A stretch of 64,000 nucleotides of DNA from Candidatus Latescibacterota bacterium (GTDB lineage Bacteria > Latescibacterota > UBA2968 > UBA8231), in contig OZ253462.1 in assembly GCA_965261395.1 (NCBI GenBank), forward strand, positions 5,952,001 to 6,016,000. The letters run 5' to 3'. Shown one piece after another: positions 1-64,000 of the stretch. Each line of letters opens with the position of its first letter. Position 1 is the first letter of the stretch. Both the position numbers and the translations under genes were made by a program. Under the pieces are notes generated by a model. That model searched no databases and was not told the origin of the DNA. It saw only the letters and a program-made list of their open reading frames with translations.

Positions 1-1
1 T

Positions 2-1678
2 TTTCGCGTTGAAAACGATGGGTCCGGTGGCTGGGGTGGAATCGATCAGAGCTGGGACGGTATTTGGCAGTCCGAAACCCATATCCACGACCAAGGCTGG
101 AGTGCCGAGATCGCCATCCCATTCAAGACGCTGCGGTTTCCCGAATTGGACCAGCATACGTGGGGCATAAACGTCCAGCGCATTGAGCGGACCTATACGG
201 AGAATAGCAACTGGGCGTTTATATCGAGAGACGACCGATATCTCCTGAAAGTGTCCAAGGCCGGCCACCTGCATGGACTCGAAGACATAAAACCGGGACT
301 TCACCTAGAGGTATTGCCTTATGCAACCCGAGGCTACAGCAATGTGAAAAGTCGGTCCGCAGAAGGCTGGTCCAGCGATTTCGGGCTCGATCTGAAATAC
401 AGTATAGCCTCCAATCTCACCTTGGACACCACCTTTAATCCGGATTTCGCCCATATAGAAGCCGACGAAAACCAGATAAACCTGACGAGATTTGAACTCT
501 CTTTAGAGGAGAAACGACCCTTCTTTCTCGAAGGCCAAAATCTATTTACGGCGATGGACCTCTTCTACAGTCGTCGCATTAGCGATCCCGATATCGGCAC
601 TAAAATAACGGGCAAAATCGGCAAGAACAGCGTCGGCCTGATCGCAGCGCGGAATCGGCCGTTGGGTGATGACGGCGGCCCTCCGCATTTCGGCGTCCTG
701 CGCCTCAAGCGCGATGTAGGAGTCAATTCCTCGATTGGTGCCTTAGCCGTCGGGAAAAATGGTCCGCTAGGGCAACAGGCGGTGGGCAGCGATCTCGTCT
801 TGAGCTTGGACGACAACGCTAAGCTCTTCCTTAATTCGGCCATGAGTTTTGGTGCAGACACGGACCGCCGCAACAAAATGCACAGCGGTAGCTTTAGGTA
901 CAATTCCGATCGCTTCCCATTTGGGATTCGGGGATCTTGGATCGAGCCTGGGTTCAACGTGGATCAAATCGGTTTCATCCCGCACGACGCCGACGTCGGC
1001 GAGCGAGAATTCAGCCTCTATGGAAGCTACGGTTGGCGTCCCGATTTCCTCGGCATTAGAAATATCTATTTGGGGCAGAATCTTGTCGCCGAGCGGCGGA
1101 CCAACGAAGAGGGGTGGGAATGGCGCTGGAGCAACGTCGATCTGTACGTACGGCGGCTGGATGACTCGCGGGCGTGGTTCGGCCACTATAATTGGCAATT
1201 GCGGTGGCAGCAAAAAAAGTACAACGGCGACTCATTCAGGGCTGGTTTTGACACCGGCAACGGGCGCAAGTACCGGCTCCGCCTCAGCGGTCAACTCCGG
1301 GACCAGTACGACTTTGCGGACGAATACCTCGGCGACATACGCCGCGTATCTGGGACGCTGCGATTCGATTTGTGGGAGGGGTTCTTTCTTGACTCTAGTA
1401 CGGAATCTGTCTGGGAGTATTTTCCCTCCGGCGCACTGGACGAGGTGAAGCGCGTCTTGCTGGTGAGGACGACGTACTTTTTGCATCGGGATCTGTTCAT
1501 CCGCAGTTTTTTTCAGCGCAGCTTCCACCGGGACACCGTCGATCTCAACCTGCTTTTTAGCTATACGTTCGGCGCGAATAACAGCCGATTCTATATCGCC
1601 TATAACGAACATTGGGCCGACACCACAGAGCCAGAGCGGATACTGCTGACGAAATTGAGCTATAGGTTCAATTTCTGA
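2..1678 (+). CDS. DUF5916/CBM9-like domain outer-membrane protein, 5'-truncated by the window edge
   Basis: Frame is open from position 2 (…WSAEIAIPFKTLRF…WGIN); contains NPDFAHIEAD…EKRPFFLEG…LFYSRRI; ends in an aromatic barrel-type C-terminus (SYRFNF). Confidence 0.75.
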   Translation, partial: FRVENDGSGGWGGIDQSWDGIWQSETHIHDQGWSAEIAIPFKTLRFPELDQHTWGINVQRIERTYTENSNWAFISRDDRYLLKVSKAGHLHGLEDIKPGLHLEVLPYATRGYSNVKSRSAEGWSSDFGLDLKYSIASNLTLDTTFNPDFAHIEADENQINLTRFELSLEEKRPFFLEGQNLFTAMDLFYSRRISDPDIGTKITGKIGKNSVGLIAARNRPLGDDGGPPHFGVLRLKRDVGVNSSIGALAVGKNGPLGQQAVGSDLVLSLDDNAKLFLNSAMSFGADTDRRNKMHSGSFRYNSDRFPFGIRGSWIEPGFNVDQIGFIPHDADVGEREFSLYGSYGWRPDFLGIRNIYLGQNLVAERRTNEEGWEWRWSNVDLYVRRLDDSRAWFGHYNWQLRWQQKKYNGDSFRAGFDTGNGRKYRLRLSGQLRDQYDFADEYLGDIRRVSGTLRFDLWEGFFLDSSTESVWEYFPSGALDEVKRVLLVRTTYFLHRDLFIRSFFQRSFHRDTVDLNLLFSYTFGANNSRFYIAYNEHWADTTEPERILLTKLSYRFNF

Positions 1679-1685
1679 GCTGAGC

Positions 1686-3416
1686 TTATACCTTGCATAC
1701 GGGCAGCACGAGCCGCGAAGGATGGGCTGCCGAGTGATGCACGGCGTTGGTAGCCACGACCAGTTCGGTGTCGGCTAGGTTGTTTTTGCCTGTGTTGTGA
1801 TTGCGGTCGTGGTTGGGGAAGTCGCTCGACGTGATCTCTAGGCGGATGCGATGGCCCGGCTCAAAGCGGCAGGCCGTTGGCCCCATGCGGATGCGGAGTT
1901 CCACCACACTCTCGGGCGTCAGCAGCTCTTCAACGTCGAGGGAGTTGCGGTGGCGGGCGCGCACCATGCCGTAGCACATCTCTGGCGCTGGTCCACGCGC
2001 CGTCTCACCCTCTGTGCCAGCCGCGGGCGGGTGTTCGTCCACCAGTCGCGCGAAAAAATCCGTGTCTGGTGCCGACGAACTGACGAAGAGCACGGCTTCT
2101 GGATAACCGGCGATTTCCACGGCGTCAGTCAGCGGTTCCGAGCGGTAGCAGAGGATGTCGTCGCGTCCTTCTAGACGGTGGCGGTCCGCTGGCCCCGTGA
2201 ACCATTCTCGCGTCCACAGCGTCGGGACGGGATTGTGGGGGTCGTAGTCGAAGCGGTCGGCCTCGGCGCTGGTGTGCTCGCCGTCGATCGACAGTCGGCC
2301 GGAACCGCCAAACTTGGCGTTGCCGTCGCTGCTCAACAGGTATTCACAGGGCGTCGCGTCCGCTGGCGGCCAAGTGTCGGCCGAGCGCCACCGCCCCTGC
2401 CGTCCGGCCATTGCGAAATAGCGCACTGCTGGCTCGCGGTTGACGCCGTTGTCGATCCCCTTGAGCCAGTGATCGAACCAGCGGATGATTAGGTCCGGTA
2501 GGTCGAGCGCGGCCTGTGGGCCGAAGTCGAACCCGGCCACTATGCGGCTACCGAGGCTCGGGTGATTCCACGGGCCGGCGACCAGCTTCGTCTGCGACCG
2601 CGCCCGCTCGGTGCGACCGTGGCGCTGCATTAGCTGGAGATGCTGCATCGAGCCGTTGCAGTGGTCGTACCAGCCGCTGAAGTCGAGGTTTGGCACGGCT
2701 ACTTCCTCGTGCACCTCGTCGAACTTCCAGGCCCGTCGGTTCGGGTGCTCAAGCCAGTCCTTTGCGTACTCCGCCAGCCCCGGCGGTAGCTGCCGGGGGA
2801 AGTCGAGCCACGGCAGGTAGCCGATCCAGTGGCCCTCGCCGGCGACCTTGTCCCACTCCTGTCGCGCTTGCTCGGGTGTATGCGGCGGTGGCAGTCCGTG
2901 TCGGCGGCGCAGGTCCGGTGCCATGGAGGTGAGCCACCACTTGATGCGCCGCCCTGGCCGAAACCCGCCCGGCCAATCGACCTCGGTCAACTCCAGCGGA
3001 ATGGTATACGCGCACATAGCCACCAGATGCGGGGGCCGCAGCTTGGCTAGCTGCCACTGCATCCAAGCGTTGTACGAGGCTCCGAGGGTGCCGACCATGC
3101 CGTCGCACCAGGGCTGCGCCGCCAGCCACTCCACGGAGTCGTAGCCGTCCTCAGCGTCGCCGGTGTGCTCCACGGTAAACGGCACCCAGTCGCCCTCGGA
3201 GCCGTAGCGGCCGCGCGAGTCCATGGTGACCACGGCGTACCCAGCGCGCACGTAGCGCTCGAATCCAGATTTTGGGCGGTCGTACGGCGTGCGCAGCAGG
3301 ATTCCGGGGAACCGGCCATCGGCGTCGGGGCGAAACACGTGCGCCGCCATGCACGCGCCGTCGCGCATGGGCACTTGGACGTCGGGCTCAGTGAGGATTC
3401 CTAGGGTGCCGCTCAT
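1686..3416 (-). CDS. CocE/NonD family (S15) serine hydrolase
   Basis: VPMRDG, LLRTPY, DSRGRYGSEG, nucleophile GASY, GWYD, GPWNH, RIRLEITSSDFP; start placed at ATG 3416 (MSGTLG). Confidence 0.9.
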   Translation of the reverse strand: MSGTLGILTEPDVQVPMRDGACMAAHVFRPDADGRFPGILLRTPYDRPKSGFERYVRAGYAVVTMDSRGRYGSEGDWVPFTVEHTGDAEDGYDSVEWLAAQPWCDGMVGTLGASYNAWMQWQLAKLRPPHLVAMCAYTIPLELTEVDWPGGFRPGRRIKWWLTSMAPDLRRRHGLPPPHTPEQARQEWDKVAGEGHWIGYLPWLDFPRQLPPGLAEYAKDWLEHPNRRAWKFDEVHEEVAVPNLDFSGWYDHCNGSMQHLQLMQRHGRTERARSQTKLVAGPWNHPSLGSRIVAGFDFGPQAALDLPDLIIRWFDHWLKGIDNGVNREPAVRYFAMAGRQGRWRSADTWPPADATPCEYLLSSDGNAKFGGSGRLSIDGEHTSAEADRFDYDPHNPVPTLWTREWFTGPADRHRLEGRDDILCYRSEPLTDAVEIAGYPEAVLFVSSSAPDTDFFARLVDEHPPAAGTEGETARGPAPEMCYGMVRARHRNSLDVEELLTPESVVELRIRMGPTACRFEPGHRIRLEITSSDFPNHDRNHNTGKNNLADTELVVATNAVHHSAAHPSRLVLPVCKV

Positions 3417-3714
3417 CGCATCGGCTCCGTAGCGATAGTACCTCCGCCTCCAATCGTTCACCCAAGCGATCTTTCTCCAACTCCAGATTGTAACGCATCT
3501 GCAGATTGAGCCAGAAGCGATCGGTGGTTACGAAGTAGCGAGATAGTCGAAGAGCCGTGTCTGCGGAGATGGCGCGCTGGCCATGAACGATCTCGTTAAT
3601 CCGGCGTGGGGGGACCGAGATGTCCTTTGCTAGGCGATATTGGCTCAAGCCCAGGGGCGTGAGGAACTCCTCGAGTAAAATCTCTCCCGGATGAATGGGG
3701 GGCATTACAGGCAT
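3388..3714 (-). CDS. higA: HigA antitoxin (XRE HTH)
   Basis: PIHPGEILLEEFL…RINEIVHGQRAISADTALRLSRYF…FWLNLQ. Confidence 0.93.
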   Translation of the reverse strand: MPVMPPIHPGEILLEEFLTPLGLSQYRLAKDISVPPRRINEIVHGQRAISADTALRLSRYFVTTDRFWLNLQMRYNLELEKDRLGERLEAEVLSLRSRCDERHPRNPH

Positions 3715-3723
3715 ATCTGCCTC

Positions 3724-4005
3724 CTAATGATAGTCGACAATTTCTACATTGGCAGCGTGCCCCGCCTTCCACTCGAAGCACAGGCGCCATTGATCGTTTA
3801 TGCGGATGCTGTACTGGCCCCTGCGATCTCCAGCAAGTCTCTCGAGTCGATTGCCGGGTGGCAACTGCAGATCTTGTATGGAATCGGCGGCGTCCAACAA
3901 GAGAAGCTTCTTGAGAGCCGAGCGGGCCAGCGTTCCCGAGAATCTTCGCGACCTTTGGCGAAAGAAAACTCTTTCCGTCTCTCTGTCGCGGAACGATTCT
4001 ATCAT
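3724..4005 (-). CDS. higB: HigB toxin (RelE/ParE family)
   Basis: PPGNRLERLAGDRRGQYSIRINDQWRLCF…VEIVDYH; toxin-first gene order with higA. Confidence 0.93.
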   Translation of the reverse strand: MIESFRDRETERVFFRQRSRRFSGTLARSALKKLLLLDAADSIQDLQLPPGNRLERLAGDRRGQYSIRINDQWRLCFEWKAGHAANVEIVDYH

Positions 4006-4012
4006 TCAGATG

Positions 4013-4041
4013 AGAATAACGCGGCACGTTATTAATGTCAA
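4013..4041 (-). promoter_or_regulatory. sigma70 promoter of higBA with overlapping inverted-repeat operator
   Basis: Minus strand TTGACA (4041-4036), 17-nt spacer, TATTCT (4018-4013); perfect IR AATAACG-N5-CGTTATT at 4015-4033. Confidence 0.8.
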
Positions 4042-4109
4042 ATTCGAGGACGGCCCCCGAGATTTTCTTATCTTTGATTTCCACGACAATTTCCTTTTCA
4101 AAGTGAACC

Positions 4110-6044
4110 ATGTCCCTTCCTCGCTCAGGGTACACCTTCAGAGCCTTCTTCTTGGGCGCGCTCTGCGCCGCTATTCTCGCCGCCGGAGCCCCCTATTGCA
4201 ACATGGTCCTGCGCGGCTCGTATATGACCCAAGACTTTTCCACTCCTGGGGCGCTGTTCCTGTTTTTCTTTTTAGTCGGCGTATTCAACGCGCTGTACAA
4301 ATGCGCCTTCCCCAGCGGCGGCCTCGCCCGCGCCGAGCTGCTACTGATCTACAGCATGATGCTCATCGCCTCGGCGATTACTACCTGCGGCCTCTCTGAA
4401 TACCTCTTGCCGATCATGGGGTCCTGGCTCTACTTCGCCACGCCGGAAAATCGCTGGGACGACCTGTTCCACCCCTACATCCGCGACTTCTTGGTCCCCG
4501 ACGACGCGCGCGCCATCAAGCACTTCTACGAGGGCTTGCCCACGGGCGCGCCCATCCCTTGGGACGCTTGGTTGCTCCCCTTGCTCGGATGGAGCGTCCT
4601 CATTGTCGCCGTTTACTTCGCCATGATCTGCGTCGCCGTCGTCCTCCGCCGCCAGTGGGTCGAGCGCGAAAAGCTCATCTATCCGCTCGCACAATTGCCG
4701 CTCGACATGGTGCGCCAAAGTGACGAGAACCGGCTGCCGCCGTTTTTCAAAAGCGCGAGCTTGTGGATCGGCTTTGCCATTCCCTGCCTCATCTCTTCGA
4801 CCAATGCCTTCCACAACTACTTCCACGTCTTTCCACAAATCCAGCTTTCCGCGAGCATCAGCCTTTTCCGCGACACCGTGCATCTGCCGGTGGTGCTCAG
4901 CTTTCCGGTCCTCGGCTTTGCCTACCTGATCAACCTCGACATCGCCTTCAGCCTGTGGTTTTGCAACGTGCTGGTCAATGTGCAAAAGGGACTCTACGGA
5001 GTACTCGGTATCACCTCTGGCGAGGCATTAGATACCTTTAGCGTCAATCCGCCGGCGATTGCCCACCAAGAAATGGGGGCGCTGCTCGCGCTAGTGGTTC
5101 TTACGCTGTGGGTGGGACGCGGGCACCTCAAGGACGTGTGCCGCAAGGCGTTTTTTAACGCTGAGGATGTCGATGACTCCGATGAGATCCTCTCCTACCG
5201 AGTCGCGGTCGGCGGCGCGCTGGCGAGCTTGAGTTTTGCCGGGGTTTGGCTCTATCTAAGCGGCATGCCGCCGCTGGTTGCCCTGCTCTTCCTGCTCAGC
5301 GCCTTTGCCATTTTCGTGGCGCTGACTCGCATCGTCGCCGAAAGCGGGGTGCCCGAAGCGCGCACGCCGATGATGCCGCAGAGCTTTGTCGCCACGGGGA
5401 TTGGCACGACCGCGGTCGGCGAAACCGGCATTACTGCTCTCGGTTTTTCCTTTACTTGGGCCACCGAACTGCGCGTCGTGGTAATGGCCTCAGCCGCCCA
5501 CGCCCTCAAGCTGCTCGACGGCCAGCAGGGACGCCATCGCCCCTTTTTCTGGGCGTTGATGCTCGCGGTGTTCGTCAGCATGATTAGCTCGCTGTGGGCG
5601 ATCCTCGATTTGTCCTACCGCTACGGCGGCATCAACCTCAACCGCTGGTTTTTTGGCGGCGGTGCCCGCGCCCCTTTCGAGAGCTTTGTAACCCGCCTCT
5701 TGCTCAACCCTACCGGGCCTAGCTGGGAAGGCTGGTTTTCCACGGGGATCGGCGCGGCGATCATGGGCGGCTTGATGCTGGCCCGGCACTACCTGACGTG
5801 GTGGCCTCTACATCCGATTGGTTTCCCCATTGCCGGCCTCTGGCTGATGAGCCACTCTTGGTTTTCGATCTTTTTGGCGTGGCTCTGCAAGGCCATCGCC
5901 CTCAAGTACTGGGGACCGCGCGGCTTCCGCGCCGCCCGCCCGTTCTTCTTGGGGGCGATCCTCGGTCAGTTTGCCAGCGCCGGGGTCTGGTTGGTCATCG
6001 ACGCCTGTACTGGCATGACCGACAACCGCATCTTTAGCTGGTGA
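4110..6044 (+). CDS. DUF6785/DUF6784-like polytopic membrane protein (putative transporter), paralog 1
   Basis: Many hydrophobic segments; WVEREKLIYPLAQLP; C-terminal WWPLHPIG…WFSIFLAWLCK…PFFLGAILG. Confidence 0.75.
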   Translation: MSLPRSGYTFRAFFLGALCAAILAAGAPYCNMVLRGSYMTQDFSTPGALFLFFFLVGVFNALYKCAFPSGGLARAELLLIYSMMLIASAITTCGLSEYLLPIMGSWLYFATPENRWDDLFHPYIRDFLVPDDARAIKHFYEGLPTGAPIPWDAWLLPLLGWSVLIVAVYFAMICVAVVLRRQWVEREKLIYPLAQLPLDMVRQSDENRLPPFFKSASLWIGFAIPCLISSTNAFHNYFHVFPQIQLSASISLFRDTVHLPVVLSFPVLGFAYLINLDIAFSLWFCNVLVNVQKGLYGVLGITSGEALDTFSVNPPAIAHQEMGALLALVVLTLWVGRGHLKDVCRKAFFNAEDVDDSDEILSYRVAVGGALASLSFAGVWLYLSGMPPLVALLFLLSAFAIFVALTRIVAESGVPEARTPMMPQSFVATGIGTTAVGETGITALGFSFTWATELRVVVMASAAHALKLLDGQQGRHRPFFWALMLAVFVSMISSLWAILDLSYRYGGINLNRWFFGGGARAPFESFVTRLLLNPTGPSWEGWFSTGIGAAIMGGLMLARHYLTWWPLHPIGFPIAGLWLMSHSWFSIFLAWLCKAIALKYWGPRGFRAARPFFLGAILGQFASAGVWLVIDACTGMTDNRIFSW

Positions 6045-6154
6045 TGGTCAGGGGCGTTCCCAGCGATAGAGCAAGGCGAAATTGGGGATGGGGCGGATGG
6101 CAAAGCCGTCGTCGGACACGAGGAAGATGGCGATTGGGACGCTCCGTGAAACCC

Positions 6155-6943
6155 CTACATGTCTCGCAATAGTACTATAAACAGCCCCACGTCCTCTTGT
6201 TCGTCGCCGCCCTGCAAATCCACGCTGACCCCTGCGTTTAGCACCATGCCATCGCCGAGGCCGATGTCGAAATTCGGTTCTAAGCGGACGCTGAGCTCGT
6301 CTTCCAAGTCGGAGGTGTTGGACGTGATGAGCAAGTCGAGGTACGCGCTTAGTTTTTCGCCGAATACGTGGGCTGGTTCGAGCAAGAGATCGACGACGAC
6401 GCCTTCGTCGGCATAGCCTTTTAGCGCGGCGACCTGCAACCGAGTGTTGAAGCGGAAAGAGGAACCGATCCGCGCGGTCTGCATGAGACCAACGGCTAGC
6501 CCCGGGTCGGAGATGTCGCCAGCCGGCAGCGCGATGCTAGCGGTCGCCGCGCGGTTGGGGCCGAGTTGATACTTGCTGCCGACCACGATCGACGAAAAGT
6601 TGGAACTCCTATCTTTGAAAAAGCCAAAGGTGAGATGTGCGCCTATTTCAAGGCGAGCGTGGGGATTGAATTTGACCATAGCCACGATATCGCTCACGTC
6701 CTTGAGCTCTTTGATCGTGGAGGGAGAGGTGCGGACGCCAATATCGACGCTAGTGTAGCCTAGGCCGCCCGGCAGGACGTAGTAGGGGTCGTAGCTGAGG
6801 GGAGCATGAACGGGGGCATGGATGGCAGGGGCCTCGGCCTCAAGCGCGACCGGTTCCTCTGCTGGAGCGTCGTTTTCGGGTTGAGCATGGACGGCAGTGC
6901 CCACTAACGCGACCACGCCGATCAGTACGCAAAACAGGTGCAT
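6155..6943 (-). CDS. Exported hypothetical protein, probable outer-membrane beta-barrel
   Basis: Signal peptide (…AVHA|QP), acidic Pro/Ala linker, alternating amphipathic strands; RBS AGGAG. Confidence 0.55.
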   Translation of the reverse strand: MHLFCVLIGVVALVGTAVHAQPENDAPAEEPVALEAEAPAIHAPVHAPLSYDPYYVLPGGLGYTSVDIGVRTSPSTIKELKDVSDIVAMVKFNPHARLEIGAHLTFGFFKDRSSNFSSIVVGSKYQLGPNRAATASIALPAGDISDPGLAVGLMQTARIGSSFRFNTRLQVAALKGYADEGVVVDLLLEPAHVFGEKLSAYLDLLITSNTSDLEDELSVRLEPNFDIGLGDGMVLNAGVSVDLQGGDEQEDVGLFIVLLRDM

Positions 6944-6970
6944 AAGGTCTCCTAAAATTGTGAGAGGTGT

Positions 6971-7921
6971 TCAAAAGCCGCAGCGCTTGCAAGCGCGGAA
7001 GAAAGGCTCGGCCATGGCGTAGGCCCCGCGAAAGACCATGTCGCTGGTGAGGGGATGCACGCAGATCAGGCGCGCGCCGTTATCGATGGCCTCGACCATG
7101 CCGTCTTCGATGTCTTGGGGATCTTCCATCGCGCCGTGCCCCACGACGCGGCCGGTGTGGACGCCGCGCTCGGCCGCGGCGCGGAAGAGGGCGTTGACCG
7201 CGTCGTTGACTTCGGGGAGGTCGCCCTCGCGCAGGATGGCGTCGAAGGGGCCGACAAAGCCACAGGCCTTATTGCGCCCTTGGGCAGCCATCAGGTCGAG
7301 GACGCGGTCGCGGGTCTCGATGTCGATGATGTATTCCTTGGTCTCGAACTGGATCCAGCCTTGGGTCTCGGTCTCGGTGCCGCGCAGTTCGTCGGGCGTG
7401 AACATCATGGTCCGCTCGCCGTCGCGGACCGGATATCCGCCGCGGTCGTCGGGGGTGGCTTGGCCGGGGACTGGGAAGTTGATGGCGCGGAAGTAGCGCT
7501 CGGCTTCCTCGTAGGTGGTGCCATAGGGGCGCATCGTCGCCCGCGCCCCGAGCTGGAAGGCGTCGCCGTGTTCGGAGCGAGCCTCGCGGGCTAGACGCTG
7601 GACCGGCAAGATGCCGTGGCGCGAGACGACGGCGTTTTGCTCGCGGCCGTACCAGCCTTCCCATTGGCTGTGCTCGGCGTCGTTGACTATCCACGACCAG
7701 CCGGCTTTGGCCCAGGCGTGGACCTCGGCGTCGCGTAGCTTGTGCCAAGGAACGTCGTTGAAGCCGCCCAACAGGGGCGGGGTTTTGGCCACGGACTCGC
7801 ACTGGTCGAGCGTTGCCTTGAGCGGGTTGCGCGCGGGGTTGAGGGCATAATTGTAAGCGCGGCGGGCGAATTCCTCGGCTGCGAGGGGCCGGCTGCCGCC
7901 GATGGCTGCGATGGCGTCCAC
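6971..7921 (-). CDS. HpcH/HpaI aldolase family protein (divergent)
   Basis: DAEH, IQFET and FVGPFD match the DxEH, QIET and FIGPxD motifs; GTG start with RBS AAGGAG. Confidence 0.7.
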   Translation of the reverse strand: MDAIAAIGGSRPLAAEEFARRAYNYALNPARNPLKATLDQCESVAKTPPLLGGFNDVPWHKLRDAEVHAWAKAGWSWIVNDAEHSQWEGWYGREQNAVVSRHGILPVQRLAREARSEHGDAFQLGARATMRPYGTTYEEAERYFRAINFPVPGQATPDDRGGYPVRDGERTMMFTPDELRGTETETQGWIQFETKEYIIDIETRDRVLDLMAAQGRNKACGFVGPFDAILREGDLPEVNDAVNALFRAAAERGVHTGRVVGHGAMEDPQDIEDGMVEAIDNGARLICVHPLTSDMVFRGAYAMAEPFFRACKRCGF

Positions 7922-7982
7922 TTAGGTGTCTCCTTGTTTCTTGTTGTGGGTCAAATTTTGTCGCGTTCTACGTTATAAAATA

Positions 7983-8065
7983 TAAAGAGTCGCAATGTCC
8001 GTTGTGGGGATTGCGAATTGCGAATTGAATGTACCAGTCTAAAGAGTCGCAGTGTCTGGTGTGGG
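7983..8065. repeat. 26-nt imperfect direct repeat (7983-8008 / 8040-8065) enclosing TTGCGAA heptamer tandem units
   Basis: TAAAGAGTCGCAATGTCCGTTGTGGG vs TAAAGAGTCGCAGTGTCTGGTGTGGG, 23/26 identical. Confidence 0.7.
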
Positions 8066-8075
8066 AGTAGGCGTT

Positions 8076-9389
8076 CTAGCCGGTCGGGAGCATACTGGCC
8101 AGCAGCGTTGCCAAGCCCAAAAACGAAAGGAAGCCCACGATGTCGGTCACGGTTGTGAGAATGATCGAGGCCGCGGTCGCGGGGTCGTAGCCCAGCTTGG
8201 ACAGCACGACCGGAATGGCCGCGCCGGCCATGGACGCGAGTATCATGGACGCCAACATGGCGCACAACATGACGAGGGCCAGCCCCAAGCTCTGGCTCCA
8301 GACGAAGACGCCGATCGCGGTCACCGCGGCAATGGCCAGCCCGTTGCAAAAGCCGACTGCTAGCTCCTTGGCGAGGACGCGGGTCGCGTGCGAGGTGCGG
8401 ATCTCGCGCAGCGCGAGTCCCCGCATAGTCACGGCGAGGGCCTGCGCGCCGGTGTTGCCCGACTGACCTGCGACTACGGGCAGCAAGACCGCGAGCGCGG
8501 TAAACTTGGCAATCGTGTCCTCGAAGAGGCCGACGACCGCAGCCGCCAGAAAGGCAGTTACGAGGTTGATGTGGAGCCAGGGCAGCCGACTGCGAATGCC
8601 CACCCACGGTTTGGATAGGGCGCGTTCTTCGGCGGATACACCGACCATCTCTTGGACATTAGCCGCTAGGTTTTGCTGCGCCGCGCTCACAAGGCCGTCG
8701 TGGCGAATGACGCCGACGACTTGTCCTGCGAAATCGACCACCGGCAGACTTGTGAGGCGGTAGGTATTCAGGAGTTCGACGATCTCGTCCCTCGGCGTCA
8801 TGGGATGCACTTGCACGGCCGTGCCGTCGCGGAGATCACCGAGCAGCAGTTCGGGATCGGCGGCGACTACGTCCGGCAATCGCACCACGCCTGCGTAGCG
8901 ATCGTTTTCGTCGCGCAGCACGAGCGCTATGGCGCGGCGGTTGCCTAGCTGACGGATTCGCTCTAGCGCGGTGGCTACCGTGCAATCCACCGCAAAAGTG
9001 CTGACTTGGGCATCCATCAGGGAACCGGCCGTGCCCGGGGGATAGGAGAGAATCTCTTGGATTTCCCGCCCGCGTTCCGCGCCCGCCAACGCGAGGATCC
9101 GCGCGCGTGCTGACTCGTCGAGATGCGCGAGCAGCCGGGCGATAAAGGCCGGGTCGAGTTGCGCGAGCAGCCGGCTCAGGGCAGCGTCGTCCAAGTACGT
9201 CAAAATGTGCGCTCCGCGCTCTAGCTCCATCCGCTGCAAGACCGTTGCCACGACCGCGTCATCCCCGCGCTGCAACACGCCGACGGCCTCGTCCACGTCG
9301 GCGTCGTCTAGCTGGCGCGCCACTTCCTCGGGATGGAGTTCGACAAACCGCCGGATGAGCACTTGGTGCGGAGTTAGCTGTTCCATCAC
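8076..9389 (-). CDS. mgtE: MgtE magnesium transporter
   Basis: N domain, CBS pair (TAGSLM, SLPVVD), RLPWL, GQSGNTGAQ, pore motif TTVTDIVGF. Confidence 0.9.
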   Translation of the reverse strand: MMEQLTPHQVLIRRFVELHPEEVARQLDDADVDEAVGVLQRGDDAVVATVLQRMELERGAHILTYLDDAALSRLLAQLDPAFIARLLAHLDESARARILALAGAERGREIQEILSYPPGTAGSLMDAQVSTFAVDCTVATALERIRQLGNRRAIALVLRDENDRYAGVVRLPDVVAADPELLLGDLRDGTAVQVHPMTPRDEIVELLNTYRLTSLPVVDFAGQVVGVIRHDGLVSAAQQNLAANVQEMVGVSAEERALSKPWVGIRSRLPWLHINLVTAFLAAAVVGLFEDTIAKFTALAVLLPVVAGQSGNTGAQALAVTMRGLALREIRTSHATRVLAKELAVGFCNGLAIAAVTAIGVFVWSQSLGLALVMLCAMLASMILASMAGAAIPVVLSKLGYDPATAASIILTTVTDIVGFLSFLGLATLLASMLPTG

Positions 9390-10252
9390 GGCTTCTGCTC
9401 GCCCGAGCCAGCGGCGGTCTCAGAGGCTGTCTCTTGGAACATGCCGCGCAGACCGAGGCCAAACAATCCGCGCAGGCCGAGGCCAAATACTTCGCTGAGG
9501 GCCGAGGCCGTTTGTAAGCCGCTATCTGTCAGCGCGTCGCTAGCCCGACGCCGCTCCAAATCGCGCGCGGTTTCGTAGCGGATGACGCCGACGAACTGGC
9601 CGGCCTGGTCCACCACGGGCAGCGCGTGGACGCTTCCCCACGCCGGGTGTTCCACCACAGTTTGCCAAGTGGCGCTGGCGGCAATGGATGCGACGTGGCG
9701 CGTGCAGACAGACGCCAGCGATACATCGGGCCGCGCGCCCATTAGCTCCCGCATGTTGATGACGCCGACGAGCCGTTGATCGTCGGCTACCACGTAGAGA
9801 TAGTAGAGGGCGTGTTCTGGATGGCGCTGGAGCCGCGCTAGCACTTGGAAAACTGGCTCCTGCTCGAATGCAGTGAGCACTTCCGGGTCCATGAGTGCTC
9901 CGGCCGTATCCTCGGCGTAGATGAGCAGGCTCGCAATCACGGCTTGGAGGCGCGAGGGGAAGTGATCGACGACCGCGCTCCGGCGCTCGCTCGGAGTTGC
10001 CCGCAAGATAGACGCGGCGATATCCGGGCGTACGGCAACGAGTATGGCCGCAGCTTCTTCGGCGGATAGCTGCTCTAGGGCGAGGGCTGCAGCAAGCGAC
10101 GGCAGATAGTGCAAGAGGCCCGCGGCAACCGCTGGCGCTAGGCCGCCGAGGACCAGCGCTGCCTCTTGGCTCGACATGGCCGCTAGGTCACACGCGACTT
10201 CCGAGGGATGATCGGTTGCAAATTGCGCGAGGAGTTGTCGTTCAAGATTCAC
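9386..10252 (-). CDS. MgtE N-domain/CBS protein lacking the membrane domain
   Basis: YAEDTAGALMDPE, YYLYVV, ALPVVDQAGQFVGVI; no transmembrane bundle; overlaps both neighbours. Confidence 0.8.
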   Translation of the reverse strand: MNLERQLLAQFATDHPSEVACDLAAMSSQEAALVLGGLAPAVAAGLLHYLPSLAAALALEQLSAEEAAAILVAVRPDIAASILRATPSERRSAVVDHFPSRLQAVIASLLIYAEDTAGALMDPEVLTAFEQEPVFQVLARLQRHPEHALYYLYVVADDQRLVGVINMRELMGARPDVSLASVCTRHVASIAASATWQTVVEHPAWGSVHALPVVDQAGQFVGVIRYETARDLERRRASDALTDSGLQTASALSEVFGLGLRGLFGLGLRGMFQETASETAAGSGEQKP

Positions 10253-11078
10253 TGGACACTTCCTTGCTTATGCGGAGGCAGCGCTCTTCGAAGAAGCGCT
10301 GGCCGGGGATGCCCAACTCACCCTCGGCGTGCTCGACAAAAACGGTGGTGGAGGTCGTCCGCACGATGCGCCCGTTGTCGTCGCCGAGGCGAATGCGCTG
10401 ACCCACGTCGTAGGACTTGTTGACGTAGTGCATGGCGAGGATGTTAGCGATAATGCTGCGGGCACCCAGCCCAAACGCAAAGGCTGCGCCGGCGAGGATC
10501 GCGGCGAGCACGATCAAGAAGATGTCCGTCAGCAGCGATACATCTACTCCGAGTTGCTTGGTCGCCACGAGAATGGCCGCGCCGACGATGAGCCCTCGGA
10601 CGAGGCGAGCCAATTGCCGCCCCTGATGCGGCAACAAGCGAAAGGCCGTGCTCATGGCCGCGTCGCTGATGAGGCGACCTCCGACGACGCCGGCGAATAA
10701 GACTGCGACCGCCACGATGACCTTGGGTAGGTATTGTGCTAGGGCGGCCAGATAGGTGGTCAAAATCGGGAGGCCGACTACCTCGCTGGTCACCATGACC
10801 GCGACCAACAAGACGAGCCAGTAGATGCTGCTTGAGACGATGCGCCCGGTCCCCTTGTCGGCCAAGGCCTGTTGCCAAGCGGCCTGGGTCGTTCCCGCAG
10901 AAATCCGCTTGGAAAAACGCGCTACCACTCGGCGCGCAAGCGCGCGAAGCGACCACGCCACGAGCCACCCGACCAACAGCACGCATAGAGCGACGACCAA
11001 CTTGGGCAGCAGGTGGAAGAAGCTCTCTTTGATGGAACCAAGGACGGCGAGCATCTCGGCGGATGAGCTAGGCTCCAT
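10242..11078 (-). CDS. MscS-like small mechanosensitive channel (TM-helix repeat type)
   Basis: LPKLVVAL and YLPKVIVA repeats, AFAFGLGARSIIANILA, VGQRIRLGDDNGRIV. Confidence 0.8.
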   Translation of the reverse strand: MEPSSSAEMLAVLGSIKESFFHLLPKLVVALCVLLVGWLVAWSLRALARRVVARFSKRISAGTTQAAWQQALADKGTGRIVSSSIYWLVLLVAVMVTSEVVGLPILTTYLAALAQYLPKVIVAVAVLFAGVVGGRLISDAAMSTAFRLLPHQGRQLARLVRGLIVGAAILVATKQLGVDVSLLTDIFLIVLAAILAGAAFAFGLGARSIIANILAMHYVNKSYDVGQRIRLGDDNGRIVRTTSTTVFVEHAEGELGIPGQRFFEERCLRISKEVSSES

Positions 11079-11091
11079 AAGGTACCTCCAG

Positions 11092-11808
11092 TTACTTTTT
11101 TTGCCTTACCACCATTGAGACGATGGCCAGCCAATAGAGGTTCTGCACAACGGCGAAATAATAGACGACCCCCATGAGGTGGTCAAACACTGCGCCCAAC
11201 GCGAAAACCATCAGATAAACGTCGATGCCACTGCGCATATAGTTGCGCAGTTTCAGCGGCGGAATGCGCACGAAGCCCGCCAAGCGGCCAACTAGGCCGC
11301 GGCCCGCGGATTCAGCTAGTTGTCCCTTGCCAAAGGCCGTGGCGTTCATCAAGGTGGCGATGTGGGTCATGGCTAGCGAAGCGAAGACGACAAAGGAGTA
11401 GAGATAGGCGTACGGATCGTCGCTTTGGTGCTCCAATGCCGCTCCCAACGCAAGGCAGAGCACCAGCTCGGCGATGCGGTCAAGCAAGCCGTCGAGCCAA
11501 GCGCCAAACGGCGAACTGATGCCGCGCAAACGAGCGAGTTCGCCGTCGCAGCAATCGAGCGTAAAGGATAGTTGGATGAGGAGGCCGGCCCCGATGAGGG
11601 CGATGCGCTCACCGGTGGAGAGCAGGTACGCGCCGGGCAGGAGGACGAAAAAGGAAAGCACCGTCACTTGGTTGGGGGTGAGTGGGGTGCGGACCAAGAG
11701 GCGGGTGAGCAGGGTGGAGAGGCGGCGGTTGAACAGGACTTCGACTAGCCCCATGACCGCGGGTTTGCTGGCCTTGAAGTCCGCAGCCGTGTACGGGGAT
11801 TTACGCAC
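11092..11808 (-). CDS. CDP-alcohol phosphatidyltransferase family protein
   Basis: TPNQVT and signature DCCDGELARLRGISSPFGAWLDGLLD. Confidence 0.92.
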   Translation of the reverse strand: MRKSPYTAADFKASKPAVMGLVEVLFNRRLSTLLTRLLVRTPLTPNQVTVLSFFVLLPGAYLLSTGERIALIGAGLLIQLSFTLDCCDGELARLRGISSPFGAWLDGLLDRIAELVLCLALGAALEHQSDDPYAYLYSFVVFASLAMTHIATLMNATAFGKGQLAESAGRGLVGRLAGFVRIPPLKLRNYMRSGIDVYLMVFALGAVFDHLMGVVYYFAVVQNLYWLAIVSMVVRQKK

Positions 11809-11857
11809 GGGTGCTCCTATATTCTAAATTTTTGAGCGAGTTAGCGGGACACTAAAA

Positions 11858-12896
11858 TTAATCCCGGAAGGGAATCAGGTGCAGGACCTGCTCGATGGAC
11901 GTGCATAGCTCTTCCGCCTCATAGGCCCGTTGGTGCAGGAGAATGGACTCTGCGGTTTTGAGCATAGCTGGATAGGCACTACGCAGCAAGTGGTTGGCGT
12001 AGAGAACTACTTGCACGCCGGCATCGACGAGCTGTTGCTCGGTCACCTGACTGAAGGTCGAAGGCATCGGCATCCTCTTGGTGCAGTGCGGCCGCCGCGC
12101 CGGATGGACTCATTGTGTCTTCTATGACAATGGCCGAAACGCCGATTCGCTCCAGCGTGCGCACCGCCAGGACAAAGTGCTCGACCAAGCCGCCGGAATC
12201 GCCGTCGAGGATGAGCGGCTTGTTGGTGACGGCCAAAATTTCCTGCACCGTGGCCATGCGCGAGGTGAGATCGACGCATTCGATGTCGGGCTTGCCCTTG
12301 GCCGTGGAGTCGGCGAGGCTGCCGACCCACATGGCGTCGAATCCTCGCGTTTGGCCGTCTGCTTCCACTTGCGCGTTTTCGACGATCAGTCCGGTGAGGC
12401 CGCTGTGCGCTTCGAGCGCGGTCACCAACGGCTTGGCGGCTAGCAGTCGGCGCAACCGCTGGCGGCGGATATCGGGCGTAAAGCCCACTTCGCGGAGGGC
12501 CGCGTTCAGCCACGTCGAGGAAATGCCCGGAGTGTACGCTGGCTCGACCACTTCTCCACCCCACTCTTTGAGCGCGTCGATGACGCGCTGCCGCGCCTCG
12601 CGCTGGACGCCGGTGCGCCAGTCGTCGCCGTGGACGAAGTAGCGCGGCCGCAGGCGGCGCACGTTGGGCACGTAGTCGAGCGTCGTCTGGGGGATTACCT
12701 CGCTTACCCCCTTGATGTTTTCGACGATAGTCTTGCGCTGCTCGTAGTTCAGATAGGGCAGACGCTTGTAGCTGACCATGGCCTCGTCGGTCATCAGGCC
12801 AACGGTGATTTCTCCCAATTCTCGCGCGACGCGGATGATGTTTAGATGCCCTTGGTGGAGCAAATCCACGCACATAGGTACATATACTTTAGGCAT
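11858..12896 (-). pseudogene. Cytidylyltransferase-phosphoenolpyruvate mutase (AepX/PepM-type) fusion, internally deleted and frameshifted
   Basis: N-terminal HQGH cytidylyltransferase and [10 protein letters not shown]; mutase [26 protein letters not shown]; the C-terminus (PSTFSQ…[13 protein letters not shown]) is in another frame, joined at TGCCTTC (12066-12060). Confidence 0.8.
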
Positions 12897-13019
12897 TTAA
12901 TGGCTACCGGGGTTGATGGGTGGGGCCGTGCGGCTCTAAAAAAGTACAGGTAGAACTGAGACGCGGCAATGGGGTGTACTGCGGTTGTCGCCGCCGGGGC
13001 CAGCGGCTATTTTCCGGCC

Positions 13020-14963
13020 ATGCACAAGGAGCGAACTGGCTTGGAGGTGACGCGGCGCGCCCTAGTTTTGGGCGCGGGGGCGGCTCTCTTCCTGAATCTG
13101 GCCTGTCCCTACACAGTACTCGTCCTGCAAAACGCTGGCCTGACCTCGGATTATCTCGCGGCCGGCGCGATGATGGTCTTCCTGCTGCTGGTGGGCTTGG
13201 TCAACCCCCTGTTAAAGATCGCGTTCAGGGCTTGGGCACTGCGCACCAGCGAGCTGGTGGTCGTGTACGCGATGATGGTCGTGGCGTCGGCGATTCCCAC
13301 TTGGGGATTGGTGACCAACTTGTGCCACATCCTCACCCGCCCCTTCTACTACGCCACGCCAGAAAATCGCTGGGCCGAGCTGATTCAACCGCTGATTCCC
13401 TCTTGGCTGGCGCCACACGAAGCCGAGGCAGCGCGCTTCTTTTACGAAGGGCTGCCCGAGGGGATGGGCATTCCGTGGGGAGCTTGGCTGGTGCCGCTGG
13501 TGGCTTGGGGTAGCGCGATGCTGGCGGTTTACTTGCTGATGATCGCCACCATGGTCGTCTTCAGGCGGCCTTGGGTCGAACAGGAGCGGCTGGTCTTCCC
13601 GCTGGCACAGGTGCCCTTGGAGATGCTGCGCGGCAACGACGAGGGCATTTTCCCAGAGTTGTTTCGCAATCCGCTGATGTGGGTCGGGTTTGCGTTGCCC
13701 TTTGCCATCCAAGTGTTGGATGGGCTGAACCACTACTTCTTTTTTGTGCCCGAGGTGCGGCTGGTGTTCGACCCGCTGACGCTGTTCCGCGATAGCGTGC
13801 GGCTGCACATCTTCGTCAACTTCGCCATCATTGGCGTGGCGTACTTCCTCAACCTCAACGTGGCCTTCTCGGTGTGGTTTTTCCACCTGTTAAGCCGCTG
13901 CCAGACCGGGGTTTTCAACGTCATCGGCTTTCAGGTCAAAGGGCACAACGAGGCGCTCACAGGTTCTTCGGTGGCCCTGTCGCACCAGGGGATGGGAGCG
14001 ATGCTGGTGCTGGTAGCGGCGATCCTGTGGACGGCGCGAGGCCACTTGCGCCAAGTGTTCAGCGCGGCGTTCAGGCGCGGGGTACAGGCCGACGACGGCG
14101 ACGAGATTCTCTCCTATCGGGCGGCCGTGTGGCTGTGGATTGCCTGTGCGATCTATTTCCTCGGCTGGCTGCTGCTGAGCGGGGTGCCGGTGGTGGCGGC
14201 CGTGGTGTTTTTCTTTGGGGCATTTGCCATTTTCTTGGCCATTGCGCGGGTCATTGCCCAAGGCGGCGTGGGCTTTACCTCTTCGACCATGCTGCCGCAG
14301 CCCTTTGCGGTCTATACCTTGGGCACGGACGCCATTGGCTGGAAGGGGCTGGCGTCGATTAGTCTGAGCTATTCTTGGGCCGCTGAAATGCGCACCACGG
14401 TCATGGCTTCCACCGCCAACGCGCTCAAGCTAGCGCACGGGCACGGCGCGCATCACCGCCGCCTGTTCTGGGGGTTGGTCATTGCGGTCGTCGTCGGCAT
14501 GATGGGGGCCTTCTGGATCACCCTCTATTTGAACTACACGCACGGCGGGATCAACCTGCGCCAATTCGGGGTGCCGACGCTGGCCTATCGCTTTTTGGAG
14601 GACAAGATCCACAATCCCGTCGGCTGGGACCACATCCGCCCGCGGCTGCTGTTTACGGGCGTAGGCGCGGCCTTGATGGGCGCGTTGATTTACATGCAGC
14701 ACCACTTCCCGTGGTGGCCGCTGCACTACATCGGCCTGCCGGTGAGCGATAGTTGGGTCATGGGTGTGGCGTGGTTTTCGGTGTTTTTGGGCTGGTTGTG
14801 CAAGGCCGTGATATTCAAATTCACCGGCACGCGCGGCTACCTCACGTACAAGCCGCTCTTCGCCGGGCTGATCGCCGGACAGCTCATGGGCGCGGCCATG
14901 TGGATGGTGATTGACTTTTGCCTTGGGGAAGTGGGGAATGTGGTGTTCGTAGGGGTGCGCTAA
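13020..14963 (+). CDS. DUF6785/DUF6784-like polytopic membrane protein, paralog 2
   Basis: YYATPENRW, WVEQERLVFPLAQVP, DEILSYR and WWPLHYIG are shared with 4110-6044; start placed at ATG 13020. Confidence 0.75.
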   Translation: MHKERTGLEVTRRALVLGAGAALFLNLACPYTVLVLQNAGLTSDYLAAGAMMVFLLLVGLVNPLLKIAFRAWALRTSELVVVYAMMVVASAIPTWGLVTNLCHILTRPFYYATPENRWAELIQPLIPSWLAPHEAEAARFFYEGLPEGMGIPWGAWLVPLVAWGSAMLAVYLLMIATMVVFRRPWVEQERLVFPLAQVPLEMLRGNDEGIFPELFRNPLMWVGFALPFAIQVLDGLNHYFFFVPEVRLVFDPLTLFRDSVRLHIFVNFAIIGVAYFLNLNVAFSVWFFHLLSRCQTGVFNVIGFQVKGHNEALTGSSVALSHQGMGAMLVLVAAILWTARGHLRQVFSAAFRRGVQADDGDEILSYRAAVWLWIACAIYFLGWLLLSGVPVVAAVVFFFGAFAIFLAIARVIAQGGVGFTSSTMLPQPFAVYTLGTDAIGWKGLASISLSYSWAAEMRTTVMASTANALKLAHGHGAHHRRLFWGLVIAVVVGMMGAFWITLYLNYTHGGINLRQFGVPTLAYRFLEDKIHNPVGWDHIRPRLLFTGVGAALMGALIYMQHHFPWWPLHYIGLPVSDSWVMGVAWFSVFLGWLCKAVIFKFTGTRGYLTYKPLFAGLIAGQLMGAAMWMVIDFCLGEVGNVVFVGVR

Positions 14964-14984
14964 AACAACCAAAGGAGGCTCGAC

Positions 14985-16076
14985 ATGAGCGACAAGATGT
15001 ACCGAGCAGCGGCCATAGGCCGGACCGGGCGGGGAAATTGGGGACATGGATTGCACTTGGGTTTGAAGAATCACCCGCGCATTGAGGTGGTGGCCGTCGC
15101 CGATGAGGACGCCGAGGAACGGCAGGCTAAACAGGCGGAATTGGCTGCTCCCCGCGCGTACGCCGACTGGCGCGAGATGCTAGCGGCCGAGCAGCCGGAA
15201 GTGGTGACTGTTGGGCCGCGCTGGACTGATTGCCACTTGGAGATGGTGCTGGCCTGTTTGGAGGTGGGGGCGCACGTGTACTGCGAAAAGCCCATGACTT
15301 GGAGCTTGGCTGAAGGCGACCAGATTGTGGCTAAGGCCGAGGCGACCGGGTTGAAGGTAGCCGTGGCGCATCAGGGGGCGTACCTGCCGCTAATCCGGCA
15401 CGTAAAGGAGGTGCTGGCGCAGGGGCGGATCGGCGCGGTGCAGGCCATTCGCGCCCACGGCAAACAGGATCGGCGCGGCGGCGGCGAGGACATGATCGTG
15501 CTGGGGACGCACTCGTTCAATATGATGCGCCTGTTTGCCGGCGATGTGGCGTGGATGACGGCGCACGTTGTGCACGAAGGCCGCGCGCTCCAGGTCGACG
15601 ACGTGCGCGAGGCGGCCGAGCCGGTGGGACCCGTCGCCGGCGACTGCATCAACAGCTACTTTGCCTTCAAGAGCGGAGTAGCGGGTTTTTTTGATTCGCG
15701 GAAATACGCCGAGGGTGGGGGTCAGCGGATGGGCATGGAGATCGAGGGCAGCGAAGGAGTGATCGCGCTGCGCGGCGGCGGCAGTGGCCCGGCCATGCTC
15801 TATCCGCATCCGGTGTTTGATCCAACCGCTGCGAGCCAGCAGTGGAGCCCCTTAGACGAGGTGGCGGACGAATCCCTGAGCACGGGCAACGACTTGGCGG
15901 TCGCCGATTTGATCGACGCGGCCGAAGCCGACCGCGAGCCGCTGTCGAGCGCGCGCGATGCGGTGGCGGCCTTGGAGATGATCTTGGGGGCTTACGAGGC
16001 GGAGATTACCAGAGGGCGGGTGGCGTTTCCCATGCAGCGGCGAGAGCATCCGTTGGTTGCTTGGCAAGAGGGGTGA
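14985..16076 (+). CDS. Gfo/Idh/MocA family oxidoreductase
   Basis: HVYCEKP, GGGEDMIVLGTH; RBS AGGAGG. Confidence 0.9.
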   Translation: MSDKMYRAAAIGRTGRGNWGHGLHLGLKNHPRIEVVAVADEDAEERQAKQAELAAPRAYADWREMLAAEQPEVVTVGPRWTDCHLEMVLACLEVGAHVYCEKPMTWSLAEGDQIVAKAEATGLKVAVAHQGAYLPLIRHVKEVLAQGRIGAVQAIRAHGKQDRRGGGEDMIVLGTHSFNMMRLFAGDVAWMTAHVVHEGRALQVDDVREAAEPVGPVAGDCINSYFAFKSGVAGFFDSRKYAEGGGQRMGMEIEGSEGVIALRGGGSGPAMLYPHPVFDPTAASQQWSPLDEVADESLSTGNDLAVADLIDAAEADREPLSSARDAVAALEMILGAYEAEITRGRVAFPMQRREHPLVAWQEG

Positions 16077-16080
16077 TAGG

Positions 16081-16108
16081 GTAGGGGCGACCGGCCGGTC
16101 GCCCCTAC
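16081..16108. repeat. REP copy 1: perfect 28-bp GTAG palindrome
   Basis: GTAGGGGCGACCGGCCGGTCGCCCCTAC, 4 nt after the oxidoreductase stop codon. Confidence 0.92.
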
Positions 16109-16230
16109 CTTGACGGGTTGGCCTGAAATACTTGTATTTATCGCTTCACTGGCGCGTTTGTGCAAAATTTGCGGCAAATGCGCTAGATTCTGCTTTTACC
16201 TCACCTCTAGCTCGTCACAGGAAGGCACTC

Positions 16231-19200
16231 ATGCACCTTGAGAGGAGGAAGTGGTCGGCGGCACTAGGCGCGGCCCTGTTTTGCGCTTTGCTCGCACTGC
16301 CGGCGTTCGCTGGCAACGGTAAGATCGCCGGCGTGGTACGAGATGATTCCGGGCAGGCATTGCCCGGGGCTAATGTGGTCGTCGAAGTCGGCGGCGAGAG
16401 AGCCGGTACTACCGCCGACGACAAGGGACGTTATTTCTTGCTCAATATCCCCCCCGGCACATACTCGGTCGAAGCTAGTTACATAGGGCACCAGACGGTG
16501 CGCCAAACCCAGGTCGAGGTCCGCTTGGACCTGACGACGACGGTCGATTTCGGGCTCAAGACCGAGGCGATTGAAGGCGAGACGATAACGGTGGTCGCCG
16601 AGGCACCGCTGGTCGAGCGCTCGCTGACGACCAGCCGCGCGACGATCGGCCGCGCCGAGCTCAACAACACCATGCCGGTGGCCGACTTGCAGGACCTGAT
16701 TAACACGACGCCGAGCGTGTTCCGCGGCTACATCCGCGGCGGGCGCAAGGCCGAGGCCAAAGTGCTCGTCGATGGGATCGACGTGTCGGATACGTATTTC
16801 CGCGCCGGCGAAGGCCTAGTCACTTGGAACCCCTATGTAGATGTCAATCGCACCTCGGACGGCGAGTTCACCGCGGTCGGCGTCAACGCCAGCAACGTGC
16901 AGTCGCTGGACATTATCGCCGGCACCTTCAACGCCGAGTACGACGCGGCTAGCGCTGGTATCGTCAATGTCGTCACTCGCGAAGGCGGCGATGAGTTAGA
17001 GGGGCGGCTGTTTGTCCGCCGCGGCGTCAGCGGCTACAAAAACGCTGGCCCCGAGGTCTATGCGGGGCTGGTCAACCCCGAGCCGGGCGACGACGGTAGC
17101 GTCGATGAGACGACCTATTTTGACCGCTACCTGCAGTCGCGCGACGCCTTGCTAGCCTCCGAGGACGAGGCCGACAAGGCCAAGGCCGACAATTACTACA
17201 TTTTCGACCCCGAGCAAGTTACCTACGGCAACAATCCCTCCACGGAGATGGAATTTTCGCTGGGGGGCAAGCTGTTGCCGCGCACTAATTTTTACTTGAC
17301 CACGCGCTATCTCAACGACGAGGGAGTCTTTCCCAACGCGCTCAATCGCTCGCAGCGCTATTCGCTCAAGCTGACGAATCGGCCTAGCCAGAATGTCAAG
17401 CTGACCGGCAACGTCATGATCGACGACGGTGGTGAGTTGGGAGGTTGGGTCAATCGCAACTTCAGCGGTCGCTACGCCTATTTCCCCGACGGGGCCTTGG
17501 GCAACAAGAAGCTGGGGACGATGGCCTATCTGGGGATGAGCCACTCGCTTTCTAACAATACCTTCTACGAGATCAAGCTCTCGCAGGTTACGCGCTCGAG
17601 CAAATTTGGCTACTCCGACGACAACGGCGACGGCATCGTCGAGACCAGCGAGAGTGGCGACTTCATCTTCATCGACAGCGCCGAAGAGTCGGAAAAGTAC
17701 CTAGGCGTTGACGGCTCTGGGGCCGACGCCGACGGCAACTTTACCTTTTTTACCACCAACCCCGGCAATTCGCGCAACTTCGACCTGCCCTTTGGCGACA
17801 ATCAGTACCGCTTGGCGCAGGCGGGCTTCTACTTTGAGGAGCTCAACCGCAACGTGATGCAGCTCAAGGCCGACATCACCCATCAGTACAACTACCACCA
17901 CCAGCTCAAGGCCGGCCTGCTGTTGCGCAGCCACACGGTCTCGAAGCTCATGCAGCGGACGCAGATTACGGTGGGCTATTCCAACCTGCCGTACGAGATC
18001 ACCGAATACGAGCGCAACCCAAGCGAGCTGGCCTTTTACGTACAGGACAAAGTTGAGTACGAGGGCATCATCCTAAACGCCGGCTTGCGGCTCGACAGCT
18101 TCAACGCAGACGCCGAGCAACTCACCGATTTTTTCCGCCCGTCTGAAGAGGCCGAATACACCTATGAAAGCGGCCAGACCCACACCTACCGCACCCCGAT
18201 TCGCGGTGAGGCGGTTGCAACGCGCTGGTACTTGCAGCCGCGGCTAGGGATTTCGCATCCGATCAGCGAGCAGGCCGCCATGCACTACTCGTGGGGCAAG
18301 TTCTACTCGACGCCGTCGTTTTCGTACCTCTATGAGGACTACGACAGCTTCACCAACCCAGCGTGGCCGAACCTGCCGGATGTCGAAGCGGACCCGACGA
18401 CGGCCACCGCGTACGAGATGGGCCTACAGTACAGCTTCGCGCCCGAGTACTTGTTCGACGTTACGGCCTATTACCGCGACATCGAAAACTACGGGCGGCT
18501 CGGCTTTACCATCAGCCCGGCCGACGCTGGCTTTGCCAACTACACTCTCAACACCAGCGGCGGGTACGCCGATAGCCGCGGTCTTGAGTTTGGAATAGAG
18601 CGCCGGTCGCAGAGCAAGATCAATGGCCGCGTCAACTACGCATATAGCTATATCAAGGCATCGCGCAACGGCAACAACTCGACGCCTTTCCCGGACAAAA
18701 ATTCGTTTTCGGTCAACGCCCCAACCGATGCCCAAGCCTTGGATACGGCACTGGCCAACAAGGAGCGGTTCAACACCTATGAGGCCAATGTCAACGGCGG
18801 TGGCAATCCATTGGTCACCGGCTACGACCGGGCCCACCGCATTTCCGTTACCCTGCTGGCCGAGTTGCCAGCACAGGTCGGTTTGACCTTGATCTCGACG
18901 GCTGAGAGCGGTTTCAACTACAATGTAACGGCCACTACGGACGATCCGCGTGAGCGCGAGACCCGGCAGGCCCTGTGGAATATGCGCACGGATCTGCGGC
19001 TCCACCGCGGCCTTGCGTTGGGCGGCTTGGCGCTAGGAGCCTTCTTTGAGGTGCGCAATCTCTTCGACCGCGAGAATATCCTTACGTGGGACAATCGCAA
19101 CATCGCCTCCACTGCCAAGTGGGAGGAAGATGGGGACCCGACTGGCAACCTCAACCGGGCCTTCACCGGCCAGAGCCAGGCGATTTACGACATCCCGCGC

Positions 19201-19233
19201 ATGGCCAATTTCGGCGTCACCGTGGATTTTTAG
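16231..19233 (+). CDS. TonB-dependent receptor with N-terminal carboxypeptidase-regulatory-like domain
   Basis: Signal peptide; GKIAGVVRD…LPGANV…IPPGTYSV; plug IRGGR…VDGIDV, FNAEYD…GIVNVVTREG; terminal Phe (GVTVDF). Confidence 0.9.
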   Translation: MHLERRKWSAALGAALFCALLALPAFAGNGKIAGVVRDDSGQALPGANVVVEVGGERAGTTADDKGRYFLLNIPPGTYSVEASYIGHQTVRQTQVEVRLDLTTTVDFGLKTEAIEGETITVVAEAPLVERSLTTSRATIGRAELNNTMPVADLQDLINTTPSVFRGYIRGGRKAEAKVLVDGIDVSDTYFRAGEGLVTWNPYVDVNRTSDGEFTAVGVNASNVQSLDIIAGTFNAEYDAASAGIVNVVTREGGDELEGRLFVRRGVSGYKNAGPEVYAGLVNPEPGDDGSVDETTYFDRYLQSRDALLASEDEADKAKADNYYIFDPEQVTYGNNPSTEMEFSLGGKLLPRTNFYLTTRYLNDEGVFPNALNRSQRYSLKLTNRPSQNVKLTGNVMIDDGGELGGWVNRNFSGRYAYFPDGALGNKKLGTMAYLGMSHSLSNNTFYEIKLSQVTRSSKFGYSDDNGDGIVETSESGDFIFIDSAEESEKYLGVDGSGADADGNFTFFTTNPGNSRNFDLPFGDNQYRLAQAGFYFEELNRNVMQLKADITHQYNYHHQLKAGLLLRSHTVSKLMQRTQITVGYSNLPYEITEYERNPSELAFYVQDKVEYEGIILNAGLRLDSFNADAEQLTDFFRPSEEAEYTYESGQTHTYRTPIRGEAVATRWYLQPRLGISHPISEQAAMHYSWGKFYSTPSFSYLYEDYDSFTNPAWPNLPDVEADPTTATAYEMGLQYSFAPEYLFDVTAYYRDIENYGRLGFTISPADAGFANYTLNTSGGYADSRGLEFGIERRSQSKINGRVNYAYSYIKASRNGNNSTPFPDKNSFSVNAPTDAQALDTALANKERFNTYEANVNGGGNPLVTGYDRAHRISVTLLAELPAQVGLTLISTAESGFNYNVTATTDDPRERETRQALWNMRTDLRLHRGLALGGLALGAFFEVRNLFDRENILTWDNRNIASTAKWEEDGDPTGNLNRAFTGQSQAIYDIPRMANFGVTVDF

Positions 19234-19246
19234 GAGGAATACTAAG

Positions 19247-21763
19247 ATGATTAAACGCATGAAAATTGCGTCCCGGCTGGCGACCGTGTTGGTGGTCGCC
19301 GCGGCCGGGACGATTGCCGCGCAAGAGGGCGGCGTGTTCACTGCTGGTGATCTGTGGGATTCCTTTTTTCCCAGCAACGCCGGTTCCTGGTACCGCGAGG
19401 TCGATGACGATCCGACTGCGCGCTTTACCCTCTTTCGCATCGGCAACTGGGATCGCCAGTGGACCACGCCGTCCCAAACCTATCCGGGCGGCGAGAATCT
19501 GCACCTGCCTTGGGGCCAAGATATGCAGATGATGGAATACAGCCCCGACGAGATCAATATCACCACTGATAGCAACGCGCCTCGGGCCAAGCAGTACTTG
19601 CACGGCTTTTATACCAACAACTTGGCCGGTGCTGGCGATGGGGCGCGCAACTTTACGAGCCCGGGAGCCTACTGGGCCGATGAAGGCCGCAATGAAATGC
19701 GCTACGAGGGCGCGATGCCGACGAATCTCGGCGTTGATGTGCGCTGGCGGATGCGGCAGTTTGCCGCCAATCACGCCAACCTCAACGACTTCATCGTCGT
19801 CGAGCTGGAATTGACCAACACCGGCGTGCTCGACGCCGATGGCGACGGCACGGCCGAAAAGACCGACAACCGCATCCACGCGCTGACGCTGCATATGCAA
19901 AACGAGCCGATCAATTCCATGACCAACCGCAACAATGGCCGTCGCGGTGCTTCGGGGTGGTTTACCGGCCCGACCTCGGGCTACGACGCCACTCCCGACG
20001 GCAGCGGCGCGCCTTGGGATACGCCAGTGATATTCACCGGGCCTTCGCCGGGTTCGCTCGGCGAGCCGCATCCGGTCTTTGGTTCGCCGACCGGCTGGTC
20101 AGCCGATGGCGCACGTCTGCTAGGCGTTACCATGCGTAGTCGGGGATACTACTACGACATCTACAATGGAATGCAGTGGATCGCCGCCAAACAGGGCGCG
20201 TTGCCAGCAAGCGGCAGCAGCGCCAGCGCGGAGGACAAGCGCACCATCTACGACAGCCATCCGGTCGGCGTGGATGCCGAGCGCGGTTGGTTCACCTCGG
20301 TGCTCAAAGACGATGGCGGCTACGCCAATCCGCGCGAGAACCACATCTATGCGATGGCCGCGTTTTTCGATGGCGACCAGAACGGCAGCCGCGCTTGGGA
20401 CAAGGGGGCGTCTATCCAGAACGAGAGCAACTTGGTGCCCGACCCCAACTGGTTCGATCCCAACCACTCGGACATCGTCCCCGGCGACCCGCTGTCGTTC
20501 GTCAATGCGGTGCGACCGGAAGGCGAGCGCGGCCAGCCGTTGGGCGACATGAAGTACAACAACACCTTCATCCAAAACTGGGAGGTCGATCCGAGCCGTT
20601 CGCTGGACGATCAGCCCGAGTGGGCGTGGACGCAGGGCTACTCGATTGACCACGGCTTCGACGGCATGTTGCAGGTGGGCATCGGCCCGTTCTCCTTGGA
20701 GGTGGGCGAGACCATCAACGTGGTGCTCGTGGAGTACGCGGGGTTCCGCTTGCAGGGCGCGCGCGCCGCGCGCAACACGGCGCAGTGGGTCTATGAAAAC
20801 AATTTCGAGGCCCCCTCGCCGCCGCCGACGCCCCACATAGAAGTAGCGCCCAACACGGATGTCAAAGTTGATGTCAAGTGGGACGACCGCGCCGAAGCGG
20901 CATCTGACTTTGCGGGCTACAAGGTCTATCGCTCGACGCTGTTCCCACGGGTCAATTCGCTCGATGTCGGTCTGCGCATCATCGACAGCTACCACCATCA
21001 GACCGAGGTCAATCCCACGGACGCGCAACTGGCCGCCTTTGGTGCCGACAACAACCCCAACATCAGCTCTGGAGCCTACAAGCCTCAGGAGCCAGCGGCG
21101 TGGGGTCCTTATCGGCTGATCGCCCACGTGCCTAGCAGCGAGTTGGGCAACTACCTCAACGACGGGCCGGACAGCGACGTGTTTAAATACAAGTTTGCCG
21201 ATAATAGCGACTTGGTGACCTTTGGGTTTACCTATTACTACTACGTTGCTGCGTACGATGAAGAGTCCGGCGAGATCAACGGCCAGCCCTTCAGTTCGTT
21301 GGAGACGCATCGGCACAACTTTAACGGCCGCGACGGGTTGTGGAAGGGCACGTACCACTACGCGACCGCTAGTTCGTTTTTCCCCGGCAGCTTGGAGGGG
21401 CAAAAGGACATTGGCGCGCCGTTTATTCTCAAAGCGCCGCTGGCCGATGCTGGCGAACTCACGAGCGGCGATCTCGCCATCCGCGTGGTGCCCAACCCCT
21501 ATAAGAAGGGCGCGTTACACGATACGGGCACCGAGCACAAGATGCTCTTCATCAACCTGCCAACCGGTACCAAGATCACCATCTTCGACGTGTCTGGGCA
21601 GGTCATCGACGTGCTCCACTTCGACAGTACCAACCCGTTCGACGGCACGCTGTTTTGGGACATGTTTTCCAAGGACGGCATCGAGGTAGCCAGCGGACTG
21701 TACATCTACGTGGCCGAGTACCCGGGTGGAGCGCAGACCGGGCACTTCGCCATTCTGCGCTGA
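19247..21763 (+). CDS. Secreted protein with FN3-like region and T9SS/FlgD-like C-terminal domain
   Basis: RBS AGGAGG; signal peptide; FAGYKVYRS, YYYYVAAYD; IRVVPNPY…ITIFDVSGQ…VASGLYIY…HFAILR. Confidence 0.75.
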   Translation: MIKRMKIASRLATVLVVAAAGTIAAQEGGVFTAGDLWDSFFPSNAGSWYREVDDDPTARFTLFRIGNWDRQWTTPSQTYPGGENLHLPWGQDMQMMEYSPDEINITTDSNAPRAKQYLHGFYTNNLAGAGDGARNFTSPGAYWADEGRNEMRYEGAMPTNLGVDVRWRMRQFAANHANLNDFIVVELELTNTGVLDADGDGTAEKTDNRIHALTLHMQNEPINSMTNRNNGRRGASGWFTGPTSGYDATPDGSGAPWDTPVIFTGPSPGSLGEPHPVFGSPTGWSADGARLLGVTMRSRGYYYDIYNGMQWIAAKQGALPASGSSASAEDKRTIYDSHPVGVDAERGWFTSVLKDDGGYANPRENHIYAMAAFFDGDQNGSRAWDKGASIQNESNLVPDPNWFDPNHSDIVPGDPLSFVNAVRPEGERGQPLGDMKYNNTFIQNWEVDPSRSLDDQPEWAWTQGYSIDHGFDGMLQVGIGPFSLEVGETINVVLVEYAGFRLQGARAARNTAQWVYENNFEAPSPPPTPHIEVAPNTDVKVDVKWDDRAEAASDFAGYKVYRSTLFPRVNSLDVGLRIIDSYHHQTEVNPTDAQLAAFGADNNPNISSGAYKPQEPAAWGPYRLIAHVPSSELGNYLNDGPDSDVFKYKFADNSDLVTFGFTYYYYVAAYDEESGEINGQPFSSLETHRHNFNGRDGLWKGTYHYATASSFFPGSLEGQKDIGAPFILKAPLADAGELTSGDLAIRVVPNPYKKGALHDTGTEHKMLFINLPTGTKITIFDVSGQVIDVLHFDSTNPFDGTLFWDMFSKDGIEVASGLYIYVAEYPGGAQTGHFAILR

Positions 21764-21785
21764 ACCGAACAGGGGAGACTTGAAA

Positions 21786-22808
21786 ATGAAAGTGTTAAAA
21801 CTCATTACAGTGCTGGGGTTGGGCCTCTTGTTGGCGCAACCTGGGTTCGCCGATGTGCGCAAGTCTGGCCTGACCGGTGCCGCGTTTCTCAAGGTTGGTG
21901 TGGGAGCCAGACCGGTCGCGCTCGGCTCGGCCTATACGACCGTGGCCGGCGACGTCCACCAGCTATTCTGGAACCCAGCCGGCGCGGCCTTAAGCGGCGG
22001 CGAAAGCCAAGTGCTGCTGTCGCACAACTCGTGGATCGCGGATTTGTCGCACGACGCCATTGGGTTCGCGCGCGATATGGGCGACATGGGCACCTTGGGC
22101 ATTGGCGTGGTGACGCTCGGGTTGAGCGACATTGCCGCCGACCGCGACTTGGTGCCGCAGTTCGTACTCGATGCGGGAACGTTTGCGCCCAACGACACCG
22201 AGTCCTCGGATACCTACAGTTACCGAGATTTGGCCGTGGGCGCGACGTGGGCGCGCAACATTACCGATCGACTCAACTTAGGGGCGACCGGCAAGATCGT
22301 CAGCCAGACCATCGATGGCGTCAGCGCCACCGCGTACGCGGCTGATTTCGGCGCGCTCTACCGCGTCAATTCCACGTACACCATCGGCGCTCGGATCAAT
22401 AATCTGGGCAGCGATCTGACGTTCTACGACATTGGCGCGCCGCTGCCGCTGATATTTAGCATTGGCGCGGCAGCCGCCATCCTCGACGACCCAGACAGCG
22501 GCATGAAGGTTACTTTGCTCGCCGATGCCACCAAGCCGCAAGATGGCGAGCAGCTAGTGTACGCGGCGGCCGAGGTGGAGCTTTTCGACATGCTCAGTCT
22601 CCGCTCCGGCTACAAGCTCAACTACCAAGGCGTAGAGGACGACAAAGTCGATGAGGTCAGCGGCTCGGTCGTCCCGGCTGGCCGCAGCGAGGAGGGCCTG
22701 ACGGCTGGGCTGGGCCTCGAATTGAGTATGGCCACGGTCGATTACGCCTTTACCTCGTTTGGCATCCTCGACAGCGTGCATCAGTTCTCCTTGCAGTTCC
22801 GCTTCTGA
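21786..22808 (+). CDS. PorV/PorQ family outer-membrane protein
   Basis: AAFLKVGVGARPVALGSAY…WNPAG; C-terminal VDYAFTSFGILDSVHQFSLQFRF. Confidence 0.85.
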   Translation: MKVLKLITVLGLGLLLAQPGFADVRKSGLTGAAFLKVGVGARPVALGSAYTTVAGDVHQLFWNPAGAALSGGESQVLLSHNSWIADLSHDAIGFARDMGDMGTLGIGVVTLGLSDIAADRDLVPQFVLDAGTFAPNDTESSDTYSYRDLAVGATWARNITDRLNLGATGKIVSQTIDGVSATAYAADFGALYRVNSTYTIGARINNLGSDLTFYDIGAPLPLIFSIGAAAAILDDPDSGMKVTLLADATKPQDGEQLVYAAAEVELFDMLSLRSGYKLNYQGVEDDKVDEVSGSVVPAGRSEEGLTAGLGLELSMATVDYAFTSFGILDSVHQFSLQFRF

Positions 22809-22833
22809 GGCTGCGTTGCGATTGTGCTAAGAG

Positions 22834-22873
22834 AAAAAGCCTCCGGGGCCTCTGGGCCTTGGGGGCTTTTTTT
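22834..22873. terminator. Intrinsic terminator, probably bidirectional
   Basis: AAAAAGCCTCCGGGGCC-TCTG-GGCCTTGGGGGCTTTTTTT. Confidence 0.85.
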
Positions 22874-22914
22874 GTAAAGGCAGCATCCGCTGATCATTTG
22901 GAGGGAGGGACCAT

Positions 22915-24351
22915 ATGACAACTAAGCCCGTGCCGCATGAGGTGATACCTTGTGATCGGTTGCCGGCGGGACAGTACCGCGATCTACCCGAGCCGCCCCA
23001 TTGGCGCAAGCTGGTTGGGCCGAGCATCCTGCTGTTGGGGCTTTCGCTGGGCAGTGGGGAGTTCGTGCTCTGGCCCTATATAACGTATAAGTTCGGCTTC
23101 GTGGTGTTCTGGGCCTGCATGGTGGGGGTGCTGACCCAGTACTTCATCAACATGGAGATCGAGCGCTGGACTTTGGCTACCGGCGAGACCGCGGTGACCG
23201 GGTTTTGCCGCCTATGGTCGGGCTGGGCTGGGGTATTTCTCTTGTGCAATGTGGTCCCGTGGATGTGGCCGGGCTGGGCGTCTGGAGCGGCGACCATCCT
23301 GACTTGGGAGTTCGGCGGCGACGAGAGCGTGCGGGTCGGCTATTCGATCGCGAGCCTGTTGTTGGTCGGGTTGGCGCTGAGTTTGGGGCCGGTGGTGTAC
23401 CGCACGGTGGAGCGCATCCAGACGGTGCTGATCGCGGCGGTGCTGGTCCTGCTGTTGGTCATTTTCTTTTTGGTAGTAGAGCCTAGCCACGTGTGGGATT
23501 TGTGCAAAGGCATCGTCAATATCGGCCATATCCCAGAGGAGATGGAGTTGCCGCTCTTTTTGGGGGCCTTGGCCTTTGCTGGTGCTGGCGGAACGATGAA
23601 CTTGGCACAGAGCGATTTTGTCCGCGACAAAGGCTATGCGATGGGTGCGTACATGGGGCGGCTGACCAGCCCGCTGACTGGGCGGGAAGAGGCCGTGGAC
23701 GAGATCGGCTACCACTTCGAGCAGACGCCGGAGAACATGCGGCGCTGGCGCGGCTGGTGGCAGGCGGCCAATCGCGAACACTTGGTCACCTTCTACGCAC
23801 TCTCGGCCCTGTCGCTGATGCTGCTGTCGCTTATTGCCTACGCCACTACGCGGCAGGCACCCGGGCTGGAACAGGGCTTGGGGTTTATCGGCACTGAGGG
23901 CGACTTTATCGCGCAGGAGCGCGGCAGCTTTTTCAAGCACCTCTTCAACTGGATGGGCATCGCCATTTTGCTGACGACCGAGCTGGGGCTGTTGGACGCC
24001 TGTGCTCGCATCTCGACCGACATCGTCAAGACCAACTGGCTGCGCGAACACGCCAAGTGGACGCGGAACCGGCTCTACTTCATCCTGCTGTGGGCACAGA
24101 TTCTCTTCGGCATACTGATTATGCTTTCGGACTACAACAAGCCGGTGCAGTTGCTGGTCTTGAGCGCCTCGCTCAACGCGGGAGTCATGCTGCTGTACTC
24201 GGTATTGCTCTTGTGGCAGAACAACCGCGTACTCAAAGGGGCGTTGGCCATGCACCCGGTGCGCTTTGTGGCCTTGATTTGGGCCTGCGCCTTCTTCGGC
24301 TATTTCTCGTTTGTCACGCTGCGGGAGCAGTTGCCTAAGCTCTGGGGGTGA
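22915..24351 (+). CDS. Nramp-like (APC superfamily) membrane transporter
   Basis: GPSILLLGLSLGSGEFVLWP, QYFINMEIERWTLATGE, AFAGAGG; about 11 hydrophobic segments. Confidence 0.75.
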   Translation: MTTKPVPHEVIPCDRLPAGQYRDLPEPPHWRKLVGPSILLLGLSLGSGEFVLWPYITYKFGFVVFWACMVGVLTQYFINMEIERWTLATGETAVTGFCRLWSGWAGVFLLCNVVPWMWPGWASGAATILTWEFGGDESVRVGYSIASLLLVGLALSLGPVVYRTVERIQTVLIAAVLVLLLVIFFLVVEPSHVWDLCKGIVNIGHIPEEMELPLFLGALAFAGAGGTMNLAQSDFVRDKGYAMGAYMGRLTSPLTGREEAVDEIGYHFEQTPENMRRWRGWWQAANREHLVTFYALSALSLMLLSLIAYATTRQAPGLEQGLGFIGTEGDFIAQERGSFFKHLFNWMGIAILLTTELGLLDACARISTDIVKTNWLREHAKWTRNRLYFILLWAQILFGILIMLSDYNKPVQLLVLSASLNAGVMLLYSVLLLWQNNRVLKGALAMHPVRFVALIWACAFFGYFSFVTLREQLPKLWG

Positions 24352-24357
24352 GGGGGT

Positions 24358-27300
24358 TTGCTACCGCCACTTCGTTTGGGATACAGCGGCAGCGATGCGC
24401 CACAGGAGCAAGCCTATGGGTCTCGGTGCCTAGGGGCTTGCTTTTTTCTGCTCTTGTTGGCCTCGCTCATAAGCCCGTCTATCGTCGCCGGGTCTGAGGC
24501 AGAGGTGCGTCTGCGGCGCACGGTGGAGGCGTTTTCCGCACCCGCCTCGCGGATGACAGGCTATCCGGGGGCCACGGTGGCCCGCGAGTGGCTGGTCGCT
24601 GAGCTAGAGAGCTTGGGGATAGCAGAATTCTATCGGCACGAGTTCCCGGTGTTGGTGCCAATCGACGAGGGATTCTGGCTCGAATGCGCAGGGGAGCGGC
24701 TCGAATTGTTTGGTGTCTGGCCCAACTTGGTGCGGACGCCGACCCTGCCGGCCGAGGGAATTGAGGGGCAGTTGGTGTACGGCGGGGATGGCAGCCGCCT
24801 CGAAGGGCAGCCGGTGGCCGGGCGGATCGTCCTGCTCGACTATGCCTCGGGCACAGCTTGGGTGGATGCGTTTCACTTGGGGGCCGCGGCCGTGGTGTTC
24901 TTGGAATCGGTCGGTGCCCATCGCAAGGAAGCCGAGCAGAAGTTCATCGATGTGCCGGCAGACTTGCCACGGCTGTATGCGCGCAGAGACGTGGCGGAAC
25001 GTTTGCGGGTGCTGGAAAAGTCGCGGGCGCAGGTGCGCTTGCGGGGGCGGATGGCGTGGCGGGAGGTGACTGCGGAGAACTTGGTCGCCGTGATTCCTGG
25101 GCAAGATGCGACACTAGGGGGGGAGGTCGTCTTCCTCGCCGCACATTACGACGCCATGTCGCCGGTGCCAGCGTTAGCACCGGGGGCCGAGCAAGCGGCG
25201 AGTGCGGCCGCGCTGTTGGAATTGGCTCGGGGGTTTGCCGCGCGGCCGCCCAAGCGCACGGTCGCGTTGTTGTGGATGGCCGGGCATTTCCAGAACATGG
25301 CGGGGATGCGCCATTTCGCGCCGTTGCTGCTGGCGGCTGCGGGTCAGCGGGAGGGCGGGGTGGAGGAGACCGCGCTTTTGCGGCGGCTCAGCGCGCTGGA
25401 GACGCGCTTTTTGGTGGGCTTGGATCTGTCGTCGCACAGCCCGCGGCTCGGAGCGTTCAGGCCGAAAGCTCCGTATCGCGTCTCATTGCTCGCGCCGCCG
25501 ATTACCGATCGCTTGCTAAAGCTGGTAACGGCATACGAGGATTCCGCGTTGGGGGGCAAGCGGGTGCTGGTCAATGGCCTGAAGCAGGACTTTGCCCGCC
25601 AAGGCTTGGGGGGGATGGGGCTGACAGTGCCGTTGGATGCGGCGGTAGCGGCCCTCGCCGGATGCCCGACGTTGGCCTTTTGCACGGTCAACGACAGCCG
25701 CGCTCGCTTTGACTCGCCGGATGATGACCCCGAGGCGGTGCGCTTTGACTGGTTGGCTGGTCAAGTTGCGCTGCTGCGGGATGTGCTGCCCGCGCTCATT
25801 GACGACCCGGACTTGGAGCCGTGGGTTTGGGGCAACGATGCGTTTGGCACCATTCGCGGGGAGGTGGTCCACTACGGGCCGCGCAGCTATCTGCCGGATC
25901 AGCCGACGGCTGGGGCGTTGGTGCGGGTGCGGCTGCGCCAGCCGACATTGGCTGGGGTGCGGCCGGATTTTTGGGCGGCGGCGGATGATTCGGGGCGGTT
26001 TGCCATTCCCGGGGTTGAGTCGGGTATCATTTACACGAAGCCGGTGCGGTTGGAGGCGTATGGGCTCGATGCGGAGACCGGGGCGGTGACGGCTGCGCCG
26101 GACTGGGGGATCAATGGGGAGCGCAAGTTGCCGGGGCGCGCGCTGACGGTGCAGATGGATGCCGCCGAGGATGAGATACAGATCGTCACTGCACCGCTGC
26201 GGGGGACGACGCTATTTGGGATTTTTGATCCACGCAATTTGCTGACCTTGGAGCGCGTGCAAGCGATTGACGCGGCGCTGGAAGCCGAGCCGGTGGTGTA
26301 CGGGGCCTGCCTGCCGCTGACGGCTCCGGAAATGGAGCTATTCAGCTATCAGAATCGGGTGGGGTCGTGGACGGAGCCGGTCGCCGTGATTTTTACCCAG
26401 CCTAGTCAGCGGTTCAAGGCCGTGATGGCGACGGGCCGCTATGGGTTGGGGCGACGCTTGCTGTTGCTCAATGGGACGGAGGATGCTCCGGGCGGGGTGG
26501 GCTATGCGGTCGATGGGAAGGGGCGCATCGTGGAGACGGTGTATCGGGTGGCTGTTGATATGCACACGCTCAATGGCGAGCGGATTGACCGACTGGAGCG
26601 ACACGGGGTGCGCAATGAGCGGCTGACGGCCTTTCACGAGCGGTCGGCCGGGTTGCTCAAAGAAGCAGCAGCGGCGCGCGCCGAGCACCGGCACCAAGAC
26701 TTTATCGATCGGGCGCGGCGCGCTTGGGCGCTGGCTGCGGCAGCCTATCGGGACGTGGAACGGACGCAAGCAGGAGTGGTGCAGGGCGCGCTCTTTTTGT
26801 TGGCCGTGCTGATTCCCTTTGCCCACTTTGCCGAGCGGTTGGCGTTTGGGTTTGCCGATTTGCGGCGGCAGGTATTGGGGTACTTCGCGCTCTTTCTCAT
26901 TGGCTTTGTCGCCCTGCGCTATGTGCATCCGGCCTTTGAGTTGTCGATCTCACCGGCGATCATTCTGCTCGGTTTTGTCATCTTGGCACTGGGGATTTTG
27001 GTCACGGCCCTGGGGATGTCGCGGTTAAATCGGGAGTTGCAGGCGTTGGGCGCTAGGCGCGGCCAGATCGCGGTGCAGCGGTCGGGCGCGGTGCTGACGT
27101 CGGTCGCCGTGGGGTTGGCGCATTTGCGGCGGCGGCCGTGGCGCACGGGGCTGACCTGTGCGACGCTGGTGCTGTTGACCTTTTCCGTGCTGTCCTTCAC
27201 GTCGATCCGCGCTGCGCTGCACACGAATTGGATTGCGATTGGCGCGGACGCGGCATACGAGGGGGCGTTGGTGCGGATGCCGGGCTGGCAGACAATGGAG

Positions 27301-28800
27301 ATGGAAGGCTACGACCTGTTGCGCGATTGGTTTGGTGACGAGCAGGTTGCGCCTCGGGCGTGGCTGTCGGTGGGATCGCTGGCATCGTCCTATCGAGTTG
27401 AGCGGGATGACGCGGAGGAGCGAGCGGTTGGGGTGTGGGGATTTGTTGGGCTAGCGGCGCAAGAGGAGGATTTGCTCGGGCCGGAGGTGGTTGCCGGGCG
27501 GTGGCTGCGGCCCGGGGAAGAGGATGCCTGTCTGTTGCCGGTGGGGTTGGCAGATTCTTTGGGGGTAAGCGCCGAGGGCTTGGGGCAGGAGCAAGTGCGG
27601 GTTTTTGGGGAGGTATTTCGGGTCGTTGGGTTGCTCGCAGATGACGCGCTGGACCGGCTCGATCTGAATGGCGAGCCGCTGACCCCGTTGGATCCAGAGG
27701 CGCAACAGCCCTCGGAAGCGGCAGTAGGACGCGAGCAGGGAGGGAAGTTGCGGCCGTTTGCCCATTTGCCCGCATCGGCGACGCCGGTCTTGCCGTTTGC
27801 CGCGTTAATGCGCTGGGAAGGGGTGCGGCTGGCGTCGGTGGGGATCCGGTTGGATGGGACCACGGAGGGAACGCGCAGTGCGCTGATAGAGCTAGCGGAG
27901 ACGTTGGATTTGAACCTGTTCGCCGGCCTCGGAGGGCAGCGCTTGCTCGTCAATTCGGTTGGAGTGGCGTCAGTGTCGGGGTGGGGATCGCTGATCGTGC
28001 CGCTGCTGATCGCCGGGTTGATCGTGTTCAACACCATGCTCGGGGCCGTGTACGAGCGGACGCAGGAAATCGGCACCTTTAACGCGGTCGGCTTAGCCCC
28101 CGGCCACGTTAGCGGGCTGTTCATGGCCGAAGCAGTGGCTTTGGGGGTGGTCGGCACGGTTGCAGGGTATTTGCTAGGCCAAGGCGCGGCGCAGCTTTTG
28201 AATCAAGGGGGCTTTTTGCCTGGCTTGGAGCTGAACTACTCGTCGCTAGGGGCGGTGCTCACCGTTGGCGCGATTGCGCTGTTGGTGGTGGCGTCGGCGC
28301 TCTATCCGGCGCGCATGGCCGGGCGGATTTGCACGCCGGGGATTGAACGGCGCTGGAAGCTGCCGGTCGTCGCGGGCGAGCACTTGCACGTGCAACTGCC
28401 CTTCTCGCTGGCGCGGCGCGAAGCCCTCGGCATGGCGGCGTTCCAAGCGGAGTCGTGGGCGGCCAATCAGGAACAGTCGATCGGCGCGGGATTTTACGTC
28501 GAAGCCCTGCAGGTGGAGCAGGTGGGGGAGCGGGTGCGCGTGGCGGCGCAGGTGTGGTTAGCGCCGTTTGACCAAGGTGTGGTGCAAAAGACCGTGATGG
28601 AGATAGGGCCGGGGGCGGATCCGCACTATTGCGATATCCACGTTGACTTGGCGTTGGTAGCTGGTGATCTGGCGACGTGGCAGCGCGTGGTGCGCACCTT
28701 TTTGGACGATGTGCGCAAGCAGTTCTTGATCTGGCGCACCTTGGAAGCGGATAGTCGCCGCTACTACGCCGAGCAGTTGCCGCAGTGGGAGCGGGCGTGA
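24358..28800 (+). CDS. M28 peptidase-like/PA domain plus FtsX-like permease fusion (start uncertain)
   Basis: AENLVAVIPG…AAHYDAMS; RRPWRTGLT; VYERTQEIGTFNAVGLAPGHVSGLFMAEA…ALYPARMA. Confidence 0.8.
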   Translation: MLPPLRLGYSGSDAPQEQAYGSRCLGACFFLLLLASLISPSIVAGSEAEVRLRRTVEAFSAPASRMTGYPGATVAREWLVAELESLGIAEFYRHEFPVLVPIDEGFWLECAGERLELFGVWPNLVRTPTLPAEGIEGQLVYGGDGSRLEGQPVAGRIVLLDYASGTAWVDAFHLGAAAVVFLESVGAHRKEAEQKFIDVPADLPRLYARRDVAERLRVLEKSRAQVRLRGRMAWREVTAENLVAVIPGQDATLGGEVVFLAAHYDAMSPVPALAPGAEQAASAAALLELARGFAARPPKRTVALLWMAGHFQNMAGMRHFAPLLLAAAGQREGGVEETALLRRLSALETRFLVGLDLSSHSPRLGAFRPKAPYRVSLLAPPITDRLLKLVTAYEDSALGGKRVLVNGLKQDFARQGLGGMGLTVPLDAAVAALAGCPTLAFCTVNDSRARFDSPDDDPEAVRFDWLAGQVALLRDVLPALIDDPDLEPWVWGNDAFGTIRGEVVHYGPRSYLPDQPTAGALVRVRLRQPTLAGVRPDFWAAADDSGRFAIPGVESGIIYTKPVRLEAYGLDAETGAVTAAPDWGINGERKLPGRALTVQMDAAEDEIQIVTAPLRGTTLFGIFDPRNLLTLERVQAIDAALEAEPVVYGACLPLTAPEMELFSYQNRVGSWTEPVAVIFTQPSQRFKAVMATGRYGLGRRLLLLNGTEDAPGGVGYAVDGKGRIVETVYRVAVDMHTLNGERIDRLERHGVRNERLTAFHERSAGLLKEAAAARAEHRHQDFIDRARRAWALAAAAYRDVERTQAGVVQGALFLLAVLIPFAHFAERLAFGFADLRRQVLGYFALFLIGFVALRYVHPAFELSISPAIILLGFVILALGILVTALGMSRLNRELQALGARRGQIAVQRSGAVLTSVAVGLAHLRRRPWRTGLTCATLVLLTFSVLSFTSIRAALHTNWIAIGADAAYEGALVRMPGWQTMEMEGYDLLRDWFGDEQVAPRAWLSVGSLASSYRVERDDAEERAVGVWGFVGLAAQEEDLLGPEVVAGRWLRPGEEDACLLPVGLADSLGVSAEGLGQEQVRVFGEVFRVVGLLADDALDRLDLNGEPLTPLDPEAQQPSEAAVGREQGGKLRPFAHLPASATPVLPFAALMRWEGVRLASVGIRLDGTTEGTRSALIELAETLDLNLFAGLGGQRLLVNSVGVASVSGWGSLIVPLLIAGLIVFNTMLGAVYERTQEIGTFNAVGLAPGHVSGLFMAEAVALGVVGTVAGYLLGQGAAQLLNQGGFLPGLELNYSSLGAVLTVGAIALLVVASALYPARMAGRICTPGIERRWKLPVVAGEHLHVQLPFSLARREALGMAAFQAESWAANQEQSIGAGFYVEALQVEQVGERVRVAAQVWLAPFDQGVVQKTVMEIGPGADPHYCDIHVDLALVAGDLATWQRVVRTFLDDVRKQFLIWRTLEADSRRYYAEQLPQWERA

Positions 28801-28802
28801 GC

Positions 28803-30707
28803 ATGGCCGCGCTGCGCTTAGCCGCGCTCATCACCGGCATCACGGTTGCGAGCGGGTGGTTGCTCCAGCGCGTCGAATTGCTGTACAACGGCCCGCACTT
28901 GGCCGGGGCCGGGAGTGCGCCGGGGGCTCAGGTCTTTCTCGCCATACCCTTAGGGGCTTTGGCGGCCGTTACCTTAGTGCGTCGCTTGCTCGGCCCCGGG
29001 GATCGCGCGGTGCTTTACGCCGCGCTGGTAATCGGGGTGTCGGCGACCGCTTCCGGCCTGATGCACCGGTTTCTGCCGGGCTTGGTGACGGGTTTTTACG
29101 GGGGTTTTGCCCAGCCGACCGGCCCTTATTACCGCTTCCTAAAAGTTGTTCCGGACTGGCTGGTCCCGGGTGGTCCGAATGAGGCCCCGGCCATCGGGGC
29201 GTTTGAGGGTGGCGCGGCCGTGCCTTGGGGGGCGTGGCTGTGGCCGCTGGCGATGTGGACTGCGTTTTTCGGCACGTTTTTTTTGACCTGCTTCTGCTTG
29301 GTCTGGCTGCTGCGGCAACGCTGGCTGGAGACCGAGCGGTTGGGGTTCCCATTGCTGGAAGTACCCCGCGCCCTCATTGCCGGAGATCTGTTCGGACAGC
29401 GGCTGTTTTGGTGGGGTGCGTTGGTGCCGGGCGCGTTGTTGGGGATCAATGGCTTGCACCACTACGCACCGAAAGTGCCGGAGATCGTCACGGGTTTGGA
29501 TATGGCTCATTTCCTCCTCGACGATCCGTGGAAAGCCATGGCGCCCTTTGAGTCGCCGTTCTACTTCGACTTTGTCCCTTTGTTGGTGGGTGCGGCTTTT
29601 CTCGCGCCGGTGGAAGTGTCGTTCAGCACGTGGTTTTTCTATTTGCTCACCCGCGTGCAATTGCTGGTGGCCCATTTTCTCGGACGCCTCGAATATCGCG
29701 GCGACTTCATCCCCGGGCATGGGTCGCCGTGGCTAGATTGGCCGGGTCACTTTCCTTTTTTTATGACGCAGGCGCGCGGCGGCTTGTTGTTTTTGGGGCT
29801 GTTCAGCCTGTGGTCGGCGCGGCGCGCTCTGGCGGCAGCGCTTTCTTGGCGCAGCCGGGCGACGTGGGGGCTGGTGGTCGGGCTGCTGGTGCTGTGGGCG
29901 TGGACTACGGCTTTGGGGGTGCCGCCACTGATGGGTATCGCGGCGTTATTGCTGGTGTTGCTGTTGGCGTTGACGTTTGCGCGGCTGCGGATCGACGGGG
30001 GCTTGCCCATTGTGGGAATGCCGCAGATCGTGGGCTACCTGTTCTTCGTGGTCTTGGGAACCGGCACCGGGCGTTTTGACGATGCGACCTACATGGGCTT
30101 TGGCTTTTTGGCGGTGTTTGGCTTTACGATGATTGGGATCTGGCCCGCCCTGCAATTTGAGGGGCTGAAGTTGGCCGAGCTGCACGGGGTGTCGCCGCGC
30201 CGCTTGATTTGGGGGATGGCTTTGGGGTTGGGTGTTGGACTGGGGGCTGGCTATGTGTTTTCGCTGGAAACGATCTACGAGCATGGGCTGTTCGCCTTGC
30301 AGGAACAGGGCGGTGCGCGGTCTGAGGCGCGCATTGGCCGCTACTACAACTACTTGTTCAAAGACGCGGGCACGGTGGATGGGGGCACGGACTGGGTGCG
30401 CTTGGGATTTCACGCGGCCGGGGCGGGTTTTACCTATTTCTTGGCGTTGATGCGCCAGCACTTTCTCCGCTGGCCCTTACATCCGATGGGCTTTGTGTTT
30501 GGCACGGGGTTTGGCTGGCTGGTGTGGGGATCGGTGTTGTGCGGCTGGCTGTGCAAGTGGCTGGCGGTGCGCTATGGCGGTGCCCAAACCTACCGGCGGG
30601 TTATGCCGTTTTTCTTGGGGATGATTTGTGGGGAGGTCGCGATGCGGCTGTTGTGGGCTGCGGTCGCGCTGTGGCAGGGCGAAATGGGGGGAGGATACCG
30701 GCCGTGA
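28803..30707 (+). CDS. DUF6785/DUF6784-like polytopic membrane protein, paralog 3 (more divergent)
   Basis: WLETERLGFPLLEVP, RWPLHPMG, WLCKWLAVRYGG…PFFLGMICG; starts 2 nt after the upstream stop. Confidence 0.75.
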   Translation: MAALRLAALITGITVASGWLLQRVELLYNGPHLAGAGSAPGAQVFLAIPLGALAAVTLVRRLLGPGDRAVLYAALVIGVSATASGLMHRFLPGLVTGFYGGFAQPTGPYYRFLKVVPDWLVPGGPNEAPAIGAFEGGAAVPWGAWLWPLAMWTAFFGTFFLTCFCLVWLLRQRWLETERLGFPLLEVPRALIAGDLFGQRLFWWGALVPGALLGINGLHHYAPKVPEIVTGLDMAHFLLDDPWKAMAPFESPFYFDFVPLLVGAAFLAPVEVSFSTWFFYLLTRVQLLVAHFLGRLEYRGDFIPGHGSPWLDWPGHFPFFMTQARGGLLFLGLFSLWSARRALAAALSWRSRATWGLVVGLLVLWAWTTALGVPPLMGIAALLLVLLLALTFARLRIDGGLPIVGMPQIVGYLFFVVLGTGTGRFDDATYMGFGFLAVFGFTMIGIWPALQFEGLKLAELHGVSPRRLIWGMALGLGVGLGAGYVFSLETIYEHGLFALQEQGGARSEARIGRYYNYLFKDAGTVDGGTDWVRLGFHAAGAGFTYFLALMRQHFLRWPLHPMGFVFGTGFGWLVWGSVLCGWLCKWLAVRYGGAQTYRRVMPFFLGMICGEVAMRLLWAAVALWQGEMGGGYRP

Positions 30708-32671
30708 GAACCGATGAGCTGACTAGCTACCGCGACTTGATGCAGCCCCCGACGCGCTATCGCGAGGGCTTTACTGCGCGCACTGTGGCTGGGGCGTTTT
30801 TCGTCGGTTTTATCATGATGCCCGGTGCCATTTACATGGGCCTGATTGCCGGTGCATCGTTCGGCGCGGCCGCCGAGTGGGTGACCATCATCCTGTTTTC
30901 CGAGCTGGCGCGGCGTTCCTTTTCTTCGCTGACGCGCCAGGAGATTTACCTGATCTACTACATTGCCGGCGGTTTGGCTGGCGTCATCGGCGGCACCATG
31001 CTGGCCGGCGGGCCGTTTGGGCAACTAGTGTGGAACCAGTACCTGGCGCAGTCGCAGGCCGCGGCTGGTTTTGGCATTGCCGAGCACATCCCGGAATGGG
31101 TCGTGCCGCCGGTCGGTTCAGACGCGCTAGCCGGGCGCAGCTTTTTGCATCGGGCGTGGATTCCGCCGGTGATCGTGCTGGTCGCCTCGCAGGTTTTGTC
31201 GCGGGTCGAGTGGTTCACGCTCGGCTACATCCTCTTTCGGGTCACGTCCGATGTGGAGCGCTTGCCCTTCCCGTTGGCACCGGTCGCTGCGCAGGGGGCA
31301 ACGGCCCTTGCCGAGGGCGACGAAGGGCGCGATAGCTGGCGCTGGCGGGTTTTCTCGGTGGGCATGGGGATTGGTTTGCTGTTCGGCGCGGTGTACGTGG
31401 GCTTGCCCGCGCTGACCGGGTTGATCGCCAGCGATCCCATCGTCCTGCTGCCCATCCCCTGGATCGACCTGACGAGGACTACGCAGGACATTTTGCCGGC
31501 CGCGCCCTTGGGCATTGGCACGGACTTGGGCTTGGTGCTGTTGGGGATGGTGCTGCCGTTTTGGATCGTCGTTGGCACGTTTGCCGCGGCCATGGTCCAC
31601 GCCTTGGGCAGCCCGATTCTCTATCACGCTGGAGTGCTGACGCACTGGCGGCCGGGTATGGACGCGATTCTGACGAATTTCGCCAACGACATCGACGTGT
31701 GGATGAGCGTGTACATTGGCGCGGGGGCAGCCGTGGGCGCGATTGGCTTGGTACAGGCCGTGCTGTCGGTGCGGGCCGCGCGCCGTCAGGGTGGGCACCG
31801 CCCGTTGCAAGATAAGCCTGCTGGGCGGGGCGATTTTCCGTTGTGGATAGCGATTGTCGGATATGCGCTATCGACGCTGGCCATGATCTGGCTCTGCGTG
31901 CTGCTCTTAGACGACGAGTTCCCGCTGATCTTTTTGCTGCTCTTTGGCTTCGTGCTGACGCCGGTGATTTCGTACGTCAATGCGCGCATGGCCGGGTTGA
32001 CGGGTCAGTTGGTCAGCTTCCCGCTGCTGCGCGAAGGCGCTTTTATCTTGAGCGGCTACAAAGGCATCGATATATGGTTCGCGCCCATTCCATACGCCGA
32101 CCACGGCCGGCGCGCCCAGCTCTTCCGCGAAGTGGAGCTGACCGGGACGCGCTTCTCGTCGATTATCAAGGCCGAGCTGTTGCTGCTACCGCTGAGCTTG
32201 GTTTGCGGCTTTGTGTTTTGGTCGCTGGTCTGGCAGATGGAGCCCATTCCCTCGCCGACCTTCCAATACGCGCAGACGTATTGGCACCTCATCGCGCTGC
32301 GCCAGTGCTTGTGGTACTCGGCGACTTTGGGCGGAGAGACGCTTTTTGACCAGGCGATTAAGGGCTGGTGGATTTTGGGGAGTTTTGTGCTGGCCGGGGG
32401 GACGTTTGGGGTTATGTCGTGGTTGGGCTTGCCGATTTCGCTGGTGTACGGGTTTGTGCGCGGCCTTGGGGGCCTGCCGCATTTGCTGATCCCGGAGATG
32501 GCCGGTGCCCTGCTGGCTCGCTATTGGCTGGAGCCGCGCTTTGGGGAGCGGCAATGGCGGCAATACGCGCCGGTGTTGTTGGCTGGATACGCCTGCGGCA
32601 TGGGTCTGGTGGGCATGTCGGCGGTGGCCATTGCCTTAATATCCAAGTCAGTGACTCAATTGCACTATTGA
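30704..32671 (+). CDS. OPT-like putative peptide transporter
   Basis: GTGA overlap with the upstream stop; AAEWVTIILFSELARR, TSDVERLPFPLAPVAAQGA, YKGIDIWFAP. Confidence 0.7.
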   Translation: MRTDELTSYRDLMQPPTRYREGFTARTVAGAFFVGFIMMPGAIYMGLIAGASFGAAAEWVTIILFSELARRSFSSLTRQEIYLIYYIAGGLAGVIGGTMLAGGPFGQLVWNQYLAQSQAAAGFGIAEHIPEWVVPPVGSDALAGRSFLHRAWIPPVIVLVASQVLSRVEWFTLGYILFRVTSDVERLPFPLAPVAAQGATALAEGDEGRDSWRWRVFSVGMGIGLLFGAVYVGLPALTGLIASDPIVLLPIPWIDLTRTTQDILPAAPLGIGTDLGLVLLGMVLPFWIVVGTFAAAMVHALGSPILYHAGVLTHWRPGMDAILTNFANDIDVWMSVYIGAGAAVGAIGLVQAVLSVRAARRQGGHRPLQDKPAGRGDFPLWIAIVGYALSTLAMIWLCVLLLDDEFPLIFLLLFGFVLTPVISYVNARMAGLTGQLVSFPLLREGAFILSGYKGIDIWFAPIPYADHGRRAQLFREVELTGTRFSSIIKAELLLLPLSLVCGFVFWSLVWQMEPIPSPTFQYAQTYWHLIALRQCLWYSATLGGETLFDQAIKGWWILGSFVLAGGTFGVMSWLGLPISLVYGFVRGLGGLPHLLIPEMAGALLARYWLEPRFGERQWRQYAPVLLAGYACGMGLVGMSAVAIALISKSVTQLHY

Positions 32672-32677
32672 GGTCCG

Positions 32678-33661
32678 TCAGTTGCGCAGGGCTTGGCGGA
32701 GGCCGAAGACGCGTTTGACCCAGCGGCTCTTGTAGCCTACAACCGCGTAGTACGGCACTAAATCGCAGCCAAAGCCGCGCTTGAAAAAGGCGATGCTCGG
32801 TATATTGGCGCCGACGAAGTCAAAGCAGTTGTGAGCGACCGTGTCCCAGTACTGCCAATACAACAGCGAGATTGCGCCCGTGTGGTTGTACGCGGGGTCG
32901 GCTCCTGCGGCCCAGGCATAGGTGGTGTCGAAACCCTCGACAAAGGCGACGACCGCGGCCGGCCCGTCCGGGGAGGCGATTGCGTACGCCTGGGCCAGAC
33001 CAGCCCCCAAGGCCGCGGCGACAAAGCGCTCGGCTGTGGCCGCGGCGACCGGGGGGCCGCCGGCTTGGTTGGCGTAGATGGCCTCGTACTGCTGCCGAAA
33101 GAGCACGACATCGCTGGTGGGCCGCAGTTGATAGCCAAGTTTTTCGGCCTTGCGAATGGCGGTGCGCGTGCGGCGCTCGGTCCGTTCCCACAGGGCGTTG
33201 CTATCGCCGAGAGGTAGCCGATAGGTATAGCGCAGGTGCGCGTCCCAGCCCTGCCAAGTGAAGGGACGCACGTCGGCGATGGCCGGTGCGTGGGTTAGGA
33301 AGACGCGGTCGTAGTGCTTGGCGAGATGGTCCATCAGGTGCGCGCAAGCGCGGTGTTGGGCTGCTTCACCTTTGGCTGGTCCTTTGCCGGGGACCGGGGC
33401 GAGAAGCAGGCCGGTATAGGGCGTCAACTCGGGAGTTTCGAGTCGGTAGAGGCCCATGCGCCGACGGGCTAGGCCGCTGATGCCAGCGACGAGGTGGTCA
33501 TTGCGATAGCAGCCGAGGCGGTGGATCTGGTCGCCGCTGGCCGCTGCCGCACAGCGGAGCCACGCGCTAGTGGAAAATACAGTGCCGCCGACGGCTTGGC
33601 GGACGAAGGTATCCCAAGCGGTGTCGTCGGCGACGAGGCGGATTTCAAAGGTGTCGGCCAC
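32678..33661 (-). CDS. GNAT family (FemAB/Acetyltransf_6-like) N-acyltransferase
   Basis: WDTFV…GTVFST…W, RTAIRKAEK, FDFVGANIPSIAFFKRGFG. Confidence 0.8.
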   Translation of the reverse strand: MADTFEIRLVADDTAWDTFVRQAVGGTVFSTSAWLRCAAAASGDQIHRLGCYRNDHLVAGISGLARRRMGLYRLETPELTPYTGLLLAPVPGKGPAKGEAAQHRACAHLMDHLAKHYDRVFLTHAPAIADVRPFTWQGWDAHLRYTYRLPLGDSNALWERTERRTRTAIRKAEKLGYQLRPTSDVVLFRQQYEAIYANQAGGPPVAAATAERFVAAALGAGLAQAYAIASPDGPAAVVAFVEGFDTTYAWAAGADPAYNHTGAISLLYWQYWDTVAHNCFDFVGANIPSIAFFKRGFGCDLVPYYAVVGYKSRWVKRVFGLRQALRN

Positions 33662-33731
33662 AGGATATTTCGCGGTTGGTGTCCAATGCGAGAGGTAAAT
33701 TGGGGCAGGATGGGCGATTGCGCCATACAGC

Positions 33732-33760
33732 TTGACATTCCCCTTGGTGCGCCATATATT
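33732..33760 (+). promoter_or_regulatory. sigma70 promoter of the ilvC-leu operon leader
   Basis: TTGACA (33732-33737), 17-nt spacer, TATATT (33755-33760). Confidence 0.85.
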
Positions 33761-33808
33761 GAAATTTTTATCGTATTAAAAGCTAACTGCTTGGATTACT
33801 TAGGTTTA

Positions 33809-33925
33809 ATGACAATGAGCGCGCCGTTCCAGTTCCCGCGTATTTTCCGCCCGACGCCAGTGTGGGCGCGCCTCCGACTTCTCCTCCTCGACCTACTGCT
33901 TATTATTGACCGACCGGTCAAGTAG
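33809..33925 (+). CDS. Leu/Ile-rich leader (attenuator) peptide MTMSAPFQFPRIFRPTPVWARLRLLLLDLLLIIDRPVK; alternative start 33815
   Basis: Lies between the promoter and ilvC; LRLLLLDLLLII cluster; followed by hairpins. Confidence 0.75.
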   Translation: MTMSAPFQFPRIFRPTPVWARLRLLLLDLLLIIDRPVK

Positions 33926-34045
33926 GCTTCGCCCCTCGTTCCACTTTAACAGCCCAATTAACGGACGAAGCCGCTGCACAGCATAGGCTGTCAGCTAACT
34001 ATGTCTATAAAACAATCTCAACGCCCTCAGTGAAGGAGAATTTTC

Positions 34046-35038
34046 ATGCAGATGTACTACGACAACGACGCCAATCTCGATCTGCTCTCGGACAAGACCG
34101 TGACCGTCATCGGCTATGGCAGCCAGGGCCACGCGCATTCGCTCAACCTTGCCGAGAGCGGCGTCAAGGTGGTGGTGGGCCTGCGCGCAGGCAGCCAGCG
34201 GCGCGCTGAAGCCGAGGCCGCCGGGCTGGAGGTGGCCGATGTGGCCGAGGCCAGCAAGCGGGGCGATATCGTGGTGATCCTGATCAACGATGAAGTCCAG
34301 AAGGCCGTGTACGAAGCCGATATCCGCCCCAATCTCGCAGCGGGCAATGCCCTCGCCTTTGCCCACGGGTTTAACATCCACTTTGGGCAGGTGGTACCGC
34401 CGGCCGATGTCGATGTGTTCATGGTCGCGCCCAAAGGGCCAGGGCACTTGGTGCGCCGCGTGTACCAGCAGGGAGGTGGCGTGCCGGGCCTGTTGGCCGT
34501 GTACCAAGACGCCACCGGCCGAGCGCACGAGGTTGGCTTGGCCTATGCCAAGGGGATTGGCTGCGGCCGGGCCGGAGTTATTGAGACGACCTTCCGCGAG
34601 GAGACGGAGACCGATTTGTTCGGCGAGCAGGTGGTGCTATGCGGCGGTTTGACCGAGCTGATCCGCGCTGGGTTCGACACGCTCGTCGAGGCCGGCTACC
34701 AGCCCGAGGTCGCTTATTTCGAGTGCCTGCACGAGGTCAAGCTGATCGTCGATCTGATCTACGAGGGCGGAATCGCCAACATGCGCTCGTCGATTTCGGA
34801 TACCGCGGAGTTTGGCGACTTGACGCGCGGGCGGCGGGTGATAACCGACCAGACGCGGGCGGAAATGAAGCAGATTCTCGCCGATGTGCAGAACGGCCAC
34901 TTTGCGCGGGAATGGCTGGCCGAAAACCAAGTGGGCCGCCCGGTGTACAATGCGGTCAAGCGCCGCGATTCCGAGCACCTGATCGAGACCGTCGGCACCC
35001 GGCTGCGCGCGATGATGAGCTGGCTGGACGACAAATAG
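34046..35038 (+). CDS. ilvC: Ketol-acid reductoisomerase
   Basis: [39 protein letters not shown]. Confidence 0.98.
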
Positions 35039-35064
35039 GAAAACCTTGAGAGGAGGTGAGCGCG

Positions 35065-35199
35065 ATGGAACCCCTACTTAGCGAGTTGAGTTCCGACCCC
35101 GACCTTAGATCGGTAGGCGGTCTCTGCACGGCTGGAAGGGACCATCTGCCGCTTGTATTACCTCATCCGTCCAGCCTAGGAAAGAAACATCATGGCTGA
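35065..35199 (+). CDS. Putative 44-aa Leu-rich uORF overlapping the leuA start
   Basis: SD AGGAGGTG 6 nt before ATG; 9 Leu codons, mostly CTA/CTT/TTA/TTG; stop inside ATGGCTGA of leuA. Confidence 0.45.
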   Translation: MEPLLSELSSDPDLRSVGGLCTAGRDHLPLVLPHPSSLGKKHHG

Positions 35200-36757
35200 T
35201 ACAAATCGCGTATTTATTTTCGACACCACGCTGCGGGACGCTGAGCAGACGCCCGGTGCTTCGCTGACGGTGCGGGAAAAGCTGGAAGTCGCCCACCAGT
35301 TGGCGCGGCTGCAAGTCGATATTATTGAGGCCGGCTTCCCGGTGTCCTCCAACGAGGACTTTGAGGCCGTGCGCCGCATTGGGCAGGAGATCGAAGGGCC
35401 GGTAATCTGCGGACTGTCCCGCGCCATGCCCAAGGACATTGAGCGGGCCGGCGAGGCACTCCGAGACGCGCCCCGGCCGCGGATCCACACCTTTATCGGC
35501 ACGTCGGATATTCATCTCGCGGGCCAGTTGCGCAAGGGCCGGGAAGAGGTGCTGAAAATGGCAGTGACGGCGGTGGAGCAGGCCAAGTCGTACTGCGACG
35601 ATGTCGAGTTTTCGCCGATGGACGCCGCCCGCACCGAGCCTAACTACCTCAACGAGGTCGTCGCGGCGACGATTGCGGCCGGAGCGACGACGATCAACAT
35701 CCCCGACACGGTCGGTTACTCCGTGCCCGCAGAGTTTGGGGCGCTGATCGCGCAGATCATCGCTCAAGTGCCTAATAGCGACGATGCCATCATCAGCGTC
35801 CACTGCCACGACGATCTGGGCATGGCGGTAATCAATACCCTCTCCGCGATCAAAAACGGCGCACGCCAAGCCGAATGCACGATCAACGGTTTGGGCGAGC
35901 GGGCCGGCAATGCCTCGCTGGAGGAGATCGTCATGGCGCTGAAGACGCGCCAGGACTACTTCGGCTTTGATACTGAAGTAGTCTCCGAGGAAATCATCCC
36001 CACCAGCCGGCTGGTCAGTCGCTTGATGGGCATCGCAGTCCAGCCCAACAAGGCGATCGTCGGTGCCAATGCCTTTGCCCACAGCTCGGGCATCCACCAG
36101 GATGGGGTGCTCAAGCAGCGCGACACCTTTGAGATCATGGATCCGAAAGATGTGGGGCTGGAGGCTACCGAGATCGTGCTGACGGCGCGCTCGGGACGCG
36201 CTGCGCTGCGCCATCGGTTGGAGGTTTTGGGCTATGAGCTGGATCAGGCGAAGCTGGATAAGGTCTATGAGAAGTTCTTGGAACTGGCCGACAAGAAGAA
36301 GGAGATCTTCGACGAGGATCTGATCGAGATCTTCCACGACGACCCCGGCGAGGGGATAGCCTATTACGAGTTGAAGCATCTGCACGCGGTTAGCTGCACC
36401 GGAACCGTGCCCGCGGCGACGGTGCGTTTGGTCATCGCCGGTGGCGAGCCTATGGAGGGATCGGCTGAGGGCGACGGGCCGGTGGACGCTACTTATGAGG
36501 CTATTAACCGAGCTCTCGCTAGCCATCCACTAGAAGATAACGATATCCAACTAGACTACTATGCCATTCGTGCCATCACCTCCGGCAGCCAAGCACTGGG
36601 CGAGGTGACGGTCCATCTGTCGAGAAATGGAGAAAAGGCGCGGGGCCGGGGCGTTTCGACCGACGTTATCGAGGCCAGCGCCAAGGCCTATATCGACGCG
36701 TTGAACCGCTTGGCACAGAAGACGCTTGTGAATGAGGGCAGTTATCGCCCGAATTGA
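35192..36757 (+). CDS. leuA: 2-isopropylmalate synthase
   Basis: FDTTLRDAEQTPG, HCHDDLG, GERAGNA, AHSSGIHQDG; C-terminal regulatory domain. Confidence 0.97.
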   Translation: MADTNRVFIFDTTLRDAEQTPGASLTVREKLEVAHQLARLQVDIIEAGFPVSSNEDFEAVRRIGQEIEGPVICGLSRAMPKDIERAGEALRDAPRPRIHTFIGTSDIHLAGQLRKGREEVLKMAVTAVEQAKSYCDDVEFSPMDAARTEPNYLNEVVAATIAAGATTINIPDTVGYSVPAEFGALIAQIIAQVPNSDDAIISVHCHDDLGMAVINTLSAIKNGARQAECTINGLGERAGNASLEEIVMALKTRQDYFGFDTEVVSEEIIPTSRLVSRLMGIAVQPNKAIVGANAFAHSSGIHQDGVLKQRDTFEIMDPKDVGLEATEIVLTARSGRAALRHRLEVLGYELDQAKLDKVYEKFLELADKKKEIFDEDLIEIFHDDPGEGIAYYELKHLHAVSCTGTVPAATVRLVIAGGEPMEGSAEGDGPVDATYEAINRALASHPLEDNDIQLDYYAIRAITSGSQALGEVTVHLSRNGEKARGRGVSTDVIEASAKAYIDALNRLAQKTLVNEGSYRPN

Positions 36758-36824
36758 TCAATGTCGACGATTTGAACCGTCAGGCCGAAAAGAAAACGGA
36801 AGAATAGTGTAGAGGAGATTGGAG

Positions 36825-38222
36825 ATGGGTAAGACCCTGTTGCACAAGGTTTGGGACGCGCATACCGTGCGCGAGCTGCCTTCTGGGCAGACGCAGTTGT
36901 TCGTTGGCCTGCATCTGGTCCACGAGGTGACCAGCCCCCAGGCCTTTCAGATGCTGCGGGAGCGCGGCCTTACCGTCCGCTTCCCGCAGCGCACCTTTGC
37001 CACCGTCGATCACATCGTGCCCACGGATTTGGTGCAGCGGCCTTTTATCGACGACTTGGCCGAGGAGATGATAGACGCGATCGAGCAGAATACCGCCGAG
37101 TTCGAGATCCCGCTGTTCAACATTGACGACCAGCGTCAGGGGGTGGTGCATGTCATCGGCCCAGAGCTAGGGCTGACCCAGCCGGGCATGACCATTGCCT
37201 GCGGCGACAGCCACACTTCGACGCACGGAGCCTTTGGCGCGGTGGCCTTTGGCATTGGCACTAGCCAAGTCCGCGACGTGCTGGCCACCCAGTGCTTGGC
37301 CATGGACCCGCTCAAGGTGCGGCGGATCGAGATCAGCGGCGCGCTGAGCGAGGGGGTGTTCGCCAAGGACGTCATCTTGCACATCATCGGCCAACTCGGA
37401 GTCAAGGGCGGCGTTGGCTACGGCTATGAGTACGGCGGCTCAGTCATTGAGGCCATGTCCATCGAAGAGCGGATGACGGTGTGCAACATGTCGATTGAGG
37501 GCGGTGCCCGGGTCGGCTACGTCAATCCCGACCAGACGACGTACGACTATCTCAACGGGCGGCTCCATGCGCCGCGCAACTTTGATCCCGCGGTCGAGTG
37601 GTGGGAGTCCATGGCCTCGGACGCCAACGCCGAATACGACGACCTAGTGCAAATCGACGGCCGCGAGATCGGCCCGACTGTGACGTGGGGCATTACTCCG
37701 GGCCAATCGGTCGGCATCGGTCAGGCCCTGCCCGAGCTGGACGCTTTTGCCGACGCCGACCGCTCCACCGTCCAGGAGGCCTTCGCGTACATGGACTTTG
37801 AGCCGGGGCAGAAGATCGCCGGCACCAAGGTAGATGTGGCGTTTATCGGCTCCTGCACCAACGGCCGGCTTTCGGATCTGCGCGAGGCAGCTCGGGTCGC
37901 TCGCGGGCGCAAGGTGGCCCCCGGCGTCCGCGCCCTTGTGGTGCCTGGGTCGCAGCAGGTGCGGGCCGCAGCCGAGGCCGAGGGTCTGCACGAGATCTTT
38001 GCGGAGGCGGGGTTCCAGTGGCGGGGAGCAGGCTGCTCTATGTGTTTGGCGATGAACCCCGACAAACTCCAGGGGCGCGAGCTGTGTGCTTCGTCGTCCA
38101 ACCGCAATTTCAAGGGCCGGCAGGGCAGTCCCACCGGCCGCACCCTGCTGATGAGTCCGGCGATGGTCGCCGCGGCGGCGGTGGCTGGCGAGGTGGCGGA
38201 TGTGCGGGAATTGGTGGGGTAG
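36825..38222 (+). CDS. leuC: 3-isopropylmalate dehydratase large subunit
   Basis: [42 protein letters not shown]. Confidence 0.97.
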
Positions 38223-38225
38223 GGG
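38146..38225 (+). repeat. leuC 3' end, duplicated at 41210-41271
   Basis: 38176-38225 is identical to 41222-41271 over 50 nt. Confidence 0.9.
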
Positions 38226-38385
38226 CTATAGTTACTGGTGCGTTTTACAAGACATGTGAATACTCAGACGACTTTGCAGGAACGCTAACTCTCTCTCGGC
38301 TCCAAGCCTCTGGTCTGGGATCGAGGGCGTCTTGCCCTCGAAACACGCTGGACGCCAAAGCCACTCTTCTAAAGAGGTTTCGCAA

Positions 38386-41190
38386 GTGCCACAGACTGCC
38401 GTTTTACATCGTTTTGCCCTGATTTCCGTCCTTGCTTTTTTCGCGATTGTTTCTCAAGTCGAGGCTTATACCTACCATTGGGAAATAGACGAAACGCCGC
38501 AGGGTGCCGAAAGCGCCAGCCTGATTGAGCCGGTACAAGTGGTCTTGTTAGATGACGTGGTCGAGGTGGCGTCGCATAGCGCCTCTTTGCAATTGATGGA
38601 GAAGTATTCGGTGCATCTTGGCACTGAATGGAGCGCAAATCACGCCTATAGTTTGCTGCGCATGTTTGAGTCCATACCTCAAGCCATGAACTATCCGGAC
38701 GACGAAGAGCCTACCGTGCCATCCTCGGTGTGGATGTTGAGCGACCGCCACATACAAAATGACATTGCGGTGGAAATTCGAGACGGTCAGCACATCGTCA
38801 CGCTTGCTCAGGAGGCGTTTACATACGCCGAACCCCTTTTGGCCGAAATTGAGGGCGTGCGCGGCCGGTTTTTCTCTAAAAGACTCCACCGGGTGGTGGT
38901 TCGGTTTGTAACGGACAACGGTGCGGATAGACTGGCGCTGGAACGTATCTTGCAAGAGCGCTACGCCGTCAGTCTAAATGTTCCAGACTATCGCGAACTG
39001 ACAAAGCACACAACCGGCGAGGACGCCGGTCGGTTTATGCCCTTCAAAAATGAAGAGCTGATGGCGCTGGCGTCCATGCTGGAGGAGTTTCCGCAAGGTA
39101 TGCGCCATACGCCGGGGCTGAACTATCTGGTTCGCCGCTTGGATGGCACGCCGCATCCCCTTTATCCAGCCGCAGGTGCTGTGGCGTGGACGAAGTCGGG
39201 CTACATCGAGTTTATGGAATCCGCTTTCAAGGAGGCTGGCCCCGCGTTCATCCATCGCCTGATTCTGCATGAAAAGGCGCACTTTTTGTGGGAGCATCTG
39301 TTTGATGAACAACTCAAAGAGGATTGGATTGAACTTGGTGGCTGGTATAGAACCTCAGAGGGAGCAAATCAAGATTCTGAAAATGCAGACTCAAACTCGG
39401 CCTGCGAAGAGGCGAACTCGCTATTTGCCATCCTTGAGCAGGGGTGTGTTGATGAACTCTTTGCTAGCTATGCCGTCTCAGACGACGCGGATGACTGGGC
39501 AACCACCAAGCAGACTGAGTTTGTCTCGGCGTATGCCCATGCGCACAATCCGGATGAGGATATGGCGGAGAGCATCAGTTTCTACATCGTCAACCCCGAC
39601 AAGCTGCGCTCGCGCTCTCCGGCAAAGTACGAGTTTATCCAAAATCGGATTATGCACGGTACGCGCTATCTATCGCAGATCCGTGAGGACTTGACGTTTA
39701 AGGTGTACAACCTGTATCCCGATGTGGTGTATCCGGGGCGGATTATCCGGGTGGACATACAGGTCGATGGCGAGCCCGAGGAGGATAAGCGAATAACGGT
39801 AGAGATCGAACTCCATAGAGAAAGCGACTTTGATATGGCCCAAGCGTCTTGGGTCCGAGTTTTCAGTGAAAAAGGATCCTATTTTGAGATCGGGATGGGC
39901 CCGATTGGACCCAATGGCAATCACGTCTCTGCGGGGCATATTTTGCGCGGACATCATACCCTTTCCAAGTATGCGGCAAATGGGTACTGGGCCCCAGACC
40001 AAATTACCCTTCGAGATGCTCAGGGCAATGAGCGGCATGAAGCTCAAACGGATTTTGGTTGGAAATTGTATATTGACAATCCGCTCGCGGATGATGAAGC
40101 ACCGATTTATGTCAAAAACTCGATGCGACTCTCTTCACGGGAGGCGACCAAAGGAGGAAGGCCGTATCAAATTGTGACCGCTCGTTGGCAGCTTTTTGAA
40201 GAGAATGGTGTAAACAGGGTCTTGGCGATGCTGAACGATGGGGACTTAGAAACCTATTCTCGTCGTGTGGAAGCCTGGGGAGATTGGTATCCAGAAACCG
40301 GTTATGATCCAGAAACCGGCGAAGCGAGTGTTGCACTCGTGATCCCGGATTACTACCCAAGTGGTATATGGAAACTCAACCATATCGTGATGGAGGATAT
40401 CGCGTTAAACTCTCGGAGTGTATATTTCACCAACTCGGGGATTGATGAGTTGCCGGCCTCTATTAATATCCAGACAAAAAATCCAGATACTACCCCGCCT
40501 GTATTAGATATAAATCAAATTACAATTGAGGCCGAGCCGACCAATCCAGCAGCACCAAACGGTGAAACACAGGTCGATATTAACTTTAGAGTCAAAGATA
40601 ATATTAGCGGATATAGCTCGACGGACATGCTTTTACGCGACCCCCAAGGCGTAGAGCATTTTTTTAGACATCATGGTCCGTCCTTTGACAAAGTCCATTT
40701 CGTCTATTTCTCCGGGGATCCGACGGTTTATCAGACCTATCAGCAGACGATTATCTTGCCGGTCGGCAGCGTCCCCGGTATCTGGGGACTTGCTGAAATG
40801 ACGGTGTGGGACAAGGCGCAGAACAAGCTTCAGGCGAACTTTACCGAGATCGTCCGTTTTGAGGTCGAACCAGCGAGTGCCAAACCGGTGGCGATGGCCG
40901 AGGCGTTGCCCGATGGTCCTCAATTGCAGCAAAACGCGCCCAATCCGTTCAACAGCCAGACCGTCATTCCGTATTTCCTGCTGGAACCGGGTGCAGCGCG
41001 CCTAGAGGTGTTTGCGTTGACCGGACAGCGGGTAGCGGTCTTGAACCAAGGGCCGCAGCAGGCCGGCCACTATCGCCTCCACTGGGATGGTCGCAATCGC
41101 GAGGGCCGTCCGCTGGCCAGTGGCACCTATCTGTATCGACTGGTGACCGCCGAGGGCGTTCTCACGCGCAAGCTCACTCTGCTGCGGTGA
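38386..41190 (+). CDS. Secreted putative zinc metallopeptidase (HEXXH) with FlgD/T9SS-like C-terminal domain
   Basis: Signal peptide (…SQVEA); LILHEKAHFLW, EDMAES; QNAPNPFN…WDGRN…LASGTYLYRL; visibly more AT-rich than its flanks; GTG start inferred from RBS AGAGG. Confidence 0.75.
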   Translation: MPQTAVLHRFALISVLAFFAIVSQVEAYTYHWEIDETPQGAESASLIEPVQVVLLDDVVEVASHSASLQLMEKYSVHLGTEWSANHAYSLLRMFESIPQAMNYPDDEEPTVPSSVWMLSDRHIQNDIAVEIRDGQHIVTLAQEAFTYAEPLLAEIEGVRGRFFSKRLHRVVVRFVTDNGADRLALERILQERYAVSLNVPDYRELTKHTTGEDAGRFMPFKNEELMALASMLEEFPQGMRHTPGLNYLVRRLDGTPHPLYPAAGAVAWTKSGYIEFMESAFKEAGPAFIHRLILHEKAHFLWEHLFDEQLKEDWIELGGWYRTSEGANQDSENADSNSACEEANSLFAILEQGCVDELFASYAVSDDADDWATTKQTEFVSAYAHAHNPDEDMAESISFYIVNPDKLRSRSPAKYEFIQNRIMHGTRYLSQIREDLTFKVYNLYPDVVYPGRIIRVDIQVDGEPEEDKRITVEIELHRESDFDMAQASWVRVFSEKGSYFEIGMGPIGPNGNHVSAGHILRGHHTLSKYAANGYWAPDQITLRDAQGNERHEAQTDFGWKLYIDNPLADDEAPIYVKNSMRLSSREATKGGRPYQIVTARWQLFEENGVNRVLAMLNDGDLETYSRRVEAWGDWYPETGYDPETGEASVALVIPDYYPSGIWKLNHIVMEDIALNSRSVYFTNSGIDELPASINIQTKNPDTTPPVLDINQITIEAEPTNPAAPNGETQVDINFRVKDNISGYSSTDMLLRDPQGVEHFFRHHGPSFDKVHFVYFSGDPTVYQTYQQTIILPVGSVPGIWGLAEMTVWDKAQNKLQANFTEIVRFEVEPASAKPVAMAEALPDGPQLQQNAPNPFNSQTVIPYFLLEPGAARLEVFALTGQRVAVLNQGPQQAGHYRLHWDGRNREGRPLASGTYLYRLVTAEGVLTRKLTLLR

Positions 41191-41209
41191 ATGGCCGCCT
41201 TGAACTACT

Positions 41210-41271
41210 TGCTGAGGAGTCCGGCGGTGGCTGGCGAGGTGGCGGATGTGCGGGAATTGGTGGGGTAGGGG
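41210..41271 (+). pseudogene. Stub of the leuC 3' end (18-nt internal deletion, 1 mismatch)
   Basis: Aligns to 38146-38225 but lacks ATGGTCGCCGCGGCGGCG. Confidence 0.85.
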
Positions 41272-41316
41272 TATCGGGGGATTGTCAAAACGGACCGATT
41301 GCAACGGAGGTATCTG

Positions 41317-41625
41317 ATGACAGAGATGCTCGAAAGCAAGCTCGACGCTATCGCGCAAGCCTGCAAACGCCATGGTGCAACTCGGTTGGATGCCTTTGGA
41401 TCGGCTCTGCGCGATGATTTCCACCCCGGTCAGAGCGACGTGGATCTATTGGTCGAACTTGGCCCGATGGAACCGTATGCGCGAGTCGATGCCTACTTCG
41501 GCCTGCTGGAAGACCTCAGAGCTATACTAGGAAAGCAGGTTGATCTGGTCGTTTTAGGAGCTGTGAAGAACCGCTATATCGCTCGCGACATTGAGCAGAC
41601 GAAGCAATTGTTGTATGCCGCGTGA
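41317..41625 (+). CDS. Minimal nucleotidyltransferase (MntA-like antitoxin); no HEPN partner
   Basis: FGSALRDDF…SDVDLLVE…VDLV…KNRY; RBS GGAGG. Confidence 0.88.
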   Translation: MTEMLESKLDAIAQACKRHGATRLDAFGSALRDDFHPGQSDVDLLVELGPMEPYARVDAYFGLLEDLRAILGKQVDLVVLGAVKNRYIARDIEQTKQLLYAA

Positions 41626-41645
41626 TGCAAAAGGAGACAAACGTG

Positions 41646-41852
41646 ATGAACGAATCAGCAATCCGACTCCGTATTGAGCCCTTAGAAAAAGGTGGCTTTC
41701 TCGCCACGAGCCCTGATGTCCCGGGCTTGGTTGCGGAAGGACGTAGCGTCACCGAGGCCGCTGAGATTGCACAAGGTCTCGTACGCAAAATTGCAGAGTC
41801 GTGCATTGAACACGGCGACCCGCTTCCTAGCGCATTGGCAAGTATTCCATGA
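41646..41852 (+). CDS. HicB family antitoxin; no HicA partner
   Basis: GGFLATSPDVPGLVAEGRSVTEA…HGDPLP; RBS AAGGAG. Confidence 0.8.
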   Translation: MNESAIRLRIEPLEKGGFLATSPDVPGLVAEGRSVTEAAEIAQGLVRKIAESCIEHGDPLPSALASIP

Positions 41853-41920
41853 GAGGGGCCAAGGAATGAAGGGCTGTGAAGCTGAGACCGTTCAATTGTA
41901 GGTGCATTTAAGGAGACACA

Positions 41921-42526
41921 ATGGAAAATTCGAGTGTGATTAAGACAATAACTGGCCGCAGCGTGGTGGTGCGCGGAGCTGATATTGATACCGACCGCAT
42001 CATCCCGGCTCGTTTTTTGCGGACGGTGACCTTTGAGAATTTGGGGGGCCATGCCTTTGAGGACGATCGCGCGGCTGGCGATCATCCCTTTGATCAGGCG
42101 CGCTTCCAGGGGGCGTCGATCCTATTGGCCAATGCCAATTTTGGTTGCGGGTCCTCGCGTGAACACGCGCCGCAGGCCCTGATGCGCTGGGGTATCAAAG
42201 GCTTTATCGCCGAGTCCTTTGCCGAGATTTTCTTTGGCAACTGCATCGCCATGGGGCTGCCCTGTGTGCGAATTTCGGCTGAGGACATGCAGACTTTGAT
42301 GGATGCGGTCGAGAGCGATCCGGCGCAGGAGGTGGCCATTGACCTCGAAGCGCGGCAGGTGCGCTGGGCCGACGGCCAAGCTGCTGCCGATATTGCCGAC
42401 GGCCCGCGAGAGCAGTTTCTCAAGGGGGGCTGGGACTCGCTGGGCCAGCTTTTGGACGCCGGCGACCAGATCGGCCAGACCGCCGCCCGCCTGCCCTATA
42501 CTCGCGCCTTTGCTACTGCCGACTAG
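41921..42526 (+). CDS. leuD: 3-isopropylmalate dehydratase small subunit
   Basis: DIDTDRIIPARFL, NFGCGSSREHAP, SFAEIFFGN. Confidence 0.97.
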   Translation: MENSSVIKTITGRSVVVRGADIDTDRIIPARFLRTVTFENLGGHAFEDDRAAGDHPFDQARFQGASILLANANFGCGSSREHAPQALMRWGIKGFIAESFAEIFFGNCIAMGLPCVRISAEDMQTLMDAVESDPAQEVAIDLEARQVRWADGQAAADIADGPREQFLKGGWDSLGQLLDAGDQIGQTAARLPYTRAFATAD

Positions 42527-42573
42527 ATATGTACAACTGCACAACGGATGAATCTTAACTTGGGAGATAATAA

Positions 42574-43632
42574 TTGCACAAAATTGCCGTAATACCCGGA
42601 GACGGAACAGGGCCTGAAGTCGTGGTCGAGGGGCTGAAGGCCCTCAACGCGGTGGCCGCCAAACAGGGATTCAAATACGAGACCGTAGAATTTGATTTTG
42701 GCGGTGAGCGCTACTTGCGCACCGGCGAGGTCTTGCCCGACTCGGCAGCCGACGACTTTAGGCAGTTCGATGCCATTTACCTAGGGGCCATCGGCCACCC
42801 CGACGTGAAGCCGGGTATCCTCGAAAAGGGCATTCTACTAAGGCTGCGCTTTGAATTGGACCAGTACATCAACCTCCGCCCGGTCAAGCTCTACCCCAAT
42901 GTGCCGACGCCGATTAAGGACAAGGGGCCGGAGGAGATCGACTTCGTGGTGGTGCGGGAAAACACCGAAGGACTGTACGCGGGTGCCGGCGGCTTCCTCA
43001 AAAAGGGCACGCCTGACGAAATCGCGGTGCAGGAGTCGATCAACACCCGCAAAGGCGTCGAGCGCTGTCTGCGCTACGCTTTTGAGTACACCCAGCGGCG
43101 CAACAAGGACAACACCTTGACGCTGTGCGGCAAGACCAATGTGCTGACGTATGCCTTTGATCTGTGGGAGCGGGCGTTCCACGAAATCGGCGCGGCCGAC
43201 TATCCGGCCATCAAGCGCGACTACGCCCACGTCGATGCCATCTGCATGTGGATGGTCAAAAACCCCGAGTGGTTCGACGTGGTGGTCACCGACAACATGT
43301 TCGGGGATATCATCACGGACTTGGGCGCGATGATCCAGGGCGGGATGGGCATTGCCGCCGGCGGCAATATCAACCCCGAAGGCGTGTCGATGTTCGAGCC
43401 GATCGGCGGTTCGGCCCCCAAGTACACCGGCCAGAATATCATCAACCCTATGGCCGCCATCGGCGCTTGCCAGCTCATGCTCGACACGCTCGGCGAGCAC
43501 GAAGGTGCCAACATTTTGGAGGGTGCTATCGTCTCGACGCTGACCAAGCTCGACGATATGGGAGCGGGAAGAATGGGATATTCCACGGCGGAAGTAGGCG
43601 ACCTAGTGGCTCAGGCCGTCGCCGACGCCTAG
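42574..43632 (+). CDS. leuB: 3-isopropylmalate dehydrogenase
   Basis: IPGDGTGPEV, NLRPVK, VRENTEGLY, DNMFGDIITD, FEPIGGSAP; leu operon context. Confidence 0.92.
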   Translation: MHKIAVIPGDGTGPEVVVEGLKALNAVAAKQGFKYETVEFDFGGERYLRTGEVLPDSAADDFRQFDAIYLGAIGHPDVKPGILEKGILLRLRFELDQYINLRPVKLYPNVPTPIKDKGPEEIDFVVVRENTEGLYAGAGGFLKKGTPDEIAVQESINTRKGVERCLRYAFEYTQRRNKDNTLTLCGKTNVLTYAFDLWERAFHEIGAADYPAIKRDYAHVDAICMWMVKNPEWFDVVVTDNMFGDIITDLGAMIQGGMGIAAGGNINPEGVSMFEPIGGSAPKYTGQNIINPMAAIGACQLMLDTLGEHEGANILEGAIVSTLTKLDDMGAGRMGYSTAEVGDLVAQAVADA

Positions 43633-43654
43633 GGCGATGGAAGGAAGCGACACC

Positions 43655-45250
43655 ATGCTCATCGAAGTCTATGACTCCACCCTGCGGGACGGCGCCCAAG
43701 CCGAGGGCATTTCCTATTCGCTAGAGGACAAGCTGCTGATCGCTCGGCGGCTCGATGCGCTCGGGGTCGATTATATCGAAGGGGGCTGGCCGAACCCCAC
43801 CAATCCCAAGGATCTGGCTTTTTTCCAAGAGGCCAAAAAACTCGGGTTACGGGCGAAAGTGACCGCCTTTGGCAGCACCCGGCGAGCGACCAACGCGCCG
43901 GAGGAAGACGAGACCCTGAATACGCTTCTGAGGGCCGAGACCGACAGCGTCTGCATCTTTGGCAAGAGCTGGACCCTGCACGTCATCGAAGCGCTCAAGA
44001 CGACCCTAGAAGAGAATCTGCGGTTGATTGAGGACTCAGTCGCCTATCTGGTCGCGCACGGTCGCGAAGTGATCTACGACGCCGAGCACTTTTTCGACGG
44101 CTATAAGGCCGACGCTGATTACGCGATTGAGACGCTATTGGCCGCCGAGCGCGGTGGGGGGCGGATTTTGGTGCTCTGCGATACCAATGGCGGCACTCTG
44201 ACCAGCGAGATGGCCCAGATCGTCGAGGAGGTCAAGGCTCAGATCGGCATGCCCTTTGGCATCCACACGCACAACGATGCTGGCGTCGGCGTGGCCAATA
44301 CCCTCGTGGCTGTGGAGCGGGGCGCGGTGCAAGTGCAAGGGACCTTCAACGGCTATGGCGAGCGCTGTGGCAACGCCAACTTGTGCTCGATTTTGCCCAA
44401 TCTCGAATTGAAGATGGGTTTCGAGACGGTGGGTCGCGACAACCTCGCGGAACTGATGGATTTCTCCCGCTTCCTGAGCGAGATCGCCAACGTCTATCAC
44501 GACCACCGCCAGCCATATGTCGGCGAGAGCGCGTTCGCCCACAAGGGGGGCGTACACATCGACGCCATGATCAAGAACCCGCGCTGTTACGAACACATTG
44601 ATCCTGTAGCCACGGGCAACGAGCGGCGCTTCTTGGTCTCGGACCAAGCGGGTGGGGCGACGATTGTCAGCAAGCTGCGGCGCTTTTTGCCCGATATAGA
44701 GAAGAGGGATCCGCTGGTGGGGCAGATCTTGGAGCAGGTTAAGCAGTTGGAGCACGAGGGCTATCAGTTCGAGGCGGCGGAAGGATCGTTTGAACTGCTG
44801 GCGCGTCGGGTCCAAGGCACGTACGAGGACTTATTCGCACTGATCAACTTCCGCACCATCAACCGCAAGAGTGGGGCGCACGCCGAAGAAGCCGAGGCCA
44901 TTGTCAAGGTCGCTATCGGCGATGCGGAGTACCATACAGTCGCTGGCGGCGATGGCCCAGTCAACGCGCTCGACCAAGCGTTGCGCAAGGCGCTGGAGCA
45001 GGAGTTCCCGGCGCTCAAGCAGGTGCATTTGGAGGACTACAAGGTGCGGGTGTTGTCGAGCGGGGACGGGACCGCAGCCAAGGTGCGGGTGTTGATCGAG
45101 TCCTCGGATGGCAAGGATGTATGGGGTACGGTGGGGGTTTCGGAGAATGTGATTGAGGCGAGTTGGATCGCACTGGCCGATAGTTTGCACTACAAATTGA
45201 TGAAGGACGCGCTATCCGAGCTAGCGGTCGGCGCGACGGGAACGGACTGA
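43655..45250 (+). CDS. cimA: Citramalate synthase
   Basis: YDSTLRDGAQAEG, IEGGWP, YDAEHFFDGYK, LCDTNGG, AFAHKGGVH. Confidence 0.92.
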   Translation: MLIEVYDSTLRDGAQAEGISYSLEDKLLIARRLDALGVDYIEGGWPNPTNPKDLAFFQEAKKLGLRAKVTAFGSTRRATNAPEEDETLNTLLRAETDSVCIFGKSWTLHVIEALKTTLEENLRLIEDSVAYLVAHGREVIYDAEHFFDGYKADADYAIETLLAAERGGGRILVLCDTNGGTLTSEMAQIVEEVKAQIGMPFGIHTHNDAGVGVANTLVAVERGAVQVQGTFNGYGERCGNANLCSILPNLELKMGFETVGRDNLAELMDFSRFLSEIANVYHDHRQPYVGESAFAHKGGVHIDAMIKNPRCYEHIDPVATGNERRFLVSDQAGGATIVSKLRRFLPDIEKRDPLVGQILEQVKQLEHEGYQFEAAEGSFELLARRVQGTYEDLFALINFRTINRKSGAHAEEAEAIVKVAIGDAEYHTVAGGDGPVNALDQALRKALEQEFPALKQVHLEDYKVRVLSSGDGTAAKVRVLIESSDGKDVWGTVGVSENVIEASWIALADSLHYKLMKDALSELAVGATGTD

Positions 45251-45255
45251 GAACC

Positions 45256-46455
45256 ATGAGAATTATCGAGGGCGGAGGGGTCACTGCGCCGAGTGGGTAC
45301 CGAGCGGCTGGCATCCAGACTGGTGTCAAGGAATCGGGTGCCAAGGATTTGGCGCTGGTGTATTCGACGCGCCCGGCGAATGCCGCCGCAGTGTACACCA
45401 CCAACAAGGTGCAGGGCGCGCCGATTGCCATTGACCGCGAGCACCTCGCCGACGGCAAGGCGCGGGCCGTCATCCTCAACAGCGGCAACGCCAATGTCTG
45501 CAACGGCGATGTCGGCTTGGATCACGCCAAGCGGATGTGTGCCCTGACGGCAAGCGAGTTGGGCCTGCAAACGGAAGAAGTGCTGGTCTGCTCCACCGGC
45601 TTGATCGGCGTGCCGCTGCCGATTGCCAAGATCGAGGCGGGCATCCCGCAGATCGTCGCGGCGTTGTCCGAGGAAGGCGGCGCTGCGGCCGCTGAGGCGA
45701 TCATGACCACGGACACCGTGCCAAAGAGCTGCGCCGTCGAGGTCGAGCTGGCGTCGGGCCGCGCCGTGATCGGGGCGATGGCCAAAGGGGCCGCGATGAT
45801 CGCCCCCAACATGGCGACGATGCTATCGGTGGTAACCACGGACGCGGCCGTGCCCAGCGGACAACTACAGGAACTATTGTCGCAAGCCATCCAGCGCACG
45901 TTTAACTGCATTACGGTTGACGGCGACATGAGCACGAGCGACACGGTGATCCTGATGGCCAATGGCGACGAATCGGCCCAGAAGCTGGACGAGCGCGACA
46001 TCGAGCGTCTCTACGAGGGCATTGAGTACGCGTGTCGGCAGATGGCCCAGGCGATCGCGCGCGACGCCGAGGGGTCGTCCAAGCTGATCACCATAGCGGT
46101 GCGCGGGGCCGCCACTGAAGCGGAGGCGAGACAGGTCGGCATCGCGGTGGCTAATTCGAGCTTGGTGAAGACCGCAGCGTTTGGCAACGATCCCAACTGG
46201 GGGCGGATTCTGTGCGCGATGGGGTACGCCGGCGTCGATTTTGATCCCGAGACCGCGCGCGTTTCGCTGTGCGGCACCAACATCTACGGCAATGGTGCGG
46301 GTCTCGATTTCGACGAAGATAAACTGAGCGCGGCCATGCAGGCGGAAGAAATGGCCATCGACATCGACTTGTCGATGGGCGCGGCAACGGCTGAAATTTT
46401 CACCTGCGATCTGACGTACGAGTACGTGCGGCTGAACGCCGAATACACCACCTGA
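45256..46455 (+). CDS. argJ: Bifunctional ornithine acetyltransferase/N-acetylglutamate synthase
   Basis: NSGNAN, AIMTTDT, MIAPNMATML, DPNWGRI, CDLTYEYVRLNAEYTT. Confidence 0.97.
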   Translation: MRIIEGGGVTAPSGYRAAGIQTGVKESGAKDLALVYSTRPANAAAVYTTNKVQGAPIAIDREHLADGKARAVILNSGNANVCNGDVGLDHAKRMCALTASELGLQTEEVLVCSTGLIGVPLPIAKIEAGIPQIVAALSEEGGAAAAEAIMTTDTVPKSCAVEVELASGRAVIGAMAKGAAMIAPNMATMLSVVTTDAAVPSGQLQELLSQAIQRTFNCITVDGDMSTSDTVILMANGDESAQKLDERDIERLYEGIEYACRQMAQAIARDAEGSSKLITIAVRGAATEAEARQVGIAVANSSLVKTAAFGNDPNWGRILCAMGYAGVDFDPETARVSLCGTNIYGNGAGLDFDEDKLSAAMQAEEMAIDIDLSMGAATAEIFTCDLTYEYVRLNAEYTT

Positions 46456-46461
46456 GGAACT

Positions 46462-47643
46462 ATGCCACTTTCGCACAATGTACAGCGCGTCCAGCCATCG
46501 GTCACCATGCAGATTTCGGCGCGGGCCGCGGCCATGCAGCGCGCCGGCATCGACGTGGTTTCCCTGTCCGCGGGCGAGCCGGATTTCGATACGCCGCAAA
46601 ACGTCAAAGACGCTGGCATCCGCGCCATTGCCGAGGGTTTTACTAAGTACACCACGCCGGGATCGGGGATCATCGAGCTCAAGGAAGCGATCTGCCGTAA
46701 ATTCGCGCGCGACAACGGCTTGGTTTATACAACCGACGAAGTGATCGTCAACAATGGTGCCAAGCACTCGCTCTTTTTGGCGGTGGCGGCACTGGTCAAC
46801 CCCGGCGACGAAGTCATTATTCCCACGCCCTATTGGGTGACCTACCGAGAGCAGCCTCGGTTGGTGGGTGGCGAGCCGGTGATTGTCGAGACCCAAGCTG
46901 CCAACGGCCTCAAGCTCACTGCGGACGAGTTCCGCGCCGCCATTACGCCTCGCACCCGGATGCTCTTTTTGTGCTCGCCGTCCAACCCCAGCGGCGCGGT
47001 GTACACCCGCGAGGAGTTGGAGAGCTTGGCAGCGGTGGCCGTTGAGCACGGGGTCTATGTGCTCAGCGACGAAATCTACGAGAAGCTGATCTACGACGGA
47101 GCCGAGCACCACTCGATTGCAGCTTGTAGTCCGGAGGCCAAGGAAATTAGCATTGTGGTCAACGGGGTGTCCAAGGCCTATGCGATGACCGGTTGGCGCA
47201 TCGGCTACACGGGTGCCAGCGAGGAGATCATCGCCGGCATGAACAAGGTGCAAAGCCAGGAAGTGTCGCATCCCTCGTCGATGGCGCAGAAAGCGGCCGT
47301 TGAGGCACTCGACGGTCCGCAGGAGTCGGTTGAGGAAATGCGCCAGGCCTTTGATGCGCGGCGGCGCTACATGGTCGAGCGCCTCAATGCCATAGAGGGC
47401 GTGGAATGCGCGTTGCCGTCGGGGGCCTTTTACGCCTATCCCGACGTCGCCGCGTACTACGGCCGCCAAGTCCGCGACTCTGTGGCATTGTGCGAGCACT
47501 TGCTCGAAGAGGCCAAGGTGGCCTGTGTGCCAGGCGCTGGGTTTGGCACCTACGAGCACATCCGACTTTCCTACGCCACGTCGCTGGACCTGATTGAAAA
47601 GGCGCTGGACCGAGTTGAGGCAGCGCTGGGTGAGTTGGGGTGA
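46462..47643 (+). CDS. PLP-dependent class I aminotransferase (aspartate aminotransferase-like)
   Basis: GEPDFDTP, SPSNPSG, SDEIYE, SKAYAMTGWRIG, IRLSYA. Confidence 0.93.
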   Translation: MPLSHNVQRVQPSVTMQISARAAAMQRAGIDVVSLSAGEPDFDTPQNVKDAGIRAIAEGFTKYTTPGSGIIELKEAICRKFARDNGLVYTTDEVIVNNGAKHSLFLAVAALVNPGDEVIIPTPYWVTYREQPRLVGGEPVIVETQAANGLKLTADEFRAAITPRTRMLFLCSPSNPSGAVYTREELESLAAVAVEHGVYVLSDEIYEKLIYDGAEHHSIAACSPEAKEISIVVNGVSKAYAMTGWRIGYTGASEEIIAGMNKVQSQEVSHPSSMAQKAAVEALDGPQESVEEMRQAFDARRRYMVERLNAIEGVECALPSGAFYAYPDVAAYYGRQVRDSVALCEHLLEEAKVACVPGAGFGTYEHIRLSYATSLDLIEKALDRVEAALGELG

Positions 47644-47705
47644 ATGCGTGAATAGGGAATTACGAGTTCTCAATTCGTAATTGCTAACCTAGGAGGTCTT
47701 GTCCC

Positions 47706-48668
47706 GTGAATAAAAATGGATTTTACCTCGATTTTGAACGCGATCTCGTCGAGCTAGAAAAGAAGATCGACGACCTAAAAGAACAAGCCGAGACCGATGG
47801 CTTGAATTTGGATGAGGGCGTGCGCAAGCTCGAGGCGCAGGCCGCGAAGAAGCGCCGCGAGATCTACGCCAATCTCAGCCCTTGGCAGCGGGTGCAGATC
47901 TCGCGGCACCCGCACCGCCCCTACGCGCTCGATTACGTCGAGCGGATGCTCTCCGACTTCACCGAGCTACATGGCGACCGCCTCTTTGCCGACGACGCCT
48001 CGATCATCGGCGGCCCGGCGCGGCTGGATGACGAGTCGGTCATGATCATCGGCATCCAGAGTGGACGCAACCTCGAAGAGCGGCAAAAGCGCAACTTCGG
48101 CATGCCGCATCCAGAAGGGTATCGCAAGGCCCGACGCCTGATGCAAATGGCGGCCAAGTTCAAATTGCCGGTCTTGACCCTAGTCGATACCTCGGGTGCC
48201 TATCCTGGGATCGAGGCCGAGGAACGGGGCCAAGCCGAGGCCATCGCCCGCAATCTCTACGAAATGTCGCATCTGCCAGTGCCCATAGTCGTGGCCATCA
48301 TCGGCCAGGCCTTCAGCGGCGGCGCCATTGGCATCACGGTCGGCGACCGGATCCTGATGCTGGAGCACGCCTGTTATTCGGTAATTGTGCCGGAGAGCTG
48401 CTCGACGATCTTGTTCAAGGTGCGCGAGCGCAGAGAGGAAGCGGCCGAAGCCCTCAAGCTCACGGCTAAAGACCTGAAGCAGCAGGGGATCATCGACCGC
48501 ATCGTGCCCGAGCCGTTGGGCGGTGCACACCACGACTGGGATGCCACCGTCGCCGCGCTCAAACGCCACGTGCAAGATGCCCTAGCCGAACTCCAGCGAC
48601 TTACTCCAGAGGCGCTAGTGGCCCAGCGGCTGGACAAGTTCGCGGCGATGGCGTGCTTTGAGGAGTAG
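47706..48668 (+). CDS. accA: Acetyl-CoA carboxylase carboxyltransferase alpha subunit
   Basis: ELHGDRLFADD, NFGMPHPEGYRKA, GAYPGIEAEERGQ, EPLGGAH. Confidence 0.96.
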   Translation: MNKNGFYLDFERDLVELEKKIDDLKEQAETDGLNLDEGVRKLEAQAAKKRREIYANLSPWQRVQISRHPHRPYALDYVERMLSDFTELHGDRLFADDASIIGGPARLDDESVMIIGIQSGRNLEERQKRNFGMPHPEGYRKARRLMQMAAKFKLPVLTLVDTSGAYPGIEAEERGQAEAIARNLYEMSHLPVPIVVAIIGQAFSGGAIGITVGDRILMLEHACYSVIVPESCSTILFKVRERREEAAEALKLTAKDLKQQGIIDRIVPEPLGGAHHDWDATVAALKRHVQDALAELQRLTPEALVAQRLDKFAAMACFEE

Positions 48669-48691
48669 GGTGCCCTAGAGCTGCGATTCCG

Positions 48692-48723
48692 CTGCGCTCA
48701 GCATGACACTGGGGAGCGCAGCA
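48692..48723. terminator. Hairpin between convergent genes (terminator or repeat remnant)
   Basis: GCTGCGCTC…GAGCGCAGC 9-bp stem; no U tract. Confidence 0.4.
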
Positions 48724-48726
48724 CCA

Positions 48727-49866
48727 TCAATTGACAACATCGGCGCGCACTTCTCTGCGCCACCTCTCAAGCGGGTGTTCGCGCGGCGTTAGCGGCATGT
48801 ACACCCGTGCCTTGCGCCGATGTGATTCCCACGTCGCCTGAATCATTTCAAGACAATCCCGACCGTCCCTGCCGCTGGCAAACGGATCCCGGTCTTCCTC
48901 AATGGCTGCGATGAGGTCGCGCAGCGTGAGGCGTTGCAAGAGCAACCGTATGGATCCCCTGTCGCGTGGATTGCCGCGCTCGTCGAAGTCTTCGGCTGGC
49001 AGATGCACGGGTTCCCACGCCTCTGCCGGCGTCTTGTGTTGTCCTTTGTGGATAAACATCGCGGTGCCCACGCTCTCGCGCACGGCGATGCGACCTTCGG
49101 TGCCGATAATGTCGATGCCGTAGCCGTTGTCGTTGGTCTGCGGCTGGGCGAGGAATTGCACATCCGCATGGATGCCGTTGGCAAAGCGAAACGAAGCGTG
49201 CCCACGCTCGCCGAGCACAATTCCCGCATCGCGGTCGTGCGGGTGTACCTCTTGGGTGTGTTTGATGTCGTCAACGGTTGACTCGCGTCCATCCATCTGC
49301 ACAAGGTGCGCGTGCGTCCACTCGACATCGCCGCCGAAGAGACGCACCCAATCGTAGAGATGGGTGCCCATCTCCATCAGCGAATTGCCTACCTTCCGGC
49401 CCCCTTTGTCCGTTGCCTGCAGCAATACCACTTGGCCGATTGCGCCTTGGTCGATCAGCGAGAGAGCATGGCGATTGTACGGACTCGCGCGTTTGATGTG
49501 GTTAATGGCAAACTTGACGCGGTGCTGGTCGCAAGTTGCAACCATTTCGTCGGCTTCGATGAGATTCAGGGCAATCGGCTTTTCACAGAAGACGTGGATG
49601 CCGCGCTTGGCCGCCGCAATCGTCGGCTGGTGGTGCATTGGTGCTTGCGTTGGGACGATAACAAGGTCGGGTTGTTGCTCATCGAGCATCTTCTCGTAGT
49701 CGTCATAGAGGGCTTTGATGCCAAAGCGCTCGCCCCATGCCGCCGCCCGTTGCGGGTCGATTTCCGCTCCGGCGACCAATTCGCAGTTGGCCTCTAACTG
49801 CACCGCCTCCGCATGATGCCCACCCATGCCGCCGAGGCCAATAATCGCAATGCGGTAGTTGTTCAT
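48727..49866 (-). CDS. Gfo/Idh/MocA family oxidoreductase (paralog of 14985-16076)
   Basis: IIGLGGMG, HVFCEKP, MEMGTH, C-terminal REHPL shared with the paralog. Confidence 0.9.
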   Translation of the reverse strand: MNNYRIAIIGLGGMGGHHAEAVQLEANCELVAGAEIDPQRAAAWGERFGIKALYDDYEKMLDEQQPDLVIVPTQAPMHHQPTIAAAKRGIHVFCEKPIALNLIEADEMVATCDQHRVKFAINHIKRASPYNRHALSLIDQGAIGQVVLLQATDKGGRKVGNSLMEMGTHLYDWVRLFGGDVEWTHAHLVQMDGRESTVDDIKHTQEVHPHDRDAGIVLGERGHASFRFANGIHADVQFLAQPQTNDNGYGIDIIGTEGRIAVRESVGTAMFIHKGQHKTPAEAWEPVHLPAEDFDERGNPRDRGSIRLLLQRLTLRDLIAAIEEDRDPFASGRDGRDCLEMIQATWESHRRKARVYMPLTPREHPLERWRREVRADVVN

Positions 49867-49880
49867 AAAGATGTCTCACC

Positions 49881-49926
49881 GTTCGCGCCTACGAGGGCCA
49901 ATCTCCACGGCCTCGTAGGCGCAAAC
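49881..49926. repeat. Long intergenic inverted repeat containing GTAGGCGC (REP-like)
   Basis: GTTCGCGCCTACGAGGGCC-N9-GGCCTCGTAGGCGCAAAC. Confidence 0.65.
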
Positions 49927-49940
49927 AGTTCTGTTTGGGA

Positions 49941-50852
49941 TCAGGCGCGCCGCAAGCGATCGAAGAGTCGCTCTAGGCGGTCGAAGACGAGGCGGATCAT
50001 GTCTTCGTCCCAGTCGCCGTCGATTTTGATCTGGACCGTGGACTGGAGGGTCTCTAGATAGGCTCGCTGCGTCTCGGTCAGGGGGCGCTCCTGCTGGGGA
50101 CGCTCCTGCTGGGGGCGCTCCTGCTGGCGCTCTTGGCGTTCCGGCCGCTCTTGACGCTCCTGGCGTTCTTGTCGCTCGGAACTGGTGGCGCGCTTGGCGC
50201 GTCCCTCGCGCCCGGAACGCTCCCTGGGGGCGGGTTCCCGGGTGCTGCGATCCTCTTGGGGCGCGGGTTCGGGCGCGGGTTCGGGAGTTTCGGAGCGTTC
50301 GTCTTGGGGCGCGGGTTCAGTGGCCGTCACTTCCTCTTGCGGTTCGGAGGGGTCGCCGAAGTCGGCTTCGGCGATGAGGTATTTGAAAAACATCTTCATC
50401 TTGTTGGCCGAATCGAGCCCCATGCCGGTGCGGCTGCGGAAGTAATCGACAATCTCGTCGTCGCTCATGTTGCCGTTGTTCTTTTCCCAATCCGGCAGCA
50501 ACTCCTTGTAGAGGTCGCGGACCACGTCGGCGACCGCAAATCTGCGCGTCTCCTTGGGGATTAGCCGCAAGAGCAGGTCCGTGGGCTTTTGGTCGCGGTC
50601 GGTCAGGTGCATGGATTCGATGCCGCGCAAAAAGCGGTGAATCATCGACGGGGTGCGAATAATAGGCCGCACGTAGTCGCGGTCCACTTGGTCGGGAATT
50701 TTGGTCTCCAGCCGCGCGAGAAACCGCTCGAATTGCACCTTGGTGATGTAGGGAAACCAAGTCCGGTCCTGCCGGCCGCCGTTTTCCTCCGATCCTTCTT
50801 CCGCTGTCGTCTCAGCGGCGTCTTGGCGTACTTCTTCCATTGTTGTCTCCAT
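49941..50852 (-). CDS. Hypothetical protein: DUF5343-like N domain, low-complexity linker, short helical C-terminus
   Basis: FPYITKVQFERFLARL…PDQVDRDYV; QQERP tandem repeats. Confidence 0.6.
   Translation of the reverse strand: METTMEEVRQDAAETTAEEGSEENGGRQDRTWFPYITKVQFERFLARLETKIPDQVDRDYVRPIIRTPSMIHRFLRGIESMHLTDRDQKPTDLLLRLIPKETRRFAVADVVRDLYKELLPDWEKNNGNMSDDEIVDYFRSRTGMGLDSANKMKMFFKYLIAEADFGDPSEPQEEVTATEPAPQDERSETPEPAPEPAPQEDRSTREPAPRERSGREGRAKRATSSERQERQERQERPERQERQQERPQQERPQQERPLTETQRAYLETLQSTVQIKIDGDWDEDMIRLVFDRLERLFDRLRRA
50076..50180. repeat. Coding tandem repeats (15-nt QQERP units and 9-nt ERQ units)
   Basis: GGGGGCGCTCCTGCT-like unit x3 plus degenerate units. Confidence 0.75.
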
Positions 50853-50878
50853 TCGATAAATTGATATGTCTCCGGGCG

Positions 50879-51238
50879 TTAGGGCTGCGAGGCAAATTCG
50901 GCCGTCACGACGGCGGAGATGCCACCGCGCACATTAAATTCTCCCACCACGGTCATGCGCCTCGGTGCGCAGGCGGCCACCAAATCGTCGAGAATGGTGT
51001 TGGTGACCGCTTCGTAGTAAGCGCCTTCTTGGCGAAAGGACCACAGGTAGAGCTTGAGTGATTTTAGCTCAATGCACTGTTGGTCGGGTACGTAGCAGAT
51101 GTGAATGGTGCCAAAATCCGGTTGTCCGGTTACGGGACATATCGAAGTAAATTCCGGACACGCTAGCTCGATTGTGTAGTCGCGGTCCGGATGGGGATTG
51201 GCAAAAACCACTAGGTCTTTGCTCGGCTCGGTAGCCAT
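50879..51238 (-). CDS. queF: preQ0 reductase (type I)
   Basis: [33 protein letters not shown]. Confidence 0.96.
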
Positions 51239-51260
51239 GAAATTTCGTCTCCTAACAGCC

Positions 51261-51412
51261 TAAAGCACTTAAAGATAAGGCTAAACGGGTGCTTTGGCTA
51301 TGCTGCGACAAAGCGCTCGATGACGTTCGCGGTAATGCGCGAGACGACCTCGTCCACGAGAATCGAGGCTGGATACGCAACGGAGCCGACGGAAAAAACC
51401 GCGCCGCCGCTC
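51261..51412 (-). pseudogene. Stub: duplicated 3' end plus downstream flank of the DMF-amidase-like gene (matches 59891-60042)
   Basis: 51298-51412 vs 59928-60042: 106/115 identical; encodes SGGAVFSVGSVAYPASILVDEVVSRITANVIERFVAA*. Confidence 0.92.
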
Positions 51413-54400
51413 AAGGCGCACTTGCCTGCTCGCAGGCCAACTCGAACACCCTGTCGGTCATCCAGCGCTTGAAACCCTCGTTGTCCATGAACTGCTTGAA
51501 GAGTTCGGTGTCGTCCTTCATGACGTTCGTCATGACCCGCAGCAGCGCCTTGTCGTGCTCGATGCGGGAGTTGGCGGCGTCCGAGTTCTGCCGCGCATTC
51601 TTGAAGGCAGCGTCCGCGGCCACCCGGGACGGGATGGTCTTGGTGATGAGTTCCCCCACGCGGTCGGCATCCTCCCAGTCGATGTCGCCGAACAGATCGT
51701 TGAACGTCCTGAGAATATTCGACAGCCGGTCCAGCTCTGGTTCCGGCACGTGCCCTCCGCCGCTGGTCGGCACCGGCTCGACTTCGGCGTCCTCGTCCAG
51801 CAGCAGAATCTGCTGCATGGCTTGCTTCTCGACCCGGTAGCTGTCGAGGTCGATGGCGTCGAGGATGCCCTTCGACAGGTCCTCTTCCTCGGGGGCTGGC
51901 AGCTTGGGGATCAGGAAGTTCAGGAAGATCGAGCGCTTCTCCCACCCGGCGTCGTTGTAGGGAAGCACGGACGACAGAAAGGCGTAGGTGCGCGCGAATC
52001 CCTTGGCGTTGCCTTTGAACTCCACTTGGCCGTCCTCGTCCAGATCGCGCTTGTAGGCCGCCACGCAGGCGTCGAGGATTGGGTCGAGCTGGTCGCGCTG
52101 GGCACCGCCGAGGTAGCGCTCGACGAAGTCGTCGATCTGCTCGTCGGAATAGACTTGGGCGCGGTCTAGGTCCGTCTGCAGGTCGTGCAGCTTATTGGGG
52201 TCGGTCTCGTCGGCTAGGATGGTCGCGCGGTAGTAATCGGCGAAGGCGGCGCGGATGGTGTCGGCGTCGTTGAAGAAATCGAGCACGAACACGTCGTGTT
52301 TCTTGGGATGCGCTCGGTTGAGGCGGGAGAGGGTCTGCACCGCCTTGATGTCGGACAGCGTCTTGTCCACGTACATCGTATGCAGCAGTGGTTCGTCGTA
52401 CCCGGTCTGGAACTTGTCGGCGCAGACTAGGAAGCGGTAGGGGTCTTCTTGGAACTGCCCGGCGATCTGGGTGGAGGAAAAGCCGTTCAGCGAGGCTTCG
52501 GTGACCTTCTCGCCGCCGAACTCGTGCTCGCCGGAGAAGGCGACGATAGCCCGGTAGCGGCTCTTGCGCTGCTGCAGGTAGTCGCTGATTGCGTGGTAGT
52601 ACTGGATCGCCCGCTCGATGCCGTTGGTGACCACCATTGCCCGCGCTGCGCCGCCGATCCTGTTCTGCGCCAGCACTTGGTCGTGGAAGTGATCGACCAT
52701 GATCTGGGCCTTGAGTTCAATCGCGTGATCGCTCCCCTCGACGAAGCGGCGCAGCTTCTTCTGGGCCTTCTTGACGTCGAACTCTGGGTCCTGCTCCACT
52801 GTTTTGGCGAGTTTGTAATAGCTCTGCACTGGCATGTAGTGGGCGAGCACGTCGAGGATGAACCCCTCTTGGATCGCCTGCTTCATGGTGTAGCTGTGGA
52901 AGGCGTGGTGCCTGACCGTGCCATCGGGCTGTGGGGCTGGGGCACCGAAGATTTCCAGCGTCTTGTTCTTGGGGGTGGCGGTGAAGGCGAAGTAGCTGGC
53001 GTTGGGGAGCAGCTTGCGCGACTCCATCAGGCGATTGATCCGGTCCTCGAAGGTTTCTTCCTCCTCCTCTGCACCTGCCTCGGAGAGCGCCTGCGCCATG
53101 GCCGCACCGGTGCGGCCGCCCTGGCTGGAGTGGGCCTCGTCGATGATGATGGCGAAGCTGCGTCTGCGTTGCTCGTTGCCGATTTCGTCGAGGATGAAGG
53201 GGAATTTCTGGATCGTCGAGATGATGATCTTCTTGCCGCTCTCGATGAACCGGCGCAGGTCGCCCGAGCGGTCGGCGTGTCCCACGGTCGCCGACACTTG
53301 GGAATACTGTTTGATCGTGTCGCGGATCTGCCGGTCGAGGATGAGGCGGTCGGTGACGACGAGGATTGAGTCGAAGACCGGACCGCCGTCCTTCTCCAGC
53401 CCGATTAGTTGGTGGGCCAGCCAGGCGATGGAGTTGCTCTTGCCGCTGCCGGCCGAGTGTTGGATCAGGTAGCGACGGCCTACGCCGTGGGCACGTGCGT
53501 CGGCCAGCAGGTGGCGCACCACGTCGAGTTGATGATAGCGCGGCCAGATCTGGGTCTGCTTCTTCTTGCCCGTCTTCTCGTCCTTCGCCTCTACCACTTG
53601 GGCGTAGTTCTCTAGGATGTTGGTCAGGCTCTCCCGGGGGAGCACTTCCCGCCACAGGTAGTCGATCGCTAGCCCGTTGGGATTGGGTGGGTTGCCGGCA
53701 CCGTCGTTCCAGCCTCGGTTGAAGGGGAGGAACCAGGAGGCCTTGCCGCTGAGGTGGGTGCAGAAGCGGATCTCGCTTTCGTCCAGTGCGAAGTGGGCGA
53801 CGCAGCGGCCGAACTCAAACAGTTTCTCGCGCGGGTTGCGGTCGCGCTGATACTGCTGGACGGCGTCGGCCACCGTCTGCTTGGTGAGGCTGTTCTTTAG
53901 CTCAAAGGTGAAGACTGGCAGGCCGTTGATGAACAGGCCGATGTCGAGCGCTCGCTGGGTTTCGTCGCGGCTGTAGCGAAGCTGGCGGGTGACTGTGAAG
54001 CGGTTCTGTTTGAAGCGCTCCTGCGCTTCTGGGTTGTCGGCCGAAGGCGTGCCGTAGAATAGGTCTAGGTTGTGCGCTTCGTGCTTGATGCCGTGGCGCA
54101 GCACGTCGATGGTGCCGCGCTTGCTGATTTCGCCCTGGAGGCGGGCAAGGAACCGGCGGCGCGTGGGGCTGGCCTGGCCCGGTAGGGGCGACCGGCCGGT
54201 CGCCCCTACATGGGTGGATGCTATGCCAACGGCCTCCGCAACCTCGGGTTGGGTGGCGTGTAGGAAGGCGGAAAGCTGGGCCAGATCGACGCAGTATTCG
54301 CGGTCGTAGTCGTGGAAGTTGCCGCCGGCCCAACCGACTCCGCCGTAGCGGGCAGGTGGCTCGCCCACGGTGGGACCTGGAGGTGGGTCGCAAGGATGGC

Positions 54401-54458
54401 CGGCTAAGGCCGTGCAGATGAGGCGTTCGAGGCCGCGTTCGGTGGTATCGGTGGGCAC
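51411..54458 (-). CDS. hsdR: Type I restriction endonuclease subunit R
   Basis: DIGLFINGLPVFTFELK nuclease motif, QHSAGSGKS, IIDEAHSSQ, AFTATPK, KFQTGYDEP, QTLSRLNR. Confidence 0.96.
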   Translation of the reverse strand: MPTDTTERGLERLICTALAGHPCDPPPGPTVGEPPARYGGVGWAGGNFHDYDREYCVDLAQLSAFLHATQPEVAEAVGIASTHVGATGRSPLPGQASPTRRRFLARLQGEISKRGTIDVLRHGIKHEAHNLDLFYGTPSADNPEAQERFKQNRFTVTRQLRYSRDETQRALDIGLFINGLPVFTFELKNSLTKQTVADAVQQYQRDRNPREKLFEFGRCVAHFALDESEIRFCTHLSGKASWFLPFNRGWNDGAGNPPNPNGLAIDYLWREVLPRESLTNILENYAQVVEAKDEKTGKKKQTQIWPRYHQLDVVRHLLADARAHGVGRRYLIQHSAGSGKSNSIAWLAHQLIGLEKDGGPVFDSILVVTDRLILDRQIRDTIKQYSQVSATVGHADRSGDLRRFIESGKKIIISTIQKFPFILDEIGNEQRRRSFAIIIDEAHSSQGGRTGAAMAQALSEAGAEEEEETFEDRINRLMESRKLLPNASYFAFTATPKNKTLEIFGAPAPQPDGTVRHHAFHSYTMKQAIQEGFILDVLAHYMPVQSYYKLAKTVEQDPEFDVKKAQKKLRRFVEGSDHAIELKAQIMVDHFHDQVLAQNRIGGAARAMVVTNGIERAIQYYHAISDYLQQRKSRYRAIVAFSGEHEFGGEKVTEASLNGFSSTQIAGQFQEDPYRFLVCADKFQTGYDEPLLHTMYVDKTLSDIKAVQTLSRLNRAHPKKHDVFVLDFFNDADTIRAAFADYYRATILADETDPNKLHDLQTDLDRAQVYSDEQIDDFVERYLGGAQRDQLDPILDACVAAYKRDLDEDGQVEFKGNAKGFARTYAFLSSVLPYNDAGWEKRSIFLNFLIPKLPAPEEEDLSKGILDAIDLDSYRVEKQAMQQILLLDEDAEVEPVPTSGGGHVPEPELDRLSNILRTFNDLFGDIDWEDADRVGELITKTIPSRVAADAAFKNARQNSDAANSRIEHDKALLRVMTNVMKDDTELFKQFMDNEGFKRWMTDRVFELACEQASAP
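54182..54209. repeat. REP copy 2, in frame inside hsdR
   Basis: Exact 28-bp palindrome, translated as VGATGRSPL. Confidence 0.92.
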
Positions 54459-54466
54459 TGTGAAGA

Positions 54467-54880
54467 CTACCGGTCCGTGAACGGGTTTATGACCCGGAGG
54501 CCATCGTAGTCCTGTTCCGAACTGAGGTCCTCAGAATAGATCACGTCGCAGCCGAGGGTCCGGGCTGCGGCAAGGATCGCGCCGTCCCAATAAGACAGCC
54601 GAAAGCGTCGGCTGATGGCCACGGCCTCGAGAAAAACGTCCATCGTCATGGTCTGAATCCGGAACAGCAGAATCGGCTCTAGGAATTGCAATGCTCTATT
54701 GCCAGAAAGACTGCGGATCCGTGTCGGCCGGGTGGCTTGGTGATAGAACTCCTGCAGCACCTGAACGGACGCGGCGAGGTCGGGTTCTGTCAGGACTTCC
54801 AGCGCCCGCGCCCGCTTGTCGGCCTCCTCCGGGACCTCGCTGACAGCGTACAGCAGGACATTGGTATCTACGAATCGCAT
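54467..54880 (-). CDS. PIN-domain (VapC-like) toxin
   Basis: FVDTNVLLY, QVLQEF, LSYWDG, IYSEDL, INPF. Confidence 0.92.
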   Translation of the reverse strand: MRFVDTNVLLYAVSEVPEEADKRARALEVLTEPDLAASVQVLQEFYHQATRPTRIRSLSGNRALQFLEPILLFRIQTMTMDVFLEAVAISRRFRLSYWDGAILAAARTLGCDVIYSEDLSSEQDYDGLRVINPFTDR

Positions 54881-55230
54881 GGCGAGGTTTTGAGTGCTTC
54901 GGAGATGCTGCGCTGCCGCTCGCGCTCGGCGACAGCCTCGGCCCTTGCCGCGACGCGGTCGTACAACGCCTCTCTGGGCAGGTTGTCGGACATCCGCAAC
55001 CCAATACCCTGACTATCGAAGTCCGCGAGTACTTCCCGCAGCAGCCTGCACCGACGCTGATAGATGGTTTCGCTAGACCCGGCACTGGCTTCGCCCCCCG
55101 CATCCGGCTCCGCCGCCAGATGTCTCAGGTAGTCTCGCACGAGGGCCGATACCGAGGTGTCCAACTCCGCCGCCCGGATGCGGGCGAGCCGGTGGGTCTG
55201 TTCGTCGATGGATACAGTGATGTTTTTCAT
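54868..55230 (-). CDS. Ribbon-helix-helix antitoxin (CopG/DUF6364-like)
   Basis: MKNITVSIDEQTHRLARIRAAELDTSVSALVRDYL; REALYDR; overlaps the PIN gene. Confidence 0.85.
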   Translation of the reverse strand: MKNITVSIDEQTHRLARIRAAELDTSVSALVRDYLRHLAAEPDAGGEASAGSSETIYQRRCRLLREVLADFDSQGIGLRMSDNLPREALYDRVAARAEAVAERERQRSISEALKTSPCDS

Positions 55231-55241
55231 AGTCGCAGCCT

Positions 55242-55298
55242 CACAGTTTCTGTGTAGCACAATATAGATGCTCATTGGCCTATGGGCAACACATGTGT
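55242..55298 (-). promoter_or_regulatory. Promoter and palindromic operators of the RHH-PIN pair
   Basis: Minus strand TTGCCC (55289-55284), 17-nt spacer, TATATT (55266-55261); palindromes CACAG-N3-CTGTG (55242-55254) and ACACATGTGT (55289-55298). Confidence 0.6.
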
Positions 55299-55339
55299 AC
55301 TCTTCTGCCGATTCTTCGGCGTCCGCTAGGCACCTAGCG

Positions 55340-55567
55340 TCAAATCGTAACTGTGTAGTGGTTCACCACAACCGAATCCGCCGCCAGATCACCATCCCGC
55401 TCAAGCTCATCGAGATACAGCCTGATCGCGTCGGCGACCAGGTCATGCACCTCATCCTCGGTCTCCCCGGCAACCCCGATGCCCGGAAGCTCCGGTACAT
55501 AGGCTCCATACGCTCCGAGGCCGTATTTCTCTACAATGACCAGATACTCAGTCTGTGCCATCTTCAC
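55340..55567 (-). CDS. HicB family antitoxin
   Basis: YLVIVEK…YGAYVPELPGIGVAGETEDEV…AIRLYL. Confidence 0.85.
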   Translation of the reverse strand: MKMAQTEYLVIVEKYGLGAYGAYVPELPGIGVAGETEDEVHDLVADAIRLYLDELERDGDLAADSVVVNHYTVTI

Positions 55568-55670
55568 CCTCCTTGTAGTTCTCTTTCAAGCCGGCTTGTT
55601 TGAGCACTTGAACCTGCGCCGTGCAGATGAGGCGTTTGGGGCCGCGTTCAGAGGTGTCGGTGGTGGTCAC
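55548..55670 (-). pseudogene. Chimeric remnant: hsdR 5' stub fused to a HicA-like 3' end
   Basis: Reads MTTTDTSERGPKRLICTA-QVQVLKQAGLK…; 55618-55663 is 41/46 identical to 54409-54454; VLKQAGLK resembles HicA C-termini. Confidence 0.75.
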
Positions 55671-55686
55671 GCTATCTCTTCCGTAT

Positions 55687-55773
55687 TCAGATCGGGACTT
55701 TCCTAGAGGCCCAAGCTCCGCTGATCTTCTTGGGGTTTCGTTCCACTGCTGGGCAGGTGCTCCAGTCCGTCAT
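55687..55773 (-). pseudogene. Truncated DUF433-like antitoxin (28 aa)
   Basis: MTDWSTCPAVERNPKKISGAW then diverges; ATGA overlap with the hsdS stop. Confidence 0.65.
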
Positions 55774-57215
55774 ACGGTCACCTCCTCGGCGACTTTGAGT
55801 TCGCCGAGATTTGAATTCTCCCCATCATGGATTGTACCGTCCAAGTCGTCTTCCGCAAGCGGATCCACTTCTGGTAATTCAGCCGCCGCCTCGCGCACAT
55901 CGAGCTTGCCGGTGACGACATCGGCGATGAGGCGGGTGTGGTATTCCTGGAGGAGGGCGATCTGGCGGCGAGTAGCGGTAACAGCGGCGGCGAGTCGTTC
56001 GGTATGTGCTCGAATTTCAGCGAGAATATGTTGCTGTTCTGAGATAGTAGGCAAAACAATCTTAAAGTTGCGAATTGAGTGCAATGTCAGTCCTTCACGG
56101 GATGCCCCATTTTGTTCAAAGCGTATCTCGCGTTGCATGAAGGCAGTAGATAAGAATGAAGCCAAGAAGCCAGAGAGCAGACGATTCTTCTTAGGTCTAA
56201 TGATGCAAACATGCTGACTCACGTTACCCTCTGAAAAGTGATCGGGCACAAAGCAGACGCGTCCGATAGAAGCTCCAGTTATATTCAGCAGAACATCACC
56301 GGGTTTCACATGCGTATTTGAAAGCGATTGATGAAGCCTTGGTGTTATTCGCGCAACGCCTTCGAGGTGGAGTCCGTCAAAATGGATGTTCTGACTTCGG
56401 AGGAATGGAATTCCAGCCTCTTGATATACAGTTGCCCCACCACGGGGAGTAACACCGCTACCAAACTTTGTCGCTAAATATCCTAGCGCGACCACCTCCC
56501 AATGTGCTGGCACATCGCCGAGTCCTTCTACACCCGAAGGCTTGAGGCGGACGTTGGGGTCGAGGCCGCGGGTGACGGCGCTATGGATGATGGCCTGCTT
56601 CTGCTCCTCCAGCAGCGCAATCAGCTTCTGCTTGGCGCGGATGTAGCGCTGGATGCGCCGGTCGGCGTGGTCGAGGAAGCGGACGATGGCGGTTTGTTCC
56701 TCGGTGGGCGGTTTTGGGAAGGGCTCACATTTCAAAAGCTCCATTGGAATCCGCATGCGGTGAGACAAAATACCGTTGCCGATACGAACAAGACTCTCCT
56801 GAAACGGCTTCGTCTGAAAGCAGGCGTTCAGATATCGAGGATCATCATCATCCGACCGCCTTGTAAGCACGTAATACACTGGACTGAGGCATCCCGTGTA
56901 ACGTGATAGTCCGACGGACCCGATAATGACATTCATGCAGTTCACTACGATGTCATCAGGCCTCACGACTTTGTATCTGGTGATGTCCTCTGACATCTTA
57001 TTGCCAATGTTGCCCTTCTCAGAATAGGGAATAACGCCTCGGTCTCGCAGTACCGAGAGAACTTTATCGACATGCCGATTGCTGTTCACCTCACCACGCT
57101 CCTGTAGGAGAGCCCCGAGTCGAGGGAGTTCCCAGTGCTCCGGCACCTCCCCCAGCCATTCTACGCCGGAGTCCTTATAGGCAGGATAGGGTTTGAGATC
57201 TGAGGTCATCATCAT
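55770..57215 (-). CDS. hsdS: Type I RM specificity subunit S (start uncertain, 57209-57224)
   Basis: YKDSGVEWLGEVPEHW, PPTEEQTAIVRFLD, LKPSGVEGLGDVPAHW, VVTGKLDVR; two AT-richer TRDs. Confidence 0.95.
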   Translation of the reverse strand: MMMTSDLKPYPAYKDSGVEWLGEVPEHWELPRLGALLQERGEVNSNRHVDKVLSVLRDRGVIPYSEKGNIGNKMSEDITRYKVVRPDDIVVNCMNVIIGSVGLSRYTGCLSPVYYVLTRRSDDDDPRYLNACFQTKPFQESLVRIGNGILSHRMRIPMELLKCEPFPKPPTEEQTAIVRFLDHADRRIQRYIRAKQKLIALLEEQKQAIIHSAVTRGLDPNVRLKPSGVEGLGDVPAHWEVVALGYLATKFGSGVTPRGGATVYQEAGIPFLRSQNIHFDGLHLEGVARITPRLHQSLSNTHVKPGDVLLNITGASIGRVCFVPDHFSEGNVSQHVCIIRPKKNRLLSGFLASFLSTAFMQREIRFEQNGASREGLTLHSIRNFKIVLPTISEQQHILAEIRAHTERLAAAVTATRRQIALLQEYHTRLIADVVTGKLDVREAAAELPEVDPLAEDDLDGTIHDGENSNLGELKVAEEVTV

Positions 57216-57225
57216 ATTCACCAAT

Positions 57226-57310
57226 GTAGGGGCGACCGGCCGGTCGCCCCTACGCCGAATGGGGACACCGTTCGTTTTATGTCTTGTTCGGTCGCCCCTA
57301 CGCCGAATGG
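57226..57310. repeat. REP copy 3 (57226-57253) plus a 22-nt direct repeat carrying a half REP (57241-57262 / 57289-57310)
   Basis: Exact palindrome; CGGTCGCCCCTACGCCGAATGG occurs twice. Confidence 0.9.
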
Positions 57311-57313
57311 ATC

Positions 57314-57853
57314 CTAGCCGTCCCTAACGGCAGGATTCTCTGGGTCTTCCGACCATCTGGCCGGGTTATCCGCGATGTATTGCCGAATCTGATCCAGCGC
57401 GGATTCGTTCCGGATAACGTGTTCGTAGTAATTGCGCTGCCAGACCGATGCACCGGTCGTGCCACGCATTGTGTTGATGCGTTTGGTTGCGGCAGATTTG
57501 AATCCGGCCATCATCGCGCCGAGAGACCTAGGTCGTGGCCCGCTAGGGGCGACCGGCCGGTCGCCCCTACAGCGGTCGTCGGTAATAATGACGATACCAT
57601 GAACATGATTGGGCATTACAACCCAGGCGTCTAGTTCGATCTCGATGCGGATCCGTGCAGATTTTAACCATTCCTCTGCGGCTATCCGGCCCAATTCGTT
57701 CAGTTCCACCTCATCATCAATCGCTTCGCCAAACAGTAATTCCCGCCCGTATGTGCAGACGGTGATAAAGTATGCGCCTGCTCGTGAATAGTCGTAGTTG
57801 TGCAATCGGATCGACCGACGGTGATGTTTCTCCGGATCGTAGGAGGCGTTCAC
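57314..57853 (-). mobile_element. REP-associated tyrosine transposase (RAYT/TnpA-REP, Y1 HUH family)
   Basis: HRRSIRL…YDYS…YFITVCT, HUH motif MPNHVHGI, WQRNYYEHVIRN, YIADNP. Confidence 0.92.
57543..57570. repeat. REP copy 4, inside the RAYT coding sequence (27/28 match)
   Basis: CTAGGGGCGACCGGCCGGTCGCCCCTAC, translated as RGDRPVAP. Confidence 0.9.
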
Positions 57854-59823
57854 TATGCCCTCAAAATCTCGTCCAACAACCCCTCGGTCTCCTTTTCCAA
57901 CGCTCGGATGTCAGCCCGAATCTCCGCCAGCGTTCGCATCGGCTGGGGCTTGTAGAAATATCGGGTAAAGCTGATCTCGTAGCCGATCCTCACGCTGTCT
58001 GGTTGATACCAGGCGTCAGCGGCATAGGGCAGAACCTCCCGCCGCAGGAACGCTTCGATGCCACCTTCCTCTTGCAGCGGAATCTGCTCGGTGTCGCGCA
58101 GGTCGGTGTCCGGTTCGTATTCCACCACGACGGGCTTGCCGTTGACGGTGGCATCGAACCGGCCGCGCAGCGGGTCGGCCTCTGTGCCTCGCTTGTGGAT
58201 CTTCTTGATGACCGGCGGCGCGGTTTCGCTGCGCTCGCAACTCTCCTTCAGCTTCTTGATCTCGGCGGCCTTGTAGGCGCAGTTGGGGTCAGCCCCTTCA
58301 AGTCGCAGCGGCCGTTCGACCGTCACCTTATAGTAGCCGAGGGCGGCATTGTCGAAGATCTTGCTCTGCTCGCTCTCCTCAAAGGCGAGGAAGGTGTCGC
58401 AGATGCGCTGGATGTCCTCCTCGCCGAGCTCGCAGTTTTTCTTGCCCAAGTTTTTGCGCAGCGGCTGATACCACTCAGTGGCGTCGATCAACTGCACCTT
58501 ACCTTGGCGATGCTCCGGCTTGCGGTTGGTGAGCACCCAGACGTAGGTGGCGATGCCGGTGTTGTAGAACATGTTGAGCGGCAGGGCGACGATCGCCTCC
58601 AGCCAGTCGTTCTCAATGATCCAGCGGCGGATGTTGCTCTCGCCCTGCCCGGCGTCGCCGGTAAATAGGGAACTGCCGTTGTGTACCTCGGCGATGCGGC
58701 TGCCGCCCTGCTTCATCTTGGAGAGCTTGTTGGCGAGAAAGAGCATCTGGCCGTCGCTGGAACGGGTGACCAGGGAATACTCGGGATCGTCGGCGTGCTC
58801 GATCACGAAGCGCGGGTCGCGCATGTCGCTCTTGCCGCCCATGCGCTCCAAATCGGTCTTCCAACTCTTGCCGTAGGGCGGATTGGAGAGCATGAAGTCG
58901 AACTCGCGGGATGGGAAGGCGTCGTTGGCCAGGGTGGAGTGCTCCGGGCCGCCTACGATATTGTCAGCGGCGTCCCCTTCACCCTTCAGCAGCAGGTCGG
59001 CCTTGCAGATGGCGTAGGTCTCGGCATTGATCTCCTGGCCGTAGAGGTGGGTGGAAACTTCCTTGCCGCGTTCGGTGGCGAGCTGCTGAAGCACGTCCTC
59101 GGCCACGGTCAGCATGCCGCCGGTGCCGCAGGCCCCGTCGTAAATCAGGTAGGTGCCGGACTTGATCTGGTCGGCGACGGGCAGGAAGACCAGCTTCGCC
59201 ATCAGGGTCACGGCGTCGCGCGGGGTCCAGTGTTCGCCCGCCTCCTCGTTGTTATCCTCGTTGAAGCGCCGGATCAGTTCCTCGAAAATCGTGCCCATGC
59301 CGTGGTTGTCGAGGCCGGGGTGCCTGACCGTGCCGTCGGCGTTGCGCACCGGGGCCGGGCTCAGGTTGATGTCGGGCGAGGTCAGTTTCTCGATCAGCGT
59401 GCCCAAGGCGTCGGCGCGGGACAGTCGCGAAATCTGGTTGCGGAACTCGAAGTTTTCGAGGATGTCCTGGACGTTGGGCGAGAACCCGTCGAGCCAAGCC
59501 CGGAAGTCGGCTTCGAGCTGCTGGCGATTGGCGCGGGCGCGCAGGTCGCGCAGAGTGAACTTGGAGGTATTGTAGAAGGCTTGTCCCGCGATCTGCCGCA
59601 GGGTCGCATCCTGTTCGATGATGCCGGCGTCGTCGAGGGTGGTCTTCATGTCGAGGACCGCCTGCTTGCTGTCCTCCAGCACCGCATCGAGTCGGCGCAG
59701 CACGGTCATCGGCAGGATCACGTCGCGGTACTTGCCGCGCACGTACAGGTCGCGCAGGACGTCGTCGGCGATGCCCCAAATGTAATTCGCGATCCAGTTC
59801 AGGTCGGTGTTGCTGGTCTTCAT
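57853..59823 (-). CDS. hsdM: Type I RM methyltransferase subunit M
   Basis: IWGIADDVLR, EAGEHWTPRD, YDGACGTGGML, NPPY, FYNTGIATY. Confidence 0.96.
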   Translation of the reverse strand: MKTSNTDLNWIANYIWGIADDVLRDLYVRGKYRDVILPMTVLRRLDAVLEDSKQAVLDMKTTLDDAGIIEQDATLRQIAGQAFYNTSKFTLRDLRARANRQQLEADFRAWLDGFSPNVQDILENFEFRNQISRLSRADALGTLIEKLTSPDINLSPAPVRNADGTVRHPGLDNHGMGTIFEELIRRFNEDNNEEAGEHWTPRDAVTLMAKLVFLPVADQIKSGTYLIYDGACGTGGMLTVAEDVLQQLATERGKEVSTHLYGQEINAETYAICKADLLLKGEGDAADNIVGGPEHSTLANDAFPSREFDFMLSNPPYGKSWKTDLERMGGKSDMRDPRFVIEHADDPEYSLVTRSSDGQMLFLANKLSKMKQGGSRIAEVHNGSSLFTGDAGQGESNIRRWIIENDWLEAIVALPLNMFYNTGIATYVWVLTNRKPEHRQGKVQLIDATEWYQPLRKNLGKKNCELGEEDIQRICDTFLAFEESEQSKIFDNAALGYYKVTVERPLRLEGADPNCAYKAAEIKKLKESCERSETAPPVIKKIHKRGTEADPLRGRFDATVNGKPVVVEYEPDTDLRDTEQIPLQEEGGIEAFLRREVLPYAADAWYQPDSVRIGYEISFTRYFYKPQPMRTLAEIRADIRALEKETEGLLDEILRA

Positions 59824-59838
59824 TGGGATTCCTGTACT

Positions 59839-59894
59839 GTAGGGGCGACCGGCCGGTCGCCCCTACGGGTGGTTAAATCATTACGGGTGGTTAA
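59839..59894. repeat. REP copy 5 (59839-59866) with an adjoining 13-nt direct repeat
   Basis: Exact palindrome; TACGGGTGGTTAA at 59864-59876 and 59882-59894. Confidence 0.9.
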
Positions 59895-59927
59895 GGCAAT
59901 TAGAATAAGGCCAAACGGGTGCTTTAG

Positions 59928-61511
59928 CTATGCTGCGACAAAGCGCTCGATGACGTTGGCGGTAATGCGCGAGACGGTCTCGTCCACGAGAATCGAGGCG
60001 GGATAGGTGATGGAGCCGACGGAAAAAACCGCACCGCCGCTCGCCGTCTCGTAGTGGACGATTTCCGCGCCGCCGCGGTCCGGGTTGAGGCCGCGGGCGA
60101 TGATTTCGGTGCCGGGGGGCGAAAAGGGCGAGGTCTTGTCGGTCTCGTGGCCGGAGGCGCCGCCGGGGACCCGCTCGTGCAGGCTGGCCGCGCCAAAGGC
60201 ATCGCCGTTTTTGACGCCCGTGTTGGCGAAAATCCAGTGGTCGGCGGCGAGGACTTGATACGGCGCGGACGTCATAATGCCCGCAAGGGTACAGACCACG
60301 CCGAGCAGGTTGGCCTCGGACTCGTGGTACTGGTGAAAGCGGCTCTCGTAGCCCTCGGCCTGCTGGACGCGCATGTCGCCGTTTTTGACCTTCATCGTCT
60401 GCTCGTCGAGTAGCTCCACTTCGCAGTTTAGGCCGTTGCCTCCCAAGTACATGAGTTTGCCGCCGCGCTCGCGCACCCACGCCTTGAGGTCGTAGTACAT
60501 TTTGCGCGACCAGTACTCGGGATGGGTGGTGATTATGAGGACTTTGTACTGATCGAGGTCGAGCTGGCCAAAGTGCAATTGGGTCTCGGCGTACAGGTCG
60601 TAGGAAAGCCCCTCGCGCTCTAGCCAGCCGAGGAAGCGCCACTCGGCCGGGGCCACGTGAGAGGCGGAGCGTCCCGCGATGGGGTCGGTGATCTGGGCGT
60701 GCTCGGGAACGTGGTTGATCGGTTCGGGCCGGTCGAAGGAGAGGGGGGCGTAGTCCTCGGCGTCGAAGTTGATGTGATCGGGGTCGGTGTAGCGCTTCAG
60801 CTCTAGGCGGGCATTGATCGTCGGCGTGGGCGGAAAGCAGTCGGGGTGGATGTAGTTGGAGCGCCCGCCAAAATTGTTGTACGCGTTCCAGTTGATGTTG
60901 GCGGCGAGCACCGCGATGTCCGCGCTGGGGGCGGCTGGGGCGACGATCCAGGGAAAGGAGAAGAACGCGCCGGACTCGCCTTTGGCGTGGAAGTAGTAGA
61001 GGCCAGAGCGCTCCGGCGCGGTGACGAACTGTTTGTGGGTGGGGCTAGTGTAACCAAACTTGTTCCACATGATCCCGGTTTGCGTGTAGTCGCCGTCTGG
61101 AGTGATCTGCATGGTGGCGCGCGGCCCGTGCTCGTCGAACCAGCCCAGCGGGCGGATGTGCTCTTTTTGCCAGCCGTAGCGCCACAAATCGAGGCGGTAG
61201 GCTTCGAGCGCGTGGACGCGGAACTCGGATTGCTCGCCCGCTTGGACCCACTTGGGCCAGGCGTAGCCGAGCAACTGATGAGCGAGCAAGCGGAAGTGGT
61301 GCGGCCGGTCGGGGTGGATGTTGACCTGCCCGCGCTTGGGGCCGAAGCCGTCTTTTTGCAAGGTCACGGTGTAGGGGCCGGGGGGAATGTCGGCGAAGAC
61401 CTCGCCGGTGGCCCGCGAGCGGGTTTCGAGGTGCAGGTTTTCGTTGGCGAGTTCGAACTGCACGTCGTGTAGGGCGATGTAGCGTTCGTCGCTGACGTAG
61501 CCGATTAGCAT
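59928..61511 (-). CDS. N,N-dimethylformamidase beta-subunit-like protein with a short N-terminal beta-sandwich
   Basis: SGLYYFH, WNAYNNFGGRSNY, LSFDRP, HPEYWS, LMYLGGN, GHETD, GGAVFSVGSI. Confidence 0.75.
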   Translation of the reverse strand: MLIGYVSDERYIALHDVQFELANENLHLETRSRATGEVFADIPPGPYTVTLQKDGFGPKRGQVNIHPDRPHHFRLLAHQLLGYAWPKWVQAGEQSEFRVHALEAYRLDLWRYGWQKEHIRPLGWFDEHGPRATMQITPDGDYTQTGIMWNKFGYTSPTHKQFVTAPERSGLYYFHAKGESGAFFSFPWIVAPAAPSADIAVLAANINWNAYNNFGGRSNYIHPDCFPPTPTINARLELKRYTDPDHINFDAEDYAPLSFDRPEPINHVPEHAQITDPIAGRSASHVAPAEWRFLGWLEREGLSYDLYAETQLHFGQLDLDQYKVLIITTHPEYWSRKMYYDLKAWVRERGGKLMYLGGNGLNCEVELLDEQTMKVKNGDMRVQQAEGYESRFHQYHESEANLLGVVCTLAGIMTSAPYQVLAADHWIFANTGVKNGDAFGAASLHERVPGGASGHETDKTSPFSPPGTEIIARGLNPDRGGAEIVHYETASGGAVFSVGSITYPASILVDETVSRITANVIERFVAA

Positions 61512-61514
61512 GGG

Positions 61515-62186
61515 TTAGCTCCTTGGAATAGAGGCGTAGGGCAAGGGGTCGCTGGCACCGGCCCGGCGAAAGCCCGCCAAGCGCATGCGGCAACTTGTGC
61601 AGCGGCCACAGGCGAGGTCTTCGCGCTGATAGCAGGACCAGGTCAGGTGCAGGGGGGCGGCAAGCGCTAGGCCGCAGCGGATGATGGCGGCTTTGTCCCA
61701 GTCTATGAGCGGGATCTGGATGCGCACTTGGGTTTGTGGGCCAGTACCCGCGGCGACCATGCGCTCATAAGCGGTGAAAAATTCTCGTCGGCAGTCCGGG
61801 TAGTGGCTCTCTGCTTCGTGGGCACCGATGTAGATGTCGGTTGCGCCGATGACCTCGGCCCAAGCCACGGCCACGCCGAGCAAGTTGGCATTGCGGAAGG
61901 GAACGTAGGTGGTGGGTAGGCCGGCTGCGGCGTCGTTTTCGGGGATGAGCTGGGTCGCATCGACCAAGCTGGAGCCGCCGATCTGGCGCATGTAATCGAC
62001 GTCTACCACGAGGCGGGTCTCTACCTGAAAGTGGTCCGCGAGGGCGGAAAACGCCGCGAATTCGCGGCCTTCGGTGCGCTGGCGATAGCGCAAGTGGAGA
62101 AAGGCCAGTGGGCCGCGACAAGCGGCAAGGGCGGCGGTGACGCAGGAGTCGAGCCCACCGCTGACGAGGACGATTCCAAGGCTCAA
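61515..62186 (-). CDS. queC: 7-cyano-7-deazaguanine synthase
   Basis: SGGLDS, TYVPFRNA, YPDCR, TWSCY…CGRCTSC; TTG start overlaps the upstream TGA. Confidence 0.95.
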   Translation of the reverse strand: MSLGIVLVSGGLDSCVTAALAACRGPLAFLHLRYRQRTEGREFAAFSALADHFQVETRLVVDVDYMRQIGGSSLVDATQLIPENDAAAGLPTTYVPFRNANLLGVAVAWAEVIGATDIYIGAHEAESHYPDCRREFFTAYERMVAAGTGPQTQVRIQIPLIDWDKAAIIRCGLALAAPLHLTWSCYQREDLACGRCTSCRMRLAGFRRAGASDPLPYASIPRS

Positions 62187-63352
62187 AGCAAGAGGACGAC
62201 TTCGTTTTGGATGGGGGTCGTAACTTCCGGGCCGCTCTCTGGATCCACGTACACATTGACTTCGAGTCGCACGCCGAACTGCGGCAGGTACGCGCCCGGC
62301 TCGACGGAAAAGCCCGTGCCCGGTAGAATCGACCGCGCATCGTGGGTTTCCAAGTCGTCGAGGTTTACGCCTAGCGCGTGGATGCTCGGACCTGGGCCGA
62401 GGCTGTGCCCCGTGCGGTGGACGAATTGCTCGCCCAAACCGTGCTTTGTCATGGTTTGGCGCGCCACTTGGTCGAGCTGCCAGCCCTGCAGCACTTCGCC
62501 AGCGTGCCACGCGGCGTCGAGCCGTTCCAGCACCTGATCGCGCGCTTCGCGCACTGCGGCAAAGACCTCGGCGTGGGCCGCTGGCACGCGCGGGCCGGCA
62601 AAGGCTACCCAAGTTATGTCGCCAAACACGTGCTGCTCGCCGGGATGGCGCGCCCACAGGTCGATGAGGATCCAAGCTCCCGGCTCAATGGGGGCGGCGG
62701 TGTCCGCACGCGGCTCGTAGTGCGGATTGCCGCTGTTGCCATTGACGCCGACGATCGGCGGATGCCCGATGTCGAGGCCGCGTTGCTCCAATTCGGCGAC
62801 GATGAACGCCTGGACGTCGAATTCGGTGAGGCCGGTGTGGAGCTGGTGGCGTATGTGTTCAAAGGCCGCGTCCTTGACTGCGGCGACTTGGCGGCAGGCG
62901 TCGCGGTGCGAGGCGAGCGCGTCCGCGCTCCAGGTGGCCAAGGCGACCTGGCACAGATCGGCCGAAGACACCACTTCCGGGCCGAGGGAGCGCACCAGCT
63001 CTAAGGTGCCGCCATCGACCCAAGATACCGTAGGCAGCGCACCCCCGGGCCAGTACTCCATGGCCACCTGCGATAGCCCTCCCACCGCATCGAGTAACAG
63101 GGTATGGAGTTGTTCCCAGCTAGCGTAATGGGCGATCTCCACGCCCAGCCCGGCGAGGGCCTCCGGCTCGACCGCCGAGCCGAGCAGGCGCGGCACGCCC
63201 ACGGCCGGCACGATGAGAAAGACGCGCCGAGTCGTCTGCCGCCGCTGGCCCAACAACTGCCACAAGACCGGATTGCCGCCGCGAAAATCGTACACCAGCC
63301 AAGCGCCGATCCCCTCCTGCTGCATATAGGTCTGTATTTTTTGTAGGTCCAA
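62183..63352 (-). CDS. M24 family (Xaa-Pro) metallopeptidase
   Basis: NPHYEP, ILIDLW, GDITW, HRTGHSLG, FSVEPGAY, GVRLE. Confidence 0.92.
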   Translation of the reverse strand: MDLQKIQTYMQQEGIGAWLVYDFRGGNPVLWQLLGQRRQTTRRVFLIVPAVGVPRLLGSAVEPEALAGLGVEIAHYASWEQLHTLLLDAVGGLSQVAMEYWPGGALPTVSWVDGGTLELVRSLGPEVVSSADLCQVALATWSADALASHRDACRQVAAVKDAAFEHIRHQLHTGLTEFDVQAFIVAELEQRGLDIGHPPIVGVNGNSGNPHYEPRADTAAPIEPGAWILIDLWARHPGEQHVFGDITWVAFAGPRVPAAHAEVFAAVREARDQVLERLDAAWHAGEVLQGWQLDQVARQTMTKHGLGEQFVHRTGHSLGPGPSIHALGVNLDDLETHDARSILPGTGFSVEPGAYLPQFGVRLEVNVYVDPESGPEVTTPIQNEVVLLL

Positions 63353-63373
63353 ATGAAAGACTCCTCGGTTCGC

Positions 63374-64000
63374 TCAGTCTTGCGCGGCGAATAACTTCTG
63401 CAAGTACGCGCCCGTGTGGGAGCCAGCCGCGCCAGCCACTTCCTCGGGACGGCCGCAAGCCGTGATCGCCCCGCCGGCTTCCCCGCCTTCTGGCCCCAAG
63501 TCGATGACCCAGTCGGCGGCCGCGATAAATTCGATGTGGTGTTCAACCACCACTACGGTATTGCCCTCGTCAACTAAGCGCTGCAACAGGGCGAGCAGCA
63601 AGCGCACATCCTCCAAGTGCAGGCCCGAGGTCGGCTCGTCGAGGATGTAGAGCGCGTGATCTTCGCGCGAGCGCCCTAGTTCAGCGGCCAGCTTAACCCG
63701 CTGGGCCTCGCCGCCGGAAAAACTGGTCGCCGGTTGGCCGAGGTGCAAATACCCCAAGCCCACTTCCGCGAGGGTCGCTAGCCGCTGCGCGACTCGGGGC
63801 ACGGCGGCAAAAAGCGCGTTCGCCGCGGCCACACTCATCTCCAGCACTTCGGCGATGTGGTGCTCATGGAATCGCACGTCCAATACCTCAGCTCGATAGC
63901 GCCGTCCACTGCAAGCGGGGCAGACGACTTCGAGATCGTCGAATGCGCCCCGGCGCGTGCTGTGTACCCCTCGGCCTTTGCACAGGTCGCAGGCTCCCTC
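63374..64000 (-). CDS. uvrA: Excinuclease ABC subunit A (C-terminal part; runs off the window)
   Basis: Frame is open to 64000; CDLC…CPAC zinc finger, SGGEAQRVKLA, LDEPTSGLH, DLGPEGG. Confidence 0.9.
   Translation of the reverse strand, partial: EGACDLCKGRGVHSTRRGAFDDLEVVCPACSGRRYRAEVLDVRFHEHHIAEVLEMSVAAANALFAAVPRVAQRLATLAEVGLGYLHLGQPATSFSGGEAQRVKLAAELGRSREDHALYILDEPTSGLHLEDVRLLLALLQRLVDEGNTVVVVEHHIEFIAAADWVIDLGPEGGEAGGAITACGRPEEVAGAAGSHTGAYLQKLFAAQD

Follow-up and report, generated by a model that had tools for sequence, protein, structure and literature searches.

Duplicated gene ends beside accessory genes in Candidatus Latescibacterota: probable footprints of additive recombination at conserved gene borders

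Most hotspots at which bacterial chromosomes gain genes are free of mobile-element genes, and to our knowledge the first entry of cargo at such hotspots is poorly documented. Elements such as e14 and phage 21 in icd, and the dusA-specific islands, insert into the end of a gene and bring a replacement end; they encode an integrase and use a fixed core. Here we describe three insertions in a 64-kb stretch of a Candidatus Latescibacterota bacterium (the window: GCA_965261395.1, contig OZ253462.1, positions 5,952,001-6,016,000), together with related loci L001-L027 from Candidatus Latescibacterota (22), Gemmatimonadota/-etes (four) and Rhodothermales (one), 14 of which lie on complete chromosomes. 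As with those elements, the gene stays intact and its displaced end forms a direct repeat across the insert, but no integrase was found among 49 window ORFs and 100 cargo ORFs, and no fixed core among the repeats.

In Campbell-type integration, as described in the available part of PMC3240628, cargo comes to lie between direct repeats, one complete and one truncated, and no site-specific enzyme is involved, as in our locus. The duplications there measure 109-950 bp, whereas ours are of 35-232 nt, natural and old, with no plasmid or circular form known, and their cargo consists of chromosomal accessory genes of an uncultured phylum. Homology-facilitated illegitimate recombination (HFIR) shares, as far as the accessible account goes, one homologous anchor, one illegitimate joint, the lack of a recombinase and variable joints, but recipient DNA beside the anchor is expected to be lost, whereas here the anchor end is duplicated. 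Growth by repeated events, with no integrase, also characterizes the C-terminal displacement of Rhs genes and the orphan T6SS immunity and effector ends of Vibrio cholerae, where, in the available text of PMC5361080, a constant gene receives new cargo and older ends are displaced downstream. This trait is present among our loci, where several displaced ends and older cargo line up behind a constant gene part (L004; L019 and L022). Compared with those arrays, the constant parts are here housekeeping and hsd borders, at both 3' and 5' ends; the cargo includes toxin-antitoxin (TA) and restriction-modification (RM) genes, a RAYT and a secreted protein, and the 35-232 nt stubs probably act as translated linkers.

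An otherwise complete type I system that holds additional defence or TA genes among its hsd genes is also known from Vibrio cholerae VPI-2 (TgvAB, PMC11411939); the accessible portion of that report does not describe duplicated hsd ends, whereas here the embedded cassettes are marked by stubs and include a RAYT. Described REP/RAYT systems (PMC5581495, available part) likewise have an apparently single HUH transposase gene between its palindromic REPs; in our case, unlike there, the RAYT lies inside a type I RM operon, with a start-stop overlap with hsdM, and REP copies are in frame within the RAYT and hsdR ORFs. On present evidence, the locus does not represent a new kind of mobile element. 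We interpret the events as footprints of additive, recombinase-free recombination at conserved gene borders, a reading to which we assign a probability of roughly 0.55.

In the window, accessory genes (a restriction system, TA pairs and a secreted protein) interrupt tightly packed rows of housekeeping genes (Table 1). An earlier note on this DNA had reported three stub repeats, and self-alignment bears out both their coordinates and their arrangement: the repeats score 204, 91.5 and 61.7 bits, against a best self-match of 45.5 bits in 30 dinucleotide shuffles of the window, and in each event an intact gene is completed by one repeat copy while the other copy is a one-sided stub beyond the cargo, with event 3 nested inside event 2. 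One end of each insert is joined through a long homologous anchor, the intact repeat copy being continuous with the conserved gene, and the other end is joined without long homology, at variable positions. The anchor end was duplicated, rather than deleted or replaced, in all three events, so that the cargo lies between direct repeats of a homologous segment, one of them truncated, and gene function appears to be kept.

Table 1. Features of the three stub-flanked insertions and their surroundings (positions in the window).
Feature	Position	Strand	Evidence
leuC, aconitase-family large subunit, intact anchor of event 1	36819..38222	+	Pfam Aconitase E 1e-167
Repeat 1a, final 77 nt of leuC and stop-proximal bases	38146..38229	+	self-alignment
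Cargo 1, 952-aa ORF, T9SS type A sorting tail	38332..41190	+	Pfam FlgD_ig; NCBIfam Por_Secre_tail E 7e-8
leuC 3' stub, 25-codon mini-ORF; repeat 1b = 41210-41274	41191..41268	+	alignment, ORF reading
MntA-like nucleotidyltransferase (41299-41625), then HicB-like gene (41622-41852)	41299..41852	+	profile matches
leuD	41921..42526	+	Pfam Aconitase_C
queF (preQ1 synthase), conserved gene downstream of islet	50879..51238	-	NCBIfam QueF-II E 5e-51
DMFA2-like 3' stub; repeat 2b = 51261-51412; mini-ORF 51298-51414	51261..51414	-	self-alignment
hsdR, type I restriction subunit	51411..54458	-	Pfam HSDR_N/ResIII/SWI2_SNF2
REP palindrome inside hsdR, +14-aa in-frame insertion	54182-54209		
Repeat 3a, first 50 nt of hsdR	54409-54458	-	self-alignment
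Cargo 3: PIN-domain vapC (54467-54880), RHH-type antitoxin (54868-55230), HicB-like gene (55340-55561)	54467..55561	-	
hsdR 5' stub; repeat 3b = 55618-55670, own GTG	55548..55670	-	self-alignment, ORF reading
hsdS	55770..57224	-	Pfam Methylase_S
REP palindrome between RAYT and hsdS, half-copy just upstream	57226..57253		
RAYT-like Y1/HUH transposase, between hsdM and hsdS	57314..57853	-	NCBIfam REP_Tyr_transpos, motifs
REP palindrome inside RAYT ORF, in frame	57544-57570		
hsdM	57853..59823	-	Pfam N6_Mtase, HsdM_N
REP palindrome, 26 nt beyond repeat 2a, 15 nt before hsdM start	59839..59866		
Repeat 2a, final 115 nt of DMFA2_C-like gene and ~37 nt of spacer	59892..60042	-	self-alignment
DMFA2_C-like gene, intact anchor of event 2	59928..61511	-	Pfam DMFA2_C E 2e-55
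queC, upstream of DMFA2_C-like gene	61515-62675		Pfam QueC

The repeat of event 1 has a core of 50/50 identical nucleotides (38176-38225 and 41222-41271), preceded by 19 nt with two mismatches, and extends with gaps over the whole of repeats 1a and 1b; relative to repeat 1a the stub lacks 18 nt, a deletion that is in frame. The cargo segment (38230-41209) has a GC content of 0.527, against 0.61 for the window, and the true start of cargo 1, likely a GTG near 38386, precedes a signal-like segment. No paralogue of cargo 1 beyond the sorting tail occurs in the window or in 80 loci, and relatives of 83-94% are situated elsewhere in related genomes. The MntA/HicB-like cassette that also separates leuC from leuD is older and carries no stub.

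For event 2, repeats 2a and 2b align over 152 columns at 90.1% identity, with an ungapped stretch of 138 nt at 92%. They take in 115 nt at the 3' end of the DMFA2_C-like gene together with the stop codon and some 37 nt of spacer. The hsdM, hsdS and hsdR genes between them together form a type I RM system, although the NCBIfam matches of hsdR and hsdM are under their cut-offs. The two closest full-length protein relatives of the DMFA2-like gene product (91%) have the intact-type C-terminus, and the residues typical of the stub occur singly in P0003 and P0005, scattered among more distant relatives; in an alignment of 26 copies of this gene end (ca. 140 nt), the stubs of different genomes form no obvious clade by eye. 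In event 3, the repeat matches at 41/46 nt (54409-54454 and 55618-55663) and extends to the GTG start with a one-codon indel.

Comparison with the related loci showed that the gap between the DMFA2-like gene and queF is a hotspot: among 26 assessable loci, 19 have it occupied and seven have it empty. The stub measures at least 98 nt in 11 of the occupied loci, 62-97 nt in four and 38-46 nt in the remaining four. The junction between hsdR and the stub of event 2 is identical in the window and in at least eight other loci (L001, L002, L004, L009, L011, L019, L020 and L022), and the hsdR 5' stub of event 3 is identical over 81/81 nt in L004, where three hsdR 5' copies follow each other with different cargo between them. 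Since their junctions are common to other species, events 2 and 3 are old, and not recent captures by this genome. Of the three captures put forward in the earlier note, only event 1 is private to this genome among the 27 related loci scanned; events 2 and 3 are shared with relatives. These findings also bear on an assembly artefact, in which strain-chimeric joins would have created the repeats. The source may be a metagenome assembly, and event 1 was found in this window only; however, independent assemblies, among them records titled as complete chromosomes (L004, L013 and L019), also carry the stubs of events 2 and 3, and the novel junctions share no long k-mer able to mislead an assembler, so we find such an artefact hardly credible.

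The same geometry appears at other gene borders of the lineage, with repeats that vary in length from 35 to 232 nt across all sites. For instance, between cimA and argJ it is present in L003, L007, L017, L021 and L022, with repeats of 35-41 nt and a cargo that is a ParE-type TA pair, a Fic plus HEPN-type TA pair, or of no recognised kind. Between queC and the DMFA2-like gene, it is found in L006 (60 nt) and in L015 (232 nt, covering both gene ends), with a 900-aa methylase gene and a partner gene as cargo. In all, the hotspot gaps of the lineage are queC/DMFA2-like, DMFA2-like/queF, hsdM/hsdS/hsdR, cimA/argJ and leuC/leuD, and the proposed systematic stacking of genes into operon gaps is borne out by the lineage-wide insertion of TA, RM and other accessory genes into conserved gene rows. 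Not every insertion carries a stub: the MntA cassette at leuC/leuD (window, L009 and L016) lacks one, as do 12 of 12 enlarged leuD/leuB gaps. The stub is therefore a non-obligatory product, which is a point against the additive reading.

As the earlier note had stated, the window holds no integrase and no DDE transposase (none among its 28 + 21 ORFs in profile searches), and the stubs are not tRNA attachment sites; the window has neither tRNA nor tmRNA. Scanning it against Rfam returned zero families, and tRNA and Rfam scans that included the DNA upstream of queF gave nothing. Likewise, no integrase was detected among 100 cargo ORFs of relatives (57 of 72 plus 43 of 51 cargo ORFs listed), one of which is a DDE transposase, in L018. 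The repeat classes have no core of 10 nt or more in common; the sole shared motif, a GC-rich 9-mer at the left edges of repeats 1 and 2, was judged compatible with chance. A shared att core with an integrase is thus unlikely as the cause of the events, and an integron does not fit either, with no integrase, an empty Rfam scan, and repeats that are gene ends rather than attC hairpins.

Site-specific integration might still be envisaged if a recombinase acted in trans or has since been lost, the repeats then being the attL and attR of elements that brought a replacement gene end. A restored gene end with a displaced direct repeat does match the integrative elements that target gene ends. Moreover, the left junction at cimA/argJ is the same in L003, L007, L019, L021 and L022 despite their different cargo, with similar end sequences, and the two repeat copies are 100% identical within each of L003, L007 and L022 but differ between those genomes. 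However, the lack of an integrase in window and cargo, the spread of repeat lengths, the hsdR stub edges at +51, +52, +57 and +88 across loci and the missing common core all speak against it, and we regard such integration as very unlikely. The cassette-end motifs of cimA/argJ were also considered as ends of a general element; searched for at the other junctions, they were present at cimA/argJ only, and being confined to that site they are not general element ends, which fits descent from a single insertion. Common descent would also account for the left junction shared by the five loci. The varying junction positions and the lack of a shared att core favour illegitimate plus homologous recombination over the site-specific kind.

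The cimA/argJ cassettes, with conserved ends, a conserved leader ORF whose frame continues into the stub, different cargo, and repeat copies identical within L003, L007 and L022 but not between them, do hint at yet another process, in which conserved gene borders of this phylum would be reusable docking sites for dedicated cassette insertion, an integron-like stacking without the integron integrase. The border present at the site would be copied anew at every insertion, which would leave intact both the reading frame on its upstream side and the translation start on its downstream side, and a resident RAYT or another enzyme acting in trans would supply the breaks. We hold this to be quite unlikely.

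The earlier note had named no transposase gene in the islet, and so overlooked the RAYT-type Y1/HUH gene between hsdM and hsdS. Its product matches NCBIfam REP_Tyr_transpos (E 3e-19, 69.2 bits, under the cut-off of 80) and, partially, Pfam Y1_Tnp, and HVH and YYEH motifs, corresponding to the HUH and the catalytic tyrosine, can be read in its sequence; its GTG overlaps the hsdM stop. The gene is flanked by its palindromic REPs, of which the window contains five copies, against zero expected, four of them within the hsd islet. A RAYT-like gene resides at the same hotspot in L013 and L024, and in relatives the true REPs that lie up to 10 kb from queF fall almost without exception in the islet.

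It had been suggested that captures are initiated by RAYT nicking at REP hairpins. The resident RAYT gene and the concentration of REPs around it, one of them only 26 nt from repeat 2a, would agree with this, as would the REPs placed exactly at truncated stubs in L012, L016 and L021 and the deletion from REP to REP in L021. The claimed proximity of REPs to the anchors thus holds for event 2 and, inside hsdR, for event 3, but not for event 1. Furthermore, no REP was found near event 1, at the event-3 junctions or near any cimA/argJ or queC/DMFA2 event; L022 carries the event-2 repeat but no REP beside it, and a REP site in L007 is unoccupied. The REP in hsdR, present in two of nine hsdR genes compared, is a later insertion. 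With junctions mostly free of REPs and the hsdR copy late, REPs look like residents and agents of secondary change rather than of the primary joints, and priming by RAYT seems to us highly improbable.

Secondary change is indeed evident among the relatives' stubs, where we found deletion scars in L005, L020, L021 and L024. For example, hsdR has been lost from codon 3 into the stub in L005, hsdM and the RAYT gene have been lost between two REPs in L021, and L024 retains 5' remnants of vapB, hsdM and hsdS in series; a seven-codon 5' remnant of vapC also precedes hsdR in five loci. Judging from such sequences, many stubs in relatives are deletion scars and not insertion footprints, which also tells against the additive reading. 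This raises an explanation in which duplication came first, either as a tandem duplication by slippage that offered a harmless landing site, or as second gene copies, such as a second hsd system, that were later trimmed. The clear scars in L005, L021 and L024, the vapC remnants and the 232-nt repeat of L015, which resembles a tandem duplication in covering both gene ends, can be cited in its favour. Nevertheless, leuC, cimA, queC and the DMFA2-like gene occur once per locus, with no second gene body traceable, stubs are always exactly at the far edge of the cargo, and a bare tandem duplication without cargo was absent from the empty sites examined, which leaves this explanation, in our opinion, rather unlikely.

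Classical HFIR on a single duplex during natural transformation, with the conserved gene as anchor and a linear fragment joined through microhomology at its far end, accounts for one cargo end being continuous with an intact conserved gene and for the other junction lacking long homology and varying in position. It has been proposed for similar displacement arrays, namely those of T6SS effector-immunity genes and Rhs tips (PMC5361080, available part). The homologous anchor and variable illegitimate joint of the geometry first suggested for this locus therefore stand, but its expected product does not, since HFIR should delete recipient DNA and not duplicate the anchor (PMC3240628, in the part available). 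Within a single duplex, a resident anchor end that pairs with the donor cannot also be left behind as a stub; this would require pairing to end before the border is reached, or the involvement of a sister chromatid. In this classical form we consider HFIR a doubtful explanation, with fairly long odds against it.

Additive recombination at conserved borders would avoid this difficulty. Incoming DNA with other cargo beside the same conserved gene would pair with the resident gene, and one homologous exchange plus one illegitimate joint would add the cargo without replacing resident DNA, either by a Campbell-type single crossover with a fragment that has circularised or by a one-ended exchange that bridges sister chromatids. 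Both routes have precedents in the accessible portions of two studies: in E. coli conjugation experiments, 56 of 60 clones had acquired anchor duplications of 109-950 bp through single crossover with a circular molecule, the main product there (PMC3240628), and transforming DNA is able to bridge sister chromatids, producing duplications (PMC3784515). The gene border would thereby be duplicated, one copy completing the gene and the other becoming the stub past the cargo. We infer that the finished unit would then spread, or be replaced, through ordinary homologous recombination in the flanking genes, and that recombination between the two copies could remove it cleanly. In an unrooted four-gene tree of 21 taxa, the empty sites (L015; L023 together with L006 and L014) fall inside groups of occupied ones, which would fit clean loss or replacement by an empty allele. 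No intermediate, be it a circle or empty and filled alleles within one population, was seen in the material analysed. The cimA/argJ copies, identical within and different between genomes, are not predicted by a plain single crossover with a foreign allele; they look more like a fresh target duplication, or like gene conversion. L019 and L022 retain remnants of older cargo at this site.

The locus and its relatives constitute a dense natural series. It comprises empty sites, young insertions whose repeats are still perfect, old insertions whose stubs decay, stacked arrays and deletion scars, and it comes from a single lineage with several members known as complete chromosomes. A duplicate of a gene end across accessory DNA is a simple signature, and genome-wide searches for it could serve to date and count gains made without an integrase.

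The series also offers a testable idea as to why some stubs persist and others decay. All three stubs of the window are read as mini-ORFs: in the leuC stub, the ATG abuts the stop of cargo 1 (TGAATG) and the frame terminates at the duplicated leuC stop; in the DMFA2-like stub, a TTG start overlaps the hsdR stop (TTGA) and opens 38 codons; and the hsdR 5' stub runs on as a 40-codon mini-ORF that stops 14 nt inside the HicB-like gene. Likewise, each of the six cimA stubs is read by an ORF whose stop either lies 5 nt ahead of the argJ ATG or overlaps it. With its border duplicated and read through as a short ORF, a translationally coupled operon can have accessory and defence genes threaded into it unbroken. 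The evolution of the stubs is relaxed relative to that of the functional copies: over the three codon positions, the stubs show 329/258/517 pairwise differences and 242 gap columns, and the functional copies 99/86/637 and 39 gap columns. In the best reading, stubs keep downstream translation signals; they would last where they carry the translation start region or the coupling for the next gene, and decay elsewhere. A promoter and terminator scan of 38100-42000, around event 1, gave counts not above those of shuffles. By reading the sequence, we also noted a 7-bp hairpin at 38322-38340, near the same event.

All three stub repeats described in the earlier note are present in the window, and their scores (204, 91.5 and 61.7 bits) lie above every one of 30 dinucleotide shuffles of the window (maximum, 45.5 bits). 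They share a geometry in which one copy completes a gene and the other remains as a stub across the cargo: at the 3' end of leuC (event 1), at the 3' end of the DMFA2_C-like gene (DMFA2) bordering an hsd islet (event 2) and, nested inside the latter, at the 5' end of hsdR bordering TA genes (event 3). The claim that no integrase or DDE transposase is present also holds, with none among 49 ORFs spread across the whole window, and scans of the window retrieved no tRNA and no Rfam family. Accessory genes are interspersed in the housekeeping row (Table), and other long direct repeats in the upstream half are due to three DUF6785/DUF6784 paralogues. A GC-rich 9-mer common to the left edges of repeats 1 and 2 is probably a chance match.

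Table. Features of the window and of related loci (L numbers)
Feature	Sequence	Coordinates	Strand	Remarks
ilvC, leuA, leuC, leuD, leuB, cimA-like, argJ, aminotransferase, accA	window		+	housekeeping row
queC, DMFA2_C-like gene, queF	window		-	after accA
952-aa ORF with T9SS sorting tail, MntA-like gene, HicB-like gene	window			behind leuC, in this order, then leuD
HicB-like partner of MntA-like gene	window	41622-41852
DMFA2-like–queF islet	window			8.6 kb; transcription order hsdM, RAYT-like HUH transposase, hsdS, HicB-like, RHH antitoxin, PIN-domain VapC, hsdR
RAYT-like HUH transposase gene	window	57314-57853	-	start GTG overlaps hsdM stop; HVH, YYEH motifs
REP palindrome in RAYT-like gene	window	57544-57570		in frame, between HUH and Tyr motifs
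REP palindrome in hsdR CDS	window; L004	54182-54209; 7044-7065		in-frame insertion, +14 residues; 2 of 9 hsdR genes compared
REP site before hsdM	L007	~4790		apparently unoccupied; compare window 59839-59866
REP variant	L013	1047-1069		different loop
DMFA2-queF inverted repeat	window	51261-51300		~7 bp arms, 20-nt loop
9-mer GCGGCGGTG	window	38170-38184; 60030-60042		left edges of repeats 1 and 2
DMFA2_C-like gene with adjoining queC; queF	window	59928-62675; 50879-51238
queC (long ORF) and M24 peptidase ORF overlap	window	62183-62675
GFO_IDH_MocA oxidoreductase gene	window	48727-49866		between DUF5343 and accA
DUF6785/DUF6784 paralogues	window	4110-6044; 12969-14963; 28785-30707
cimA-argJ cassettes	L003; L007; L022	15887-16541; 15905-16558; 14616-15885
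AAA-ATPase_like + PDDEXK_9 arrays	L006; L014	15901-19143; 14890-19770		beyond argJ

One QueF search of species-representative genomes, with 10 kb of flanking sequence retained, yielded 27 related loci (L001-L027; QueF identity 87–97%), titled as 22 Candidatus Latescibacterota, four Gemmatimonadota/-etes and one Rhodothermales, with 14 titled complete chromosomes. Their synteny with the window is high. Of 26 assessable loci, 7 have an empty gap between DMFA2 and queF, with the genes 60–70 nt apart, and 19 have it occupied by hsd islets, vapBC alone, a RAYT (REP-associated HUH transposase) alone or unrelated DNA. All 19 occupied loci carry a piece of the DMFA2 3' end before queF (at least 98 nt in 11, 62–97 nt in four and 38–46 nt in four). 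The junction between hsdR and the DMFA2 stub in the window recurs in L001, L002, L004, L009, L011, L019, L020 and L022 with no base differing near the joint, and the hsdR 5' stub region is identical to that of L004 at 81 of 81 nt. Because junction and stub sequence recur in relatives, events 2 and 3 are old, shared structures, inherited and not recent. Stacking is seen in L004, with three hsdR 5' copies in series and different cargo between them. Deletion scars of hsdR, hsdM, hsdS, vapB and vapC occur in L005, L020, L021 and L024, and these deletions add to the number of stubs.

The same geometry is found at other gene borders. Between cimA and argJ, cargo is flanked by 35–41-nt repeats of the cimA end in L003, L007, L017, L021 and L022, the repeat extending into argJ in L017; between queC and DMFA2, a 4-kb cargo of a methylase and its partner is flanked by repeats of 60 nt (L006) and 232 nt (L015), the latter spanning both gene ends. 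Cargo in the relatives includes TA genes of the ParE, Fic, HEPN, PIN and DUF433 types, methylases, Uma2, AAA-ATPase/PD-(D/E)XK genes and UvrD-like helicases. Among 100 cargo ORFs scanned in relatives there was no integrase and a single DDE transposase, in L018. Insertions without a stub also exist, namely the MntA cassette and all 12 enlarged leuD-leuB gaps, in which the leuD end is replaced, not duplicated. The stub observation is solid and lineage-wide, and bears out the systematic stacking of genes into gaps proposed earlier; two of the three events in the window are inherited.

Event 1 is confined to the window among the loci compared and, with the cimA-argJ events of L003, L007 and L022, belongs to the young events whose repeats are perfect. 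The leuC-leuD spacing is 10–18 nt in 9 of 12 assessable relatives, and L009 and L016 carry only the MntA cassette at this border. The 952-aa gene was found in none of 80 loci, and its relatives (83–94% identity) lie elsewhere in genomes of the clade. The MntA-like gene has a HicB-like partner in the window and another, longer second gene in L009 and L016; this second gene appears to have been swapped.

All three stubs in the window read as short ORFs. In the leuC stub, an ATG abuts the cargo stop and the leuC frame is kept, with an 18-nt deletion in frame; the DMFA2 stub has a TTG start overlapping the hsdR stop, and the hsdR 5' stub retains its GTG in an ORF that reaches into the beginning of the HicB-like gene. 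Likewise, an ORF reads through each of the six cimA-argJ stubs examined and terminates at the former cimA stop, which lies 5 nt short of the argJ ATG or, in L001, overlaps it; L001 and L021 have the stub fused to the cargo gene itself. The ribosome-binding region of argJ is within the last cimA codons, and therefore a viable insertion at this border must keep two copies of the stretch. The queF gene has its own 60-nt leader, and the DMFA2 stub before it decays: its substitutions fall across the codon positions (329/258/517, with another 242 gap columns), indels are common and several loci retain a few dozen bases, with 10 of 12 long stubs still open; the corresponding differences among functional copies are 99/86/637, plus 39 gap columns. 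Past the DMFA2 stop and ahead of the queF ribosome-binding site lies an inverted repeat, with no Rfam match, that is conserved at the same place in L001-L026. It lies inside the duplicated segment, and the copy beside hsdM has lost the 3' arm.

The earlier note, which overlooked the RAYT-like gene inside the type I RM operon, had placed REPs or REP-like hairpins near the anchor-side ends of events 1 and 2 and within hsdR. Of the five REP palindromes in the window, four are in the islet, with one near the intact copy of the event-2 repeat and one inside hsdR as claimed, but none near event 1. REPs and RAYT are residents of the islet. In L013 and L024 the hotspot also holds a RAYT, preceded in each by an hsdS 5' remnant and with long peptide-repeat insertions at the position of the internal REP of the window gene. 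REPs coincide with secondary events: they mark shortened stubs in L012, L016 and L021, flank a REP-to-REP deletion in L021 and form the in-frame insertion of 14 aa in hsdR, present only in the window and L004. Priming by RAYT nicking at REPs is unsupported, because across the window and related loci no REP lies at the primary joints of events 1 and 3 or of the cimA and queC events, and L022 has the event-2 repeat without one. REPs come and go at the spot in front of hsdM, as the site is apparently unoccupied in L007 and a variant with a different loop occurs in L013 and L021.

The closest known comparisons to the stub events include integrative elements that restore a gene end, Campbell-type single-crossover products and homology-facilitated illegitimate recombination (HFIR), and the stub events share their logic. 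The same holds for Rhs and T6SS displacement arrays (PMC5361080) and for type I RM operons that harbour additional genes (PMC11411939). The stub events differ from these systems in using housekeeping and hsd borders, both 3' and 5' ends and very short repeats, and in having stubs that act as read-through linkers.

Site-specific recombination, raised earlier as a shared att core acted on by an integrase, is an unlikely origin, because no recombinase was found in the ORFs scanned, repeats measure 35–232 nt, the edges of the hsdR stubs vary (+51, +52, +57 and +88) and comparison of the repeat classes revealed no common core. The HFIR reading had the right ingredients, but by one experimental paper (PMC3240628) HFIR proper is expected to delete recipient DNA, and anchors are here duplicated. 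That paper reports, for 56 of 60 clones, anchor duplication that arose when a circular molecule recombined by single crossover, and PMC3784515 documents transforming DNA bridging sister chromatids as a route to duplications. On these grounds we favour additive recombination at a conserved border, the pathway being our inference: one homologous exchange at the border plus one illegitimate joint would add cargo, which might later spread by ordinary recombination in the flanks or be lost through recombination between repeats. This reading accounts for stubs being gene ends, since alleles that differ in cargo cease to be homologous there. In an unrooted four-gene tree the empty sites nest within occupied ones, consistent with clean loss or replacement.

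The main hint of something more specific is that cimA repeat copies are 100% identical inside each of L003, L007 and L022 and differ between genomes at synonymous sites, which would need either gene conversion or a new copy of the resident border made with every insertion. The cassettes in these loci share end sequences and a leader ORF reading into the cimA stub. Beyond argJ, L006 and L014 carry tandem arrays of two or three AAA-ATPase_like and PDDEXK_9 genes, with copies 88–90% identical.

Since the long queC ORF extends into the M24 peptidase ORF, the true queC start is probably further downstream. DMFA2, whose N-terminus is of the CarboxypepD_reg type, keeps its place between queC and queF across the clade (L005-L026) and directly adjoins both in empty-site loci; this conserved adjacency suggests a role tied to 7-deazaguanine metabolism. 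The GFO_IDH_MocA oxidoreductase gene varies among relatives, being replaced by a Uma2 gene in L015 and L023 and missing from L006, L014, L017, L019, L022, L024 and L027.
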